From Candidatus Collierbacteria bacterium RIFOXYD2_FULL_45_13 (lineage in GTDB: Bacteria > Patescibacteriota > Microgenomatia > UBA1400 > MFAQ01), in contig MFAS01000001.1 of the NCBI GenBank assembly GCA_001774685.1, positions 801,444-865,443 on the forward strand: a stretch of 64,000 bases of DNA, read 5' to 3'. The position numbers and the translations under genes were made by a program. Shown here piece after piece: positions 1 to 64,000 of the stretch; the first letter of the stretch is position 1, and the number at the start of each line of letters is the position of its first letter. The notes beneath the pieces were generated by a model that did no database searches, was not told the origin of the DNA, and worked only from the letters and a program-made list of their open reading frames with translations.

Positions 1-377
1 ATCTTATAGCCGGTTCTTTTCTGAAAGAAATCCACTGTCGACAGCTCTTCCGGCTTGACCATCACCATACTCAGAGTTCCTGCTTGTTTGTCCAGATCGA
101 AGGGAATCACTTGATAGCTTTTAGCCAAGTCCACCGACACTAAAGATAGCAACTCCGGACTAATAGAAACCTTATTCTCCGAAAAATAGGGGATATTGAG
201 AACTTTCGCTCTAGCTTGAGACAAATCTTCTTCGCCAACGATCCTTCTTTCCATCAGCAAGTCAGCCAACTTTTTTCCCATCGTCAAGGCCTCAACCCTC
301 AGGCTCTCGGCCTTATCTGCCGCCAACTTGCCGGAAGATATCAAAAAATCCAGCAGAGCCTTCTCTTGATAATCCAT
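1..377 (-). CDS. pilB: Type IV pilus/T2SS assembly ATPase PilB/GspE, N-terminal part (runs off the window start)
   Basis: Manual translation MDYQEKALLDFLISSGKL...EEDLSQARAKVLNIPY...LAKSYQVIPF...KPEELSTVDFFQKRTGYK matches the GspE/PilB N-terminal domain pattern; not in the ORF track because it is truncated. Confidence 0.75.
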   Translation of the reverse strand, partial: MDYQEKALLDFLISSGKLAADKAESLRVEALTMGKKLADLLMERRIVGEEDLSQARAKVLNIPYFSENKVSISPELLSLVSVDLAKSYQVIPFDLDKQAGTLSMVMVKPEELSTVDFFQKRTGYK

Positions 378-403
378 ACCTTAAATATAACAAAAAAGGT
401 TCG

Positions 404-1039
404 TCAATGCGCACTTTTAATGATTCGCCACGAACTGATGAGAAAGTTGTCCATTATCAACTTTTTATTTATATTTGTTTGTTTCAACTCGGCCAGACTG
501 CTAATGGCTAAGTCCAAGATCAACAACCTTTTGGGGGTTATTTCATTCAGGAAACTGGCCTGAAGCTTTCTTATAACTTCTTCCATAACCGGAATGGCTC
601 TTTCTTTCTCCAACTTGTCAACAAAGGCAATGCAGGCGGACGGTCCACTACTCCAACATTTTCTTATCTCATCCCAACTTTCATCCACCGGAGACGAATC
701 TTGGTTTAGATAAATTACAACTCCTCTGGATAAAATGGTTGGTAATAACAAGTTTTCGTTTTCCACCGCCAACACCAAATTCATTTGGTCACCCAACTCT
801 TCCATTGGTTTAAGAAGTACCGCTTGACACTCAGGACTCATCTCCTCCGCATCCCAAATAATTATCGAGTATTTGGGTGAGGAGGTCATGATGTTTATTC
901 CTGAAGATAGCCACGATCTAAGATCGTCCAGTTTCGCCGTCGTACCCTCATAACTCATCACCATACTTTCGACAAGTGACAATTTGGTTAGTAGTTTCTT
1001 TCTTTCGTCAAAGAAACCCACTGCTATTTTTGGTAACAT
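404..1039 (-). CDS. holB: DNA polymerase III delta-prime subunit, shortened
   Basis: IIWDAEEMSPECQAVLLKPMEE and LLPTILSR motifs; start at the second Met, 6 nt after TAGAAT. Confidence 0.75.
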   Translation of the reverse strand: MLPKIAVGFFDERKKLLTKLSLVESMVMSYEGTTAKLDDLRSWLSSGINIMTSSPKYSIIIWDAEEMSPECQAVLLKPMEELGDQMNLVLAVENENLLLPTILSRGVVIYLNQDSSPVDESWDEIRKCWSSGPSACIAFVDKLEKERAIPVMEEVIRKLQASFLNEITPKRLLILDLAISSLAELKQTNINKKLIMDNFLISSWRIIKSAH

Positions 1040-1116
1040 ATACATATTCTAAAGCATGAGTTAAAATGAACCCGCGCGTGCTCCACGAAATGTACAAAGT
1101 AGAATCTTATATATAA

Positions 1117-3111
<1,995 letters not shown>

Positions 3112-3114
3112 CCT

Positions 3115-4050
3115 ATGAAAACCTACGTTTTTGGACACATCAAACCGGACTTGGACTCCGCCGTCGCCGCCCTTTCCTTTGCGGAATACAGAAAACAAAT
3201 GGGGGATGTAGACGTTATTCCCGCCATGAGTGGAGTAGCCAACCCCGAAACGGCATTTGTCTTTAATAAATTCCAGCAATCTCTGCCACAACAAATTACC
3301 TCGGCGGAGATTCTTCCCGATGACCATATCGTTTTAGTTGATCACAACGAAACCGACCAAAGAATCGAAAACCTTAATCAGGAGCAGATTATTGCGATTT
3401 ACGATCACCACACTGTTTACCTCAATCTCACCCATCCAATTGAGATCATTGTTCTGCCTTTGGGTTCCTCAAATACGATAGCTTGGAAATTATTCAAACA
3501 AAATAACTTAGTTATTCCTCAAAACATTGCTGCCCTAATGCTCTGTGCCATTTTGTCTGACACGGTCGGCCTTAAGTCGTCCACCACTACCGAAACAGAT
3601 AAATTAGCCGTCGCAGATTTGTCGGCTGTATCAAACATTTCAGATATAAACAGTCTAACTCTCGACATTTTTAAAGCCAAATCCAATGTCTCCGCTCTTT
3701 CGGATGAACAAGTAGTTTTAAATGATTACAAAATTTTTGACTTCGGCAAAAAAGTCCTCATCGGTCAGCTGGAAACCGTGGAGCAGGATGTACTACTGAG
3801 TAACAGAAAACAGGGACTTATTCAAGCTCTTCAATTAATTAAAGACCGTGAAGGGGTTGACTTTCTAATCCTGGCTGTTACGGATATTCTAAAAGTTAAT
3901 ACCAAGTTATTAGTCAGTGGAGCGGGAGAGATAGACTTGATTCAAAAAGCCTTCGATGGTACCGTTCAAGAAAATATTCTTGACATCGGTCCCAAAATGT
4001 CCCGCAAAAAAGATATTGCTCCCGCGATCGAAAAAGCCTTAATACAATAA
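3115..4050 (+). CDS. ppaC: Mn-dependent inorganic pyrophosphatase (family II, DHH/DHHA2)
   Basis: GHIKPDLDS, LVDHNE, DHH, AILSDT, DYKIF, MSRKKDI motifs. Confidence 0.93.
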   Translation: MKTYVFGHIKPDLDSAVAALSFAEYRKQMGDVDVIPAMSGVANPETAFVFNKFQQSLPQQITSAEILPDDHIVLVDHNETDQRIENLNQEQIIAIYDHHTVYLNLTHPIEIIVLPLGSSNTIAWKLFKQNNLVIPQNIAALMLCAILSDTVGLKSSTTTETDKLAVADLSAVSNISDINSLTLDIFKAKSNVSALSDEQVVLNDYKIFDFGKKVLIGQLETVEQDVLLSNRKQGLIQALQLIKDREGVDFLILAVTDILKVNTKLLVSGAGEIDLIQKAFDGTVQENILDIGPKMSRKKDIAPAIEKALIQ

Positions 4051-4060
4051 ATAAACAACC

Positions 4061-6688
4061 ATGGACGAAAATCAAAACCTAGACCCGGAACAAGAAATCA
4101 CAGCCTCAGTTTCCGTACCGAATGAACAGACACAATGGGGTCTCATCAGAATCACTCCCATTATTGAAGAAATGGAGCGGTCCTATTTGGACTACGCTAT
4201 GTCAGTTATCGTGGCTCGCGCTCTACCAGACGTCCGAGATGGTCTAAAGCCAGTTCACCGTCGTATTCTTTTCGCCATGAAAGAGATGGGGCTCACTCAC
4301 AAAAGCGCTTACAAGAAGTCAGCACGTATCGTGGGAGAAGTTCTGGGAAAATATCATCCTCACGGTGATCAGGCTGTTTATCAGACCATGGTCCGCCTGG
4401 CTCAAACTTTTTCCATGCGTTATCCACTCATTGACGGTCAAGGAAACTTTGGCTCTATTGACGGTGACTCCGCCGCCGCCATGCGTTACACCGAAGCACG
4501 CTTAAGCAAAATTGCGGGTGAAGCTCTTGAAGATATCGACAAGAGAACTGTAGATTTAATCGACAATTTCGATGGTTCTCAGCAAGAGCCCACGGTTTTA
4601 CCGGCCAAGTTGCCCAACCTTCTGCTCATGGGTTCGGACGGTATTGCGGTTGGTATGGCTACTAAGATTCCTCCACACAATCTACTCGAAGTTGTCGACG
4701 CGATCAAAAACTTGATCGACAAAAGCACCGCTACTGTTACCAAACAATACCCGGATGTAGAACTTGTTTCAGCGCCTTACCGTGACCTCATCGGCAATTT
4801 GGAATCCATTGTGGAGATAGAGGAACTTTGTAAACACATCAAGGGACCGGATTTCCCCACTGCCGGCATTATCTACGATACAAACGAAATCAAGAAACTC
4901 TACGCTACCGGCAAGGCAAGCATTATTGTCAGAGGCGTCGCTGAAATTGTCGAAAAGAAGAGTGGCCGTTTCCAGATTCTGATTACCGAACTCCCATATC
5001 AAGTCAATAAGGCTAAACTCATTACCAATATCGCTGAATTAGTCAAAAAGAAAAGACTGGAAGGCATTGCCGATCTCAGAGATGAATCCGACCGTCAGGG
5101 TATGACTGTCGCTATCGATCTCAAAAAGGACGCCAAACCGAAAAGTGTTCTCAACAACCTTTATAAGTTCACAGAGCTTCAAACCAGTTTCCCAGCCAAC
5201 GTCGTGGCTCTGACTTCAGACGGAACTCCTCATCTCTTGAACCTTAAACAAATTTTGATGGAGTACACTGCCCACCGACAGGGGGTGATCGTCCGTCGTA
5301 GTCAATTTGAGCTCAAAACAGCCCAAGACCGCGCCCATATTTTAGAAGGGCTATTGATTGCTCTCAAAAACATCGATGATGTTATTGAGACCATCAAGAA
5401 AAGTCCTGACAGCGAAACCGCCAAAACCAATCTTATGTCCAAGTTTGGATTATCGGAGATCCAATCCATCGCCATTTTGGACATGCAACTCCGAAAACTG
5501 GCCGCCCTCGAAAGACAAAAAATCGAAGCCGAATATCAGGAACTTAAGAAACAAATTGAGAAACTGGTCTCCATTCTCAAAGATCCCAAGCAAGTTCTTC
5601 AAATTATCAAAGATGAGATCACCAAACTGGCTGTCGACTATCCGGAAAAAAGAAAAACCAAGATCGTCGCCAATGCCCCGGGTACTTTCTCCGAAGAAGA
5701 TCTTATACCGGCCGAGGAAACCATTGTCGCTCTTACAAAATCCGGCTACATCAAGCGCATGCCACTCGCTACCTTCAAAACCCAAAAGAGGGGAGGCAAA
5801 GGAGTTTCCGGCATGACCATCAAAGACACCGACGAGATTCATCTGTTAACCAACGCCAACACCCACGATCGGTTATTGGTGTTCTCCAGTAAAGGCAAGG
5901 TATTCTCGCTTAAAGTTTGGGAACTGCCAGAAGGCAGTCGCATCAGCAAGGGTCAGGCCATTATCAATCTCATCAATATCGATACGGATGAAACCATTCA
6001 GTCGATTTTGCCCCTTACTGCACAAATCAACAAAAACGACTGTCTCTTCTTTACCACCAAAAAAGGTATCGTCAAACGAACCGTCCTCAGTAAGTACGAA
6101 AATATTAAAAGCAACGGACTGATCGCTATCAAGCTGACCGATCAAGATAGTCTTGTCTGGGTGAATAAAACATCCGGTAGCGACCACATTCTTCTGGTCA
6201 GCCGCGACGGCAAATCCATTCGCTTCAAAGAAAGTGACGTTCGCCCAACAGACAGAGATACCATGGGTGTTCGCGGCATCCTGCTCAAGGGTGATGACTA
6301 CATAATCTCCATGGAGTCATTTGCTGAAGCCGAACCAGTATCAACCGATAAAAGAATCAAGCTATTTCGAGATCTTCTGGTAGTCACCGAAAAAGGCATG
6401 GGTAAACGGACTCCGATTCCTGAGTACCCGGTCCAGAATCGATCGGGACAGGGGCTCAAGGTTAGCGAAACTGCCGACAAAACCGGAAAAATCGCCGGGG
6501 CTCTACTCGTCGACCAGGATTCGGAAGTTGTTCTTATCACCACGTCCCAAGGCCAGGCCATCAAACTGCCGGTCAGAAACATCCCGAGACTCGGACGCGC
6601 TACCCAAGGTGTTATTCTCATGCGCTTCGCCAAAGAAGGGGACAGTATCGTTGCTGTCACCGTCGTTTCCGAATCCGAAGAAGAGTAA
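4061..6688 (+). CDS. gyrA: DNA gyrase subunit A
   Basis: [30 protein letters not shown], GyrA-box QKRGGKG, C-terminal beta-pinwheel repeats. Confidence 0.97.
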
Positions 6689-6694
6689 CAGCAG

Positions 6695-7207
6695 ATGAAT
6701 ATCAAAGAGTACGAGTCAACTCTCGGAGAGCCTCTGAGACAAGCCACTATCACCTTTTTGTTGACCGAAAAACAGATTTTATTAGCCCTCAAAAAGAGGG
6801 GATTTGGTCAGGGAAAGTGGAACGGTACCGGGGGCAAACCCAAAGAGGCGGAGGATGTTTTGTCCGCCGCTATCAGAGAAACACAAGAAGAGGTTAACGT
6901 CACTCCGGAGAAATTAGAGTTGGTGGCGATCATCAATTTCTATTTTCCCTTTGTGCCCAAGGATAAAAACTGGAACCAACAAGTCTGTGTTTATCTTTCA
7001 AGGAAGTGGCAGGGTACACCACAAGAAACGGAAGAAATGAAACCCGCCTGGTTTCCCCTTGATAACATTCCCTACTCGGAAATGTGGTGGGATGACGAAA
7101 TTTGGTTGCCTTTGGTGCTATCCGGGAAAAAAATATTGGCAGGATTTATGTTTGACGAAAACGAAAAAATTATCGACCAAGTAGTTGAAGAACGAGAAAA
7201 TTTTTGA
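6695..7207 (+). CDS. NUDIX hydrolase, MTH1/8-oxo-dGTPase-like
   Basis: KKRGFGQGKWNGTGGK...AAIRETQEE Nudix box; ETEEMKPAWF, MWWDDEIW. Confidence 0.85.
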   Translation: MNIKEYESTLGEPLRQATITFLLTEKQILLALKKRGFGQGKWNGTGGKPKEAEDVLSAAIRETQEEVNVTPEKLELVAIINFYFPFVPKDKNWNQQVCVYLSRKWQGTPQETEEMKPAWFPLDNIPYSEMWWDDEIWLPLVLSGKKILAGFMFDENEKIIDQVVEERENF

Positions 7208-7323
7208 GGGGTTGAGTATACTTGCGAAATCCCGAGTATTTCGAGGGGCAAAGACCAATATAAATTGTAACAGAAAAAAAGATAGGCCTTGTTTTTGTGG
7301 ATATCACCATCCATTATTACTTC

Positions 7324-8997
7324 ATGAAATATATTTTTGTTTCCGGTGGAGTGGTTAGTGGTTTAGGGAAGGGGATTACTTCAGCCAGCATTGGTCTCTT
7401 GCTAAAAAATCTCGGCGTTTCGGTTACCAATGTCAAGATCGATATGTATCTCAATGTAGACGCCGGTACCATCCGCCCACAAGAACACGGTGAGGTTTTT
7501 GTCACAGAAGACGGTGTGGAAACAGACCAGGATTTAGGTAATTATGAGCGTTTTACCGGGGAATCCTTACTACGAGATAATTACCTCACTACGGGCCAAA
7601 TATATAAAACGGTCATCGATCGAGAAAGAGCGTTTGGCTATGAGGGAGAAGATGTCGAAGCCGTTCCCCACGTAACTGACGAAATTCTCCGCCGACTGGA
7701 AAGTGCCGGTAAAAACACGCACGCTAAAGTGGTCATTGTCGAACTCGGGGGAACAGTAGGAGAGTATCAAAACGGCATCTTCTTCGAAGCAAGCCGAATT
7801 CTTAAACTCCGTCAACCAAAAGACGTTGTGCAAATTCACGTTACTTATTTACCCTTTCTCAAAAACATAGGTGAGCTCAAAAGCAAACCTGCCCAGCAAT
7901 CCACCCACCTCTTAAACGCCATGGGGATTCAGCCTGACTTCTTGGTGGCCAGAAGTGAAAAAGAAATCGACCAAAAACGAAAGGAAAAATTGGCTATATT
8001 TTGTAACCTACAAGACGCAGACATTATTGGCGCTCCAGACCTTGAAAGTGTTTATGACGTACCTGAATATATGGCTAAACAAAGCTTTGGGGAAAAAATA
8101 GCCAAGAAACTTAAAATAAGAATCAAAAAAGACCATCTATTATCCGCTTGGAAAAAATTCAGCCTTCTTAGTCACCGAACAAAACAGGAGGTCAAAATCG
8201 CCATGGTCGGCAAGTACTTCACCACTGGTGATTACAAACTTTCAGATTCCTATATCTCCGTCATTGAAGCAATTAAGCAAGCTTCCTGGACTCAGGGAGT
8301 CAAGCCGATTCTAGACTGGATCGACAGTGAAGACATGGAAAATAAAATCATTGATTTAGGCATCTATCACGGAATTATTGTCCCTCAAGGATGGGGGGGT
8401 AGGGGTACCGAAGGGAAACTTCTCGCAGTTAGGCAAGCCAGAGAGAAAAGGATTCCATACTTAGGGCTTTGCTTTGGTATGCAAATGGCTGTTATCGAGT
8501 TTGCCCGCAACGTCGCAAATCTCAAAGGAGCAAACTCTACCGAAGCCGATTCGCAAACTGCACACCCAGTCATCCATGTTATGCCTGAACAAGCCGAGTA
8601 TCTGGCCAAAAAACAGTATGGTGGGACCATTCGACTTGGCTCGTGGCCAGCCGTTCTAAAAAATGGATCTACGATCAAAGTCGCTTACAAAAAATATACA
8701 ACGGACAAATCTTCACCGTGGCTCAAAGGAAAAGATTTCCAAAACAAATCTACCATCTACGAAAGGCATCGCCACCGCTACGAGTTTAATAATGAGTATC
8801 GAGAACAGCTGGAAAAAACTGGGCTGATTATTAGCGGGCTTTCTCCCGATGGACAGCTGGTAGAGTCCATTGAGCTTTCCAACCACCCTTTCTTTGTCGG
8901 CACTCAATTCCACCCGGAATACATCGCCCGCCCTCTCACCCCACATCCATTATTTCTCGCCTTCATCTCCGCCTGCAGGCACAAGAAAACCCCATAA
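7324..8997 (+). CDS. pyrG: CTP synthase
   Basis: MKYIFVSGGVVSGLGKG, GLCFGMQ, ERHRHRYE, QFHPE; start reassigned to ATG 7324. Confidence 0.97.
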   Translation: MKYIFVSGGVVSGLGKGITSASIGLLLKNLGVSVTNVKIDMYLNVDAGTIRPQEHGEVFVTEDGVETDQDLGNYERFTGESLLRDNYLTTGQIYKTVIDRERAFGYEGEDVEAVPHVTDEILRRLESAGKNTHAKVVIVELGGTVGEYQNGIFFEASRILKLRQPKDVVQIHVTYLPFLKNIGELKSKPAQQSTHLLNAMGIQPDFLVARSEKEIDQKRKEKLAIFCNLQDADIIGAPDLESVYDVPEYMAKQSFGEKIAKKLKIRIKKDHLLSAWKKFSLLSHRTKQEVKIAMVGKYFTTGDYKLSDSYISVIEAIKQASWTQGVKPILDWIDSEDMENKIIDLGIYHGIIVPQGWGGRGTEGKLLAVRQAREKRIPYLGLCFGMQMAVIEFARNVANLKGANSTEADSQTAHPVIHVMPEQAEYLAKKQYGGTIRLGSWPAVLKNGSTIKVAYKKYTTDKSSPWLKGKDFQNKSTIYERHRHRYEFNNEYREQLEKTGLIISGLSPDGQLVESIELSNHPFFVGTQFHPEYIARPLTPHPLFLAFISACRHKKTP

Positions 8998-8999
8998 CA

Positions 9000-9055
9000 T
9001 TGACAAGACGACCCTGAGGGGATAAAATTCCCCAAAATCTATTTTGGAGGTTACC
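9000..9055 (+). promoter_or_regulatory. sigma70 promoter and SD of accessory unit
   Basis: TTGACA 9000-9005, 17 nt, TAAAAT 9023-9028; GGAGG 9046-9050. Confidence 0.75.
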
Positions 9056-9310
9056 TTGACAAATATTGTATTGTGGATCGTCGTTGCCGGATTTGTCTGG
9101 ATCGAATGGAATCACCGTGCCAAAAAGGATGGCAAGCGAGAAGCCACAAAGGCCATGCTCTTTGCCGGATGTGTCTTTTTGGTTGGAGTTGTCGCCATGC
9201 ACTATGGTGGAGTAGTGGGCTTGTTAATCTTGAGCTCCTTTTTACTCCTCACTCTCATTGGTCTTTTCATCTACCGTAATCGTCAATTCAGAAGCAACAC
9301 TCCTGAATGA
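9056..9310 (+). CDS. Small hypothetical membrane protein (about 3 TM)
   Basis: TTG start 5 nt after GGAGG; hydrophobic ORF followed by terminator. Confidence 0.7.
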   Translation: MTNIVLWIVVAGFVWIEWNHRAKKDGKREATKAMLFAGCVFLVGVVAMHYGGVVGLLILSSFLLLTLIGLFIYRNRQFRSNTPE

Positions 9311-9321
9311 TTTCTACCTCG

Positions 9322-9381
9322 AAATCCACCCATATGGGTGGATTTTTTTGCCCAAAAAAACTCCGGCCCAAAGACCGGAGA
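9322..9381. terminator. Back-to-back terminators for two convergent accessory genes
   Basis: AAATCCACCC-ATAT-GGGTGGATTTTTTT, then AAAAAAA-CTCCGG-CCCAAAGA-CCGGAG. Confidence 0.75.
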
Positions 9382-9387
9382 GGTGAA

Positions 9388-9666
9388 TTAATCGATCTGC
9401 TCTACCACAACAGCAACCAAGAGCAAAGCCCACAGACAGGCTGCGTTTAGGGTCATATATATAGCGGCGGCTACAGCTAAACTGCATAGACAGGCTACAA
9501 ACCCAGCCGGCAGTTTGTTGTTGCAACCACGAACATTCTGGACCACAACAGCTACTGCAAGCAAGCCCCAAAGCGAACCGGCCGTTTGGGTAAAATAGAG
9601 TGCCACTCCGACAGCGGCCAAACCGCCCAAAACAGCCAAGACGTATCCCAATTCAGACTTAAACAT
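9388..9666 (-). CDS. Small membrane protein with internal duplication
   Basis: GGAGG then ATG (MFKSELG); two related halves ALYFTQTAGSLWGLLAVAVVV and AIYMTLNAACLWALLLVAVVV. Confidence 0.75.
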   Translation of the reverse strand: MFKSELGYVLAVLGGLAAVGVALYFTQTAGSLWGLLAVAVVVQNVRGCNNKLPAGFVACLCSLAVAAAIYMTLNAACLWALLLVAVVVEQID

Positions 9667-9736
9667 ATTGCCTCCAGCGGGGAAAAATTGTAAATTACAA
9701 ATCCTATAATACCACAACCGCCCTCATAGTCAAGCC

Positions 9737-10684
9737 CTATTTCAAGAATTTATCATGGATTTGCTTCAGTTGGGGATTGGTCACGTGAGTATAGATTTGG
9801 GTCGTTGCTACGTTTTTGTGACCCAACATTTCTTGCACGCTGCGCAGGTCCGCTCCTTGCTGGAGTAGGGTAGTGGCAAAGCTATGGCGAAGCACGTGTG
9901 GGCTCACCTTAATCGGCAAACCCGCTGATCGCCGATATTTCTCCACAATTCTCTGGATCCCTCTTATCGACAGCCTGGCCTTCTCATTGCCCATAGTTGG
10001 ATCCCAGTCACCGCTTTTGGGAACCCGCACCCACAAAGCTCTAAATGGATCTGTCCGGGCCGATAGATATCGACCCAACCATTGAGTGGCCCTCTCCGAC
10101 AAGAAAACCAGTCTCATTCTTCGACCCTTCCCCAAGATCCCGAACTCTCTCTCCTTCAAATCAATTTTATCAATATCCAGCTTGGCGAGTTCCGAAACAC
10201 GCAACCCTGTACTAAACAGCACTTCCAAAATAGTTCTATCACGCAGACCGCTGATATTTGAAGTATCCGGAGCCACGAGAAGTCTCTCCACCTGCTCCCG
10301 ATCTAGAAATTTTATTTGATGTTCTCCCGGCTTCGGTAGGTCCACTTTTTCCGCCGATAAAGTTTTTACCCCTTTTTTTGCGCAATATTTCAAAAACGCT
10401 CTCAGAGCGATGACGTAATAACTCTGCGTGGTAGGGGAGAGTCTCTTACCCTCTTTTGTCTCATATCTGGCCAAAAACAATCGATATTTACGAACCATCT
10501 CGCTAGTTAGTTTTTCTATATATTCCTGCTCGTAATGCTTCTCGAACCATTTGCGGAACATTCCCAGATAGTGAGAGTAGTTCCGTATCGTGAACTTGGA
10601 GTAGTTTTTCTCTACCTCAATAAAGCTCAGATATCGCTTAATCAAGATTCTAAGCCCTAAATCGTTTACCGGTTTTTTAACCAC
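9737..10684 (-). CDS. XerC/XerD-family tyrosine recombinase
   Basis: N-terminal SAM-like domain; catalytic set GLRVSEL, GKG, HVLRHSFAT, LGH...TTQIYTHV. Confidence 0.92.
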   Translation of the reverse strand: MVKKPVNDLGLRILIKRYLSFIEVEKNYSKFTIRNYSHYLGMFRKWFEKHYEQEYIEKLTSEMVRKYRLFLARYETKEGKRLSPTTQSYYVIALRAFLKYCAKKGVKTLSAEKVDLPKPGEHQIKFLDREQVERLLVAPDTSNISGLRDRTILEVLFSTGLRVSELAKLDIDKIDLKEREFGILGKGRRMRLVFLSERATQWLGRYLSARTDPFRALWVRVPKSGDWDPTMGNEKARLSIRGIQRIVEKYRRSAGLPIKVSPHVLRHSFATTLLQQGADLRSVQEMLGHKNVATTQIYTHVTNPQLKQIHDKFLK

Positions 10685-10700
10685 AATCCATCATACCAAA

Positions 10701-10714
10701 TTATTGTGCGACAC
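10701..10714. promoter_or_regulatory. dif-like half-site in the xer promoter
   Basis: TTATTGTGCGAC 10701-10712 is identical to 17428-17439 and lies just upstream of the xer -10 box (TATGAT on the minus strand, 10690-10695). Confidence 0.55.
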
Positions 10715-10743
10715 CGATTCGGGCAGGGGAATATCCCATAGCC

Positions 10744-10815
10744 TTGACAGGCCGCAAAACCTAACTATAATATATCAAAGCTCTTTGATTCCATATGCTA
10801 TTTAGGAGGTAGAAC
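10744..10815 (+). promoter_or_regulatory. Promoter, boxA-like motif and SD
   Basis: TTGACA 10744, TATAAT 10766, GCTCTTTGA 10780-10788, AGGAGG 10804-10809. Confidence 0.75.
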
Positions 10816-11313
10816 ATGAAACTCGAGCACGAACATGGTCAAGGTCTGGTCGAATACGCTTTGATCTTAGTGTTGGTTGGCATTTCCGTCATTGTCATTC
10901 TCCAGTTTCTTGGTCCCGTAGTTTCCGCAGCTCTGGCTGGTGACCAAACAAGCATCATCTGGCTGGTAATCGGTGGTGGTGTAATCACCCTGATTCTTGG
11001 TGCAGCCTACTACGTGCTCGCCAGATTCGAAAAGTTCTCCGATTCGTACCAAGACGAAGGCAAGGAAAAGACAACCGATAAGACCGAAAAAGGACAAGGT
11101 CTGGCAGAATTTGCCCTCATCGTCCTCCTGGCAGCTATTGTCATCATGGCTGTGTCCATGTGGTATGAGCCAATTGTCACCCTCTTGCTATCCCTGCCCG
11201 TCACTTGGGGCACTGTCATAGGAATCATACTGGTTGGTGGTCTAATATTGGTAGGTCTCGGAGTCGCCATTAACCGTCTATGGAATAAAATCGACAAATA
11301 CCCTTACGAATAA
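10816..11313 (+). CDS. Tandem double Flp/type IVb prepilin-like protein
   Basis: Two class III signal motifs, GQGLVEYALIL and GQGLAEFALIV, each followed by two hydrophobic segments. Confidence 0.75.
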   Translation: MKLEHEHGQGLVEYALILVLVGISVIVILQFLGPVVSAALAGDQTSIIWLVIGGGVITLILGAAYYVLARFEKFSDSYQDEGKEKTTDKTEKGQGLAEFALIVLLAAIVIMAVSMWYEPIVTLLLSLPVTWGTVIGIILVGGLILVGLGVAINRLWNKIDKYPYE

Positions 11314-11324
11314 TTCCCTCAAAT

Positions 11325-11350
11325 AAACCCTCTCACACGAGAGGGTTTTT
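11325..11350. terminator. Hairpin terminator
   Basis: AAACCCTCTC-ACAC-GAGAGGGTTTTT. Confidence 0.7.
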
Positions 11351-12187
11351 AATTATTCCATTGTATGGTTGTTCCGGAGTAATCTTCTTTTGCTCTTCCG
11401 TCAGACCGCAAGGAACTCGATCAACAACGACGACTTCTTTAATTTTCGTCGCCACGGTAAGCCTCCACACAATATTCCTGAGCTGCATTCGATAATATTC
11501 ATCTGCATTTCCTTCCTGAACCCAAGAGCCTCCAGTGCCCCAACAGGCAATTACCAGAAGGCTAGTCGCCGACGGAGGAATTAGTTGTACATCTCTCCCT
11601 GTCAAACGTTGTCTGTTAGACAGCTCCAAGGTTCTATCAAAGAAGTCGTTCTTGGGATATGCAAACATCGCCGCCGTCGGTAAATCCGCGCAAATTAAGA
11701 TTGCAGTCTTGGTCCCCGGTAGTAATAGGGATCTCTCATCAGCCACCAGGTCAAAACTGTTATTTTCTTCTATGGATGCTCCTGATCTTTTGTTTGTTAC
11801 ATCCACAATTTTCCCGCCTTTAATTAATAGCGCACTATTTCTTGGCCTGCCAGAATCTACAAATAGGGGAGTGCCAATAACAAATAGGGTCTTGATTCTC
11901 GTGGCCGAAAACTCCAACATTTCATCCAACCGCTCATTGATCAAGTTGCGGTTTGTTACTAAATCAGTAAAGGCATCACCTGCACAAGTAATTAGCTCCG
12001 GTCCGGCCACGATAGGAGTATCGGGTGACACAAAGTCAATCATTCTCCGGAACTCCTCCCAAGTATTTGCCGACACTCCGACAATTTCCGTTCTATCCAT
12101 CAGAGAATACCGGTGAATTCCGATCTCGCGGTAATATGTCTCCTGAAGCGAAAGGGGAGACAATCTCCCCTCCGGATAGATACTCAT
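11333..12187 (-). CDS. Divergent carbon-nitrogen hydrolase (nitrilase fold)
   Basis: E-K-C triad contexts GPEL, RNSALL...NKR, AILICAD. Confidence 0.6.
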   Translation of the reverse strand: MSIYPEGRLSPLSLQETYYREIGIHRYSLMDRTEIVGVSANTWEEFRRMIDFVSPDTPIVAGPELITCAGDAFTDLVTNRNLINERLDEMLEFSATRIKTLFVIGTPLFVDSGRPRNSALLIKGGKIVDVTNKRSGASIEENNSFDLVADERSLLLPGTKTAILICADLPTAAMFAYPKNDFFDRTLELSNRQRLTGRDVQLIPPSATSLLVIACWGTGGSWVQEGNADEYYRMQLRNIVWRLTVATKIKEVVVVDRVPCGLTEEQKKITPEQPYNGIIKNPLV

Positions 12188-12255
12188 CCGGTAAGTATAT
12201 CAAACCACATCACATACCACTACCCAAAAGCTGGTTTGTTGTCTAAAATAGACAC

Positions 12256-12543
12256 ATGTCCGAACTCGATCCAATCATTATCAACATTCCCTGTCCCACC
12301 AAAGAAGAGGGGATTAGGCTTTGTACAGAAATGCTCAAACAGGAGCTCTGTGGTACAACCAAGATCCAAGAAGGTGTTCATCTCATGTACGTCGAGGAAG
12401 GTGTTCAAGGATCAGACATTGTTCTTCTTAGTATAAAAACTACCAAAATAAATCTTGAAAAAATTCACGAATTTATCCTCAAAAATCACAGCTGGGGTAC
12501 ACCCTGCATCGAAGTTCTTCCCATGATGGTAGATATGTGCTAA
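12256..12543 (+). CDS. cutA: CutA-like divalent cation tolerance protein
   Basis: Length and pattern CPTKEEG...LLSIKT...NHSWGTPCI. Confidence 0.65.
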   Translation: MSELDPIIINIPCPTKEEGIRLCTEMLKQELCGTTKIQEGVHLMYVEEGVQGSDIVLLSIKTTKINLEKIHEFILKNHSWGTPCIEVLPMMVDMC

Positions 12544-12689
12544 CAAATTGATGATGAAATAAAATGTTCATAGATAGTATATTCCCTCTGTCATCATCCA
12601 TATTTAGCATACGTATATCAAATCAAATCTCTAGAATATTTATCCTTTCCCCCCTTCACGTAAGTTTTTTACATTGCTACAATATATAA

Positions 12690-13550
12690 ATGACACCAAT
12701 TGTTTTCGCCATTATCACCGCCATCGGTTGGGCAACAGCCGACATCTTTGGTGGTTTAGTTGCCCGCAAAATAGGCGGATATTCATCGGCGATTTTGTCA
12801 TACATTATTAGCATTCTTCTTACTTCTTTTTACATCCCCTTTGCCTGGCACGAACTAAGTGGCATTACACCCACCACTATCGCTTGGTTATTGATCCTCA
12901 CCCCTATCGGGATTGCCCCACTCATTTCGTTATACGAAGGGTTCAAAGTCGGCAACCCCTCGCTTGTCGGTACCATCGCCAGCGCCTTTGGTGGTTTAGT
13001 TGCCATCCTCTCAGTTGTATTCCTTGGAGAAAAATTAAACGTTGCCCAAGTTATTTCAATTTTTGCCATAATACTAGGTCTCATCGTTTCTTCACTCGAC
13101 CTTAAGAACCTCAATACAAAGCAAATATTATCCGACAAAGGCATTCCTTTCGCCCTTGTATCATTACTTGCCTGGGGGATATATTACACTTTTGTTAAGA
13201 TCCCTCTGCAAAACATCGGCTGGTTCTGGCCAACGTATCTATCATATTGGGGATTTCCTTTAGTTTTAATATTCATGAAAATTAAGGGTATCAAATTAGT
13301 CTTGCCCAAAGAGAAAAAGAACATCGTATTCCTGTTAATCAACGGAGTTCTCCTTACAATCGCGCTCTTCGCCATCAACTACGCCCTGACCCTAGGACAA
13401 AGCTCTGTAGTTTCTCCCATCTCTAGCTCCTATCCGGCGCTCTTCGCCATCATCGCCTATTTTGTTTTTAAAGACAGACTTAATAAGCAACAAATTCTCG
13501 GCATTGCCATCACCCTCGCCGGTGTACTTTCCCTTGCCATTACGTCCTAA
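12690..13550 (+). CDS. DMT/EamA family transporter
   Basis: About 10 TM in two repeats; FLGEKL and FKDRL motifs. Confidence 0.85.
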   Translation: MTPIVFAIITAIGWATADIFGGLVARKIGGYSSAILSYIISILLTSFYIPFAWHELSGITPTTIAWLLILTPIGIAPLISLYEGFKVGNPSLVGTIASAFGGLVAILSVVFLGEKLNVAQVISIFAIILGLIVSSLDLKNLNTKQILSDKGIPFALVSLLAWGIYYTFVKIPLQNIGWFWPTYLSYWGFPLVLIFMKIKGIKLVLPKEKKNIVFLLINGVLLTIALFAINYALTLGQSSVVSPISSSYPALFAIIAYFVFKDRLNKQQILGIAITLAGVLSLAITS

Positions 13551-13617
13551 TCCGAGGCTCATAGTACCCCTGTTATAATTCACAGGTATTCTTAACATTC
13601 TCATTCCGGAGGTTTCT

Positions 13618-14007
13618 ATGCCTGAGTTCCTGCTTCGATACAAATTACCAGAAGACCTTGACACGGCCACAGAAGAAGAAGTGTTTGTCAATCGAATGTG
13701 CGAAATGGCTGATCGTATCCAACAAATCATCAGTTCTAACTTTTTTGGTTGGGATGTTTCTTATGAAGTCAGGGAGTTTGGCCACACCAGAGGCATGCCA
13801 GACCTATATGTTACTGCTTGGGTGACGGATAACTCTGATGCATACGCCACCTTCGCAGAAAAAGCCGTCGCAGAGATCCAGGATTTAATGCGAAGCTATG
13901 CCTGGGGAAATCAGAAAGTTGGCTGTTGGTTCCAGCGCGTCAAGGGTAAGTGGAGTGAGGCTCTTGGACGGCGACCGTTTTTGCCTATTACGAGATATTC
14001 TTACTAG
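13618..14007 (+). CDS. Hypothetical protein (Pro-2 start, possibly tautomerase fold)
   Basis: TGTTATAAT promoter, TATTCTTAACA, GGAGG and downstream terminator. Confidence 0.7.
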   Translation: MPEFLLRYKLPEDLDTATEEEVFVNRMCEMADRIQQIISSNFFGWDVSYEVREFGHTRGMPDLYVTAWVTDNSDAYATFAEKAVAEIQDLMRSYAWGNQKVGCWFQRVKGKWSEALGRRPFLPITRYSY

Positions 14008-14017
14008 AACCCTCAAC

Positions 14018-14042
14018 AAACCCGCCTCAATGGCGGGTTTTT
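14018..14042. terminator. CCCGCC/GGCGGG hairpin terminator
   Basis: AAACCCGCC-TCAAT-GGCGGGTTTTT. Confidence 0.8.
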
Positions 14043-14044
14043 CA

Positions 14045-15013
14045 TTACACCCTAATCAATTTCTCCAGCCACGGCAAATTTTCGTTTTTCCTTTTCCACC
14101 ACAAATCTTCCCAGATATAGTGGACAGCTAGTTGTTTATACTTCCCGTATTTTTCAAAATACTTTAGCAGGTCTGCCACCGCTACCGGGTTCTCCGGATC
14201 TGCCTCAAAAAAAATTTTGGAATAAATTTTCTGCTCCCATGGAGAAATGTGGTTGAAAAAATCCAGGTGATGAAACACATCAAAGAGCAAATACCAGACC
14301 GTAGCCGGGCCAACTCCATAGAGTCTTAGCAGTTCCGTTCTTTGCGGCTCCAAGTCCTTCTTTCTAAGATAATTTTCATCAATCAGACCCGCAGCAAACT
14401 GGTCATCTAACATCTTAATAGATTTCGCCCTGTATCCGACTTTTAAGTCTCTCAGACTTTCAACGCTCGCGTTTTTCAAGTCACCCGGTGCCCAGAAGCA
14501 AAACAATTCTATCCCCTCAAACGAAAGCTTCTTCCCATACTTTTCGATTAACGCTTTAAACATTTGCATCGACCTTCTTACTGTCGCGTTCTGCAGGACT
14601 ATCCCGATAATTAAATATTCATATAAAGAACTGGGGTGTCCGGGTTTCATCCCCCGCCATTTAGTAATGATAGGGGAGAGGGTCACATCTTTTTCAAAAG
14701 TGGCATAGAAATCGGACAAATCGAGCTGCAGATTGTATCTATACTCAATTTCCTTGGTCAAGGATGTGACAAACTCCTCACTCGGCTCAAAATCGGCATA
14801 GACGATAATTTGCAGTCGGGGATTGTCGACCTTTCCCACGTTCACGAACTTTAGGCCTAGATTCCTTCCTTCATGGTTCCACGTTTGCCACCAGGTACCT
14901 GGTTCCCACAGATTATCACCCGTCGTAAAGTGGTCCGGCTTGTGGAAAGTCGAATCAAAATCAAATGGCGCCAGGGGGGTGACGAATACTTCTCTTACCT
15001 TCTTTAATTCCAT
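14045..15013 (-). CDS. HhH-GPD DNA glycosylase (AlkA/Ogg1-like)
   Basis: IVLQNAT, LKVGYRAKSI, HhH motif LYGVGPAT. Confidence 0.8.
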   Translation of the reverse strand: MELKKVREVFVTPLAPFDFDSTFHKPDHFTTGDNLWEPGTWWQTWNHEGRNLGLKFVNVGKVDNPRLQIIVYADFEPSEEFVTSLTKEIEYRYNLQLDLSDFYATFEKDVTLSPIITKWRGMKPGHPSSLYEYLIIGIVLQNATVRRSMQMFKALIEKYGKKLSFEGIELFCFWAPGDLKNASVESLRDLKVGYRAKSIKMLDDQFAAGLIDENYLRKKDLEPQRTELLRLYGVGPATVWYLLFDVFHHLDFFNHISPWEQKIYSKIFFEADPENPVAVADLLKYFEKYGKYKQLAVHYIWEDLWWKRKNENLPWLEKLIRV

Positions 15014-15049
15014 AGAGTTACCCTAACATATCCCGAAACAGGAGTCAAT

Positions 15050-15931
15050 CTATACTCTCACCCCTTTCGATTGGTTCTTAAGTTCCAACGCAGCATAAAA
15101 GCTGGAATCCAGCGAGATCCAGTTTTTTAGGTTATTTTTTATGTCTTCTACTAAACAGTCCAAGTCTCTTAACGTATCCAATAAATACAGGCGTTTATCA
15201 GATCTCCCAACTATCAGCCCCATCTCTTCCGTATCGTGATCCATAACATAGTCCGTAAGTAGTTTCTTTCCCTCTGGTGTTAATAGAAAAGTAGTTTTTT
15301 TGTCTACCATATCAGTAAGTGATCTGCCTATTGCCACAGGATCGGAACTATTATCAATCCACACAAACCCCAAACGAAAGGCAAACCCTTCTGCAGAGGC
15401 CATAGATTTGTACGGAAAGAACAACTTTGATGTTTCTGGGACCAATTCATGCAAGTACGAGAGCGACAACAGCCTAAGGGTTTGCCCGTTGCCATCGGAA
15501 TACGGGTGAATTAACATCCCCAGAGTGTTCATTACGGCAATGAATCTGAAAGTTGCAGCTTCAATTTTATCCTCTGGACAACTTCGTAGCTCGTAATAAA
15601 GTTCATCCATCAGTTGAAAATACTGATCGGTGCGTTCAGCCACCATTTCTTTACCGACATATTCAAACTCTACTACTTTGTCTCCAAAACGCACCTGAGA
15701 TTTTTCCCTGTATGCTCGAACCTCATCGGGTGCTTGACCAACAAGTTTTGAATAACCCTTATAAATCTGATTCCTTATCTGAGATACTCTGACTTCAAAA
15801 GCCAGGCCAAAAGTTACTTCGTGCGTTTCCTCCCATTCCCTCTGATTCTTAACTCTATTAATTCTGACTTGGGGCAGATCAAGGCTCTCGGAAGTCAGCT
15901 CTCCTTCGATACTCATACCAAATTCTATCAT
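15050..15931 (-). CDS. Fic-domain protein with non-canonical motif
   Basis: HPYSDGNGQTLR versus consensus HPFxDGNGRxxR. Confidence 0.7.
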   Translation of the reverse strand: MIEFGMSIEGELTSESLDLPQVRINRVKNQREWEETHEVTFGLAFEVRVSQIRNQIYKGYSKLVGQAPDEVRAYREKSQVRFGDKVVEFEYVGKEMVAERTDQYFQLMDELYYELRSCPEDKIEAATFRFIAVMNTLGMLIHPYSDGNGQTLRLLSLSYLHELVPETSKLFFPYKSMASAEGFAFRLGFVWIDNSSDPVAIGRSLTDMVDKKTTFLLTPEGKKLLTDYVMDHDTEEMGLIVGRSDKRLYLLDTLRDLDCLVEDIKNNLKNWISLDSSFYAALELKNQSKGVRV

Positions 15932-16042
15932 CTATACTCTAGCAAAGACCGAGCCTGTCTTTTGGATATCCTTTATAGTTGACACAACCCATAACGTGTC
16001 ATATACTCGACGAATATCCTTGTACTTTAAATGGAGGTTATT

Positions 16043-16798
16043 GTGACGCATAAGTACACCTTTTTGGCCCCGAATATCAAAGTATCCTTGATGTTTGCCG
16101 ACCTGTTCGTGGTCGCATACGATCAACCGGAGATTATGGTCGAGGCCGTAGGTGATGACTATGTTTGTAGTCATCTGATTTCCAAAATTGTCGATCAAAC
16201 TCTCACCGTTTCCTTTCCTGTCCCTCTACTAAACGGTCGGTACACTTCAACCGGGAGTCCACAGCAGATCAACGGCACTCTTTGTGTAGACTTCGAACCA
16301 GTTGATCTTTCGCGCAAGATTCAGGTGGTCATACACATTCCCGGCAACACTAACCTGGATGTCAAAAAACTAATAGGGAACTCGCACATCGGAAACTTTC
16401 AAGGCGACCTCACCCTCCAAGGTTTCATGGGGTTCGAGAACTTCACCGGTGCTGTCGGAAACTGCGAGATCGGCGCTTCATCCAGTTTTAAAGCAAGTGT
16501 TGAAAGGGTTGTCGGAAACTTAATGGTGAATGGATCCAGCAGCGCCAAGGTGCAAATTGGCGAGGTGTCAAGTCCTTCTATCAAACTGGATCTCTCTTCG
16601 CACGCCCACGTTTCAATTTCCGGCGGTATTGCCATCTCGACGAAAGTCTCGGGCTCATCGGGGGCGACGGCCAGTCTTGATATAGCCTCAGAAATTGCAG
16701 ACCTATCGGGCTCCAGTGGAGCAAACATACATCTAAGACACTGCATCAAGCCACCCCGTATCAGTAAAAGCAGTGGTGCCTCAGTCAGTGTCGGTTAA
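16043..16798 (+). CDS. DUF2807/DUF4097-like beta-repeat (adhesin/GIN-like) protein
   Basis: Repeated SSS/SSG-A motifs; TTGACA 15979, 17 nt, TATACT 16002; GGAGG then GTG. Confidence 0.65.
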   Translation: MTHKYTFLAPNIKVSLMFADLFVVAYDQPEIMVEAVGDDYVCSHLISKIVDQTLTVSFPVPLLNGRYTSTGSPQQINGTLCVDFEPVDLSRKIQVVIHIPGNTNLDVKKLIGNSHIGNFQGDLTLQGFMGFENFTGAVGNCEIGASSSFKASVERVVGNLMVNGSSSAKVQIGEVSSPSIKLDLSSHAHVSISGGIAISTKVSGSSGATASLDIASEIADLSGSSGANIHLRHCIKPPRISKSSGASVSVG

Positions 16799-16809
16799 TA
16801 TTTCTCTTC

Positions 16810-16833
16810 ACCCGTCCTTAGTGGCGGGTTTTT
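16810..16833 (+). terminator. Hairpin terminator
   Basis: ACCCGTC-CTTAGT-GGCGGGTTTTT. Confidence 0.7.
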
Positions 16834-17411
16834 CACATCGTGAAAAAAAACAAGGGACAGACAGGTAGGGGAGAGGGGAAAGAAAAGCAAAATGTCTAAG
16901 ATAACCCATAATGTATAGACCGGCAAAACCTGGTTACCTATCTAAAAAAAATTTAATAAATATGATTATATAAATGGGTGAAGATCTTCTTTATCAATAT
17001 TTTAATAAAAATATCTCGGCTCAAAAATATTCAAAAATTATTAAAGATTTTTAAATAGGAAACATAGATAAAATTGTTTGTAATCATGTCGCAAGATTCC
17101 ATAAAAACCCACCTCTAAGCCTGCAAAAATCGGGCTCGTAGAATGCCCCTAAAACGGCTTCTGGAACTTTTTATGGCTAGTTAATCATTGACCAAATACC
17201 TTGATATATCCACCCAAAGCTAAAATCGAGATAATTGCGGAAAAACTTTCGGGTTTATCTACAATTAGGCACAATCTGAGGCTATTAGGCTCGAATACGA
17301 AAGAATTGGCCACAGACAAAGACCGGAGAACAGATTTACTGCAAGTTTCGGGATTATCTACAAATAATCACGGAACATAATAGATACTACTCCGGTGCCT
17401 GCCTTATCGAG

Positions 17412-17443
17412 ATACGTCGCAAAAGTGTTATTGTGCGACGTAT
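17412..17443. other. dif-like Xer recombination site (near-palindromic 11-6-11)
   Basis: ACGTCGCAAAA GTGTTA TTGTGCGACGT (17414-17441) in a 1 kb gene-free region toward which most core genes point. Confidence 0.6.
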
Positions 17444-17653
17444 TAGAAATCATTCTTCTCTGTCTCCATGTTTTGGATAAATAGGGAACTATAGAATAGT
17501 GTCCGCATTCTTTCATCCCCTCGTTACACTAACTCCAACTCATCGTCGCCGGCAAATTCTAATAAAATATTATTATTCGCTTCCTCGTCGGTCTTATCTC
17601 GCCCGCCTTACGCGCCGTACCAAACAACCATATCAATCCCTATCACCTGGCAG

Positions 17654-17662
17654 TTATCCACA
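17654..17662 (+). promoter_or_regulatory. Consensus DnaA box
   Basis: TTATCCACA; one-mismatch TTATCTACA copies at 17255 and 17354. Confidence 0.4.
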
Positions 17663-17821
17663 AACGGTGCCAATTTTCGTGAAAACTATGGGGTTTCGTG
17701 AAAACTATTATAGGCCCCATAACGTTATGGGTTTATTATAGGTCTCATAGTTATAGGCCCTCTCCCCTTCCAACCCGTCCCCGTATTTTTTTTGAGTTCT
17801 TGAATTTTTGAGTTTTTTTAT

Positions 17822-18646
17822 TTATCCCACCCAAGAAGTTGTTAGGAATCCAATAATAAAAATAATAATAACTGTCACCCCATACTCCAACAGACTCTCC
17901 AGATATACCCGGCTGGACAATCTCTGCTCTAAAATTCCCAACAGAGCATACAGAATCGACGTAAGCATTAAACCACCCATAAATGGCTTTACCGGCCAAA
18001 AAGATAAGGCCATTCCGCAGATTGCAATGACCCAGCTTACTACCAAAGAGTACCGCCCGGCATCATGAAGAATATCTCCCTTAAGGTCCACGCTCCAAAA
18101 ACTGGGGAAAGATAAAATCACTGAAACTATAAAAACCATCGGTGCGACCCACCAGAAAGGCAATTTCAGGCTTAAAGCTACCGTATAGAAAAATAACGAA
18201 GCTACGAGCGTCAGAATAAAGTTTACCGATCTGGCTGCCCGAAAAAGCTGGATGGTTCTAATCGAAGCTACCGAAAAAATATTCTCAATTAGTAGGATTC
18301 CATACATAGCCAAAGCATAGAAGACAAAATACAAGATTCTAAAAAGTCCAGCTAAGAGCATCGATGTTTCCAACTGGAAAGCTCTGCCAAACATACTAGG
18401 AACAGCCGTTGGCAAAAAATTGGCAAACAAGCCACTACCCAAAGTAAACATCACCGGCAATACCATCAACGTGAGCCATTCAATGCCCTTCAAATCGTCA
18501 AACAACACCCACACCGATAATACATAGGAAACCGCCGAAACTACGAGGTATAGTCCAAAACGGTAATCAACAGGCGCCGTGGTCGTTAGCCACAGTGCCA
18601 CCGAAATGATGCCACTGATAAATATAAATCTTGATCTTTTAGACAT
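17822..18646 (-). CDS. Polytopic membrane protein of unknown function
   Basis: About 8 TM; starts 1 nt after the yebC stop. Confidence 0.75.
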   Translation of the reverse strand: MSKRSRFIFISGIISVALWLTTTAPVDYRFGLYLVVSAVSYVLSVWVLFDDLKGIEWLTLMVLPVMFTLGSGLFANFLPTAVPSMFGRAFQLETSMLLAGLFRILYFVFYALAMYGILLIENIFSVASIRTIQLFRAARSVNFILTLVASLFFYTVALSLKLPFWWVAPMVFIVSVILSFPSFWSVDLKGDILHDAGRYSLVVSWVIAICGMALSFWPVKPFMGGLMLTSILYALLGILEQRLSSRVYLESLLEYGVTVIIIFIIGFLTTSWVG

Positions 18647-18647
18647 A

Positions 18648-19172
18648 TTATGCCAAGTTACTCCACACATCAACTACGTCGTCTAAATCAGATAGCAAGT
18701 CGGTAAGTTCCGTAAGTTGACGCTTATCAATGTCGGACACCATGACTGTCGGAACAGGAATGATAGACTTCATATACGATACAGATCCCGGTCCGCCCAG
18801 CTTAGCTCCATGCTTATCTAAGATATTCTTAACTTCACCTGCTGTCCTATTCCTATTATCGGTCACAGCCGTGATTAAGATACCTACACCAAACGGTCCG
18901 TATGCCTCATATGTTATTTCTTCAGCAGCGGCTCCCCCACCTACCCCCGAAGCTTTTTCGACCGCTCTTTTGATATTCTCCATTGGCATGTTTACCGACC
19001 GGGCTTCTTCCACGCAGGCTCTGAGATAAGGATTGGCTTCGATGTCACCAGAGCAACCTTTTTTTACGGCTATATGGATCTTTTTAGCTATTTTAGTAAA
19101 CACAGAACTTCTCTTGTTATCCTCAATCGCCTTCTGATGTTTTATGGTTGACCACTTGGAGTGACCGGACAT
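18648..19172 (-). CDS. yebC: YebC/PmpR family protein, internally shortened
   Basis: MSGHSKWSTIKHQK, YEAYGPFG, TDNRNRT, DDVVDVWSN. Confidence 0.92.
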   Translation of the reverse strand: MSGHSKWSTIKHQKAIEDNKRSSVFTKIAKKIHIAVKKGCSGDIEANPYLRACVEEARSVNMPMENIKRAVEKASGVGGGAAAEEITYEAYGPFGVGILITAVTDNRNRTAGEVKNILDKHGAKLGGPGSVSYMKSIIPVPTVMVSDIDKRQLTELTDLLSDLDDVVDVWSNLA

Positions 19173-19246
19173 AGTTTGAATTCTATCAGGAGCCAAGACC
19201 CAAAACAACTTGACAGGCAGTTAAATCATCTATATCATTTCTCAGC

Positions 19247-19951
19247 ATGAACAATGACAACATAAACGATTTACAGCAAGAGTCGATTAAATCCGCCATC
19301 GCCAAAAAATGGAGTGAGGCCATCTCACTTAACGAAAAGATTCTTGAATTAACCCCTGATGATCTACCCACCCTCAATCGTTTAGGAATCGCCTTTTCTA
19401 TGAATGGCGAAAACAAAAAGGCTATTGCGAGTTTTGGCCAGGTTTTGGCCATTGATCCACATAACCAAATTGCCAAAAACAATCTAACCAGACTCAAAGC
19501 AAACAAAAAACAAGGCTTGGCCAATCCATTCTTTCAAACCGTAAGTTTTATTGAAGAACCCGGAAAGTCTAAGGTCGTCCCACTTGTTAGCCAAGGAGAA
19601 CCCAAAGTGTTTTCGACTTTAAATATCGGAGAGCCCGTGGAGCTATCACTTTCCAAACACAAAGTAAAAGTCACCAGAGGAAAAGACTTTATTGGCTACC
19701 TGCCCGACAATCTATCCCACCGCTTGGTTAAACTTATCGGTGCCGGGTACAAATACAAAACCATCATGAAATCCGTCAATGCCAAAAATCCTCAGGTGTT
19801 TATTTTGGAAGCCAAATCATCCAAGCGTTTAAGAGGCATCCCCTCCTTTCCCCTTGATGACAAAGAACACTTACCGTCTCTTTCGGCTGGAGAGTCGAGT
19901 GAGACCCCACCACTGGAAATCTATGATCCGTTACTGGGAGACGAAGCCTGA
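19247..19951 (+). CDS. TPR-containing protein
   Basis: TPR-like helices TLNRLGIAF...AIDPHNQIAKNNL. Confidence 0.75.
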   Translation: MNNDNINDLQQESIKSAIAKKWSEAISLNEKILELTPDDLPTLNRLGIAFSMNGENKKAIASFGQVLAIDPHNQIAKNNLTRLKANKKQGLANPFFQTVSFIEEPGKSKVVPLVSQGEPKVFSTLNIGEPVELSLSKHKVKVTRGKDFIGYLPDNLSHRLVKLIGAGYKYKTIMKSVNAKNPQVFILEAKSSKRLRGIPSFPLDDKEHLPSLSAGESSETPPLEIYDPLLGDEA

Positions 19952-19958
19952 GAAACCC

Positions 19959-20840
19959 TCATTTTAACCAGATATCTATTCCCTTCTTATTTAGCTCCTT
20001 CACCGAACGGCGCTTTTCACAATTCATCTGTCTCAACAAAAAATTTTCAGTAATCGGATAGTTCCCGTGAGAAACAAAAATACATCCGGAACCCTCAACA
20101 TCTTCACCTGGATCGGTTTTAACCTCCACCACCCTGATACCGGCTGACTCAAGCTGCTTGGAGACCGAAATACCGAGACCGGCAAGACCGGATAAATTAT
20201 TTATCGAGGCGTCTACGTTTTCATTCAAAATAGTCTCTAGTAAAAATTTATTTTTTGTCCACAAAGCAGTCACATTATTAAAAACCAAAAACTCTTTTCC
20301 GTCCGGCTCGGTTATTTTATCCAACACGTTGCCTGGAATTTCCATTTCTAGTATTTTCTTTGAATCAACCGCATCCGACAAATATTTTCTAATTAAAAAT
20401 CTGTCTCTAAAGCTTAAGTCTGTTTTCAAATTAACCTTATGTAGGCTTCCCAAAACCGTTTCAACAGAAGGAGTTCCGTCTACTTTAATCGCTCTTGAAA
20501 TGACCACCCCCATCGATAACCCCAACGATCTCTCAATAATTTCAATCGGTCGTCTTTCGGCAACACCATAATCCCAAAGAGAGACAATCGGATATTGAGC
20601 CAAGGAATTGTAGATCTTGATCTTTAGTTTATCTGGGAAATCAACCCACCCCACAATGTCCTCGTCCGGCCGCAAAACCAACAAGGAACAGCCGGTATCC
20701 CCCACTACTACCAAATTAATTCCGGACTGACTGGATAAAATTCCTTCTTTATAAACTCTAAAACCGATCATAAATACCAGTATCGTTAGAAAGAATAACC
20801 CGATCGACCTAAATGGCCTGCCCTTAATATTCACCTTCAT
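19959..20840 (-). CDS. LCP/LytR-like membrane-anchored protein
   Basis: N-terminal TM; C-terminal INNLSGLAGLG...LESAG resembles LytR_C. Confidence 0.55.
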   Translation of the reverse strand: MKVNIKGRPFRSIGLFFLTILVFMIGFRVYKEGILSSQSGINLVVVGDTGCSLLVLRPDEDIVGWVDFPDKLKIKIYNSLAQYPIVSLWDYGVAERRPIEIIERSLGLSMGVVISRAIKVDGTPSVETVLGSLHKVNLKTDLSFRDRFLIRKYLSDAVDSKKILEMEIPGNVLDKITEPDGKEFLVFNNVTALWTKNKFLLETILNENVDASINNLSGLAGLGISVSKQLESAGIRVVEVKTDPGEDVEGSGCIFVSHGNYPITENFLLRQMNCEKRRSVKELNKKGIDIWLK

Positions 20841-22506
20841 AGATCTCCTTTAATGTCTCGTTTTGTCGTGAACGGTATTTCTTCAAGGTGTCGGCATCCT
20901 TTCCAAACTTTTTCATAACCAGTCCAAGATGAAGTCCGCTGACAAAATGAGGAAAGATCACATATGAGGCTCCAGCATCGTACAGTAACGTCGCCTGAGC
21001 CACCGTTTCGGCATCGACGATCGTAGGTACAGCAATCCCCCTTTGCTTTATTAGAGTCAGGAGAGATAGTGAATCATCTATATCTTTAACTGTCGAAATA
21101 ATCATTTTAGCCTCAGACATATTGGTAAGCTCCAACACATCAGGATCGGAAGCATCCGCAAAGATAGCCTCTTCTCCCCTACTCTTAAGTTTATTAACAA
21201 TATCCGGATTGAAATCTACCACTAAAACTTTTTCCCCATTCTTTTTTAGAGATGATAATATGCTTCTGCCCGTTCGGTCACCACCCAACAAAACTACATG
21301 CTGCTTCATCGACATTACCGAACCCTTATTTATTCCATTAAACTTGAAAATTCTTGGAAATCTCTCTGATAAAAATTTATAAAGGAAAGACGACCTGTAT
21401 ATTATAATGGTGGACAAAACCATCGAAATCAGGCCGGCTACGGTGACTGCTGTCACCAGATTGCTACCCCAAAAGCCGGAAACCGATCCAAAGGATAAAA
21501 CAATCAAGCTGAATTCCGACAACTGAGTCATATTCACACTTACCGAAAAAGCAACTTTACCGGAAAGACCGCTCCATAGACAGCTTAGTTCCGCCGCAAT
21601 AAATTTAACGGCTAAGGATAAAATCACTAAACCAGAAACTAACACCCAGTCCACCTTTCCGGCACCTATCTCTAGCCCAAGAAGTACAAAAAATAATGTC
21701 AGGAAGATATCACGGAGCGTCTTTACCTTACTCACGATCTGAAAATGCCCCCAGCTGTTAGAAAGAGAAATACCGGCCAGGATTCCACCAATTTCAGGCG
21801 TTAAACCCAGTACCTTGACCGAAAAGAAAACTGACATAAAGAACCAGACCAAACTGATTAGTACCAGATCCTCCGATGATTTAATCAAATATTTTTCGAC
21901 TTGAGAAATTATGTAATGTCCGAAAACATTAATGCTCAAGAACAGAACCGCTATTTTAACAACTAATCCCAATAGTGCGGAAAGGTTGAGCCCAGTACCC
22001 AAACCCGGCATTAAAACCAACACAAAAATGGCCACCAGATCCTGAAGCAAAAGTATACCTAAACTTATTTTTCCACTATAGCTACCCAAATCCTTTTTTT
22101 CAGATAAAGTCTTGACCACAACGATGGTGCTACTAAAGGTTAGAGCGAAAGCAAGTAACAAGGAAGACAACATACCGAGGTGAAGTAACAAACTAGAGAA
22201 TCCCAAAAAGACAAAGCTCAGCAAAACAGTCTGGATTAGAAAAATCTTAATCACGGTTTTTCCCGTATTCTTTATCTCCCTTACATTCATTTCCAAACCG
22301 ACCAAAAACAATAAAAGCGTCACTCCCAAAGATCCTAAATAGCGCAAGGTGTCCACACTCTGAGAGCTAACTAATCCAGACAGTCCAAAAAGGAAGCCTG
22401 CCAACACCTGCCCAACGATGGAAGGCAAACCCATATATCTGAAGACTATTCCTAAAATAACCGCCGCGGTAAATACCGACATCAAGTTAACCAAAAATAC
22501 GTCCAT
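20824..22506 (-). CDS. Kef-type (CPA2) cation/H+ antiporter with TrkA-N/RCK domain
   Basis: LLFLVGLE, FSSTIVV, LLQDL, SEFSLI, GGDRTG, ADASD. Confidence 0.9.
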   Translation of the reverse strand: MDVFLVNLMSVFTAAVILGIVFRYMGLPSIVGQVLAGFLFGLSGLVSSQSVDTLRYLGSLGVTLLLFLVGLEMNVREIKNTGKTVIKIFLIQTVLLSFVFLGFSSLLLHLGMLSSLLLAFALTFSSTIVVVKTLSEKKDLGSYSGKISLGILLLQDLVAIFVLVLMPGLGTGLNLSALLGLVVKIAVLFLSINVFGHYIISQVEKYLIKSSEDLVLISLVWFFMSVFFSVKVLGLTPEIGGILAGISLSNSWGHFQIVSKVKTLRDIFLTLFFVLLGLEIGAGKVDWVLVSGLVILSLAVKFIAAELSCLWSGLSGKVAFSVSVNMTQLSEFSLIVLSFGSVSGFWGSNLVTAVTVAGLISMVLSTIIIYRSSFLYKFLSERFPRIFKFNGINKGSVMSMKQHVVLLGGDRTGRSILSSLKKNGEKVLVVDFNPDIVNKLKSRGEEAIFADASDPDVLELTNMSEAKMIISTVKDIDDSLSLLTLIKQRGIAVPTIVDAETVAQATLLYDAGASYVIFPHFVSGLHLGLVMKKFGKDADTLKKYRSRQNETLKEIYEGEY

Positions 22507-22509
22507 AAA

Positions 22510-23259
22510 TCATTCTAACGAAGATAGAAACTTTTCACAATCCATAGGCAAGGGAGCTTCCACCACGACCCTCTTGCCGTTGTACGCTTCAAACCCCAAA
22601 CTTGCTGCATGAAGAAAATGATGAGATAAACATTTTCTGTCTTCTCTTCCGAATTTTCTGTTCAGGTACTTATCGTCTGCAAATATCGGCCAGCCCAAAA
22701 ACGAAAGGTGTACCCTGATCTGATGGGTTCTTCCTGTTTTAAGATCTAATTTCAACAGAGTCAAAGCGTCTTTCCAGTGTTCGTGCCCACGGAAGACATA
22801 GCGCTTGATCACTTTCCAACCCGTAACCGCCCTCTTACCTTCATAATGCACCTGCCATTTTTCCCTGTCGTACAGGCTTCTCTTCAACGGCAAAACTGTT
22901 TCACCCATATCCGGCTCTACTCGCCCGTGAACCAAAGCCAAATAACTCTTGGTTAACTTCCTCTCCTTAAAAAGCTTTAGATAATAATGAAGTGCCTCGG
23001 GACTCTTGGCTATTAGCAAACACCCGCTCGTTTCCTTATCCAGCCGATGGCACACCCCGCTCCTCCCCCAGTACAAAGTACTATCCTTATCTTGAGTTCT
23101 AGAGTTCTGGAGTTCTTGAGTTCTTTCATACCACCCCTGCTCCTCCACCCAGTCTTGAACAGTCTGGCCGGTAATAGAGTCGGCTCTGTTTACCACCAAG
23201 CCCACAGGTTTATTAATCACCAGGCTGTCCTCATCCTCATACAATATCGGAATTTCCAT
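22510..23259 (-). CDS. RluA/RluD family pseudouridine synthase
   Basis: INKPVGL, HRLDKETSG, TGRTHQIRVHL. Confidence 0.92.
   Translation of the reverse strand: MEIPILYEDEDSLVINKPVGLVVNRADSITGQTVQDWVEEQGWYERTQELQNSRTQDKDSTLYWGRSGVCHRLDKETSGCLLIAKSPEALHYYLKLFKERKLTKSYLALVHGRVEPDMGETVLPLKRSLYDREKWQVHYEGKRAVTGWKVIKRYVFRGHEHWKDALTLLKLDLKTGRTHQIRVHLSFLGWPIFADDKYLNRKFGREDRKCLSHHFLHAASLGFEAYNGKRVVVEAPLPMDCEKFLSSLE
23091..23122. repeat. Four 8-mer units (CTNGAGTT) inside the pseudouridine synthase gene
   Basis: cttgagtt ctagagtt ctggagtt cttgagtt. Confidence 0.75.
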
Positions 23260-23294
23260 TACCCTAAGTATACCCGCCCGCTCGGGTTGTTGCT

Positions 23295-23684
23295 CTAGTG
23301 TCTGCGGGTGGATACGAAAGAATATGAGGTTAAATACAATATCACCCCTGTCGAAATCATTACGTCTGAAAGATTGAACCAAAAAGGCAATCCAGGTAGA
23401 GTCAGATAGTCCCAGACGCCTCCCCAGAGTACACGAGCCAATAGGTTACCCATTCCACCTATGACCAGAAACAACACGCCTAAGTTACGTTTCGGGAGTT
23501 TAAAAACTGTCACCAGAAAAAGAACGTAGAAAACAACAGCGATTATTCGACCCAATCCAGGAACTAAACCAAACGAAACACCCGTGTTGAACTTTCCAAA
23601 CAACACCGTTTTTGACAGTAATTGTAAAAGAAAATCGAGAATTAAAACACCAATTAGAAATGGTGTCATTGTCTGTACGTTCAC
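23295..23684 (-). CDS. lspA: Lipoprotein signal peptidase II
   Basis: NTGVSFG, GGMGNL, VWDY, FNLSD. Confidence 0.8.
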   Translation of the reverse strand: MNVQTMTPFLIGVLILDFLLQLLSKTVLFGKFNTGVSFGLVPGLGRIIAVVFYVLFLVTVFKLPKRNLGVLFLVIGGMGNLLARVLWGGVWDYLTLPGLPFWFNLSDVMISTGVILYLTSYSFVSTRRH

Positions 23685-24067
23685 TACTTCTGCTTCTTTT
23701 CCATCTCCCTCTCACAGCTCATGCAATACTCCGCTGTTGGGTTTACCGCCAACCTGTCGGTGTCAATCATTTTTCCACAATTAGCGCATATTCCATACTT
23801 ACCCAATTTGATCCTGGTAAGTGTCTTGCGAATGGCAATAATTGACCTGCTTACTTGGGATCTCATGGCAAACGATCGATCATGCTCAACATTTTCCGCC
23901 ACATCGGAATCGACTGAGTTGTCATCATCCCTATTCCCAACAATATACGGATCTACTTTCTTTAGCTCCCTCTTAGTCTCAATTAGCCTTTTTTTCTCAC
24001 CTTTAAGGTAAGAAATCAACGGACGTAATACCGAGATCGGAAACTTGATTTTTTTATTTTCTTCCAT
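23684..24067 (-). CDS. DksA/TraR C4 zinc-finger protein
   Basis: YGICANCGKMIDTDRL...PTAEYCMSC. Confidence 0.88.
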   Translation of the reverse strand: MEENKKIKFPISVLRPLISYLKGEKKRLIETKRELKKVDPYIVGNRDDDNSVDSDVAENVEHDRSFAMRSQVSRSIIAIRKTLTRIKLGKYGICANCGKMIDTDRLAVNPTAEYCMSCEREMEKKQK

Positions 24068-24788
24068 GTTTCAAAATTATTTTTATATCTTCAGACGCTG
24101 TCCTGCCAGACCTAATATACACTAAAACCATTCCACCGACAAACAAGAAGGTGCTCCATAAACATACGGTCAGGTCAAAGCCTCTAAACATTAGTCTTTC
24201 TACCAGATAAAGCACACCACCAGCTGATAGAGAAAACCCAGTAATAAGGCCGGACTTTGCGGAAGTCTTGTTACTTTTGTACCAGCTATATGTCCTGTAT
24301 TTAAGCTCGGCGTCCCAACCTACCCCAAAGATTACTAAATAAATCACTCCCAGCACCCCATACTGCCAAGAATAGGTAAGCAATGATAACCCTGCATGAA
24401 AGATCGCCACGCCGGACAAGATGCCTAGAGACACAAAGTCGAACCAATCCATAGCCTTGGCTTTATATCTTCGTACTGTCAAAAATACTCCCAAATAGAC
24501 CCCGGCCATTACTCCCCACCTGTCGATACCCGGATAATTAGAAAATAAAAAAACCCTTGAAAAATGTCCCCAAAAGGTGGGTAAATTCAGGATCACAAAG
24601 GTGAGCCTGCCTACAATAAAAGCCCAAAAAGCCGACATTACTACGCCATCCAAAATGTGAAACTCCTCAAGGTGAGATTCAACCGCTTTTTTGTAAAAGA
24701 CAAAGGATCCCCAGAGAAATGAGAGTGTAGCCAGTAGGCCAAACCCATATATAGCAATATCCCCGATTCTGTAGATGGCATCATTCAT
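24054..24788 (-). CDS. lgt: Divergent Lgt-like membrane protein
   Basis: N-terminal IYGFG, IVGRLTFV, DFVSLG; synteny with lspA. Confidence 0.55.
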   Translation of the reverse strand: MNDAIYRIGDIAIYGFGLLATLSFLWGSFVFYKKAVESHLEEFHILDGVVMSAFWAFIVGRLTFVILNLPTFWGHFSRVFLFSNYPGIDRWGVMAGVYLGVFLTVRRYKAKAMDWFDFVSLGILSGVAIFHAGLSLLTYSWQYGVLGVIYLVIFGVGWDAELKYRTYSWYKSNKTSAKSGLITGFSLSAGGVLYLVERLMFRGFDLTVCLWSTFLFVGGMVLVYIRSGRTASEDIKIILKHGRK

Positions 24789-24815
24789 GGTAAATAGAGT
24801 ATACTAAAAAAACAC

Positions 24816-25262
24816 ATGCTTTCGATCGCTCATGGATTAACCGGTGCCCTTATAGCTTCCAAGATACCCAATCCGATTCTTAGCATACCTCTAGTCTTAG
24901 CCTCACATTTCCTCGAAGATCGGGTTCCTCACTGGGACGTAGGTCAAGGGTTATCCAGTCAAAAAAAAAGTAAGCAGACCGCTTTTTTTCAAGAGCTGTT
25001 CTTCGACTTTCCTATCTCGATCCTTATCGTTTATTTGTTTTTTCAAATGGGACGTCCTTTTGATTGGCGACCATGGCTTGGTTGGTTTATCGGGCTGCTT
25101 CCTGACTTTATCGAGTTCCCCTATCTTTTTCTAAACCATCGCGGCTCTATGATCAAAAAGTTTGCTACTTTTCATACTTGGTGTCATCGGTCAACCCCCG
25201 ATCGGTTTTGGGGCATTCTCCCCCAAGTTCTGATTCTGCTACTCGTCCTCCTTCTAAAATAA
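24816..25262 (+). CDS. Membrane-bound metal-dependent hydrolase-like protein
   Basis: AHGLTG, SHFLEDRVPHWD, LLPD, FHTWCH. Confidence 0.6.
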   Translation: MLSIAHGLTGALIASKIPNPILSIPLVLASHFLEDRVPHWDVGQGLSSQKKSKQTAFFQELFFDFPISILIVYLFFQMGRPFDWRPWLGWFIGLLPDFIEFPYLFLNHRGSMIKKFATFHTWCHRSTPDRFWGILPQVLILLLVLLLK

Positions 25263-25320
25263 CCAGCTTCGGAAAAAGGGGCTATAATCTGGACATCTTG
25301 CACCTTAAAGGAGAAACGAG

Positions 25321-25659
25321 ATGGATCTTTACCTTGTCTTTAAAAATGATAAGCACCAATTCTTAACCGATCCGGCTCCCGAACAGATGGAAGGCGCAGA
25401 AGTTCTCGCCCGCAGATTGAATCTGTCATTGGGCTGCCTGGAACGCGCAAAATTCTTGTTACTGGAAGTCGCGGCCTTTGACATGTTCAAACGGAGTTTG
25501 GAAAAAATGCTTCCCGATCGGCCAGTCTTCTTTTTCCAAATGGCCAAAGAATTTGACTCTCAGGTACCACCGGCCTTTTTGATCAACTGGCGCGCGATGG
25601 CGGAGTTTGGTCTTCGAGTACTCCAAAATCACTACCAACAGCTACCCACCCTGGCCTAA
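25321..25659 (+). CDS. Hypothetical protein (accessory unit)
   Basis: TATAAT 25283, TGCACCTTAAA 25299, AAGGAG, terminator 25681-25704. Confidence 0.7.
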   Translation: MDLYLVFKNDKHQFLTDPAPEQMEGAEVLARRLNLSLGCLERAKFLLLEVAAFDMFKRSLEKMLPDRPVFFFQMAKEFDSQVPPAFLINWRAMAEFGLRVLQNHYQQLPTLA

Positions 25660-25705
25660 TCCTGATTTGTTATCATCGCACCCTGCTTATTTGGCGGGGT
25701 TTTTC

Positions 25706-26266
25706 TTAATTCGCCCGTCCGGTATACTCTCCCGTTTCTGTGTTAATCTTTATTGAGTCTCCAGGGTTGATAAAAAGGGGCACCATGACCGTCAAGCCGG
25801 ATGCTGTCTTGGCAGGTTTCAAAACATTACTGACGGTATTTCCTCTGGCACCCGGGTCACTCTCTGTGATTTTCATAATCACCGAAGAAGGAACCTCCAC
25901 GCCTAAAATTTTCTCATCCCAAAATAGCACCCAAGCTTTTTCTCCTTCCACCAAGTAACTGACATCATCCCCCAGTACTTTCAGCGGGATCTCGAACTGG
26001 TCAAAGGATACCGGGTCCATAAAATAGCCTTTCTCGTCATCCTTATACAAGTACTGCAAGTGTTTCTTGTCCAGCAGAATATCCTCCACCATATTACCGG
26101 AGATAAAACCCTTAGTTACAATTGTCCCATTAAAAAGGTTTTTAGCCTTTACTTTGATCGTGGCGTTCCCCCTCCCCATCTTGGTAAAGTCGTATTTCAT
26201 CACCCTGAATGGCTGTCCTTCTTCAGTAAAAGTCACGCCTACTTTAAGCTTGTTTACATCTATCAT
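25706..26266 (-). CDS. efp: Elongation factor P
   Basis: KMGRGNA loop, YLYKD, VPLFI, TGEYTGR. Confidence 0.95.
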   Translation of the reverse strand: MIDVNKLKVGVTFTEEGQPFRVMKYDFTKMGRGNATIKVKAKNLFNGTIVTKGFISGNMVEDILLDKKHLQYLYKDDEKGYFMDPVSFDQFEIPLKVLGDDVSYLVEGEKAWVLFWDEKILGVEVPSSVIMKITESDPGARGNTVSNVLKPAKTASGLTVMVPLFINPGDSIKINTETGEYTGRAN

Positions 26267-26372
26267 GCCTATATTTTACGCCTCAGAGGCCACTCCAAGC
26301 AACCCCAGATTGACAAAACCAGCCTCGTATGATAATATAGGCCATCTCTGTACAATCTGAAAAGGAGCTAGA

Positions 26373-26558
26373 ATGAACTCTGAAACCCGCGGTAAGCTAG
26401 CAATTGTCGTAGGCGTGATCATGATCATCGCCATCCTCGGCTTTGTCTTCTTCGGTGGTCCGATCGCCTCTCTGGGAGCCGGTCTCTCGCTCGCCATAGG
26501 CGGAATGATCGTCTTCGGCCTGGTGGCTTTCCACGTCGACCCAGACGACCATCACTAA
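26373..26558 (+). CDS. Small 2-TM protein
   Basis: TTGACA 26310, AAGGAG SD, terminator AACCCGTC-AAAA-GGCGGGTT 26576-26600. Confidence 0.7.
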   Translation: MNSETRGKLAIVVGVIMIIAILGFVFFGGPIASLGAGLSLAIGGMIVFGLVAFHVDPDDHH

Positions 26559-26663
26559 ATGCCTCGATCCACACGAACCCGTCAAAAGGCGGGTTCTTTT
26601 AGCTCTCACGTATTTGATACAATATGGGTTATAGCCTCAGTAAGCACGCTAAAAAGGAGACAT

Positions 26664-26819
26664 ATGGTTACCATCGCACTGCTCGTCGTCTTTCTACTTA
26701 TCGCGAGTAAGGGATTCACTTTTGGTTGGGCCCTTTACTTAGTTGGCATGGTTATTCTTGCCACAGTCCTTCTCAGAATTCACCTGTACTTCGCGAACAA
26801 GAATCTTCACTCACAGTGA
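26664..26819 (+). CDS. Small 2-TM protein
   Basis: TGATACAAT, AGCACGCTAAAA, AAGGAG, terminator AACCCGCT-AATT-GGCGGGTTTTT 26828-26850. Confidence 0.65.
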   Translation: MVTIALLVVFLLIASKGFTFGWALYLVGMVILATVLLRIHLYFANKNLHSQ

Positions 26820-26882
26820 TCCAACCGAACCCGCTAATTGGCGGGTTTTTCATTGGTCTGGGTATAGTAAAATATCTCTATT

Positions 26883-26965
26883 GCCGGGATGGCGGAATGG
26901 TATACGCTCAGGTCTCAAAAACCTGTGGTCGCAAGGCCGTGAGGGTTCGATCCCCTCTCCCGGCA
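26883..26965 (+). tRNA. tRNA-Leu(CAA)
   Basis: Acceptor GCCGGGA/TCCCGGC, anticodon arm CAGGT-CTCAAAA-ACCTG, long variable arm, GTTCGAT T-loop; CCA not encoded. Confidence 0.95.
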
Positions 26966-27107
26966 CATTGAAAAATGCGCGCCTCGTGTGCGCTTTTTTT
27001 AATGTCAAGATGGGGATCGAACACGCCGGAACCAGTTTCGTAACGAACCTGGTGAGGCAGGCCTTGAGGCACCGAAGGTGACCGAAAGCGATCCCCTCTC
27101 CCGGCAC
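26966..27107 (+). repeat. Structured element ending in a 19 bp duplication of the tRNA 3' end
   Basis: CGATCCCCTCTCCCGGCAC at 26948-26966 and 27089-27107; GGGGATCGAAC 27012-27022 is complementary to the T-arm. Confidence 0.8.
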
Positions 27108-27272
27108 TAAACAAATATCCTCCACTCGCGGGGAGATATTTTGTTTTGACAATCAGAGGCTATTCAGTCAAGTAAATTCTCGCAAGACGCTCATGAGGGC
27201 GTCTTTTTCTTGACATATGGAGCCCTATAATCTACAATTCACCGAGTACGCAATTTGAAAAAAGGAGAAACC

Positions 27273-27641
27273 GTGAAGCTTAAAACCTTTTCGCTTGCTG
27301 TTATCGCGCTGATTCTGCTCGCAATGATCTTCCTATATTTCAACCAGCCGGCCGACATTTCACCCCTACCCATGTTCGTTGCTGGTGGCTTCGGTATTGC
27401 CCTCTATGCCTGGCTCTATCTGTTCTCAGTAGCAGATTTTGAATACGTCAAGATTCATTACAAAAAATATCTGATGGTACATCTGATGGAAGATCAGAGT
27501 TTCACCCCAGACCCCAAGCTCAAAATGCCTTCAAAACGCTTTTTTGGACGCTGGACGGTCTACTATGACGCGGCCCAAGAAATCGGTTATTGGCAAGACC
27601 ATCCGCTTTTCGGAGGCAAGTGGTACATCATGTATCACTAA
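27273..27641 (+). CDS. Hypothetical membrane protein (accessory unit)
   Basis: TTGACA 27210, 17 nt, TACAAT; CGCAATTTGAAA; AAGGAG-GTG; terminator AGACCCC-GCAA-GGGGTCT 27649-27670. Confidence 0.7.
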   Translation: MKLKTFSLAVIALILLAMIFLYFNQPADISPLPMFVAGGFGIALYAWLYLFSVADFEYVKIHYKKYLMVHLMEDQSFTPDPKLKMPSKRFFGRWTVYYDAAQEIGYWQDHPLFGGKWYIMYH

Positions 27642-27668
27642 TACTCCCAGACCCCGCAAGGGGTCTTT

Positions 27669-28454
27669 TTATTGTTTCACTCCACCAACCACATCCCTGA
27701 CCTTTATAATTTCATTTTTTCTAAACCCAAAGTCCGACCACGTTACAGCACCATCCGGAGCTTGGAAATTTGACTCTGCTAGATCCAGCCACTTCACAAT
27801 TGCATCCCGATACTCTTCCAACAGTCCCATATCTATAAGGGCTCTGCACAAATTGATGTACACACCGGACCTCCAAACAGCCCAAGTCGTAAAATCCCGG
27901 GCCTTTAGCTCTGCTCCTTCAGCGGTTGATTCATAATCGTCATAGAGTTTCTCGGCCGCCGCGACCGCAGCCTTTGTGTCTCCCAATCTCAGATCATCCA
28001 GGATCAGAAAACCACGATATTCAAAAGCAAGAGCCCGATTCTCACCAAACTTTGGGTCGAGAGCTACTTCAGCGATTGCCTTTTTGTAGTAATCAGCCGC
28101 CTCCTGATATTTTTTTTCATAGTCCGCCACCCGACCCAAAAATCTATGTATTCTGGATTCCCATTCCACCATCTTGTTCTTAGCCACATAGTCTCCGGCC
28201 ATTTCCACCGCCCTTTTCATATTTGCCAAAGCTTCCGGTTCGGCCTTTTCCATATACGAATGCTGATGTATCAGAGACTCCTCAAGATATAGCTGAACCA
28301 CCTCATCCGGCATCCCTCTATCCAGAGCGTACTCCCTCAACACCCTGATATCCTCCAAGGCCTCCTCCTGCTTCTGCGTATCTTCCCTCAACCTGGCCGT
28401 CTCCACCTTCAGACTCTCAAAATTCTCTGTTGTTATTTTGTCTTTAGTCAGCAT
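27669..28454 (-). CDS. TPR-like helical protein
   Basis: HRFLGRVADYEKKYQEAADYYKKAI. Confidence 0.65.
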   Translation of the reverse strand: MLTKDKITTENFESLKVETARLREDTQKQEEALEDIRVLREYALDRGMPDEVVQLYLEESLIHQHSYMEKAEPEALANMKRAVEMAGDYVAKNKMVEWESRIHRFLGRVADYEKKYQEAADYYKKAIAEVALDPKFGENRALAFEYRGFLILDDLRLGDTKAAVAAAEKLYDDYESTAEGAELKARDFTTWAVWRSGVYINLCRALIDMGLLEEYRDAIVKWLDLAESNFQAPDGAVTWSDFGFRKNEIIKVRDVVGGVKQ

Positions 28455-28482
28455 ACTGTATATTTTATCACCGGCCTAACTT

Positions 28483-29076
28483 TCACCCCAACCTCTGCTC
28501 CACCTTATCCCAGTTAATTACCTCCCAAAATGCTTTGACATAATCAGCTCGTTTATTCTTGTATTTTAAATAGTACGCATGCTCCCAAACATCGATAGCC
28601 AAAAGTGGCTTAAACCCGTCAACCATCGGATTGTCCTGGTTAGCAGTCGACAATACTTCTAGAACCCCATCTTTATTTTGCACCAGCCATCCCCAACCGC
28701 TTCCAAATCTACCCAAAGCGGTCGCCTCAAAAATCTTCATAAACTCATCTACAGTCTCAAAAGATTTCTCCAGTTCTTTCATGAGCGATTCCCCGATATG
28801 ACCAATGCCCGGTGTCGTCAACTCCTCCCAAAAAAAATCATGATTCCACACACCACCGGCGTTATTTTTCACCACTGGTAATTCGGAAAAAAACAGTTCG
28901 GTTAATGTCTTTACCTGAAGGGGTTCGTTTTCTGCCAAGGCTTTGTTCAAATTGTCAACGTAAGCCTGATGATGCTTATCGTGGTGTATCGTCATTGTCT
29001 CTTTGTCAATCACCGGCTCTAGAGCATCATAAGCATAAGGTAAGGGATCTAACAAGTAAGGATAGGTTTTTATCAT
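28483..29076 (-). CDS. sodA: Fe/Mn superoxide dismutase
   Basis: HHDKHHQAYV, NHDFFW, FGSGWGWL, DVWEHAYY. Confidence 0.93.
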   Translation of the reverse strand: MIKTYPYLLDPLPYAYDALEPVIDKETMTIHHDKHHQAYVDNLNKALAENEPLQVKTLTELFFSELPVVKNNAGGVWNHDFFWEELTTPGIGHIGESLMKELEKSFETVDEFMKIFEATALGRFGSGWGWLVQNKDGVLEVLSTANQDNPMVDGFKPLLAIDVWEHAYYLKYKNKRADYVKAFWEVINWDKVEQRLG

Positions 29077-29095
29077 AATTAAATATAGCAGGTGT

Positions 29096-30415
29096 CTACT
29101 TCTGGTGTCCCCGATCCACGCCATAAAACTTAACCCGATCTCCTCTGAACTTCAGATCGATAGACCCAAGTCCCCCGTTTCGGTGTTTAGCGATTGAAAG
29201 TTTCATGTCCTCCAAATTATTATCGTCAGTCCGGTACATAAACATCACCACATCGGCATCTTGCTCAATGCTTCCTGACTCACGCAGATCGGCCAGCTGG
29301 GGAATCTTTTCGGTTCGGCTTTCTATTCCCCGATTTAACTGAGATAAAGCCAGTACGGGAATCTTCAGCTCACGGGCCAAGTTTTTAAGACCCTGAGAGA
29401 TGGCACCCACTTCTTGAACGCGACTTTCGTAGCTTTTGTCCCCAACCACAAGCTGTAAATAATCAACTACCAATAGTTTCAAACCAACCTGAGAGTGTAA
29501 CTTTCTTGCTTTGGTACGGAGCTCCAAAATTGATTGTCCTGGGGTGTCATCAATATATAGAGGACAATCGGCCAAGACTCCCATGGCTTCCGAAAGACGA
29601 GCAAAGTCGTCTTCCTTGAGATTACCCGTTTTTAGTTTCCAGGCATCGATATTGGCCTGGCCCACCAGCATACGGTCGACCATTTCCAGATTACTCATTT
29701 CCAGAGCAAAATAACCGACAGGCATTTTTCTCTCTACTGCGGCGAATTGTGCGATATTGGTTGCTAGAGTTGTTTTTCCTATACCCGGACGAGCCGCCAA
29801 GATAATTAAGTTGCTATCCTGCATGCCGGCAAGCATATTGTCGAGATCCGAAAATCCGGTGGGCACACCTCTCAACCCGTCAGGAGAGTTGTGCAATGAG
29901 TCCAAACGGTCAAAGCTTTCGGCCAAGGCATCCTTAATCGGCACAAAAGACTTTCGCACGTGGCTTTGAGACAAAGCATATATCGATTGCTCGGCTTTAT
30001 CCAGGATCTCCCCAAGAGGTTTCCCTTCATCAAACCCCATCTCCCCCATCTGAGCTCCCGCCGAAATTAATAATCTTTTGATATGACAATCTCTAACAAT
30101 CTGAGCATACTTTTGAACATGAGAGGCTACCGGCACCTCGTTTGACAGCTCAGACAAATACGCTCTACCCCCGACTCTATCCAAAAGCTTGTTCTTTTTC
30201 AGCCAATCTGAAACCGTCAGAACGTCAATAGGGTCTCGGTTTTCATACAAGGTCACCATCGCTTCAAAAATCTTGCCGTTGTTGTCGTTGTAAAACATCT
30301 CCGGTTGCAAAACAACCGCGATATCAACAATGGCGTCCTTATCAATTAAAACCGATCCGAGTATTGATTTTTCTGCTTCATCCGCATGAGGTGGGAGCCT
30401 AAGAATAGAACTCAT
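29096..30415 (-). CDS. dnaB: Replicative DNA helicase
   Basis: AARPGIGKT, VDYLQL, LSQLNR, DLRESGSIEQDAD, KHRNG. Confidence 0.97.
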   Translation of the reverse strand: MSSILRLPPHADEAEKSILGSVLIDKDAIVDIAVVLQPEMFYNDNNGKIFEAMVTLYENRDPIDVLTVSDWLKKNKLLDRVGGRAYLSELSNEVPVASHVQKYAQIVRDCHIKRLLISAGAQMGEMGFDEGKPLGEILDKAEQSIYALSQSHVRKSFVPIKDALAESFDRLDSLHNSPDGLRGVPTGFSDLDNMLAGMQDSNLIILAARPGIGKTTLATNIAQFAAVERKMPVGYFALEMSNLEMVDRMLVGQANIDAWKLKTGNLKEDDFARLSEAMGVLADCPLYIDDTPGQSILELRTKARKLHSQVGLKLLVVDYLQLVVGDKSYESRVQEVGAISQGLKNLARELKIPVLALSQLNRGIESRTEKIPQLADLRESGSIEQDADVVMFMYRTDDNNLEDMKLSIAKHRNGGLGSIDLKFRGDRVKFYGVDRGHQK

Positions 30416-30566
30416 TTCCGGATCTCCTTTCGTAACGAAAGCATGTGTTTTCGAGCGAAAAGCTTGAAGCGCGACGAAGGTGTAATACAAAGGAATTACA
30501 TCTAGAAGCGCTGAGGGCTTTGCAGCCGAAAAGACGTGGTTGCAGCAGAATGGAGATTCGGAAGTG
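30413..30566. repeat. About 150 nt imperfect palindromic element overlapping the dnaB start
   Basis: CATTTCCGGATCTCC pairs with GGAGATTCGGAAGTG; inner arms AGGTGTAAT/ATTACATCT and others. Confidence 0.7.
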
Positions 30567-30570
30567 GGTT

Positions 30571-31230
30571 CTAACCATTCATTAATAAAATTTGGGTGTC
30601 GTCGGGCAGACTACCTTCGTCTAATTTAATTTTGTGTACCGATTCTCCTGACACCGGAAATTTGTTTTTTTCCAAAAAACTCTCCAAAGTAGTCAACTCC
30701 TGAGTCTTGGAAGCACTTGTCCTGAAGTGCATCGGAATGGCATATGAAGGCTGGATTTCTTTGATCATCTCCATGGCTTCATTGGCATCCAACGTAAAGG
30801 TCCCACCCACCGGAACCATTAAGGTATCCACCGACCCCACCTTCTCGATCTGAGACTCTGAAAGTTTATGACAGATATCCCCCAGATGAAGAATGTGTAA
30901 ACCATCCATCACAATAAACATAATTAGATTTTTTCCTCGTTCAGTGCCATTGTTTTTATCATGAAATGTTTTCATCGCCGATATCTGCACTCCCGCGATT
31001 TCGTACTCCCCTTCTCTATCTATTACAAATGTCTCTTTTCTGCTTATTGGACCCGTGATTACTTCGACCGCGCTGTGATCATCATGAGAGTGGGAGATGG
31101 TTACCACATCGGCCACGTCCTTCGCCAACGGCATACCCACCATATCACTCTTAAACGGATCGAGGTAAACTACCAGTCCCTCTTTACTTTTTAACTTAAA
31201 ACATGAGTGTCCCAAATAGGTAATTTCCAT
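30571..31230 (-). CDS. MBL-fold metallo-hydrolase
   Basis: LGHSCF, SHSHDDH, HLGD, PVGG, PMHF. Confidence 0.88.
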   Translation of the reverse strand: MEITYLGHSCFKLKSKEGLVVYLDPFKSDMVGMPLAKDVADVVTISHSHDDHSAVEVITGPISRKETFVIDREGEYEIAGVQISAMKTFHDKNNGTERGKNLIMFIVMDGLHILHLGDICHKLSESQIEKVGSVDTLMVPVGGTFTLDANEAMEMIKEIQPSYAIPMHFRTSASKTQELTTLESFLEKNKFPVSGESVHKIKLDEGSLPDDTQILLMNG

Positions 31231-31333
31231 GAAACAATATTACCACAGACAACGTCCAAGTCTTTTATCCCCCAACTGACATCTGAGAACTGAGGCCTGA
31301 TATCTTAATATAAGGGTATATAATCGAGGAGCA

Positions 31334-31756
31334 ATGCGTAAAGAAGTACTATTTGCCATCATTTTTGGAATAATTCTGGGAGGAGTCATTCTTTATGGTA
31401 TGAATTTAGCCAATAAATCTGTCACCAGTCTTAAAGAAGAAATTGTTCAAAACTCCCCAGCCACACCCACACCCACCCCAACCAACAATCTTCTTTTTAT
31501 TGTCAGTCCTCAAAATCATTCGGTTACCTCCGACAAAACCATTACCCTAACCGGTAGAGCTACTCCGGCGGCAAACCTGGCTGTTGTTTCCGAAACGGAC
31601 GACCTGATTCTCAAAGCCAGTCCCGAAGGAACCTTCTCCGCTCAAATTAATTTAATTGGTGGAGAAAACACCATTGCCGTCACCGAATTAAAAAGCGATA
31701 ACACAACTATTACCGAAGCCATTACTATCATTCAAACAATTAACCTCCCCGAATGA
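31334..31756 (+). CDS. Membrane-anchored Ig-like domain protein
   Basis: N-terminal TM, PTPTP linker, G.N.I.V beta pattern. Confidence 0.7.
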   Translation: MRKEVLFAIIFGIILGGVILYGMNLANKSVTSLKEEIVQNSPATPTPTPTNNLLFIVSPQNHSVTSDKTITLTGRATPAANLAVVSETDDLILKASPEGTFSAQINLIGGENTIAVTELKSDNTTITEAITIIQTINLPE

Positions 31757-32487
31757 ATAAAACACTCCCCTACATTACTTCAATTGCTATATTCGTCATT
31801 GCGAGTTTCGTACTCGAACCGTGGCTCGCTGATACCCGCAGGGGTAAATCTCACTCCATCCGCGTCTTAGCCGCCACCACAGTAGCAACTCCTTCAGCCA
31901 CCCCATCGGCCACTCCAACAGTGATCACTATCACTCCATCCCAAACTCAGGATATTCAAGAAAAAATAAAGACGCTCGTCAAAGAAAACCTCAGTGCTAC
32001 CGAGTCTACTCTGAAGGAAAAGATCAATCAGCGAACCTTGGTCGGGTTTGTCGGATTAATACAGTCAATCAACTCCGGCAACATCACAATCAATACCAAA
32101 GACGGCACTATACTGCAAATTACCACAGACGAAAAAAGCGTCTATAACAAAGCTGGAACCGGAATCAAAATCTCTTCTCTGGCCATCTCCGATAAAATTA
32201 TCGTCATTGGCACCCTTTTGAAAGAAGATATCGTTTTAGCTAAAAGAATTGTCGTCGTTCCCGACGAACCCATTCAAATAGTTTCCGGCACTATCGTGAG
32301 CAAGGTTTCTTCCGTAGATATCAAGAAAAAGCTTATTGGATTAACAGTCAACAACCAAGAGGTTCTCTTTGGGCTTACCAAGAAATCGACTATCAAAATT
32401 GAGGAGATCAAAGCTGGTATGACCATTTTCGCCATAACCAAAAAATACGATGGTAAAGACCTTCTCTCCCGCGCCAAGATTCTATAA
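31753..32487 (+). CDS. Exported protein with DUF5666-like OB repeats
   Basis: ATPSA linker; G.I.SI...ITI and LAISDKIIVIG repeats. Confidence 0.6.
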   Translation: MNKTLPYITSIAIFVIASFVLEPWLADTRRGKSHSIRVLAATTVATPSATPSATPTVITITPSQTQDIQEKIKTLVKENLSATESTLKEKINQRTLVGFVGLIQSINSGNITINTKDGTILQITTDEKSVYNKAGTGIKISSLAISDKIIVIGTLLKEDIVLAKRIVVVPDEPIQIVSGTIVSKVSSVDIKKKLIGLTVNNQEVLFGLTKKSTIKIEEIKAGMTIFAITKKYDGKDLLSRAKIL

Positions 32488-32539
32488 TTTCATACTTTGA
32501 GTTTTCGATTTTTTGAGTTTTTTGCTTTATGATTAGAAT

Positions 32540-33415
32540 ATGCCTGCCATATCTTCCCGCCGTGTCAAGGCGTATACTTTTTTACTCATAAACGCCGCAC
32601 TCTGGGGTTTTGGTGCTCCCATAATCAAACACGCCCTTGGTTTCACCACCCCTGCCCTATTTTTGCTCTATCGTTTCATTACCGCTAGTCTAATTTTCCT
32701 ACCTGTCTTTCTAATCCACCGCCATCAAATCAAGCAAAGGATGAATCTCAAGCATCTTCTGATACTAGGGCTTCTGGGTGGACCTCTGACCCTAATTCCT
32801 TTCTATTATGGTATCGATGTCACCTCATCCATCGAGGCTTCACTGCTAGAATCCATCAGCCCCATCTTCACCGTGCTCGGCGGAATTTTAATTCTAAGGG
32901 AGACACTCAGACGTAAAGAAATTATCGGCATTGCTTTTGCCATCTTTGGAACTCTACTTCTCGCCGTCGAGCCACTTCTATCCAGCAGTGGCTTCAGCGC
33001 CTTATCCGTTAAGGGGAATGTTCTAATTATAATTTCCGATCTTATTTGGGCCTACTTCCTTATCTATTCCAAAAAAGACCATGTAGACCCCATCTCTCTT
33101 TCTTTCGTATCCTTTGTCATTTGTATCCCTTTCTTCCTGATTATGGTCGCCCTCGAAGGCTCTTCTTTTTATATACATCCTCAAGCCATTCCGGGAATTA
33201 TTTACATGGCTATTGGTGGTTCTATCATTGCGTTTTGGGCTTATCAGGAAGGCCAAAAACTTATCGAAGCCTCCGAGGCGGCTGTGTTTACTTACCTCAA
33301 ACCGGCTTTTGCCATCCCTCTTGCTCTGATCTGGCTACATGAGCCTTTCTCCTCGGTCACCATGATCGCCACCGCTATTATCATTACCGGTGTCTACCTC
33401 TCCGAAAACCGCTAA
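32540..33415 (+). CDS. DMT/EamA family transporter
   Basis: About 10 TM; LRE and LHE repeat ends. Confidence 0.85.
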   Translation: MPAISSRRVKAYTFLLINAALWGFGAPIIKHALGFTTPALFLLYRFITASLIFLPVFLIHRHQIKQRMNLKHLLILGLLGGPLTLIPFYYGIDVTSSIEASLLESISPIFTVLGGILILRETLRRKEIIGIAFAIFGTLLLAVEPLLSSSGFSALSVKGNVLIIISDLIWAYFLIYSKKDHVDPISLSFVSFVICIPFFLIMVALEGSSFYIHPQAIPGIIYMAIGGSIIAFWAYQEGQKLIEASEAAVFTYLKPAFAIPLALIWLHEPFSSVTMIATAIIITGVYLSENR

Positions 33416-33524
33416 GTGGCTTGTTTGATCGTTATTTGTGTAGTTTGATTTTTCGGCATCAATATGCTATTATAGGTTACATCAGACCAATTCCACAGGC
33501 ACCTTAAGAGAGGAGAAAAAATTC

Positions 33525-33905
33525 ATGAACAAAAGATATGGATACATCGACCTTATATGTTGGATAATGTTCTCGTCTATCACTCTTGGAGTCTTTATCG
33601 CTTGCCTCGCCCTGATGCCAATTGGATCGTTTTTAAATGGCCTTGTTACCGGTGTAGCGTTTGTGATCTTCTGGATATCCCTAGCCCGCCCTTGCTTTGC
33701 ATGGCTCAATTTTACCAAGATCAAGAGAAGGGTTGGCTATCCAAAGTCAACAAAAGATCTGTCCTTGATAATGACGCTACTCATTCTATTTGTCTCAATG
33801 GGCTCGATGTACCTGCCTGTCACATTCGTGTCGATCACGGGATTCTCCTGGATCCTTTGGGAAATCTCTCTAGGAGTTACCCTCGCGTTACACCTGGAGC
33901 GATAG
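33525..33905 (+). CDS. 4-TM hypothetical protein (accessory unit)
   Basis: TGCTATTAT, GGCACCTTAAGA, AGGAG; terminator GAGGGGCACA-ACA-TGTGCCCCTC 33909-33937. Confidence 0.7.
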   Translation: MNKRYGYIDLICWIMFSSITLGVFIACLALMPIGSFLNGLVTGVAFVIFWISLARPCFAWLNFTKIKRRVGYPKSTKDLSLIMTLLILFVSMGSMYLPVTFVSITGFSWILWEISLGVTLALHLER

Positions 33906-33975
33906 ATGGAGGGGCACAACATGTGCCCCTCTTTTTTGTGCTCAAATCAGCTTTCTATGATACAATATCAAAGCT

Positions 33976-34302
33976 ATGAAACAGAATATTCATCCAATTT
34001 ACGAAGAAATGGCCGTTTCCTGCGCCTGCGGAAACTCTTTTAACGTTGGCGGATCTAGAAAAACCCTCCACATTGATGTTTGTGACAAATGCCATCCCTT
34101 CATCACCGGTACTCAAAAATTCATAGATGCTATGGGTAGAGTCGACAAATTTATCGCCAAACGTAAGGCCGCTTCCGGTTATGTGGCCAAAAATAAGAAG
34201 AAGGACGAGATCGACAGAACACCCAAATCCCTCAAAGAAATGCTCGAAGTCAAAAAGAAAGCCGAAGCCAAAGAGGTCGAATCTTCCGTTGCCTCTGTAT
34301 AG
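33976..34302 (+). CDS. rpmE: 50S ribosomal protein bL31 with C-terminal extension
   Basis: MKQNIHP, CACG, CDKCHPF, GRVDKF. Confidence 0.95.
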   Translation: MKQNIHPIYEEMAVSCACGNSFNVGGSRKTLHIDVCDKCHPFITGTQKFIDAMGRVDKFIAKRKAASGYVAKNKKKDEIDRTPKSLKEMLEVKKKAEAKEVESSVASV

Positions 34303-34323
34303 ATCCATCTAACTCCCCTACAT

Positions 34324-34398
34324 CGTCATTGCGACCTGCCCGCAAATGCTGAAGTGCTAGCTTCTGCAGGCGGGGGAACTACTCGACGTGGCAATCTC
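34324..34398. repeat. REP-like palindrome with nested second palindrome
   Basis: CGTCATTGCGA...CGACGTGGCAATCTC enclosing CCTGCCCGC...GCAGGCGGG. Confidence 0.6.
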
Positions 34399-34425
34399 AC
34401 TCCATCAAATATAGAATCAAAGTAA

Positions 34426-35349
34426 ATGGATAATCCTTATATTCAAGCAGAAATTGAGCGGATTGAGACTGAGATTAAAGAGAACGAAGCTCTTGCCACC
34501 GACCCGGAACTCGGTTCTCTTGCCACTACGGAAGTGGCCAGGCTCAAGTCCCAGCTCGAAAATCTCCTCTCCATCCAGGTTACCGAGTCTCAAGTGGAGG
34601 AAATTAGCGAAAACTTCAACGACTCCCCAGCTATTATCGAAATACGCGGTGCCGCCGGAGGGGATGAGTCCAAAATATTCGCCGGGGATCTTATTCGTAT
34701 GTATTCCCGTTTTGCCCAAGATCATGGTTTTAGTATCGAAAATATCGATGAGGGAATAATCCGTGTCAGCCGCCCAAACCGTTCTGTTTGGAATCATGGA
34801 GCTTACGAAACCTTCCAGTACGAATCAGGCGTCCACCGGGTTCAAAGGGTGCCGGAGACAGAAGCCGCAGGTCGAATACACACCAGCACCGCTACGGTGG
34901 CTGTATTACCTGAAGTCAAGCCTAACCAGCTCGAAGTCAAGGATCAGGATCTGGAATGGCAATTTACCCGTGCTGGCGGCCCAGGAGGCCAAAACGTCAA
35001 CAAGGTAAATACCGCCGTCCGGCTGACTCACAAACCCACCGGATTGACCGTCTTCGTGCACGAAGAACGTTACCAAGCCAGAAACAAGGAAATCGCCCTA
35101 AATATGATCCGCTCCAAAATCTGGCAACAAGAGGAAGAAAAACGCCTTAGCACTCAGTCCGACAAGCGCTCCCAAGCTGTAGGTTCCGGCATGCGCGCCG
35201 AAAAGGTCAAAACCTACAACTTCCCCCAAAACCGCCTCACTGATCACCGGCTGAATAAATCCTGGCATAACCTCAAAGAAATCATGGAGGGTCGCCTCGA
35301 AGAAGTCATCGAATTCACCCTCTCTGGCTTCAACTCCCTAGCCAAATAA
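34426..35349 (+). CDS. prfA: Peptide chain release factor 1
   Basis: PxT motif (VPETE), [20 protein letters not shown]. Confidence 0.93.
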
Positions 35350-35455
35350 CTCCACCTATTTGTTTTTTACCTCACCTGTGATAATATATAGGACGTAAAC
35401 TTTACGCACGCTGAAATTAACAGAAAGACTCTAAATTTCCCCCACGGAGGCAGTC

Positions 35456-36673
35456 TTGAATACAACTATAAGCAATTCTGGTGCCGTTGAAACTCATTCA
35501 ACGCTTAGTAGCTGGTCGATGGTCGGTGCACTGATATTACTCATCTGCTTTGCATTTATCAGCCATTTCAATTTTTTGACCGAGATTCAAAGTTTTATCA
35601 GCATTTACTCTGGGATCGCCGTATTACAAGCACCCATGACCATTTGGGCATATATCAGTTTGGTAATCAATCTCTCCACGGTCATGTTCGGCTTGGCTAT
35701 CTTATCCGCTCTGTTCACACCGAAAACCAAAAGCTATAATCGAGAATTCCTGTCCAAGATATTTCAAAAGGGTCCGCTTCCGTTTTACTTTCTTATCCTT
35801 GTTGAAGAAATATTTGCAAGGTTTTTGTTTATTACCGTGATTGGTACCTGGATTTTCCACGCCGGTTATCCAACCATGATTATCTTGCTACTCGTCGGAA
35901 ACTGTCTATGGGCTGCCCTGCACTATTATAACTATAAGGACAAAACCGATCGGAAACTCCTTGTGGTCTTACCACAGTTTGTTGGCGGTCTTGTCTTGGG
36001 GTATATCTACCTCAGATATGGCTTTATCGTTGCCCTACTCGTCCACCTGACTTACGACTTCATTGCTCTCATCGCGGACAAAAAGCAGAACAATCTCGCC
36101 CAAAGCATCGTCAATACCATCTATTGGGTGATTGTTTTCCTAATTAGTTGGTGGATTCTTAATGCTAACGGCATTTTACTAGTGCAGATTCTAAGTCAAT
36201 GGTTTGTCATGGAAAACTTTGTCGCCCCCGGCGTAAGTATGTGGTTAATGGCTGCGGTGTTGATCAATTTCAAATCAATCTCAAACATTATCACTCACAT
36301 GCTAGCCCTCGACAGAACTTCACCGGTTGCTGAAAGTGTGAGTAAGTGGACTTTGGGGCTGACGATAGTTCTATACTTACTCGCTGGAGTTGTCACTGCC
36401 GGAATAATTCTGGGCTTCAATTGGTTTCTGGGATTGTTCTCAATTTTCGCAACCAACATAGCCTTGCGGGCGGTAGTTGTCGCCGCACTGATAACCTTAT
36501 TCGTAACGCCAAAATCCGGTTCTGCCATGGCCAACCTCTGGTTTACGGATATCCCGGTAACTTTTGTTGAGGTGTTCATCGCTATAACCTTCGGTTTTTG
36601 GCAGTGCGTCCTGATCTTCGCTATTGCCGGGATCACCTCACACGCAACCGAATTCATTGATTCGCATAATTAG
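35456..36673 (+). CDS. CPBP (CAAX/Abi) family intramembrane metalloprotease-like protein
   Basis: EEIFAR, WAALH, HLTYD motifs; GGAGG-TTG; terminator 36681-36708. Confidence 0.75.
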   Translation: MNTTISNSGAVETHSTLSSWSMVGALILLICFAFISHFNFLTEIQSFISIYSGIAVLQAPMTIWAYISLVINLSTVMFGLAILSALFTPKTKSYNREFLSKIFQKGPLPFYFLILVEEIFARFLFITVIGTWIFHAGYPTMIILLLVGNCLWAALHYYNYKDKTDRKLLVVLPQFVGGLVLGYIYLRYGFIVALLVHLTYDFIALIADKKQNNLAQSIVNTIYWVIVFLISWWILNANGILLVQILSQWFVMENFVAPGVSMWLMAAVLINFKSISNIITHMLALDRTSPVAESVSKWTLGLTIVLYLLAGVVTAGIILGFNWFLGLFSIFATNIALRAVVVAALITLFVTPKSGSAMANLWFTDIPVTFVEVFIAITFGFWQCVLIFAIAGITSHATEFIDSHN

Positions 36674-36799
36674 GTACCTCACCCTCCGCACCACGCGGAG
36701 GGTTTTTTGTAGGTGATGCTCTTGCCTCACCCTAGATCGCTGTTATAATCACCGTTGTTACGCCCTTTTACATCCACTTTATTACAGGAGAAGCGAAAA

Positions 36800-37327
36800 A
36801 TGAATTCTTCGACGTCTTGGGAAGAAAACCTTTTGGGCTGTCTAGGGGCATTATTGTTGCTCGTCGTACTAATTCTCTTTTCCGCATGGATCACTACCAT
36901 AGTCTGGGGGTTCATTGTACCAACCGTGTTTTACTCCGCCGTCACTGCAGATCTGGTTCCGGCCAGCTTGACCCTGGTCCAAGCACTCAAGCTGAGCCTT
37001 CTTTTCTGGGCGCTTGGTATCACCACAGCGTACTCCGCCTCCTCTTTGTCGAAAAGCTCCCTTTTCAGCGGAGACGTGGTTAGCACCATCGCCGCGGTCA
37101 TCATTTATATCATTATCTTTGCCATCGTCTGGGCAATTATGGTCGCCATTTCTGGCTTTTTCGTCTGGCTCATGTGGACCTGGGTTATCACCGACGTCTT
37201 CGCGGGTGCTGTTGCTGCTGGTCTCATCCCAGCCGCTCTCACCTACTGGCACGCTTGCCTGGTGGCAGTCCTGTTTGGTGTCCTCGGCCTGAGCCAACGC
37301 CGGAGCTCCAACTCTTCTTCAAAGTAA
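36800..37327 (+). CDS. Membrane protein with internal duplication
   Basis: Repeats VFYSAVTADLVPASLT and VFAGAVAAGLIPAALT; terminator AAACCCGCC-AACAAA-GGCGGGTTT 37338-37361. Confidence 0.75.
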   Translation: MNSSTSWEENLLGCLGALLLLVVLILFSAWITTIVWGFIVPTVFYSAVTADLVPASLTLVQALKLSLLFWALGITTAYSASSLSKSSLFSGDVVSTIAAVIIYIIIFAIVWAIMVAISGFFVWLMWTWVITDVFAGAVAAGLIPAALTYWHACLVAVLFGVLGLSQRRSSNSSSK

Positions 37328-37436
37328 GTCTCTCTTTAAACCCGCCAACAAAGGCGGGTTTATTATTTCCAAAGAACTTGACTACGCGCAATTCGTGCTA
37401 AAATCTTGATATCCTATTCAACGGAGGTACTTTCAA

Positions 37437-37745
37437 ATGCCCTTCAACTGGCCCGGACGACGCGACGAAGACTTTACTCACCATGAAGATTTTTCCCATG
37501 AACTGCTAGGTCACAACTCTTCCAAACCAAAACCCATCGAAACCGAACCTACCCCCGAAACCAAGCCGGAAAAGCAACCACAGTTCAGCTGGGTGGCCTT
37601 CGTAGTAATGATCATCTCCATTGGACTCGCCCTTCTGGTCGGTATGATCATCCCCGGCATTCTCGATGAGTATATCGCCATGTTCATCATCACCACCTTG
37701 TATGGGTTCGCCCAGGCCCACGGCTTCAAAGCCCCCAAGAAATAG
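37437..37745 (+). CDS. Small membrane protein
   Basis: TTGACT/TAAAAT promoter, GGAGG, C-terminal 2 TM. Confidence 0.7.
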   Translation: MPFNWPGRRDEDFTHHEDFSHELLGHNSSKPKPIETEPTPETKPEKQPQFSWVAFVVMIISIGLALLVGMIIPGILDEYIAMFIITTLYGFAQAHGFKAPKK

Positions 37746-37754
37746 CCTATTCTA

Positions 37755-37789
37755 CCCCCCGCCACCTGGCGGGGAATTTTGTGCCTAAA
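37755..37789 (+). repeat. 35 bp terminator-containing direct repeat, copy 1
   Basis: CCCCCCGCCACCTGGCGGGGAATTTTGTGCCTAAA. Confidence 0.85.
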
Positions 37790-37868
37790 TCTTATATTGA
37801 TCTAATTTGATATAATACGTTAGACTTACAGAGTCCATCTTTAACTTCATTTTCACCAGGAGGCCGTT

Positions 37869-38723
37869 TTGGACGCCAAGCTTCGATCCTACTACGTAAA
37901 ACAAGTGCTTCTCTCTTTCTTCTTGATTCTTCCCACCATCCCCTATATCTACGTTTTGTACCAACTCAGCTTGTTTTTCCTTGCATATCATAGTTGGCCC
38001 GCCTCTGTCCTAATTTATCCCCTGTTCTGGATACTCTTCCAGACAGTTCTTGGGACAGTAAAAATAATCCGACAGACGTTTTTGTCGGGATATCAAAAAA
38101 TCAGCCCGGAAAACGATCTCATGTTAGCTGGTATCTACGGCGGAGATGAAACGGCGTACGCCAAACTCACTCGTTTAACCCAGCTTATCACTTCTCAAAT
38201 CAACATCAACCCTCATCTGACCTTCTATGTTTATCCTCGCAGGGGAAAAGGGAAGAACGGCCACCATAACGCAGCCATTTTCAAAAAAGAGGGTGGTTTT
38301 GGCCTCATGATTTCGCAAATAACACTTGAGGAATGCTCCGAGAGAACCATACTCGGTGTTTTGTCTCATGAGATGAGCCATACTATAACCAGAAATTGGT
38401 ACGTAGTCATCGGGATTATCATGGGTGCCCTGATGATTCCGGCAAACACACTCATTCTTTTTATAGCGGTGTCGATTGGTTTTTATAGTTGGTGGTTGTT
38501 TATCCCAGCTTTAATCGTTCTTGGGCTTATCCATATGTTTATCGTGGGTCTACCTGCCAAGATCGATGAAATCTCTGCTGATCTTTTATCTGTCAAATTG
38601 GGGTACGGCTGGGGCCAAATAGACTACCTTGAAAATCTCCCTGCGGAATTTAAAATTCCCGACGGTATTCATAGTCACGTTGATTCACGCGTGTCTCAGC
38701 TTAAGAAAGCCATGTACCCATAG
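37869..38723 (+). CDS. M48/M56-like membrane zinc metalloprotease
   Basis: HNAA, LSHEMSH, EISAD, HSHVDSR. Confidence 0.8.
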   Translation: MDAKLRSYYVKQVLLSFFLILPTIPYIYVLYQLSLFFLAYHSWPASVLIYPLFWILFQTVLGTVKIIRQTFLSGYQKISPENDLMLAGIYGGDETAYAKLTRLTQLITSQININPHLTFYVYPRRGKGKNGHHNAAIFKKEGGFGLMISQITLEECSERTILGVLSHEMSHTITRNWYVVIGIIMGALMIPANTLILFIAVSIGFYSWWLFIPALIVLGLIHMFIVGLPAKIDEISADLLSVKLGYGWGQIDYLENLPAEFKIPDGIHSHVDSRVSQLKKAMYP

Positions 38724-38734
38724 AGTTTCCACCC

Positions 38735-38769
38735 CCCCCCGCCACCTGGCGGGGAATTTTGTGCCTAAA
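38735..38769 (+). repeat. 35 bp terminator-containing direct repeat, copy 2
   Basis: Identical to 37755-37789. Confidence 0.85.
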
Positions 38770-38837
38770 ACCCATTTGTGTTACAGTTTGATACAATATA
38801 GGACAAGAACTTTTAAATCACGCAGTCGGAGGCTATT

Positions 38838-39647
38838 CTGGACACCAATCTTCGGTCTTATCTATTTTTCCGGAATCTCTACTCCCTATTCTCCATGCTG
38901 GTTTCCATCGTCGTCCTGCTGGGGTTAGCTATTTTCATTTATCAGTTTGTCATGGAAACGTTAGGAGCCAATCTGATCTGGTTTCTGATCTTTGCACCTT
39001 TCTTTATCTTTGGTAAAGATATAGTTTTCGATCTAAAGATATATTTTCGACATACTGAATACGAAATTGAGCCTCTGGCAGAACCTCAACTCAGTCGAGT
39101 TAAAAACTTAATGCAACCACTTTTGAAGAAATGCCACCTACTTCGGCACTCCTTTTTTTACTTTCTGGCCGATGATGGAGACGATACGGGGGTCATTATG
39201 CATCAAGGCTCGGCTTATCTGGCAATCGAAGAGGACATACTAGATAGACCGGATCACGAACTTCAATCTGTCTTAGCCCACGAACTGACCCACGTTGTCT
39301 TCTCGGACGGATTGAGAGCTATCTTTCTGAACACAATTTCTATATTACTTGTCATCTATTCCGTTATGGTTATTCCAATCCTGCTCCTGACCATGTCCCA
39401 AGTCCCTTGGTACATTATCGTATTAGGCCTAGCCATATCACTGCGGTTCCTTACCTCCTGGACAAATAAGATTAGCGAGATCACGGCTGACACAGGCGCC
39501 ACCTTACTGGGATATGGTCCCGGTTTGCAGGATTTTTTCTCCCACACACCCAACGAACAAGACTTTCTTGTTTGGCTATTTGATAACCATGAGTCACGGT
39601 CAAAACGGGTGTCCCGAATATCAAGAATCGTCAAACACCTCAAATAG
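38838..39647 (+). CDS. M48/M56-like membrane zinc metalloprotease, paralog 2 (CTG start)
   Basis: LAHELTH, EITAD, HESRSKR; GGAGG then in-frame CTG giving MDTNLRSY, parallel to MDAKLRSY. Confidence 0.78.
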   Translation: MDTNLRSYLFFRNLYSLFSMLVSIVVLLGLAIFIYQFVMETLGANLIWFLIFAPFFIFGKDIVFDLKIYFRHTEYEIEPLAEPQLSRVKNLMQPLLKKCHLLRHSFFYFLADDGDDTGVIMHQGSAYLAIEEDILDRPDHELQSVLAHELTHVVFSDGLRAIFLNTISILLVIYSVMVIPILLLTMSQVPWYIIVLGLAISLRFLTSWTNKISEITADTGATLLGYGPGLQDFFSHTPNEQDFLVWLFDNHESRSKRVSRISRIVKHLK

Positions 39648-39654
39648 ACACACT

Positions 39655-39681
39655 TCCCCGCCGCCAGGCGGGGATTTTTTT
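39655..39681 (+). terminator. CCCGCC/GGCGGG hairpin terminator
   Basis: TCCCCGCC-GCCA-GGCGGGGATTTTTTT. Confidence 0.8.
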
Positions 39682-39704
39682 GACATTGACGCCATTAGGC
39701 CAGA

Positions 39705-40922
39705 TCAAATACCCGCCTTAGTACTTTTGAGAATCTCTTCCTTCAAAACCTCCAGAGCCTTGTCTATCTGGTTGTCTGCCAATGGGTCTTTCTCATTTTG
39801 TATATACTCGATTTTGACATCGGGCTCCAAACCAATCTTGTGAATATTTTTTCCGGATGGTAAAAGCCATTCGGCAATGGTGACGTGAAGAGATGACCCG
39901 TCACTAAAATCTTCCGGCTCCTGTACCGTGCCCTTCCCAAAGCTTTTTTCGCCCACCAATTTTGTTCCCAATCTTTCTCTAAGAGCACCCGCTAATATCT
40001 CCGCCGCACTGGCTGATCCTCCGTTTACCAAGACCACCAAAGGCATTCCGATAAGTTTGCCCTCTCTATCCACGCTGGAAACCTCGGTTCTGTTTCTGTC
40101 CCTTTGTTTAACAATCACTCCATCGGCGATAAACTCACTTCCCAAATCTATCGCCCTTTGCAAATAACCACCCGGGTTATTTCTCAAATCCAAAACCACT
40201 CCCCTTATGTTCTTACTCTTAACCTCTGAAACGATTTTCTCCCATTCCGGAAGAGTTTTCTCACCGAACTTGTTTACCCGTATCAAAGCTACTCTCCCGC
40301 TATCCAGCCACTCCAACTCAGTCGATGGTACGTTAATCACATCTCTAACCAAAGTCACATCTCTCGATTTTTTCTCTGATTCCCTAAAGATGGTTAGCGT
40401 GACCGAAGTTCCTTTCTCACCTCGAATTAGATCAACGGCATCCTCCACTTTCATTCCACTGGTATCTTTTGATATTTTCTTCTTTTCATCGGTTATTTTG
40501 AGGATAAAGTCTCCGGCCTTGATACCCGCCTTGAATGCCGGCGTATCCTTAAGCGGTGTCATCACCGCCAAGGTGTTATCAATAAAGCCTAGCTGTATCC
40601 CTACCCCACCAAACTCACCTTGTAAGTCCTCTTTGCTTCGTGCGTTTTCTACCGGAGGAAAAAAGGAGGTATAAGGGTCACCCAGTGAGGCCGTCATTCC
40701 TTCAGCCGCCCCATACATCAGCTTTTTACTATCGATGTCTTCCGGCTTTAAGTAGTTTTTCTTTAATTGGACCAAAACTTCATTCATGATCCTCGTATCT
40801 ACCGCTTCATTACCCTGATATTGACGTGAAGTTTCATACACACCCAATCTGTATCCCGCAAACCCGATTGCGGCCAATAAAATAACTCCAAGCAAGTACT
40901 GTCTTACGACGATAATTTTCAT
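39705..40922 (-). CDS. ctpA: S41 C-terminal processing protease with PDZ domain
   Basis: LGDPYT, DLRNNPGG, SASAAEI, FGKGTVQ. Confidence 0.93.
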   Translation of the reverse strand: MKIIVVRQYLLGVILLAAIGFAGYRLGVYETSRQYQGNEAVDTRIMNEVLVQLKKNYLKPEDIDSKKLMYGAAEGMTASLGDPYTSFFPPVENARSKEDLQGEFGGVGIQLGFIDNTLAVMTPLKDTPAFKAGIKAGDFILKITDEKKKISKDTSGMKVEDAVDLIRGEKGTSVTLTIFRESEKKSRDVTLVRDVINVPSTELEWLDSGRVALIRVNKFGEKTLPEWEKIVSEVKSKNIRGVVLDLRNNPGGYLQRAIDLGSEFIADGVIVKQRDRNRTEVSSVDREGKLIGMPLVVLVNGGSASAAEILAGALRERLGTKLVGEKSFGKGTVQEPEDFSDGSSLHVTIAEWLLPSGKNIHKIGLEPDVKIEYIQNEKDPLADNQIDKALEVLKEEILKSTKAGI

Positions 40923-40923
40923 A

Positions 40924-41154
40924 TTACGCCTTGTCGGTAAACGGCAATAAGGCTAGGTGTCTTGCACGTTTAATGGCACGGGCCAATCTCAATTGGTGTT
41001 TTTCACAAACACCGGTTGTCCAGCGGGAAACAATTCTCTTTTTTGGAGAAATACCTACCGCTAGAGACTCTAGATCAAAGTAAACCGGCTCCGCCTTCTT
41101 CACACAAAACGGGCAAGGTTTACTGGATTTTCTAATTTTCTTTTTTTGAATCAT
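40924..41154 (-). CDS. rpsR: 30S ribosomal protein bS18
   Basis: CPFC, TGVCEKHQ, AIKRARHLALLPF. Confidence 0.93.
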   Translation of the reverse strand: MIQKKKIRKSSKPCPFCVKKAEPVYFDLESLAVGISPKKRIVSRWTTGVCEKHQLRLARAIKRARHLALLPFTDKA

Positions 41155-41200
41155 TTTCTTTATTTTTATATATTTTTGTATTCAATCCGCCTTTGGTGGT

Positions 41201-41674
41201 TTAGAATGGTATTTCGTCCGAAACGTCTTTCGAAGCACCTTTATCGTCAGCTGAGAACACTTCTTCGGCTGGAGATACCTGCTCTGCCTTTGGTTCGACA
41301 GGCGTATAATTCGGTTCGTACCCTTCGGAGATACCTTTAGGAGTGTTCAAAGCAATCATTTCCTCTATTACTACTTCGGTAATCTGGCGATCATTACCGT
41401 CTTGTGTCTTCCACTGTCTGGTCTGCAGTCTTCCTTCCACAAAAGCCTTCTGACCCTTAATCAGTAGTTGACTGCAAATCTCTCCCAATTTACCCCACGC
41501 CACAATACGGTGGAACTCAGCACCCTCTTGCTTTTGACCTGAAGAGTCGGTCCATTCACGATTGGTTGCCAATCCGAAGGTGCAAACTGCTGTACCCTGA
41601 GGGGTATATTTTAGTTCTGGATCTCGGGTAAGATTTCCAATCAACGTAACTCTATTTAGACTTCGTGTGCTCAT
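41201..41674 (-). CDS. ssb: Single-stranded DNA-binding protein
   Basis: NRVTLIGNLTRDPE, EGRLQTR, C-terminal DEIPF. Confidence 0.96.
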   Translation of the reverse strand: MSTRSLNRVTLIGNLTRDPELKYTPQGTAVCTFGLATNREWTDSSGQKQEGAEFHRIVAWGKLGEICSQLLIKGQKAFVEGRLQTRQWKTQDGNDRQITEVVIEEMIALNTPKGISEGYEPNYTPVEPKAEQVSPAEEVFSADDKGASKDVSDEIPF

Positions 41675-41683
41675 ATCGCTTTA

Positions 41684-42001
41684 TTAAATCCTAATCAATA
41701 AAAATCTTAACATTTTGTCATCCATCTGCAAATCTTTCTCCAGGAGCTGGGCTGCTTCGGAAGTGCCTTCGATAGTCAGCTTTAGGTAATACCCTCGGCT
41801 CTGCTTTTTAATCTCGTAAGCCATAGTCTTCGTTCCCCATTTATCCACACTAATCACCTTGAGAGCACGCTTCTTGCACTTCTCAGCGATTTGTTTGTCT
41901 GCCCCAAGATCGTTCTCGGAGGAAGGATAGATGACAACGAGCTCGTACTTGTTTACGACGCCCATGGACGGTTTGGTTTCGGTTGTCTTTGTCTTTTTCA
42001 C
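41684..42001 (-). CDS. rpsF: 30S ribosomal protein bS6
   Basis: KYELVVI, WGTKTMAYEIKK, GYY; synteny rpsF-ssb-rpsR. Confidence 0.9.
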   Translation of the reverse strand: MKKTKTTETKPSMGVVNKYELVVIYPSSENDLGADKQIAEKCKKRALKVISVDKWGTKTMAYEIKKQSRGYYLKLTIEGTSEAAQLLEKDLQMDDKMLRFLLIRI

Positions 42002-42166
42002 AAATTTTTTATAATTATTACTTGTCCGCCTTTGGGCGGAACTTGGCTATTTTACTACAAACAGGTGCCCTCTGCCCGAGCGCCTTCCCCGCACAACAGC
42101 TTGACAATTCACCAAACAACCTATAGAATCACCCAAGTTCAAATCTTGCACCTGAAAAGAGGAAAC

Positions 42167-42544
42167 ATGAAGGCTATTTACTTTCTAAGGAACTCAGCAG
42201 TTGTGTTGTTTGTTGTCCTATCTGTAGTAGCGGCAATCGTTCAGTCAAAACCGATATTTCTCGCTGGCGTAGTGGCCTTAGCGATTAGTGTCATCCTTCT
42301 CAGCTTGACACCGGTTTTGCCCCCATCCACTTTACAAAAGACTATCAACAATATTTCCCTGATCTTGTTCATTATCATGATCGCCGCCATCTTGGTGACG
42401 GGTTTGGGTTCCATCATTCCGATGGCACTGGGCTATACACTCGTAGCCAACAGCATGTACCAAATTGCCTACTTCATCGCCCCATTTGCCATTTTTGCTG
42501 CGGGGAGTGCGATGCTCTCAGTTGACCGAACCAATTCGGACTGA
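42167..42544 (+). CDS. 4-TM hypothetical protein (accessory unit)
   Basis: TTGACA 42101, 17 nt, TAGAAT; TGCACCTGAAAA; terminator CCCCGCTTC-GAAA-GAGGCGGGG 42552-42579. Confidence 0.72.
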   Translation: MKAIYFLRNSAVVLFVVLSVVAAIVQSKPIFLAGVVALAISVILLSLTPVLPPSTLQKTINNISLILFIIMIAAILVTGLGSIIPMALGYTLVANSMYQIAYFIAPFAIFAAGSAMLSVDRTNSD

Positions 42545-42629
42545 CCCACTTCCCCGCTTCGAAAGAGGCGGGGCTTTTTATTGCCACAAAAATGCGCCTC
42601 CATAAGGAAGCGCAGAGATAAGAAAATCG

Positions 42630-42914
42630 TCAGAAGCCGAATATTGCACCACCGGACAAAATCGCCAACAGGAGTACAAAAATGATGTCTCCGCAAACAA
42701 TAATCAAGGCATAGCCCATGATCTTGCTCCATTCCTTGTAGGCCGGGTGGTATTGATTCCAAATATAGACGGCCGAGGCAAACACCACCAGATAACACAG
42801 GGCACCCATCAGCCAGGGCACTATACCTACAAAAACTGCCAGCCAGGTCATGAGCACAAAAACCACCAACTGGACACTTAATGCCACATAAGTCTTCTTG
42901 TTTTCACTTGACAT
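42630..42914 (-). CDS. Small membrane protein
   Basis: GGAGG then ATG (MSSENKK), about 3 TM. Confidence 0.68.
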   Translation of the reverse strand: MSSENKKTYVALSVQLVVFVLMTWLAVFVGIVPWLMGALCYLVVFASAVYIWNQYHPAYKEWSKIMGYALIIVCGDIIFVLLLAILSGGAIFGF

Positions 42915-42945
42915 GTGATCCTCCAAAACTGGTATTGGGTTGTTA

Positions 42946-43215
42946 CTAAACGGCCAACAGGAATATTCCACCCAGAACCAATCCTGAGCCAAGCATCATT
43001 AGGGAAAGATTCAAGCCTATAAACCCCAAAATACTTGCATCTCCGTCCTGGTCGTACTTTTTCTTGCTTTGATAGAGGGAAGTGGCAATAATCAACATTG
43101 CAGAGACCGCTCCCATCAGAAATGAAGGAAGTCCGGAGATGATCACACCGAAAATTAGAATCAAAATATTCAGTACGAAACAAACCACCGAAGCAATCAC
43201 TATATCTTTGTTCAT
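42946..43215 (-). CDS. Small membrane protein
   Basis: GAGGAG SD, about 3 TM. Confidence 0.68.
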   Translation of the reverse strand: MNKDIVIASVVCFVLNILILIFGVIISGLPSFLMGAVSAMLIIATSLYQSKKKYDQDGDASILGFIGLNLSLMMLGSGLVLGGIFLLAV

Positions 43216-43316
43216 TTACTCTCCTCAGAACCAAATTTTAGGGTACTTAGCAGCCCATTCTTACGTGCTTGGATACTACCACAAATCCACCTCGAAGTCA
43301 AGCTATGGGGTGTTAT

Positions 43317-44357
43317 TTAGGTTCCGATCATGAACTCAACCACATCTCCGTCTCTCATTGGATACTCCTTACCTTCGAACCTGACCTTTCCTTTTTCCGA
43401 AGCCTCTCTCCAACCGCCATGAACCACAAACTCGTCATAGTCACACACCTTAGCCTTAATAAACTTTTTCTCAAAATCGGTATGGATCACGGCGGCAGCT
43501 TGAGGAGCTTTTGTTCCCAACGGAATTGTCCACGCCCGGCTCTCCGTAATTCCGGTAGTTAGGAAGCTAATTAGTCCTAGAGTTTCGTAGGCATTTCTTA
43601 TCAGTTTGTCCAATCCCGACTCCTTAATTCCCAGATCAATCATGTATGCCCGTGCATCCTCTTCGGACAAACTTGAGAGTTCCGACTCCACCTTCGCGCA
43701 TATATATAACTCATCGGAAGCTACAGTTAGTCTTGGATCATCCTCACTAACATTAAAAACCTTGATCTCCTTCTTCATCGTCAACAAAAACAAATCCCTC
43801 GCCAGCTCAATCTCTTCTCCTGCGAGGATACTCCTTGCAGGTTTGCCAGCATTGAGTCCTTCAAAAAGTTTCTCTATCACTCCCCTTTTCTTCTCTTCAC
43901 CTTTGATCTTTAGATCTTTTGAGTTTTTAATTCTTTCTACGGTCTCCAGATCCTTTAAGATTAGTTCGGTTTCGATAACTTCATAATCGGTTTTTGGATC
44001 AACACTACCCTCTTTGACAATTTCTGAATCTTTAAAATCCCTTAAAACCTGCAGGATCACATCTACATCTCGTATATGAGTCAGAAACTTATTGCCCAAA
44101 CCGGCACCGGTAGCCGCCCCAGCCACCAATCCGGCAATATCTACAAACTCCACCGTCGCCGGGACTATTTTGACACTCTTGGATATTTCCGCCAACACCT
44201 TCAGCCTTTCATCTGGAACTTCCACAATACCCACATTTGGCTCAATGGTTGCAAAAGGATAGTTTGCCACCAAAGCCTGTTGACGCTTTAACAGCGCATT
44301 AAAAAGCGTCGACTTCCCCACATTTGGTAACCCCACGATTCCAATCTTTAATCCCAT
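43317..44357 (-). CDS. ychF: Ribosome-binding ATPase YchF
   Basis: GLPNVGKST, ANYPFATIEPN, DIAGLV, GLGNKFL, TGS domain. Confidence 0.96.
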   Translation of the reverse strand: MGLKIGIVGLPNVGKSTLFNALLKRQQALVANYPFATIEPNVGIVEVPDERLKVLAEISKSVKIVPATVEFVDIAGLVAGAATGAGLGNKFLTHIRDVDVILQVLRDFKDSEIVKEGSVDPKTDYEVIETELILKDLETVERIKNSKDLKIKGEEKKRGVIEKLFEGLNAGKPARSILAGEEIELARDLFLLTMKKEIKVFNVSEDDPRLTVASDELYICAKVESELSSLSEEDARAYMIDLGIKESGLDKLIRNAYETLGLISFLTTGITESRAWTIPLGTKAPQAAAVIHTDFEKKFIKAKVCDYDEFVVHGGWREASEKGKVRFEGKEYPMRDGDVVEFMIGT

Positions 44358-44376
44358 GAACCTATTTTACCCCACC

Positions 44377-44586
44377 TCAATCTCGATCTCGCAACTTATG
44401 TTTGAAACTAAATATCTGGCGCCACGGTTTGTGTCGGTCGACGACAAGCGTCCAACCCAAAATTTGCAACCCAATTAGTGCCACCCACCATCCGGGCAGA
44501 ACCGGAAGAATCATCCCGGCAACCCCAAAAACAATGAGAAATATTCCCAGCATTGTACGGAATGTTGATTTGAGATTCTGTTTCAC
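44377..44586 (-). CDS. PGPGW-like small membrane protein
   Basis: GVAGMILPVLPGWW. Confidence 0.65.
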   Translation of the reverse strand: MKQNLKSTFRTMLGIFLIVFGVAGMILPVLPGWWVALIGLQILGWTLVVDRHKPWRQIFSFKHKLRDRD

Positions 44587-44677
44587 TAATATCAGTATAC
44601 TTTAAGCCTTCGTCCTCTTCACTAAAAACAAAATCCCGTCTAATGAGACGGGATCAGATTACTCGATAACGCAATCG

Positions 44678-45193
44678 TTACGTGGGCAACTTTTCTCCAT
44701 ACCAGAGATCGGACAACAACGACTTTTTTTGTTTGTAGGCCTCTACAGCCGCTTTATCCCCAAAACTGTTCAGACAATTCAAGACTTCCTTCTCACTCAT
44801 ACCAAACCCTGAGGCATGTACCACCAATTGTCCCACAATATCAGCCAAGATTAGCTCTTCGGCATATGTTCCGCATAAAACAAAAAGGTGACTTCTTCTG
44901 GAAACATTAAAAAAGCGTAGTTGTTTTGCGTACTTACGGATAAAAGACTTTATTCTCCTTCTCGAGGATTTTATTTGCACGGGTAACTCTTTCCGGTGTC
45001 CATTCATCTTGATTGCTTTCAAGAATGAGGGGTTAACCTGGACAAACATGTCATAACCATCTTCGTCTTCGTCACCATTTTGCACAGTTTCCCGTATTTC
45101 AATAACCCATGGTCTCTTTTTGAATACCCGGCTTACGGTATCACACGACTCCTTGCCTCTCGCATCAGAATCAACATCATCCGGCTGCTTCAA
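44678..45193 (-). CDS. PD-(D/E)xK nuclease-like protein
   Basis: RGKES...GYDMFV...PVQIKSS; GGAGGTG SD; terminator ATCCCGTCT-AATG-AGACGGGAT 44633-44654. Confidence 0.55.
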   Translation of the reverse strand: MKQPDDVDSDARGKESCDTVSRVFKKRPWVIEIRETVQNGDEDEDGYDMFVQVNPSFLKAIKMNGHRKELPVQIKSSRRRIKSFIRKYAKQLRFFNVSRRSHLFVLCGTYAEELILADIVGQLVVHASGFGMSEKEVLNCLNSFGDKAAVEAYKQKKSLLSDLWYGEKLPT

Positions 45194-45251
45194 ACATTAC
45201 ACCTCCATTTTCAAGGATCGTGCTCCAATTTTACTCCTATTTTGGCGGAAA

Positions 45252-46369
45252 CTATTTTTTGGTTGGTCTAAGAACTACATGAGTGAACTCTTTACCATCG
45301 CTGTCCTTCCACTGAACACTGGATGCGTCACATTCTATTTTTTTACCCGACTTTGAAATAACACAAAATTTTCCCCGATATTTTCTCCTCTCATCTCTCT
45401 CCCGCAATAATTTAGGGAAACGTTTGTCCGATTTGTCCACCACCCCCTCTCGACCGATTTTTCTCAGCTCCTCCACAGTCCTTTCCAAAAGACGGCACGC
45501 CTCAGGATTGGCATCGATAATACCTCCATCTGCTGTCACAAATAAGATTGCCTCCAAACTATTTTCAAAAAAAGTCTATGCCTTTGCTCACTTTCAACCA
45601 ATCTCCTGGTCGCCCTTCGTTCTCCAGTGACGTCAGACTGAATCGTGACACAGACATCACCATATTCTGAGTTGAACGATTTCACAGCTGTAGCATCGGT
45701 CAAAATCTGGGTTCCGTCCTTCCTAATGTTTTCCACCAAACCGGTCCATCTACCATTCTTCTCGATTTCCTTAATAATCATTTGGCTCGTTTCTGCCTGT
45801 GTATGACCTAAGGCCGGATTGTTGAGAATGCTAATCTCTCTACCCAGCAACTCGTTTTTGTCGTACCCAAAAATTTCCTCAAATCGCCTATTTGCATAGA
45901 CAATCGAACGGTCCATCTTTGTCACCACCACCCCTTCACCCAAATTTTCCAACAACATACTATGCAATTGTTGTAGATCTTCTGCTTTCTTTTTCTCCGT
46001 CACATCTCTGGTATACCAAATCCTGCCATAAACCAAACAGTCCGCTCCGATCATAGGAAAGGTGTGCAGGTCAAAAGATCGACCGTCTTTTAAATACACC
46101 TCGTCTCGGACCACTTTGTTGCTGGCTTTTGTCAATTTTTTTCCCACCGATAAGAATATTTCCGAGTTGCGAAGCAGCTTAGCCGTGTACTTCATAATTG
46201 CTCCAAAGTTCCTGGTCTTTAACACTCTCTCAGGCAAAAGCCACATTTTCTTTGCAATCTCGTTTATCATCAAGACTTTCCCCTGATTATCAGTCAGCAT
46301 CACACCATCGCCACTTCGACTCATCTCATCACCAAAAGGATCTATATCTGAAACTAGATCGTCTTTCAT
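45252..46369 (-). pseudogene. PAS-only sensor protein split by a frameshift in a T7 run
   Basis: ORFs 45536-46369 and 45252-45557 fuse as RLFFENSLEAIL if the run at 45567-45573 gains one base. Confidence 0.7.
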
Positions 46370-46474
46370 AATAAGTGAATAATTACCACTCCAATTTTAC
46401 TCTATTCCACTCACACGCACCAGACTACACAAAAAACCAGGCCCTTGACTTTCGTCTTGGCCTGGAAAACAGGG

Positions 46475-47083
46475 CTATTTCTTACTTTGATCTTTGAGCC
46501 AAAGCAACGCAAGTACAGTCTTCGCATCGCAAATTATGCCCAGTCTCACCATTTCGAAAGCTTCTTCCACGGGAATGATGTGTTTCTTCGTACACTCCCC
46601 CTCATTCACAAGCCCAGACAAAGCACCATCGTCACCGAGACCGGAAACTGTGGTGTAGTACACCCACATCTTCTCGGAAGTCCCTCCAGGGGAAAGATAG
46701 ACGGAGGATATCAGCTGAAACTGACCAAGCTTCACAGTCAGTGCTGCCTCTTCAAAAATTTCATGCTTCAAGCAAGCAATCGGATCCTCACCTGGGGTCA
46801 AGGTCCCGGCTACCAACTCGAAAATCGTCCCTTTAATGGCCGGCCGGAATTGCTCCACAAGCGCGATCTTATCCACAACGGGATCATGGATCAGAACCGC
46901 TACAGAATAGCCTCGCTCCAAAACCCCCCAATCAAACGGGTAGGTCACCTCTTTGCCGTCAAACCCCTCGTGCCTAATGTGTCGCTTCAGGAACTTAAGA
47001 GGTCCTGCTGACCCCACCAAAATATCAGCCAACTCATAGACTATCAATGTTGTTGGTTTCCTAAGGGCAATCGATTTTTTCAT
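46475..47083 (-). CDS. ADP-ribose pyrophosphatase-like NUDIX hydrolase
   Basis: VEQFRP, ELVAG, EIFEEA, SPGGTSE, DAKT. Confidence 0.82.
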   Translation of the reverse strand: MKKSIALRKPTTLIVYELADILVGSAGPLKFLKRHIRHEGFDGKEVTYPFDWGVLERGYSVAVLIHDPVVDKIALVEQFRPAIKGTIFELVAGTLTPGEDPIACLKHEIFEEAALTVKLGQFQLISSVYLSPGGTSEKMWVYYTTVSGLGDDGALSGLVNEGECTKKHIIPVEEAFEMVRLGIICDAKTVLALLWLKDQSKK

Positions 47084-47201
47084 CGTTCCTCCGATAAGTT
47101 TTGAATGTAATTTCAGAGTACTATCCTATATTTTAACAGGAGCGTCATTTTTTTGCTGATCAACCTCTTGACATCCTGCTAGATAGTGTTATAATAACAC
47201 T

Positions 47202-48092
47202 ATGATTGAGAAAATGCAAGTACCGGAATACTCCATGGGTCTAAGAAAGCGTATCTACGATGCACTACATCTGGACCAAGGCCCTCTCGGAGATGTCACC
47301 TCCCTTGCTCTCATCGAGAAAGAGCGACTGGCTACGGCAGAGTTTGTTGTAAAAGCAGACGGAGGAATAGTCTCGGGTATTGAAGTAGTCAAAGTCGTCT
47401 TTGAACTAGTCGATCCAAAGATAGAGTTTTCTCCCCTGCTCAAAGACGGAGACTCTGTCAAAAAAGACGATGTCTTTGCCACTGTCACCGGACCGGCTAG
47501 AAGTGTCCTTGCCGGAGAAAGAATCGCCCTCGAGTTTCTTCGCCGTATGAGTGGCATCGCCACCAAAACTCAGCAATTTGTTACAGCGGTTGAGGGTACA
47601 GGAGCCACCATTCTCGATACCCGCAAGGTTCTTCCGGGCTATGGAGAACTAGACAAGCAAGCGGTTAGGAATGGTGGCGGAAGCAATCATCGCACCAACC
47701 TCAGTGAGATGGGTTTAATTAAAAACAACCACATCGATGTCTTGGAAGGAGATATTGCCAAGGCGATTCAATTATTCCGAGCAGCCTACCCAAACGTACC
47801 CCTCGAGGTTGAAGTCCGCAATGAAGCCGAACTGATAACGGCACTGGTCAACACTCCGGATAGAATCTTACTGGACAACATGGATAACGAATATACGGGA
47901 ATGGCTGTTGGAATCAGAGATGAATTTACAAATATACACGGCACCAAGATACCCCTCGAAGCCTCCGGAAATATGACTCTGGATAGAGTTAGAAGTGTCG
48001 CCGAAACCGGTGTCGAGTATATTTCCGTAGGGTCACTCACCCACTCAGTCGAAGCCTTCGACATTTCCTTACATATTAGTTTTAACAAGTGA
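47202..48092 (+). CDS. nadC: Quinolinate phosphoribosyltransferase
   Basis: GDVTS, SGIAT, DTRK, IKNNH, EVEV, LLDNM, EASG. Confidence 0.95.
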   Translation: MIEKMQVPEYSMGLRKRIYDALHLDQGPLGDVTSLALIEKERLATAEFVVKADGGIVSGIEVVKVVFELVDPKIEFSPLLKDGDSVKKDDVFATVTGPARSVLAGERIALEFLRRMSGIATKTQQFVTAVEGTGATILDTRKVLPGYGELDKQAVRNGGGSNHRTNLSEMGLIKNNHIDVLEGDIAKAIQLFRAAYPNVPLEVEVRNEAELITALVNTPDRILLDNMDNEYTGMAVGIRDEFTNIHGTKIPLEASGNMTLDRVRSVAETGVEYISVGSLTHSVEAFDISLHISFNK

Positions 48093-48093
48093 C

Positions 48094-49194
48094 ATGACTA
48101 AATTACTCACTCAGGAAGAAATCTACAACTCACTTAAGACCAAGTATTCTCAGTACTCTCCAGATTTTGAACTTCAAATCAAAGCTGGACAAATGGCCAA
48201 ACTCAACCGTTTGGTCAAAGAAAAAAACGCCGTGATTCTCAAACACAACTATATGAGCTGGGATCTCCAATGCGATGAGGTGTTGGGGATACGAGGAGAC
48301 TCCCTAGAGCTTTCTCGCAAAGCCACAGAAACTGACGCCGACACTATCCTCTTTTTGGGTGTGAAATTCATGGCCGAAACCGCCAAAGTTCTCAACCCCA
48401 AGAAAACCGTGCTTATCCCCTCACTCAAGGCTGGCTGTTCGTTGGCCGCCAGCATTACCGGCGCCGATGTTCGCAAGTTAAAACAAATATTTCCGGGTAT
48501 TCCCGTGGTTGCCTATGTAAACACTGACGCCGATACCAAATCGGAAGTGGACGTCTGCTGTGCTTCCGGTAATGCCGCCAAAGTGGTCAGGTGGGCCATG
48601 AAAGAATGGAAAACCAATAAAGTTATTTTCCTCCCGGATAAGTTCTTGGCCCAAAATGTCGCCAATGAAATGAACGCCGATATATATTTCCCCAACATGA
48701 CTGTCGATCCCAAAGAAGTACAAAAAGATTTCGCACTTCGCGTCAACAACTCCGTACCAAACACACCTATTTTCATCGGCTGGGAAGGAAAATGTGAAGT
48801 TCATGAGAAGTTTACCCCCCATGACGTTGACAACCTTCGCCACGACTTCCCTGGAGTCTATATCATGGCTCACCCGGAGTGTCCTCCGGAGGTAGTTAAA
48901 AAAGTAGATTTTGCCGGGTCCACCGGAGAAATGATCAAAAAAGTCACCTCTCCGGACATACAAGACAAACAAGTGGCCTTCTTTACCGAATGCGCCATGG
49001 TCGAAATACTAGCCGCCCAACACACAAATGTTTTACAGGTCTGCTCAATTCAGAAACGCTGTCCACATATGGCTCAAAACAATCTGGAGACAGTTATCGA
49101 AGCTTTAGAAAAAATGCAGTTTGAAATTACCGTGCCAGAAGATCTTCGGAAAAGTGCCGAGCTCCCTATCCGCCGCATGATCGCCATCAAGTAG
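48094..49194 (+). CDS. nadA: Quinolinate synthase
   Basis: HNY, GDSLEL, FMAETAK, AGCSLA, CEVH, AHPEC, CPHM. Confidence 0.95.
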   Translation: MTKLLTQEEIYNSLKTKYSQYSPDFELQIKAGQMAKLNRLVKEKNAVILKHNYMSWDLQCDEVLGIRGDSLELSRKATETDADTILFLGVKFMAETAKVLNPKKTVLIPSLKAGCSLAASITGADVRKLKQIFPGIPVVAYVNTDADTKSEVDVCCASGNAAKVVRWAMKEWKTNKVIFLPDKFLAQNVANEMNADIYFPNMTVDPKEVQKDFALRVNNSVPNTPIFIGWEGKCEVHEKFTPHDVDNLRHDFPGVYIMAHPECPPEVVKKVDFAGSTGEMIKKVTSPDIQDKQVAFFTECAMVEILAAQHTNVLQVCSIQKRCPHMAQNNLETVIEALEKMQFEITVPEDLRKSAELPIRRMIAIK

Positions 49195-49240
49195 TGGTGA
49201 TAAAATATTGAGGATCAACTTTCAAAGGAGGTACTTTTAT

Positions 49241-49774
49241 ATGACCCAAGATTTGTTAAGGTTTACCTGGAATCATGGTACTTACACCATCCCGGCGGAC
49301 ACCGAAAAACGCAAGATCCTACTCCCCAGCGGCCGGCTTCTGACCTTCAACGGCTTTCTCGAAAGTTTTCCACCTCAGCTCAGGGAACTTCGCGAGTTCA
49401 ACTTCCACATCGAAGTTGGACCAGGATCCAATCTTTCAGTGGTCGCGGATCAGCTGGACGCCGTTCTGGCCAAAGCCGTCACCGTCACCCTGGTGAAGAC
49501 TTGCCCACAAGGCTGTATGAATCAAACCGGAACCTTCTGCTCCAACTGCGGCTCCCGTCTGGAAGTGAAAGAGGTTGTCCTGCCCTTCGTTCCCGACAAA
49601 CCCAAACCGTTCCAAAATCCAGCCAACTCCGTAGACGTCATAGGCAGCGGTCCTTGCCCTAACTGCCACCAGCCCCTGGATCATGGAGCTCACGCCAGCT
49701 CGTGTCCCAATTGTGGACAAAAGCTCAACTGGACCTGTCGCGGCGGAATTAACATGCGCTGTACCCTTTCATAG
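49241..49774 (+). CDS. Double zinc-ribbon protein
   Basis: CPQGC, CSNCG, CPNC, CPNCG; AAGGAGG SD; terminator ACCCCGC-CTCACA-GCGGGGT 49803-49830. Confidence 0.72.
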   Translation: MTQDLLRFTWNHGTYTIPADTEKRKILLPSGRLLTFNGFLESFPPQLRELREFNFHIEVGPGSNLSVVADQLDAVLAKAVTVTLVKTCPQGCMNQTGTFCSNCGSRLEVKEVVLPFVPDKPKPFQNPANSVDVIGSGPCPNCHQPLDHGAHASSCPNCGQKLNWTCRGGINMRCTLS

Positions 49775-49839
49775 ACAGTCTGCACTAAATCTTCAACATA
49801 CCACCCCGCCTCACAGCGGGGTTTTCTTTTAATATGGAA

Positions 49840-50595
49840 CTATTTCTTATTGTCTCCAGCAATCATCTTCATCGCTTCTTGAACTGTCGTCATGAACTGA
49901 GCCGGGAAAATAATCGTCGAATTCTTTTCTACCGATATCTCTGCCATCGTCTGCAAAGTTCTCAGTTGCAACGCCACGGGATGAGCCGCAATTACATCGG
50001 CGGCTTCGGCCAATCTTTTCGCTGACTGAAACTCTCCCTCCGCCGCCACGACCTTGGCTCTTCTCTCACGCTCCGCTTCGGCTTCTTTAGCCATCGCTCT
50101 TTGCATGTTATCCGGTAATGCAATATCTTTGATCTCTACCGCCGTTACTTGAGCGCCCCACGGCTCAGTGTGTGTGTCGATCACTTTTTGAATCTGCTTA
50201 TTTATTTCCGTAGTTTGGGACAAAAGCTGGTCAAGGGTAAACTGCCCAACGACATTTCTGACGGTCGTCTGAGAAATCTGATTTACCGCAGAATAGACGT
50301 CATCGATCGCCACTACAGATTTCTGCGGATCAACCAGATGGTAATAGGCCACCGCCGCGATATCGATAGAGACGTTATCTTTCGTAATAATCTTCTGTGA
50401 AGGAATACCCATGGTAATAGTACGGAGCTGGACCTTGCGCATGACCTCCAAAAAAGGAATCAAGATTATGAGGCCGGGACCACGAACACCGGTACACCTG
50501 CCCAAGAAAAAGATCACTCCTCGCTCGTACTCCTGAACGATCTTCAAACTGGCAAATAACACCACCAAAATAGCTACGATTACTGGTATTTCCAT
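49840..50595 (-). CDS. SPFH/stomatin (slipin) family protein
   Basis: GPGL, ITKDNV, QTTVRNVVG, AEAERERRAK, LQLRTLQT. Confidence 0.93.
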   Translation of the reverse strand: MEIPVIVAILVVLFASLKIVQEYERGVIFFLGRCTGVRGPGLIILIPFLEVMRKVQLRTITMGIPSQKIITKDNVSIDIAAVAYYHLVDPQKSVVAIDDVYSAVNQISQTTVRNVVGQFTLDQLLSQTTEINKQIQKVIDTHTEPWGAQVTAVEIKDIALPDNMQRAMAKEAEAERERRAKVVAAEGEFQSAKRLAEAADVIAAHPVALQLRTLQTMAEISVEKNSTIIFPAQFMTTVQEAMKMIAGDNKK

Positions 50596-50699
50596 AGCTC
50601 AAGTATAGCACCGGAAAATTGACTTTTCCGGCGTTTTGTGGTACTATAGGGCGTTCTCTTACGCACGTTCTTTCACAATCTATCCCCTTTGGAGAAAAC

Positions 50700-51059
50700 A
50701 TGAAACCACTTTCAATCGTCTTTTATGTTGCCATGCTCGGTGTTCTCATTCTCTTCGGAGCTTCCTCTGAGCTTGGTTTAGGCATGCCAACGGTCCCGAA
50801 CACCGTGATTGCCGGCCTGCTCTTTCTCATGAGTTGTCTTTTCATCGGCGACATGCACAAAGGTGAACTTCTGTGGTCAAACCGAACCTCATTCTTTGGT
50901 ATCTGGATGCTGTCGGCTTTCACCATGTCCCTCATCGTCTCGTTGATCCTCATGGTTATGTGGGGCTTTGCAGGGCTCGTCGTCAGCCCCATCTGGGCTA
51001 TCGTGCTCGCCATGCTCATCTTTGACCACGGACTCAGTGTCTACCTAGCCGCCAACTAA
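50700..51059 (+). CDS. 4-TM hypothetical protein
   Basis: TTGACT 50619, 17 nt, TACTAT; CGTTCTTTCACA; GGAG. Confidence 0.72.
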   Translation: MKPLSIVFYVAMLGVLILFGASSELGLGMPTVPNTVIAGLLFLMSCLFIGDMHKGELLWSNRTSFFGIWMLSAFTMSLIVSLILMVMWGFAGLVVSPIWAIVLAMLIFDHGLSVYLAAN

Positions 51060-51074
51060 ACAAGGAGTAACGAC

Positions 51075-51404
51075 ATGAAATCCATTTCTAACTTTTGCTT
51101 CACCGTCACCCTGACACTTGTCATCTGTTCTCTCCTGGCTCCATTGGCCGGCCTGCAGATTACCACTGGCGGAGCCATTCTGAATGGCCTGATGTTTGTG
51201 GCCGCCTGTATCTTCGCCGGCTTCAACCACAAAGGCGAACGACAAACTCTGGTGCTGATCAACCTCTGCATCGCGACCCTTGTCAATTTTGGAAGCATTG
51301 GGTTTCTAATGTTCGGCCCCTGGGTCGTTTCCAACGTGATTCTTGTTATCGCCTGGCAGCTTGGCTCAATCATCTACGCCGAACTATCCTACTCAAGGAG
51401 CTGA
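51075..51404 (+). CDS. 4-TM hypothetical protein
   Basis: AAGGAG SD, hydrophobic. Confidence 0.7.
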   Translation: MKSISNFCFTVTLTLVICSLLAPLAGLQITTGGAILNGLMFVAACIFAGFNHKGERQTLVLINLCIATLVNFGSIGFLMFGPWVVSNVILVIAWQLGSIIYAELSYSRS

Positions 51405-51405
51405 T

Positions 51406-51474
51406 ATGGACTTCATCGGATATCTTCTTCTGTTCTTGATCCTGCTTGTCCTGATCTTAATCGATGTTTCTTGA
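51406..51474 (+). CDS. 22 aa single-TM peptide (possibly a frameshifted 40 aa gene)
   Basis: AAGGAG SD; MDFIGYLLLFLILLVLILIDVS; terminator CCCGCC-GCAA-GGCGGG 51541-51564. Confidence 0.45.
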   Translation: MDFIGYLLLFLILLVLILIDVS

Positions 51475-51566
51475 CGTCGCAACTGACCAGCTCAGAGATA
51501 TCTGCGAGCTTCTCAGAAAGAAATAGCTTATCTCACCCACCCCGCCGCAAGGCGGGTCTTTTTTGG

Positions 51567-53012
51567 TTAGATCTTCTCCACCTTTACTCCATCAAAAAAG
51601 TCGGATATCTTGTACCCTTTCGCTTCTATCTCTTTTCTAAGCGCATCGGACTCGGCCCACTGCTTGGTTTTTCTCATCTCTTCTCGTTTATTTACCATCT
51701 CCATTACTTCAGCAGGTATATCAGCCGGAACTTCGTCTCGTTCAGCAAGTTTGAGACCAAAAACTTTGTCAAAATTCTCCACCAGTCTTCTTTTTTCAAA
51801 GGAATTAAGTTTCTCGTCTTTTAACACTGTGCGTGCGACAGCCAAAGCCGCCGACATATTTAAATCGTCCTCGACAGCACTCACAAACTCGTCTCGGAAA
51901 AAAGCTTCTCTGCCGGACAACTCCACCTCAGCCTTATTCCCAAAGATGTTTTTATCCTGCCCTCCCTCCACTCGAAGCGCCAAAAACTCTTTTTTCAATT
52001 TCTTGTACGAGTTGGAAACCCCCTCCATCCCCTCCCAGGAAAAGTTCATCTGTTTACGGTAGTGAGCAGATAGATAGTAATACCGCAGAGCCATAGGTGA
52101 GTATCCTTTTTCTATGATGTCGTGCAAGGTGTAGGCGTTCCCCAAGCTTTTGCCCATTCTACCACCGTCAACTAACAGAAAAGCCCCGTGCATCCAATAC
52201 CTAACAAAGGGTTTCTTGCCTGTTACAGATTCACTTTGAGCTATTTCGTTCGGGTGATGTGTGCTCTTCAGATCCTCACCGCCGACATGAATATCTAGCT
52301 GATCTCCCAAATATTTCATACTCATAGCACTACACTCAATATGCCATCCCGGGAAACCCATTCCCCATGGACTTTCCCATTCCATGTCCCTCTTCGCTCC
52401 TGCCGGTGAAAATTTCCATAGAGCAAAGTCTCTCTGATCTCGCTTCTCAGTATTTATCTCCACCCTAGCTCCAGGTTTAATCTCTTCCAAATTACTTAAC
52501 TTCCCGTAGATATTGCCTTTTTTCTCATATTCTGCCACATCGAAGTAAATACCATCCGCTATCCGATATGCAAAACCGGCTTTCTCTATCCTTTGAACCA
52601 AATCTATTTGCTCTTTGATATGATCTGTCGCTTTTGAAAAGAGTAATGGTTTAACCAAATTCAACTTTCCAAAACTGTCGACAAAATCCTCTCCATAGTA
52701 TTTTGCAATACCCCAAGCCGTTTTTTTCTCCTTTGCTGCGGCTTTTTCCAGTCGATCTTCTCCGGTATCGGCATCTCCCAGATTATCCCCAGTCAAATGT
52801 CCCACATCCGTCATATTCATCACAGAATCAACCTCAAATCCCTCTATACGCAATGCACGCAAAACCAAATCAGATAAGACATAGGTCCTCCAGTTGCCGA
52901 TGGTGGGATAGCTGTACACCGTTGGGCCGCAAGTATACATTTCCACTTTCCCGGGCTGAAGTGGCCGAATTTCTTCAACTTGCTTCGTAAGAGAGTTATA
53001 GATTTTTAGCAT
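51567..53012 (-). CDS. cysS: Cysteinyl-tRNA synthetase
   Basis: YTCGPTVY, DFALWK, PGWHIECSAMS, HHPNE, RMGKS. Confidence 0.96.
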   Translation of the reverse strand: MLKIYNSLTKQVEEIRPLQPGKVEMYTCGPTVYSYPTIGNWRTYVLSDLVLRALRIEGFEVDSVMNMTDVGHLTGDNLGDADTGEDRLEKAAAKEKKTAWGIAKYYGEDFVDSFGKLNLVKPLLFSKATDHIKEQIDLVQRIEKAGFAYRIADGIYFDVAEYEKKGNIYGKLSNLEEIKPGARVEINTEKRDQRDFALWKFSPAGAKRDMEWESPWGMGFPGWHIECSAMSMKYLGDQLDIHVGGEDLKSTHHPNEIAQSESVTGKKPFVRYWMHGAFLLVDGGRMGKSLGNAYTLHDIIEKGYSPMALRYYYLSAHYRKQMNFSWEGMEGVSNSYKKLKKEFLALRVEGGQDKNIFGNKAEVELSGREAFFRDEFVSAVEDDLNMSAALAVARTVLKDEKLNSFEKRRLVENFDKVFGLKLAERDEVPADIPAEVMEMVNKREEMRKTKQWAESDALRKEIEAKGYKISDFFDGVKVEKI

Positions 53013-53077
53013 CAAGACTGATTTTATCTCACTTTTGCCCCCAAACACAAAAACACCCCCGAAGGGGTGCTCCAACA

Positions 53078-53521
53078 TCAAAAGTCATTCATAAACGCCG
53101 TACGTACCGTTTTCAAGTGTCTTTTGGTCAAAGCTCTGGGATCGTCCATGTCCGCAAAGACGGCATAGAGGTCATATACAAATCGGAAGCCCAACTTTAA
53201 CCCTTCGGCATAGAACTCAGCTGAGCCAGATCGCCGATAGCTCAAGTGAACAAACGAGTCTGCGTCGAAAAATTTATCTGCCGGCATGTAGAGATTGGCC
53301 ATTTCAAGAACCTGAGTTAAATCTCGGCTCCAATCTGCCAAACAATTCATCGCTTGTTCGGACATTTCAGTTAAACCCACCTTTAATCTATCCTCAGCCA
53401 GATTCATCCCTGTCATGATGCCATAGACCAAGGCATTCATATCAGCCGGATGGCACGAATCCGCTCTCATCTGCTCCAAACGAATTTTGGCCCGAACAGT
53501 TAGATCATAAACATCACTCAT
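53078..53521 (-). CDS. Hypothetical protein (accessory unit)
   Basis: TACACCTTGAAAA, GGAGG; terminator CACCCC-TTCG-GGGGTG plus T run (53049-53069). Confidence 0.7.
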   Translation of the reverse strand: MSDVYDLTVRAKIRLEQMRADSCHPADMNALVYGIMTGMNLAEDRLKVGLTEMSEQAMNCLADWSRDLTQVLEMANLYMPADKFFDADSFVHLSYRRSGSAEFYAEGLKLGFRFVYDLYAVFADMDDPRALTKRHLKTVRTAFMNDF

Positions 53522-53593
53522 TTTGCCTCCAACTTTTCAAGGTGTATTGCTTGCCTATGCTACCACACAATCATTTCCAAATCAAGCTATAGG

Positions 53594-54316
53594 CTAGATT
53601 CTGAACGGAACGAATTTGTATCTCTGCTTAGCCTTGAACTTGGCCTCTGAGTACCATTCCTTTCTGGCAAAAAACATCAACAGCCACCAACTAGACCGCA
53701 AAAAACCACCCAATGCCTGGCTCCGGTGGGCAAAGACCGCCCTCCATTTTCTCCTCGCCTCAAAAATTGTCATATTTAGTTCCAACGTAGGCTTATGTAA
53801 ATATTTGGCTGTCCGCTTGTCTACAATTTTTTCTTTCATCCGGCCTTCAAAACTCACCCACAACAAATTCACACCCGTCATTTTTCTCAGAACCCTCAGC
53901 ACGACGAGCGATGCACTGATATGATCCGGATGGCTGGTGACCCCCGATAAATCGTAAGTTACTACCACTCCTGGCTGAGTATCCTTAATAAATGTTGCCA
54001 ATCTCTCCTGCCATTTTTTCGTTCTTCTCAACTTACCATCGTCAAACTTCCACATCACCCAGTCCATCACTGCCAGTCGGCTCATGGCTTCCGCCATCTC
54101 CTGGCGGCGGATTTCGGATACACTTCGCCCTCTCCCATTCACAAAGATTTTTCCTCGATTACCTTCTGTCAAAGTCAGGACCGTGACTTCAAAACCCCAC
54201 GCCATCGCTCGCTGAATAATTCCCCCGGCCATCACCGACTCATCGTCCGGATGCGGAAAAACCACTAGCATTTTTTTGTTGGCTATTTTGTCTAAATATG
54301 GGTCGATTGATTTCAT
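53594..54316 (-). CDS. PIG-L/LmbE family deacetylase
   Basis: PHPDDE, RRQE, HPDH, HRSQ. Confidence 0.9.
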   Translation of the reverse strand: MKSIDPYLDKIANKKMLVVFPHPDDESVMAGGIIQRAMAWGFEVTVLTLTEGNRGKIFVNGRGRSVSEIRRQEMAEAMSRLAVMDWVMWKFDDGKLRRTKKWQERLATFIKDTQPGVVVTYDLSGVTSHPDHISASLVVLRVLRKMTGVNLLWVSFEGRMKEKIVDKRTAKYLHKPTLELNMTIFEARRKWRAVFAHRSQALGGFLRSSWWLLMFFARKEWYSEAKFKAKQRYKFVPFRI

Positions 54317-54501
54317 TGCAACACAATTATTATTTGTGTTGCGGATCGCCTATGGCGATAGATTCCACCTCAACAATACTCAATTATTCCCTTTACGCAG
54401 GAGTCTCGTCGGATTTTACTGGCTTTCGCTTTCCTTCCGCCTTTATCAGCCCGGCGCACGCCTCCGGACCTAGTTTAGAGATGTATTATATACTCTTAGC
54501 C

Positions 54502-56151
54502 ATGAAGCGCTGGCTCACGATAATTTTTCTCTCTATTCTGTCGCTCCTTTTTATCTATCCCTCAGCCTTTATTTACCCCAAAGACACCCTTCCTGACACC
54601 AACGACACCCGCCTTATTGCCTACATCATCGGCCAAGTCCAAAATAACATTCTAGAGCACAAGCCACTACATTTTGGCACCTTCTTCGCCCCTGACAAGA
54701 ATACCCTAGCCTACTCGGACCTTTTTCTAACATCCGCCATCGTTACTCTGCCGGCTCGCTTCTTCACAGACCACCCAATTGTCATCTTTAATCTAACCCT
54801 AACTCTGAACTTTATCCTTACAATCATTTCTTCGTATCTGCTGTTCAGTTATTTTTTCAAGGATCATTGGATCACTACACTGACAGTCATCCTGTTCAAC
54901 TTTTCTGGGTTTCACCTCTCCTACCTCCCTCATCTACAGATATTTTCCCTCTGGCCGCTATGTCTCTCTGTCTATTTTGCTACCAGATATTTACAGGAAA
55001 ACAGATCGATCTATTTACCATTATTTTTCCTGACCGTTACTGCGCAAATTGCCGAAAGCATCTTCCCCGTTTATCTCATTTTCTTCACCTGTACGATCTT
55101 GGCAATTGGTCATATGTCTAAAAGATACCTAAAAAATGTCACAGGCGTTGCAGAAGTGCTGGTCAAAAAGTTCACTATCTACTCTCTTCTTTTTATCCCC
55201 CTCTGGATCTTCCTGTTACTTCCCTACTATCAACTCCACACTTCTCTCCCCGAAGCCACCCGCCCCATCCGCGATGCTGCCCACTTCTCTCTCGGTCTGG
55301 ACCAAATCTTCACCTTTTATCACAGCGGGACAATCATCCTCATTTTCTTCACATCGCTGTTCATATCAAAAATACTTGGCTCTGCAGGAGAGCTAGTCAA
55401 AAAACAAAACGCTGCAGAAGTGCCAGCAAAAAGCCGCGCGGAGCGGATCCGCACCGGTAATCCGGGGACGGAGGTCGAGCACAGCTTTTTGCGCAGTTCG
55501 AAACGTTTTGTTTTTGATATTTGGTGGATAGTGTTTTTCTTTTCCTTTATTATGTCCCTCGGTCCTGTCCTCAAAATCTTTGGCCAGAACTTGCGCATTT
55601 TTGGTTTCCCCATTCCCCTTCCTTACACCCTTTTCTATTACCTTTTCCCCGGCTTTACGGGCTTCCGTACTCCTAGCCGCTTTATTGTCCTAGCTCTTCT
55701 GTCCGCTGTCGTCATCATAGGGTTCCAGCTTAAACCATTTTTTGGAAAACTTAAAACCAAAACTAAATTGATTCTTATTCTTCTAGTCCTCTCTCTGTTA
55801 TTTGTAGAGGCAGATCTGCCTCTCAAGAGTTATCCGGTGAATATCAATATGCACCCCGTTTATCAGGAGGTCACCAGACTTCCAATCGATGCAGTCATTT
55901 TGGAACTTCCCATCAAACTCTGGAACATGCCGGATCATGAAATCGAGTCGGTTCGCTCACTTTATACTCTGTTTCACAAACACCGTCGCTTTGGTGGTTT
56001 CTCCGGCTTCGCCACCAATCGCTGGATTCAGATGGTTCAAGAAATAAACGCTTACGGATTGACATTGCAAATCGTCGAAGCTCTTAGTTCATTCGGCGTC
56101 ACCCATATCATCCAAAACAACACGCTTTCCGATCTGAAATCTGACATCTGA
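54502..56151 (+). CDS. GT-C/YfhO-like polytopic membrane glycosyltransferase
   Basis: N-terminal D..DT, FFAP..NTLAYSD, MSLGP, PGFTGFRTPSRF; start after TATACT. Confidence 0.65.
   Translation: MKRWLTIIFLSILSLLFIYPSAFIYPKDTLPDTNDTRLIAYIIGQVQNNILEHKPLHFGTFFAPDKNTLAYSDLFLTSAIVTLPARFFTDHPIVIFNLTLTLNFILTIISSYLLFSYFFKDHWITTLTVILFNFSGFHLSYLPHLQIFSLWPLCLSVYFATRYLQENRSIYLPLFFLTVTAQIAESIFPVYLIFFTCTILAIGHMSKRYLKNVTGVAEVLVKKFTIYSLLFIPLWIFLLLPYYQLHTSLPEATRPIRDAAHFSLGLDQIFTFYHSGTIILIFFTSLFISKILGSAGELVKKQNAAEVPAKSRAERIRTGNPGTEVEHSFLRSSKRFVFDIWWIVFFFSFIMSLGPVLKIFGQNLRIFGFPIPLPYTLFYYLFPGFTGFRTPSRFIVLALLSAVVIIGFQLKPFFGKLKTKTKLILILLVLSLLFVEADLPLKSYPVNINMHPVYQEVTRLPIDAVILELPIKLWNMPDHEIESVRSLYTLFHKHRRFGGFSGFATNRWIQMVQEINAYGLTLQIVEALSSFGVTHIIQNNTLSDLKSDI
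55363..55520. repeat. Palindromic element inserted in frame
   Basis: ATATCAAAAA...TTTTTGATAT, AAAAACAAAACG/CGTTTTGTTTTT, GCAAAAAGC/GCTTTTTGC. Confidence 0.7.
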
Positions 56152-56181
56152 AACCTGCCCGTCCAGCGGGTGGGTCTGAGA
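56133..56181. repeat. TCTGANA heptamer array interrupted by a short palindrome
   Basis: tctgaaa tctgaca tctgaaa [cctgcccgtccagcgggtggg] tctgaga. Confidence 0.65.
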
Positions 56182-56185
56182 TCAT

Positions 56186-56629
56186 TTACTCCTTCTGCTT
56201 CGCTGTTTCCCCATGCGCCCCAGCCCCCACCTTCTTCAAGAGACTCTGTACAAAACTTTCCTTTTTTTGTTTCTCTCCAGCTTCTTTTTGCGCCCTCTCC
56301 TGTTCCTTCTGATTATTTTCCTTCGCAATTTGCGCATCGAGTTGTTGCTTCCTCTGTCGATACTGTTCCAACTCCCCCAAGACCTGGTTATATCTCTGCT
56401 TATCTTTCTGTTTGGCCGCGGCTGCTTCTTGGTCTCTTCTTTGTTGTTCCGGATCTTTCGGCTTGTCAGTTTGAGGCGCTCCCACGCCACTCGGTGCTCC
56501 GGTAAGCTGTTCAATGGTGTCCCCCACAATATCTCCACCAGCTTTAGCGACGGACTGAACCGAACTTTTCCCTAGTTCAAATAAATTGTCGGCCACTTGC
56601 TGGCCAATTCCTCCCAATGGTGCTGGCAT
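56186..56629 (-). CDS. Q/K/E-rich coiled-coil hypothetical protein
   Basis: ORF with leaderless TAGAAT start. Confidence 0.7.
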   Translation of the reverse strand: MPAPLGGIGQQVADNLFELGKSSVQSVAKAGGDIVGDTIEQLTGAPSGVGAPQTDKPKDPEQQRRDQEAAAAKQKDKQRYNQVLGELEQYRQRKQQLDAQIAKENNQKEQERAQKEAGEKQKKESFVQSLLKKVGAGAHGETAKQKE

Positions 56630-56713
56630 TAATTTATTCTATCTCATGTCTACCCTTGGCGAAACAAAAAAGCCCCTTAGAGAATTAACTCCAGGGGCAT
56701 ACAGAGAACTTAT

Positions 56714-56911
56714 TTATTTCACACCACAATTTTCAAGATACTTGTCAAAGGCTCGACCAATACTATAAGGATCTGGTGTTAATTGGTATAGAACCCCACC
56801 CATCTTACCTGAAATTGGCCGATTCTCATAAACGGCTTTTTTGTACATCCAAGAAAAAAATTGACCAACGCTCTCATTGGGTGACTTGTCATGAATTTCG
56901 TCTTGGGGCAT
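56714..56911 (-). CDS. Small hypothetical protein (accessory unit)
   Basis: AGTTCTTTAAACA, AAGGAG, hairpin 56666-56698. Confidence 0.65.
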   Translation of the reverse strand: MPQDEIHDKSPNESVGQFFSWMYKKAVYENRPISGKMGGVLYQLTPDPYSIGRAFDKYLENCGVK

Positions 56912-57024
56912 CTCTTCTCCTTTTTTATAGAACACTGTTTAAAGAACTCCTCCCGATGGTTCTATGATATCACTAGTTAAATTTTTACCACAAAATACCC
57001 TGCTAAAAATAGCAGGGAGTCAAA

Positions 57025-57330
57025 CTAATCCAATTGATCATGAGGTGCCCACTTATCCTCTAAACGAGTCAATATTTCTCTAAGCTGTTTTCCCGAGATG
57101 GCTCTGTCTGGATCAAAGCCGACAGGCCTGGCGGTCTGGTCAAACAGAAAGAATGTTACACCACCGGCCGCCAGCCTCTTCAACAATTCGTTGTAGGCAC
57201 TAAAGTCCGGATCTTCCCCATCGGAGAGCATCACAACAGTCTGGACGGTATAGTATTCCGTGGCTTCACATCCACCTTTCAAGAGCTGGTCGTTAGACGC
57301 ACTATCATCCACCGGGAAACTGAATGTCAT
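57025..57330 (-). CDS. Hypothetical protein (accessory unit)
   Basis: TATTCTTTGAAA, GAGGTG; hairpin CCCTGCTA-AAAA-TAGCAGGG 56998-57017. Confidence 0.65.
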   Translation of the reverse strand: MTFSFPVDDSASNDQLLKGGCEATEYYTVQTVVMLSDGEDPDFSAYNELLKRLAAGGVTFFLFDQTARPVGFDPDRAISGKQLREILTRLEDKWAPHDQLD

Positions 57331-57379
57331 TTTTCACCTCATTTCAAAGAATACGCTATTTTAGCATAAACTGTGAGTC

Positions 57380-57988
57380 TTACATCTCACCCCTGCCCTC
57401 AAGAGCCCTCGTCAGCGTCTGCCCGTCCGCATACTCGATATCGGCGCCAGTAGGCAAACCGCGCCCAATCCTGGTTACTTTCACCGTCTCTTTCAAACCC
57501 AGCTCCTTAATTCTCTCCATTATATACATCGCCGTCGCCTCCCCTTCCATATTTGGGTTGGTAGCCAAAATCAATTCCTTAATCTCGCCCGTCTTTAATC
57601 GTGCCATTAGCTGAGGGATGCGCAGGTCATTTGGGCCAATGCCCGCCAAAGGGTTTACCGAACCACCTAATACATGATAAACGCCTTTGTAGCCATCGGC
57701 ACGCTCGAAAGCCAATAGGTCTAGTGAAGTCTCCACCACACACACCAAACTCTTATCCCTACTTTCGTCCTCGCAGACAGGACAAAATTCCTCTTCACCG
57801 ACGTTAAAGCATAAGGCGCAAAGCTTAGTGTCCTTCTTTAGATTCTCCAAAGATTGGGCAAATTTGCTCAGCTTCTCCTGCGGAACATTCAGAAGATAAT
57901 AGGCGAGTCTGGCAGCCGACTTCGGCCCAATACCGGGCAACGCCTCAAACGCATCGATAACTTTTTGAACCGGACGGATACTACGCAT
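57380..57988 (-). CDS. recR: Recombination mediator RecR
   Basis: LPGIGPKSA, C4 zinc finger, YHVLGG, EGEATA, ALEGR. Confidence 0.96.
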   Translation of the reverse strand: MRSIRPVQKVIDAFEALPGIGPKSAARLAYYLLNVPQEKLSKFAQSLENLKKDTKLCALCFNVGEEEFCPVCEDESRDKSLVCVVETSLDLLAFERADGYKGVYHVLGGSVNPLAGIGPNDLRIPQLMARLKTGEIKELILATNPNMEGEATAMYIMERIKELGLKETVKVTRIGRGLPTGADIEYADGQTLTRALEGRGEM

Positions 57989-57991
57989 TAT

Positions 57992-58285
57992 TTAAACCCC
58001 CTTTGGCAAGTTTCCCAGCACCTTAGAAAGATCTCCCATGGAGTCCTTCATCTCTTCCGCTGCGTACTTCTGAGCCTTGGTAATGGCCTCATTGATCACC
58101 TTAACTGCCGTATTCATGTTCTCACCACCAATATAAAGCTCTTTCAGCTTACCGTCACCAGTCACTACCGCCTTGACTCCACCCTCTTCAATCTCCGTTT
58201 TGTGACCGGCGATTTTCCTCTGAAGCAGAGCCAACTTTGCTAGCGCCGCGCCCTGTGAACCAAACTGTTTTATTCCGTTGAACAT
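57992..58285 (-). CDS. ybaB: YbaB/EbfC nucleoid-associated protein
   Basis: GGVKAVVTGDG; adjacent to recR. Confidence 0.8.
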   Translation of the reverse strand: MFNGIKQFGSQGAALAKLALLQRKIAGHKTEIEEGGVKAVVTGDGKLKELYIGGENMNTAVKVINEAITKAQKYAAEEMKDSMGDLSKVLGNLPKGV

Positions 58286-58354
58286 TTCTTTAAAATTAAC
58301 TTGTAACGGTTCAATTCTACCAGAAACCCGCTTCCAGGGTAGATACGCAAGGTT

Positions 58355-60154
58355 TTAAAACGTTTCCCCCATTTTGGTGTGATGGGAACCGGTTCTATCA
58401 ATTTTGTTTCTCCCAAACCCTTGCTGGGCACACCACTTTTTGTAATAATTCCCTATTGCCAGTAAGTCCCTTGCGTTCATGGCATCATAATCGCCTTCAT
58501 CGGACGCGGCTCTCATGACTGCCCACTTAGCTCCAGCACTTACTTTCACCTCACCTCGCTGAAAAGCCGATTTAAGAAGGTCCTTAGATTTGGTGTCCGT
58601 TAGGGCATACCAGACCCCCTTCACAAATGTGACCCCAGAAGGATCAGCGGTAAATGTTCTCAGACAAAGGGCTGCCTTCTTTCCGGTAAATTTTAACAAC
58701 ATGTTTTCGTCGACCAAAATTGCGTTCCCAGCCAGGATATCTTCCAACATCCTTCCCTCAGACGCACTACACAGATACCAGTCCCCTCTTAATGCCACCA
58801 AATGTTGATCTGTGTCCAAATGATATGCTTTGAGTGCTAGTTTTAACTCTCTCGGAAAGTTTTGGATCGGCATCAAAGAGGTAACTACGGCAAGCTCCAG
58901 CGCGAATCGGTCTCTGTTTTCCTCCCTGGCAATTGTTTCAAAAAGTTTCACTACTCTTGGGTCCAAAAGAACCTCTTTGGAACTAATCCGTAATCTACCA
59001 CGGGCTGTAAATAAATACTCAGTGTCCATCTCGTTTGTATCGTCGATGTCAAATATGGTTGCGAGCATTCCGTCTCTTTCTTCATCGTCTACATTTTCCA
59101 AGTAGTCAACCAGAGCATCCCTATCCGGTTTGTCCATTAGCTTGATCGCATCTTCCATTCTGGTACTACCTTGTTCAATTTCTTTTCTTTTATCGGCTTC
59201 TCTTTTATATCTGGCTGCCTCCTTTCTCATTTCCGGTGGCATTTGCTGCTTCATCTGTTCGTAAAATTCAGCATTTTCTGTCAAGCTATCCAGAACCACT
59301 GTCCACAAACTGCCTCTAGGATCCCTCGGATCCTCCAGTTCTTTTTTATGTTTATATATTGTATCCATCAACTCTCCCACCTTCCCACTATTCGCCCCCC
59401 CTTGCCCCACACGCTCATTTACGTCACAGAGTATCGAAACATATTTCCTAGTAAAGGGTGCACTCCACCCAGGGTCAATTTGAAAATCTCTCTTAATAAC
59501 TTCGAGAGCGGTATCAAGTTGAGAATGCTTCCTCAAAACTCTCCAACTTATAACCCTTTCGGTAAGGGATGTCGAACATGACATATCCGAAATCAAATCA
59601 ATCGAGAATCTAGCCAAATCCGGTCCTTTCTCAAAACCATTTTCTATATTAGCGCAAACCTTGCCCGCAAAATCTTGATCACCGGCACGAACCTCGGACA
59701 TCCTTAGCCTCATTGCTTCAAATACGGTTCTTACTGCTAGGTTATCCTGAGGGTTTTCACCATCAAATCTTCCGAGTTTCTCTTCAGACCGGGCAATGGA
59801 GTAAAGCATCGAAATCACATTGTCGGGAATGGCGGCCATTCTTTCAATCGGCGCTTGGGAAATATAAGCACCGAGGATCAAAGCTATCTCAGCCACCGGG
59901 GTATTTTCTTGTAGTGGGCGGACGATATCGGTGGAATAGTTATTAAAATCAACCCCCTTTTCTTTAGCCATTTGCTCACCAAGCTGTAACGCCATAGCGT
60001 ATTCATCGGCTCCACCCGCCATTCCATTTTTGAGTCTTTGTCTGGACAGTTCTACCCTAGCTCTGGCAGCCTCCAATTGAGCCAATTTCCGTTGTTTCTC
60101 CCCCTCTGATTCCAGGTCGATTCCCAATACACGTCTAAAAAAGCTCTCGATCAT
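58355..60154 (-). CDS. 599 aa helical hypothetical protein
   Basis: Long ORF with no motif recognised. Confidence 0.75.
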   Translation of the reverse strand: MIESFFRRVLGIDLESEGEKQRKLAQLEAARARVELSRQRLKNGMAGGADEYAMALQLGEQMAKEKGVDFNNYSTDIVRPLQENTPVAEIALILGAYISQAPIERMAAIPDNVISMLYSIARSEEKLGRFDGENPQDNLAVRTVFEAMRLRMSEVRAGDQDFAGKVCANIENGFEKGPDLARFSIDLISDMSCSTSLTERVISWRVLRKHSQLDTALEVIKRDFQIDPGWSAPFTRKYVSILCDVNERVGQGGANSGKVGELMDTIYKHKKELEDPRDPRGSLWTVVLDSLTENAEFYEQMKQQMPPEMRKEAARYKREADKRKEIEQGSTRMEDAIKLMDKPDRDALVDYLENVDDEERDGMLATIFDIDDTNEMDTEYLFTARGRLRISSKEVLLDPRVVKLFETIAREENRDRFALELAVVTSLMPIQNFPRELKLALKAYHLDTDQHLVALRGDWYLCSASEGRMLEDILAGNAILVDENMLLKFTGKKAALCLRTFTADPSGVTFVKGVWYALTDTKSKDLLKSAFQRGEVKVSAGAKWAVMRAASDEGDYDAMNARDLLAIGNYYKKWCAQQGFGRNKIDRTGSHHTKMGETF

Positions 60155-60396
60155 GCTGATTTGTATTTACTAATTTCTATTTCTGCCAAAGGTAGATATA
60201 GTTCTTCAAACTTTGATATCATCTCATTTAACCGTCTCTCAAGCAGATCGTTTGAATAGTTGCCGTCAAAACGGCTATCCAAAAACTCTAAGATCTCCCT
60301 CTCCCTCTCGGATGTCAAGTTGTTACTCCCCTTTAGTTCTTCAACAGTATGTCTGACAATCCGGACGACTTCGTCCTTCAATGAATGTGGTTCCAT
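60151..60396 (-). CDS. Small hypothetical protein
   Basis: TAAAAT 7 nt before ATG; ATGA overlap with the downstream gene. Confidence 0.6.
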   Translation of the reverse strand: MEPHSLKDEVVRIVRHTVEELKGSNNLTSEREREILEFLDSRFDGNYSNDLLERRLNEMISKFEELYLPLAEIEISKYKSA

Positions 60397-60416
60397 ATGG
60401 GGTATTTTACCACTCG

Positions 60417-61970
60417 TCAAATCCCGTTTTTGCTCCCAAAAATCTTCTCTGCTGCCGACATCACCCCACTCCCCGCCGAAACCATCTCATCTTTAGGAGC
60501 GGTCAAGTTCTCATCCTCTTGGATGGCATCAGTCCTCACCACTTTATCTATCAAGACACACTTAAAAGTCATCGGCCCCCAGACTTTGGACATTTGCTCC
60601 TCTATCAACTTTCTCTTTACATCTCTCTCCAGCATATCTTGTTGAAATCTTGAGGTTACGGAAATGGTGAGTGACTTACCTTGGACGTCCACAGGCGAAA
60701 CCAACCGAAGCATCCCGGCGAGCGACCCATTACTCTCTGCCATGGAGCTTAAAAAATCCCCCCATCCGGTTTTGACGCTTTCGATATTCACCAAAACGGC
60801 TTGGTTATTTTGCGCACTTCCGGTGCTCGAATCAGTCTCTTCTCGCCTCTTTATCAAGGTTTCCGAACTTGACCTAACTATCGAATCTTTAGGTAGTAAC
60901 TTTTCCTGGGCAGGCGTCTCCACTTTTGGGCGGGTTATTCCTCCCTTCTCGCCCAAAGCGACCGACAAAAGGGCTATCTCTATCGGCAAGAGAGGAAGAG
61001 GTGAAATCTTGATCCGGTCGGCTGCTGTTATCAAACCATCAATAATTTCTAGATACAGTCCTGCGCTTTCGCCGGATCGTATCTTATTTTCCATTAATGC
61101 TTTTGCTTCTTCTAGTAGCGAGGAAACTAATATTGTTGCTTTTACGCCAGTCTTCTCCATACTCGCGAACGTGTCCGTAATCTCCTCTGTGTTTGCATTA
61201 GACACTGAGACTAACAGCTTCTTCACGGAATGTCTGCCCACCACACCCAACACTTTCGTCAGTGTATCCTCATTAATTTTCTTATCGTACGAAGACAGCT
61301 GCTCCAGTATCTTGTGGCCTTCACGGAAACTGCCGTCAGTTGCCTCGGCAATTTGCCGAAGAACTTCACCTGCGATATTCAATTTTTCCCCTTTCACTGC
61401 CTTAAGGAGAGACTCGACTACTTCATCCACCGTAGCTTTTGTGAAATTTACTCTTGCGCAACGGCTTGAAATGGTTTCTGGAACCTTCTGAGACTCAGTA
61501 GTACACAGGATAAATAAAGCGTGCGTCGGAGGTTCCTCGAGTGTTTTGAGCAGTGCGTTAAAACCGGCCGTGGACACCATATGAACCTCATCAATGATAT
61601 AGATTTTCTTTTGTAATTGGACCGGCGACAGCCTAACTTTCTCCCGGAGATCACGGATATCATCCACCAGTCCGTTACTGGCAGCGTCAATCTCAATTAC
61701 GTCAACACTACTACCTCCACCAATTACCCGACAGGCCTCGCACTCTCCACAAGGCTCGGAAAAATCTTCCGTTTTGTTCTGATTCTTCTCGCAATTAACT
61801 ATCTGAGCCAAAATCCTGGCGGTACTGGTTTTACCAGAACCTCTAGGGCCTACAAACAAGTAAGCGTGGGAGATTTTCCCGGAAGCCAATGTCGAAAGTA
61901 ATACATCGCGAACCGACGCCAAGTCTAATTCGGCAATTTTTTTGGGTCTGTATGTCTGGTAAAAACTCAC
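60417..61970 (-). CDS. dnaX: DNA polymerase III gamma/tau
   Basis: YRP, GPRGSGKTS, EIDAAS, IIDEVHM, NALLKTLEEPP, TISSRC. Confidence 0.96.
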   Translation of the reverse strand: MSFYQTYRPKKIAELDLASVRDVLLSTLASGKISHAYLFVGPRGSGKTSTARILAQIVNCEKNQNKTEDFSEPCGECEACRVIGGGSSVDVIEIDAASNGLVDDIRDLREKVRLSPVQLQKKIYIIDEVHMVSTAGFNALLKTLEEPPTHALFILCTTESQKVPETISSRCARVNFTKATVDEVVESLLKAVKGEKLNIAGEVLRQIAEATDGSFREGHKILEQLSSYDKKINEDTLTKVLGVVGRHSVKKLLVSVSNANTEEITDTFASMEKTGVKATILVSSLLEEAKALMENKIRSGESAGLYLEIIDGLITAADRIKISPLPLLPIEIALLSVALGEKGGITRPKVETPAQEKLLPKDSIVRSSSETLIKRREETDSSTGSAQNNQAVLVNIESVKTGWGDFLSSMAESNGSLAGMLRLVSPVDVQGKSLTISVTSRFQQDMLERDVKRKLIEEQMSKVWGPMTFKCVLIDKVVRTDAIQEDENLTAPKDEMVSAGSGVMSAAEKIFGSKNGI

Positions 61971-62154
61971 ACTAACACCTTATGGCTTTTCACAGGCTAT
62001 GTCAACTGGAAAAAACTTGCTCATTCCTCTGTCTTTGACCGCTGTAGCCAGTTTTTCCGAAATTATCATGCCTAAATAACTTTTCACGCTACCAACATAT
62101 AAGTCTACCGAAGAAAAGGCATAAAAAATCCCCCGTTAACAGCGGGGGAAATAT

Positions 62155-62487
62155 CTATGATTCCACAATTACACGAAATATCGTTTTTTCTGCACCCAAA
62201 TCACGCTCAATGACCACCATACCGTCATCGAGATAGGTAATTGTAACTTTCTCTTTGTTCAGATCCCAAGTAATGTTACGGATCGGCTTCAGGGGAATTA
62301 CCAGACGACCATTATCGAAGGTGAAACCTGATAGCAGCTTAACCACCGCAGGAATAGCCTTGGGTTCAGCGCTCAAGCCCTTGCCCCGGAAAAAGGACAC
62401 GACCCTCAGAGGCTTGTCGAAAAGCTCTTCCACCAACTCCGTCGCCACCGCTTCACAGTTATCCATCGTGACAATTATTTTTCTCAT
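62155..62487 (-). CDS. Hypothetical protein, paralog B
   Basis: AAGGAG SD; terminator TCCCCCG-TTAACAG-CGGGGGA 62123-62149. Confidence 0.72.
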   Translation of the reverse strand: MRKIIVTMDNCEAVATELVEELFDKPLRVVSFFRGKGLSAEPKAIPAVVKLLSGFTFDNGRLVIPLKPIRNITWDLNKEKVTITYLDDGMVVIERDLGAEKTIFRVIVES

Positions 62488-62502
62488 AAACACTCCTTCT
62501 TC

Positions 62503-62874
62503 TCACACTATATCAACACTTATTATCATCGAATAGAAAATGGCGTTTAGAAAAGACTTTTCGATCGTGATTCTGCCGTCTTCATGAAAAGTTACAAACA
62601 CTCTCTCGGTAATCATATTCCACTGGATTTTTCGTTTTGGGGAGATCGGAATAGTCAAATTACCCGACTCAAAGTGATATCCAAGCTGGGGATCAAAACC
62701 AGGAATAGGACCATCGTCGTAGAGCCTCAAACCAGAGATCTTTTTAAACTTCGGTCTTGGTTTAATGTTTGTTTCAACACTTTGAATCGAAAAGGTCTTT
62801 TTTTGTAGTCTAGCAACTATCTCTCTTGCCACACTGATACAGTTATCGTCGGTAACCAGGATTACCTCATCCAT
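62503..62874 (-). CDS. Hypothetical protein, paralog A
   Basis: TGTTCCTTAAAACA, GGAGGTG; aligns with paralog B (VT.DNC..VA.E.V). Confidence 0.72.
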   Translation of the reverse strand: MDEVILVTDDNCISVAREIVARLQKKTFSIQSVETNIKPRPKFKKISGLRLYDDGPIPGFDPQLGYHFESGNLTIPISPKRKIQWNMITERVFVTFHEDGRITIEKSFLNAIFYSMIISVDIV

Positions 62875-62938
62875 CTTATTCACCTCCACAATGTTTTAAG
62901 GAACAGAGAACACCCATATTCTACCAACAATTAACCTG

Positions 62939-63325
62939 TTAGTCGTGATGAATTCCCAATAGATGAAGCAGACCGTGACATGCCAGGAACTCGATCTCTT
63001 CATCCACTAGACGGTTCCACTGCATGGCTTGTCTCTTTGCTTGAGGATAACAGACCACTATATCACCCAAATTCAGGCCGTCAAAATCGGCCGGCATCTC
63101 TTCTCCTTCTTGTAATGGAAAAGACAAAACGTCAGTTACTTCGTCCAGATTAAAATATTTTTGCTCCAACTCTCTTATCTTCCTTTCCCCCACTACACTA
63201 AAAGAAATCATGACCTTACCATCTAACCCCTGTTCCATCAAAACCTTACTCAAAGCGGCCTTGACTCTTTTCCGGTCAAAGCTATACCGGCTATCTGCGC
63301 TAATACTCAAATCCAGTTTTAACAT
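62939..63325 (-). CDS. ybeY: rRNA maturation endoribonuclease YbeY
   Basis: TDVLSFP, LGDIVVC, HGLLHLLGIHH. Confidence 0.95.
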   Translation of the reverse strand: MLKLDLSISADSRYSFDRKRVKAALSKVLMEQGLDGKVMISFSVVGERKIRELEQKYFNLDEVTDVLSFPLQEGEEMPADFDGLNLGDIVVCYPQAKRQAMQWNRLVDEEIEFLACHGLLHLLGIHHD

Positions 63326-63371
63326 ACTGCTATTCTACTTCATTGCCAGCAAACCACAAAAAACGGCCTCG

Positions 63372-63812
63372 TTAGAGGCCGTCATCGAGAATCAAAAATC
63401 TCTGAATCTCACTCTCCACTCCTTCAACCGGAACCAGCACTGTCTCATAAATCAAGACAAATTGGTGTCCTATTTCCGGAGATGGCCAACTTGGGATCAT
63501 ACATTGTGCTCTGACCGTCAAGGTTGGTTGAGCCAAATTGTAAAAAGTGGCTACATCATAGTAGAAGCCATTTGAATAAAGAGCACTCTCCTCAATCGAC
63601 ATCACGACCCAAATGTTCCCTGGCATGGCCGTCGGGACTAAGGTTGCCGTCATAACCGGCAAGGGAGTGGGGGTAGCAAGCATTACGGGTGTGGAAACCG
63701 CAAACGCCGGCTCTCCGGCCCGATTCTGGTTGCGCCAACTAAAATACAAAACTCCCAGCACGATCAATAAGACAAGAGATCCCACACCAATCCATACCCA
63801 TTTTTTATCCAT
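63372..63812 (-). CDS. Membrane-anchored exported protein (accessory unit)
   Basis: TATAAT, GGAGG, N-terminal TM, P/T linker; hairpin ACGGCCTC-GTTA-GAGGCCGT. Confidence 0.7.
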   Translation of the reverse strand: MDKKWVWIGVGSLVLLIVLGVLYFSWRNQNRAGEPAFAVSTPVMLATPTPLPVMTATLVPTAMPGNIWVVMSIEESALYSNGFYYDVATFYNLAQPTLTVRAQCMIPSWPSPEIGHQFVLIYETVLVPVEGVESEIQRFLILDDGL

Positions 63813-63871
63813 CTCAACCTCCAAGGAAAATTATCTATAAACGTCCGACAATAGATACATTATAGAGGTAA

Positions 63872-64000
63872 TTATGAGAACTTTTCGCTGACCACTTTCT
63901 GAACCACCGAACCATCGGCTTTACCCCTCAGTTTCCCCATGACGGCTCCCATCAATTTTCCACCCGTTAAACCAGTCTCATTGGAAATCTTACTCACTTC
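63872..64000 (-). CDS. GatB/YqeY domain protein, C-terminal end
   Basis: Manual translation ...GKLMGAVMGKLRGKADGSVVQKVVSEKFS-stop. Confidence 0.75.
   Translation of the reverse strand, partial: EVSKISNETGLTGGKLMGAVMGKLRGKADGSVVQKVVSEKFS

What the first reader, a model, noticed from the sequence alone, without database searches (positions are those of the whole stretch)
9000..63865. boxA-like motif in the 5' leader of most orphan accessory genes
Seen: between the -10 box and the SD of the small orphan genes there is a recurring 11-12 nt motif. Plus strand: GCTCTTTGA 10780, TATTCTTAACA 13587, TGTACTTTAAA 16021, TGCACCTTAAA 25299, AGCACGCTAAAA 26643, CGCAATTTGAAA 27249, GGCACCTTAAGA 33498, CGCACGCTGAAA 35405, CGCCCTTTTACA 36761, CCATCTTTAAC 37835, AGAACTTTTAAA 38806, TGCACCTGAAAA 42147, CGTTCTTTCACA 50666. 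Minus strand: TGTAATTTACAA 9688-9699, AGTACCCTAAAA 43236-43247, CGATCCTTGAAAA 45208-45220, TACACCTTGAAAA 53534-53546, AGTTCTTTAAACA 56936-56948, TATTCTTTGAAA 57342-57353, TGTTCCTTAAAACA 62892-62905. Rough consensus GYWCYTTRAMA. Established: rrn boxA (TGCTCTTTAACA) binds NusB-NusE(S10) for antitermination, and Nus binding to a leader boxA represses translation of E. coli suhB. Inference: unrelated accessory genes are tagged as one class and controlled together by a Nus/boxA-like mechanism. The motif is degenerate, and a few units (9056, 37437, 63812) lack a clear copy.
Basis: partly seen in the sequence, partly recalled or inferred. Interest (0 to 1): 0.85.

Follow-up and report, generated by a model that had tools for sequence, protein, structure and literature searches.

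The report
boxA signal on accessory-gene mRNA leaders
In this tiny uncultured bacterium, a short RNA signal known mainly from ribosomal RNA genes also starts over a hundred mostly unknown protein genes, while housekeeping genes lack it, which suggests the cell runs two separate ways of making messenger RNA.

Summary
The motif is real and genome-wide. De novo discovery on 223 SD-led leaders outside the window recovers nGYACnTTRAMA. It scores >=7 bits in 13 of 28 held-out window leaders against 33 of 1400 shuffles, and in 1 of 251 on the opposite strand. The same matrix picks this genome's 16S and 23S leader boxA (10.8, 10.7 bits) and E. coli suhB boxA (11.7). NusB, S10, NusG, NusA and Rho are present; SuhB was not found. 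Correction: it tags SD-led, leadered transcripts rather than orphans as such. Core genes are largely leaderless; 96 of 109 tested box genes lack a Pfam match. Box units end in intrinsic terminators (95 of 115) and leaderless units do not (23 of 310), though this follows the SD class more than the box. Best reading: NusB-S10 loads an rRNA-type, Rho-resistant elongation complex on accessory mRNAs (0.5); suhB-type repression is the main rival (0.25). No binding or expression data. The scan noted this pattern before in other Patescibacteria; my literature searches found no report. New variant of a known kind.

The parts
9688..9699 (-). weak boxA-like site (6.2 bits) in the leader of orphan 9388-9666
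10779..10790 (+). boxA-like site (6.9 bits), leader of orphan 10816-11313
16021..16032 (+). boxA (10.1 bits) abutting the SD of orphan 16043-16798
25299..25310 (+). boxA (7.2 bits) touching the SD of orphan 25321-25659; the homologue in G003 keeps a 10.8-bit site
26643..26654 (+). boxA (10.6 bits), leader of 26664-26819; identical site in the G005 homologue (42% protein identity)
27249..27260 (+). boxA (10.4 bits), leader of 27273-27641
33498..33509 (+). boxA (7.9 bits), leader of 33525-33905
35405..35416 (+). boxA (11.5 bits), 29 nt before the SD of 35456-36673; the G003 homologue (34% identity) has an 11.3-bit site
36761..36772 (+). boxA (8.6 bits), leader of 36800-37327
37835..37846 (+). 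weak site (4.4 bits), leader of 37869-38723; kept in G003 and G004 homologues
38806..38817 (+). boxA (10.0 bits), leader of the ORF ending at 39647 (SD-spaced start probably CTG at 38838)
42147..42158 (+). boxA (9.7 bits), leader of the ORF ending at 42544
43236..43247 (-). boxA (10.5 bits), leader of 42946-43215
45209..45220 (-). boxA (10.8 bits), leader of 44678-45193; homologues in G004, G011 and G012 keep 10.4-12.1-bit sites
49215..49226 (+). weak site (6.3 bits), leader of 49241-49774
50666..50677 (+). boxA (10.7 bits), one base different from the E. coli suhB site; leader of 50700-51059
53535..53546 (-). boxA (9.4 bits), leader of 53078-53521
56937..56948 (-). boxA (8.0 bits), leader of 56714-56911
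57342..57353 (-). boxA (7.5 bits), leader of 57025-57330
62894..62905 (-). boxA (10.3 bits), one base different from this genome's 23S leader boxA; leader of 62503-62874
63836..63847 (-). weak site (6.4 bits), leader of 63372-63812
9023..9055 (+). SD-led orphan leader with a strong promoter and no boxA (also the leader before 37437)
37757..37781 (+). example of the GC hairpin plus T-run intrinsic terminators that close these units (related copies at 38737, 39656, 49804, 51540; a second family at 14014, 26822)

Best explanation
The motif is boxA, the single-stranded RNA site bound by NusB-S10 (NusE). This lineage has two expression grammars. Core genes are mostly leaderless and their units rarely end in hairpin terminators, so they are probably stopped by Rho. 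Accessory genes are stand-alone units built like the genome's unlinked 16S and 23S units: strong sigma70-type promoter, boxA at or soon after +1, SD, ORF, intrinsic terminator. Shown by sequence: the architecture and the motif identity. Inferred: NusB-S10 binds the nascent leader and, through NusG, makes RNA polymerase Rho-resistant as on rRNA; the hairpin is then needed to stop it. The complex sits on or near the SD and holds NusG, so translation probably starts mostly after release. This lets new, poorly adapted genes be transcribed in full without ribosome coupling. About 0.85 that the site is read by NusB-S10; 0.5 for this whole mechanism.
For: The mRNA-derived matrix gives the top hit in both rrn leaders (10.8, 10.7), where only 4.5e-5 of genome positions reach 10.7. 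A matrix learned independently in G013 does the same (9.3, 9.7). 8 of 8 relatives with an assembled 16S leader carry a >=10.6-bit site just after the -10 box. Conserved columns G2, C5, U7, U8, A10 include G2, C5 and U8, the NusB/S10 contacts in PMC3177189 (passages). The B. subtilis NusB-bound consensus AUGAUCUUUGAAA has the same purine at position 4 (PMC13753749, section 5). The site is strand-specific and never upstream of the predicted start: its G lies 5-51 nt after the -10 box in 107 of 107. Homologues of box genes keep it (17 of 19 pairs) while homologues of weak or no-box SD genes mostly lack it (2 of 14). Terminators: box units 95 of 115, leaderless units 23 of 310; leaderless units with strong promoters 5 of 71. 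Box score rises with unit length (rho 0.27, p 3e-4, n 182; 0.21, p 0.04 in G013; 0.22, p 0.06 in pooled same-genus DNA).
Against: No binding, transcript or expression data. Terminators follow the SD class more than the box: among cleaned SD units, box+ 93 of 111 against box- 26 of 38 (p 0.06); G013 69 of 76 against 8 of 12 (p 0.04); pooled genus 31 of 37 against 17 of 21 (p 1). Box genes are not consistently more C-rich (Rho-prone) than leaderless genes. SuhB, part of the E. coli complex, was not found. Both tested mRNA-leader cases in 10.1101/091223 (suhB, CKO_00699) are repression, and 52 of 111 sites lie within 4 nt of the SD. Rho (134 of 151) and NusB (149 of 151) occur across the order, so their presence does not explain where the pattern is abundant. 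Rho was not found in 5 box-rich relatives; in the 3 checked the neighbourhood is largely missing too, so this is inconclusive.
Confidence: 0.5

Rival explanations
1. suhB-type repression on a regulon scale: NusB-S10 at boxA blocks initiation at the adjacent SD and Rho then ends the transcript. Free NusB-S10, which depends on rRNA synthesis, acts as one switch for more than 100 accessory genes, for example between free and host-attached states.
For: Same geometry as suhB (boxA 6 nt from the SD; 10.1101/091223, parts 1-3 of 5 read); 63 of 111 sites lie within 6 nt of the SD; the suhB site scores 11.7 bits; Rho is present; a weak site (6.2 bits) precedes rpsJ, a putative autoregulated target in that paper.
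Against: Does not explain why these units, unlike core units, carry hairpin terminators or why longer units have better boxes. Spacing to the SD reaches 38 nt, though suhB repression tolerated long insertions. SuhB was not found, and suhB repression needed the full Nus complex.
Confidence: 0.25
2. A post-transcriptional role: NusB(-S10) or another RNA-binding protein sits at the 5' end and protects leadered mRNA from 5' decay or helps 30S loading at the SD in a cell tuned to leaderless initiation.
For: One site per transcript, only on SD-led first genes (internal SD genes 3 of 51); 18 of 107 sites begin at about +1.
Against: The same site at rRNA leaders points to a transcription complex; S1 and an intact anti-SD are present, so no helper is obviously needed; tRNA and tmRNA leaders lack it (1 of 39). 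RNase J was not checked.
Confidence: 0.15
3. A DNA-level element: a repressor operator, part of the promoter, or a sigma-dependent pause site resembling a -10 hexamer.
For: It lies just downstream of strong promoters; the commonest form contains TAnnnT.
Against: Non-palindromic, strand-specific, variable distance to the -10 box; only 28 of 111 sites contain TAnnnT at that register; the rrn sites have T at position 4.
Confidence: 0.06
4. No function: an A/T-rich leader bias, an anti-SD hairpin arm, or a by-product of cassette duplication.
For: The motif is degenerate, and the strict gammaproteobacterial consensus has 0 hits within 50 nt of starts here.
Against: 13-20-fold over shuffles; rediscovered de novo in G013 (log-likelihood 209.5 against 33.7); kept in diverged homologues; absent from E. 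coli (1 of 27) and SPbeta (1 of 31) SD leaders; predicted motif-SD pairing is low (median 0.28 pairs).
Confidence: 0.03

Closest known systems
rrn boxA and the rRNA antitermination complex (NusB, NusE/S10, NusA, NusG; plus SuhB and S4 in E. coli)
   Same: Same sequence class and contact positions; same place just after the promoter; this genome's 16S and 23S leaders carry it; NusA, B, E and G are encoded.
   Different: Here it precedes more than 110 protein-coding units; SuhB was not found; no shared boxB or boxC was looked for systematically; the cargo is translated.
[quoted passage not shown]
   Same: boxA in an mRNA leader a few bases from the SD; the suhB site scores 11.7 bits on this matrix.
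   Different: That survey found 0-7 exact matches per gammaproteobacterial genome before conserved genes. Its strict consensus finds 0 here, so the counts are not like for like; my matrix on 150 kb of E. coli gave 1 of 27. Here the targets are lineage-specific and define a whole transcript class.
boxA in CRISPR array leaders (named in PMC13753749; the primary paper was not held, and its detail is recalled)
   Same: Non-rRNA use of boxA at the 5' end of a transcript, reported to protect it from Rho.
   Different: Those transcripts are non-coding; here they are SD-led mRNAs.
ops/RfaH antitermination of xenogeneic operons (PMC12360218, passages)
   Same: A short leader signal that marks foreign or accessory genes for Rho-resistant transcription.
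   Different: ops is a DNA element read by a NusG paralogue on a few long operons; this is a boxA-type RNA element on many short units, and one NusG match was found.

Membership tests
boxA (NusB-NusE binding site) | Sequence matches the organism's own rrn leader boxA | tested here: met
   mRNA-trained matrix scores the 16S and 23S leader sites 10.8 and 10.7 as top hits; 8 of 8 relatives' 16S leaders
boxA (NusB-NusE binding site) | Conserved G2, C5, pyrimidine 6 and U8 contact bases | tested here: inconclusive
   G2 0.78, C5 0.80, U8 0.90 are met; position 6 is relaxed (T 0.38, A 0.29, C 0.20, G 0.13) and is G in the genome's own 16S site (PMC3177189 passages)
boxA (NusB-NusE binding site) | Lies in the transcript, on the sense strand only | tested here: met
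   opposite strand 1 of 251; downstream of the -10 box in 107 of 107; start sites are predicted, not mapped
boxA (NusB-NusE binding site) | Cognate NusB and S10 with RNA-binding residues | tested here: met
   NusB and S10 found. By my reading of the alignment to Aquifex NusB: F122 kept, E81 to D, G78 to N, K118 to T, S128 to A; the S10 DHR motif is kept
boxA (NusB-NusE binding site) | Physical binding by NusB-S10 | not testable with these tools
   needs EMSA, ITC or CLIP
rrn-type antitermination complex | NusA, NusB, NusE, NusG and Rho encoded | tested here: met
rrn-type antitermination complex | SuhB component (E. coli form) | tested here: not met
   PF00459 has no match in G000 (99.7% complete) but rings in 14 of 14 control genomes
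rrn-type antitermination complex | Read-through of Rho-dependent terminators | not testable with these tools
   indirect only: terminator pattern and length trend
suhB-type Nus repression | boxA close upstream of the SD | tested here: met
   63 of 111 within 6 nt
suhB-type Nus repression | Expression rises when boxA or nusB is mutated | not testable with these tools
   uncultured organism; no reporter data

The most novel reading that the evidence does not exclude
This lineage has split its transcriptome in two: a leaderless, ribosome-coupled, Rho-terminated core, and an accessory class of 110-160 genes transcribed by the rRNA machinery (boxA-loaded Nus complex, uncoupled from translation, closed by hairpins). 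Free NusB-S10 would then be a single growth- or host-state switch for the whole fast-evolving accessory proteome, and boxA leaders the route by which new genes are licensed for expression.
Probability: 0.35. Interest if true: 0.9.

Novelty: new variant of a known kind. Interest (0 to 1): 0.77.

Why it matters
boxA is known from rRNA operons, lambdoid phage, CRISPR leaders and a few mRNAs. A genome where about 60% of promoter-proximal SD-led leaders carry it would be by far the largest Nus-factor regulon I could find, and it covers the lineage-specific genes whose expression in Patescibacteria is not understood. It also offers over 100 natural variants, with spacing from overlap to 38 nt, to test the open question of when boxA helps and when it blocks Rho, and whether SuhB is needed.

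Tried and rejected
RNA-seq: no RNA holder listed for window 33001-42900, so no reads were laid. A looser pattern seemed to confine the signal to three genera, but that count depends on how many SD-led genes a genome has: the matrix still finds 9 of 27 in G017 from a 'negative' genus, so I dropped 'restricted to three genera'. Rho or NusB presence as the cause of the distribution: rejected. Rho loss in box-rich relatives: inconclusive (flanks of G005 and G008 not checked). C-rich, Rho-prone cargo: no consistent signal. My leading/lagging-strand test was void because cumulative skew is monotonic. The mixture estimate of 0.88 of clean SD leaders has no null calibration and is not used. De novo EM on G181 returned only the -10 box (46 leaders). 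No structure or complex prediction was run, since NusB-S10 is a textbook pair. The primary CRISPR boxA paper was not held. No supplements were read; the site table of 10.1101/091223 (gammaproteobacteria only) was not seen.
Full report
Setting. The window lies in G000, one contig of 1,089,434 bases, 45% G+C, 99.7% complete. Earlier scan notes on this genome call it Collierbacteria (Patescibacteria/CPR). I did not test that label directly; the monotonic cumulative GC skew fits what PMC7143001 (passages seen) describes for that group. Genes were called with my own hexamer or codon-based caller (1206 and 1226 genes), which makes some start errors.

Two kinds of gene start. Of the genes with at least 30 free bases upstream, 251 have a GGAGG-type SD, 258 have a TAnnnT hexamer 3-9 nt before the start codon and no SD (leaderless; spacing peak 6 nt, 99 of 258), and 222 have neither. 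The anti-SD is intact in G000 and in all 16 relatives' 16S ends printed.

Observation. All 20 listed strings are at the stated places. EM on the 40 nt before the SD of the 223 SD-led genes outside the window returned aGtACtTTaAaA (log-likelihood 217.6, fitted fraction 0.6; shuffled sets 46.3 and 46.2). With this matrix at 7 bits: training leaders 101 of 223 (shuffles 84 of 2230); held-out window leaders 13 of 28 (shuffles 33 of 1400); opposite strand 1 of 251; further upstream 5 of 251; internal SD genes 3 of 51; leaderless upstream 4 of 258; first 42 nt of leaderless CDS 9 of 258; neither class 12 of 222; internal non-SD 6 of 424. Among SD units with a good promoter and no sign of a mis-called start, 111 of 182 reach 7 bits.

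Identity with boxA. The 16S and 23S genes are unlinked, each with its own promoter. The mRNA-trained matrix finds AGCTCGTTAACA just after the 16S -10 box (10.8 bits) and TGTTCCTTGAAA in the 23S leader (10.7 bits), each the top hit in its leader; 98 positions in the genome (4.5e-5) reach 10.7. All 8 relatives whose 16S leader was assembled have a site of at least 10.6 bits at the same place. The E. coli suhB leader scores 11.7, while E. coli SD leaders in 150 kb give 1 of 27 (shuffles 3 of 270) and phage SPbeta leaders 1 of 31 (10 of 310). The best-conserved columns are G2, C5, U7, U8 and A10; PMC3177189 (passages) names G2, C5, position 6 and U8 as NusB/S10 contacts, and position 6 is relaxed here. 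B. subtilis NusB binds AUGAUCUUUGAAA by NMR (PMC13753749, abstract and section 5 read), nearly the same as the site kept in homologues of window gene 44678-45193. The G of the motif lies 5-51 nt after the -10 box in all 107 cases with a good promoter, 18 of them at 5-6 nt as in the 16S leader. NusB, Rho, S10, NusG, NusA and an S1 with four strong domain matches are present, and SuhB was not found.

Which genes. Pfam matches at 1e-5: 13 of 109 box-positive SD genes (109 of 114 given), 29 of 116 other SD genes (116 of 137 given) and 79 of 110 leaderless genes (a random 110 of those in fetched regions, of 258). Within SD genes with a good promoter the box is in 93 of 154 without a Pfam match and 12 of 22 with one; about 7 of the 10 misses look like start errors by eye. 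So the tag follows the SD-led, leadered class, which here is almost the same set as the lineage-specific genes. In the syntenic region of nine same-genus relatives, leaderless core genes recur in most while SD-led genes are patchy. tRNA and tmRNA leaders lack the motif (1 of 39); rpsJ has a weak site (6.2 bits).

Unit architecture. A hairpin of -9 kcal/mol or better plus a U-tract ends 95 of 115 box units, 33 of 44 intermediate, 40 of 89 box-negative SD units, 23 of 310 leaderless and 24 of 190 other units; in G013, 67 of 74 box units against 9 of 88 leaderless. Promoter strength does not explain it: strong-promoter leaderless units have 5 of 71, 0 of 11 and 0 of 30. After cleaning, box-negative SD units also mostly have terminators (26 of 38 against 93 of 111, p 0.06; 8 of 12 against 69 of 76, p 0.04; 17 of 21 against 31 of 37, p 1), so the link is to the class. 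The 16S unit also ends in such a hairpin (by eye). Box score rises with unit length (rho 0.27, 0.21, 0.22; p 3e-4, 0.04, 0.06); cargo is not consistently C-rich.

Conservation and range. For G000 box genes, 19 of 19 homologue pairs are SD-led and 17 of 19 keep a 7-bit site; for weak or no-box SD genes 2 of 14; for leaderless genes 4 of 119 (pairs are not independent, and the per-column identities there are biased by choosing the best site). EM on G013 alone finds the same motif (209.5 against 33.7 shuffled), and on pooled same-genus DNA it is the second solution after the -10 box. Matrix counts: G013 75 of 120, pooled genus 41 of 95, G017 9 of 27, G019 5 of 25, genus g7 0 of 8, G026 0 of 8, G374 0 of 3, G355 1 of 14, G181 (another family) 15 of 46. 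The G181 regions and two G019 contigs were chosen around earlier pattern hits, so those two counts are inflated. A pattern search shows an excess over the backwards control in all 9 same-genus genomes (13-32 against 2-11), most of genus g2 and both of g9, little in the other 8 family members and little in 123 genomes of other families. In 300 phylum genomes only a few stand out (e.g. G186, 19 against 2). Rho (134 of 151) and NusB (149 of 151) are order-wide.

Mechanism. Shown: a strand-specific, transcribed, conserved boxA-class motif on SD-led first genes, in units closed by intrinsic terminators, with the Nus factors and Rho encoded. From established knowledge: NusB/E on boxA builds a Rho-resistant complex that holds the NusG C-terminal domain, yet in some contexts promotes Rho action (PMC12360218, passages; 10.1101/091223, parts 1-3 of 5). 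Inferred: accessory units are transcribed in rRNA mode, protected from Rho and ended by hairpins, with translation largely after release (0.5). Rivals: regulon-wide suhB-type repression (0.25), a post-transcriptional role (0.15), a DNA element (0.06), no function (0.03). The first two could be conditional states of one system.

Novelty. boxA outside rRNA is known (suhB, one toxin-antitoxin gene, CRISPR leaders). The gammaproteobacterial survey found 0-7 exact matches per genome, but its strict consensus finds none here, so such surveys would miss this case. Eight library searches gave no paper on boxA leaders or a leaderless/SD split in Patescibacteria: boxA+NusB+Patescibacteria, leaderless+Patescibacteria+Shine-Dalgarno, boxA+mRNA leaders+CPR, leaderless+CPR, boxA+CRISPR+antitermination+Nus factors, intrinsic terminator+Patescibacteria+Rho, Collierbacteria/Microgenomates+boxA/NusB/Shine-Dalgarno and boxA+NusB+UTR+horizontally acquired+Rho. 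Most results were seen as listings only, and the library lacks most subscription journals. PMC12641178, PMC12641261 and PMC9297842 (passages) do not describe it in the passages seen. This scan has noted the same pattern in other Patescibacteria genomes, including another Collierbacteria; those are unchecked AI notes and not independent support. The phrase 'two grammars' comes from one of them. Verdict: real; a new variant of a known kind; interest 0.77.

Noticed in passing
G000:C1:17893-19389 and about C1:300 (outside the window): 16S and 23S rRNA genes are unlinked, about 17 kb apart with protein genes between; each has its own promoter and boxA.
   Followed up: partly
whole genome G000: Cumulative GC skew falls monotonically over the entire chromosome; the same pattern is published for this group (PMC7143001).
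   Followed up: yes
window 37755-39690: Two adjacent SD-led units share an identical 35-nt terminator region and similar N-termini (by eye); the second seems to start at CTG (38838), in frame with the ORF ending at 39647.
   Followed up: no
G000:C1:704966-706165 and 747832-748782: Nicotinate phosphoribosyltransferase and NAD synthase genes are SD-led with strong boxA sites (11.3 and 12.0 bits); two NrtR-type regulators lie elsewhere in the genome.
   Followed up: no
L008:3608-9988 (-): A 2127-aa protein with no Pfam match is SD-led and box-positive.
   Followed up: no
window 16800-17800: About 1 kb without a convincing long ORF, bounded by 35-nt inverted arms (16843-16877, 17758-17792) and partly conserved in five relatives; may hold a non-coding RNA.
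   Followed up: no
window 30406-30580: An element of about 155 nt upstream of dnaB has an 82%-identical copy at G000:C1:256927 and copies in relatives.
   Followed up: no
window 43317-44357 (-): YchF, reported to promote leaderless mRNA translation (PMC12641178 passage), appears itself leaderless and conserved in relatives.
   Followed up: no
G000:C1:309260-309304: Weak boxA-like site (6.2 bits) between tuf and rpsJ, a candidate for S10 autoregulation.
   Followed up: partly
window 17791, 23091, 32496, 43902: A degenerate 35-nt T-rich repeat family between core genes.
   Followed up: no
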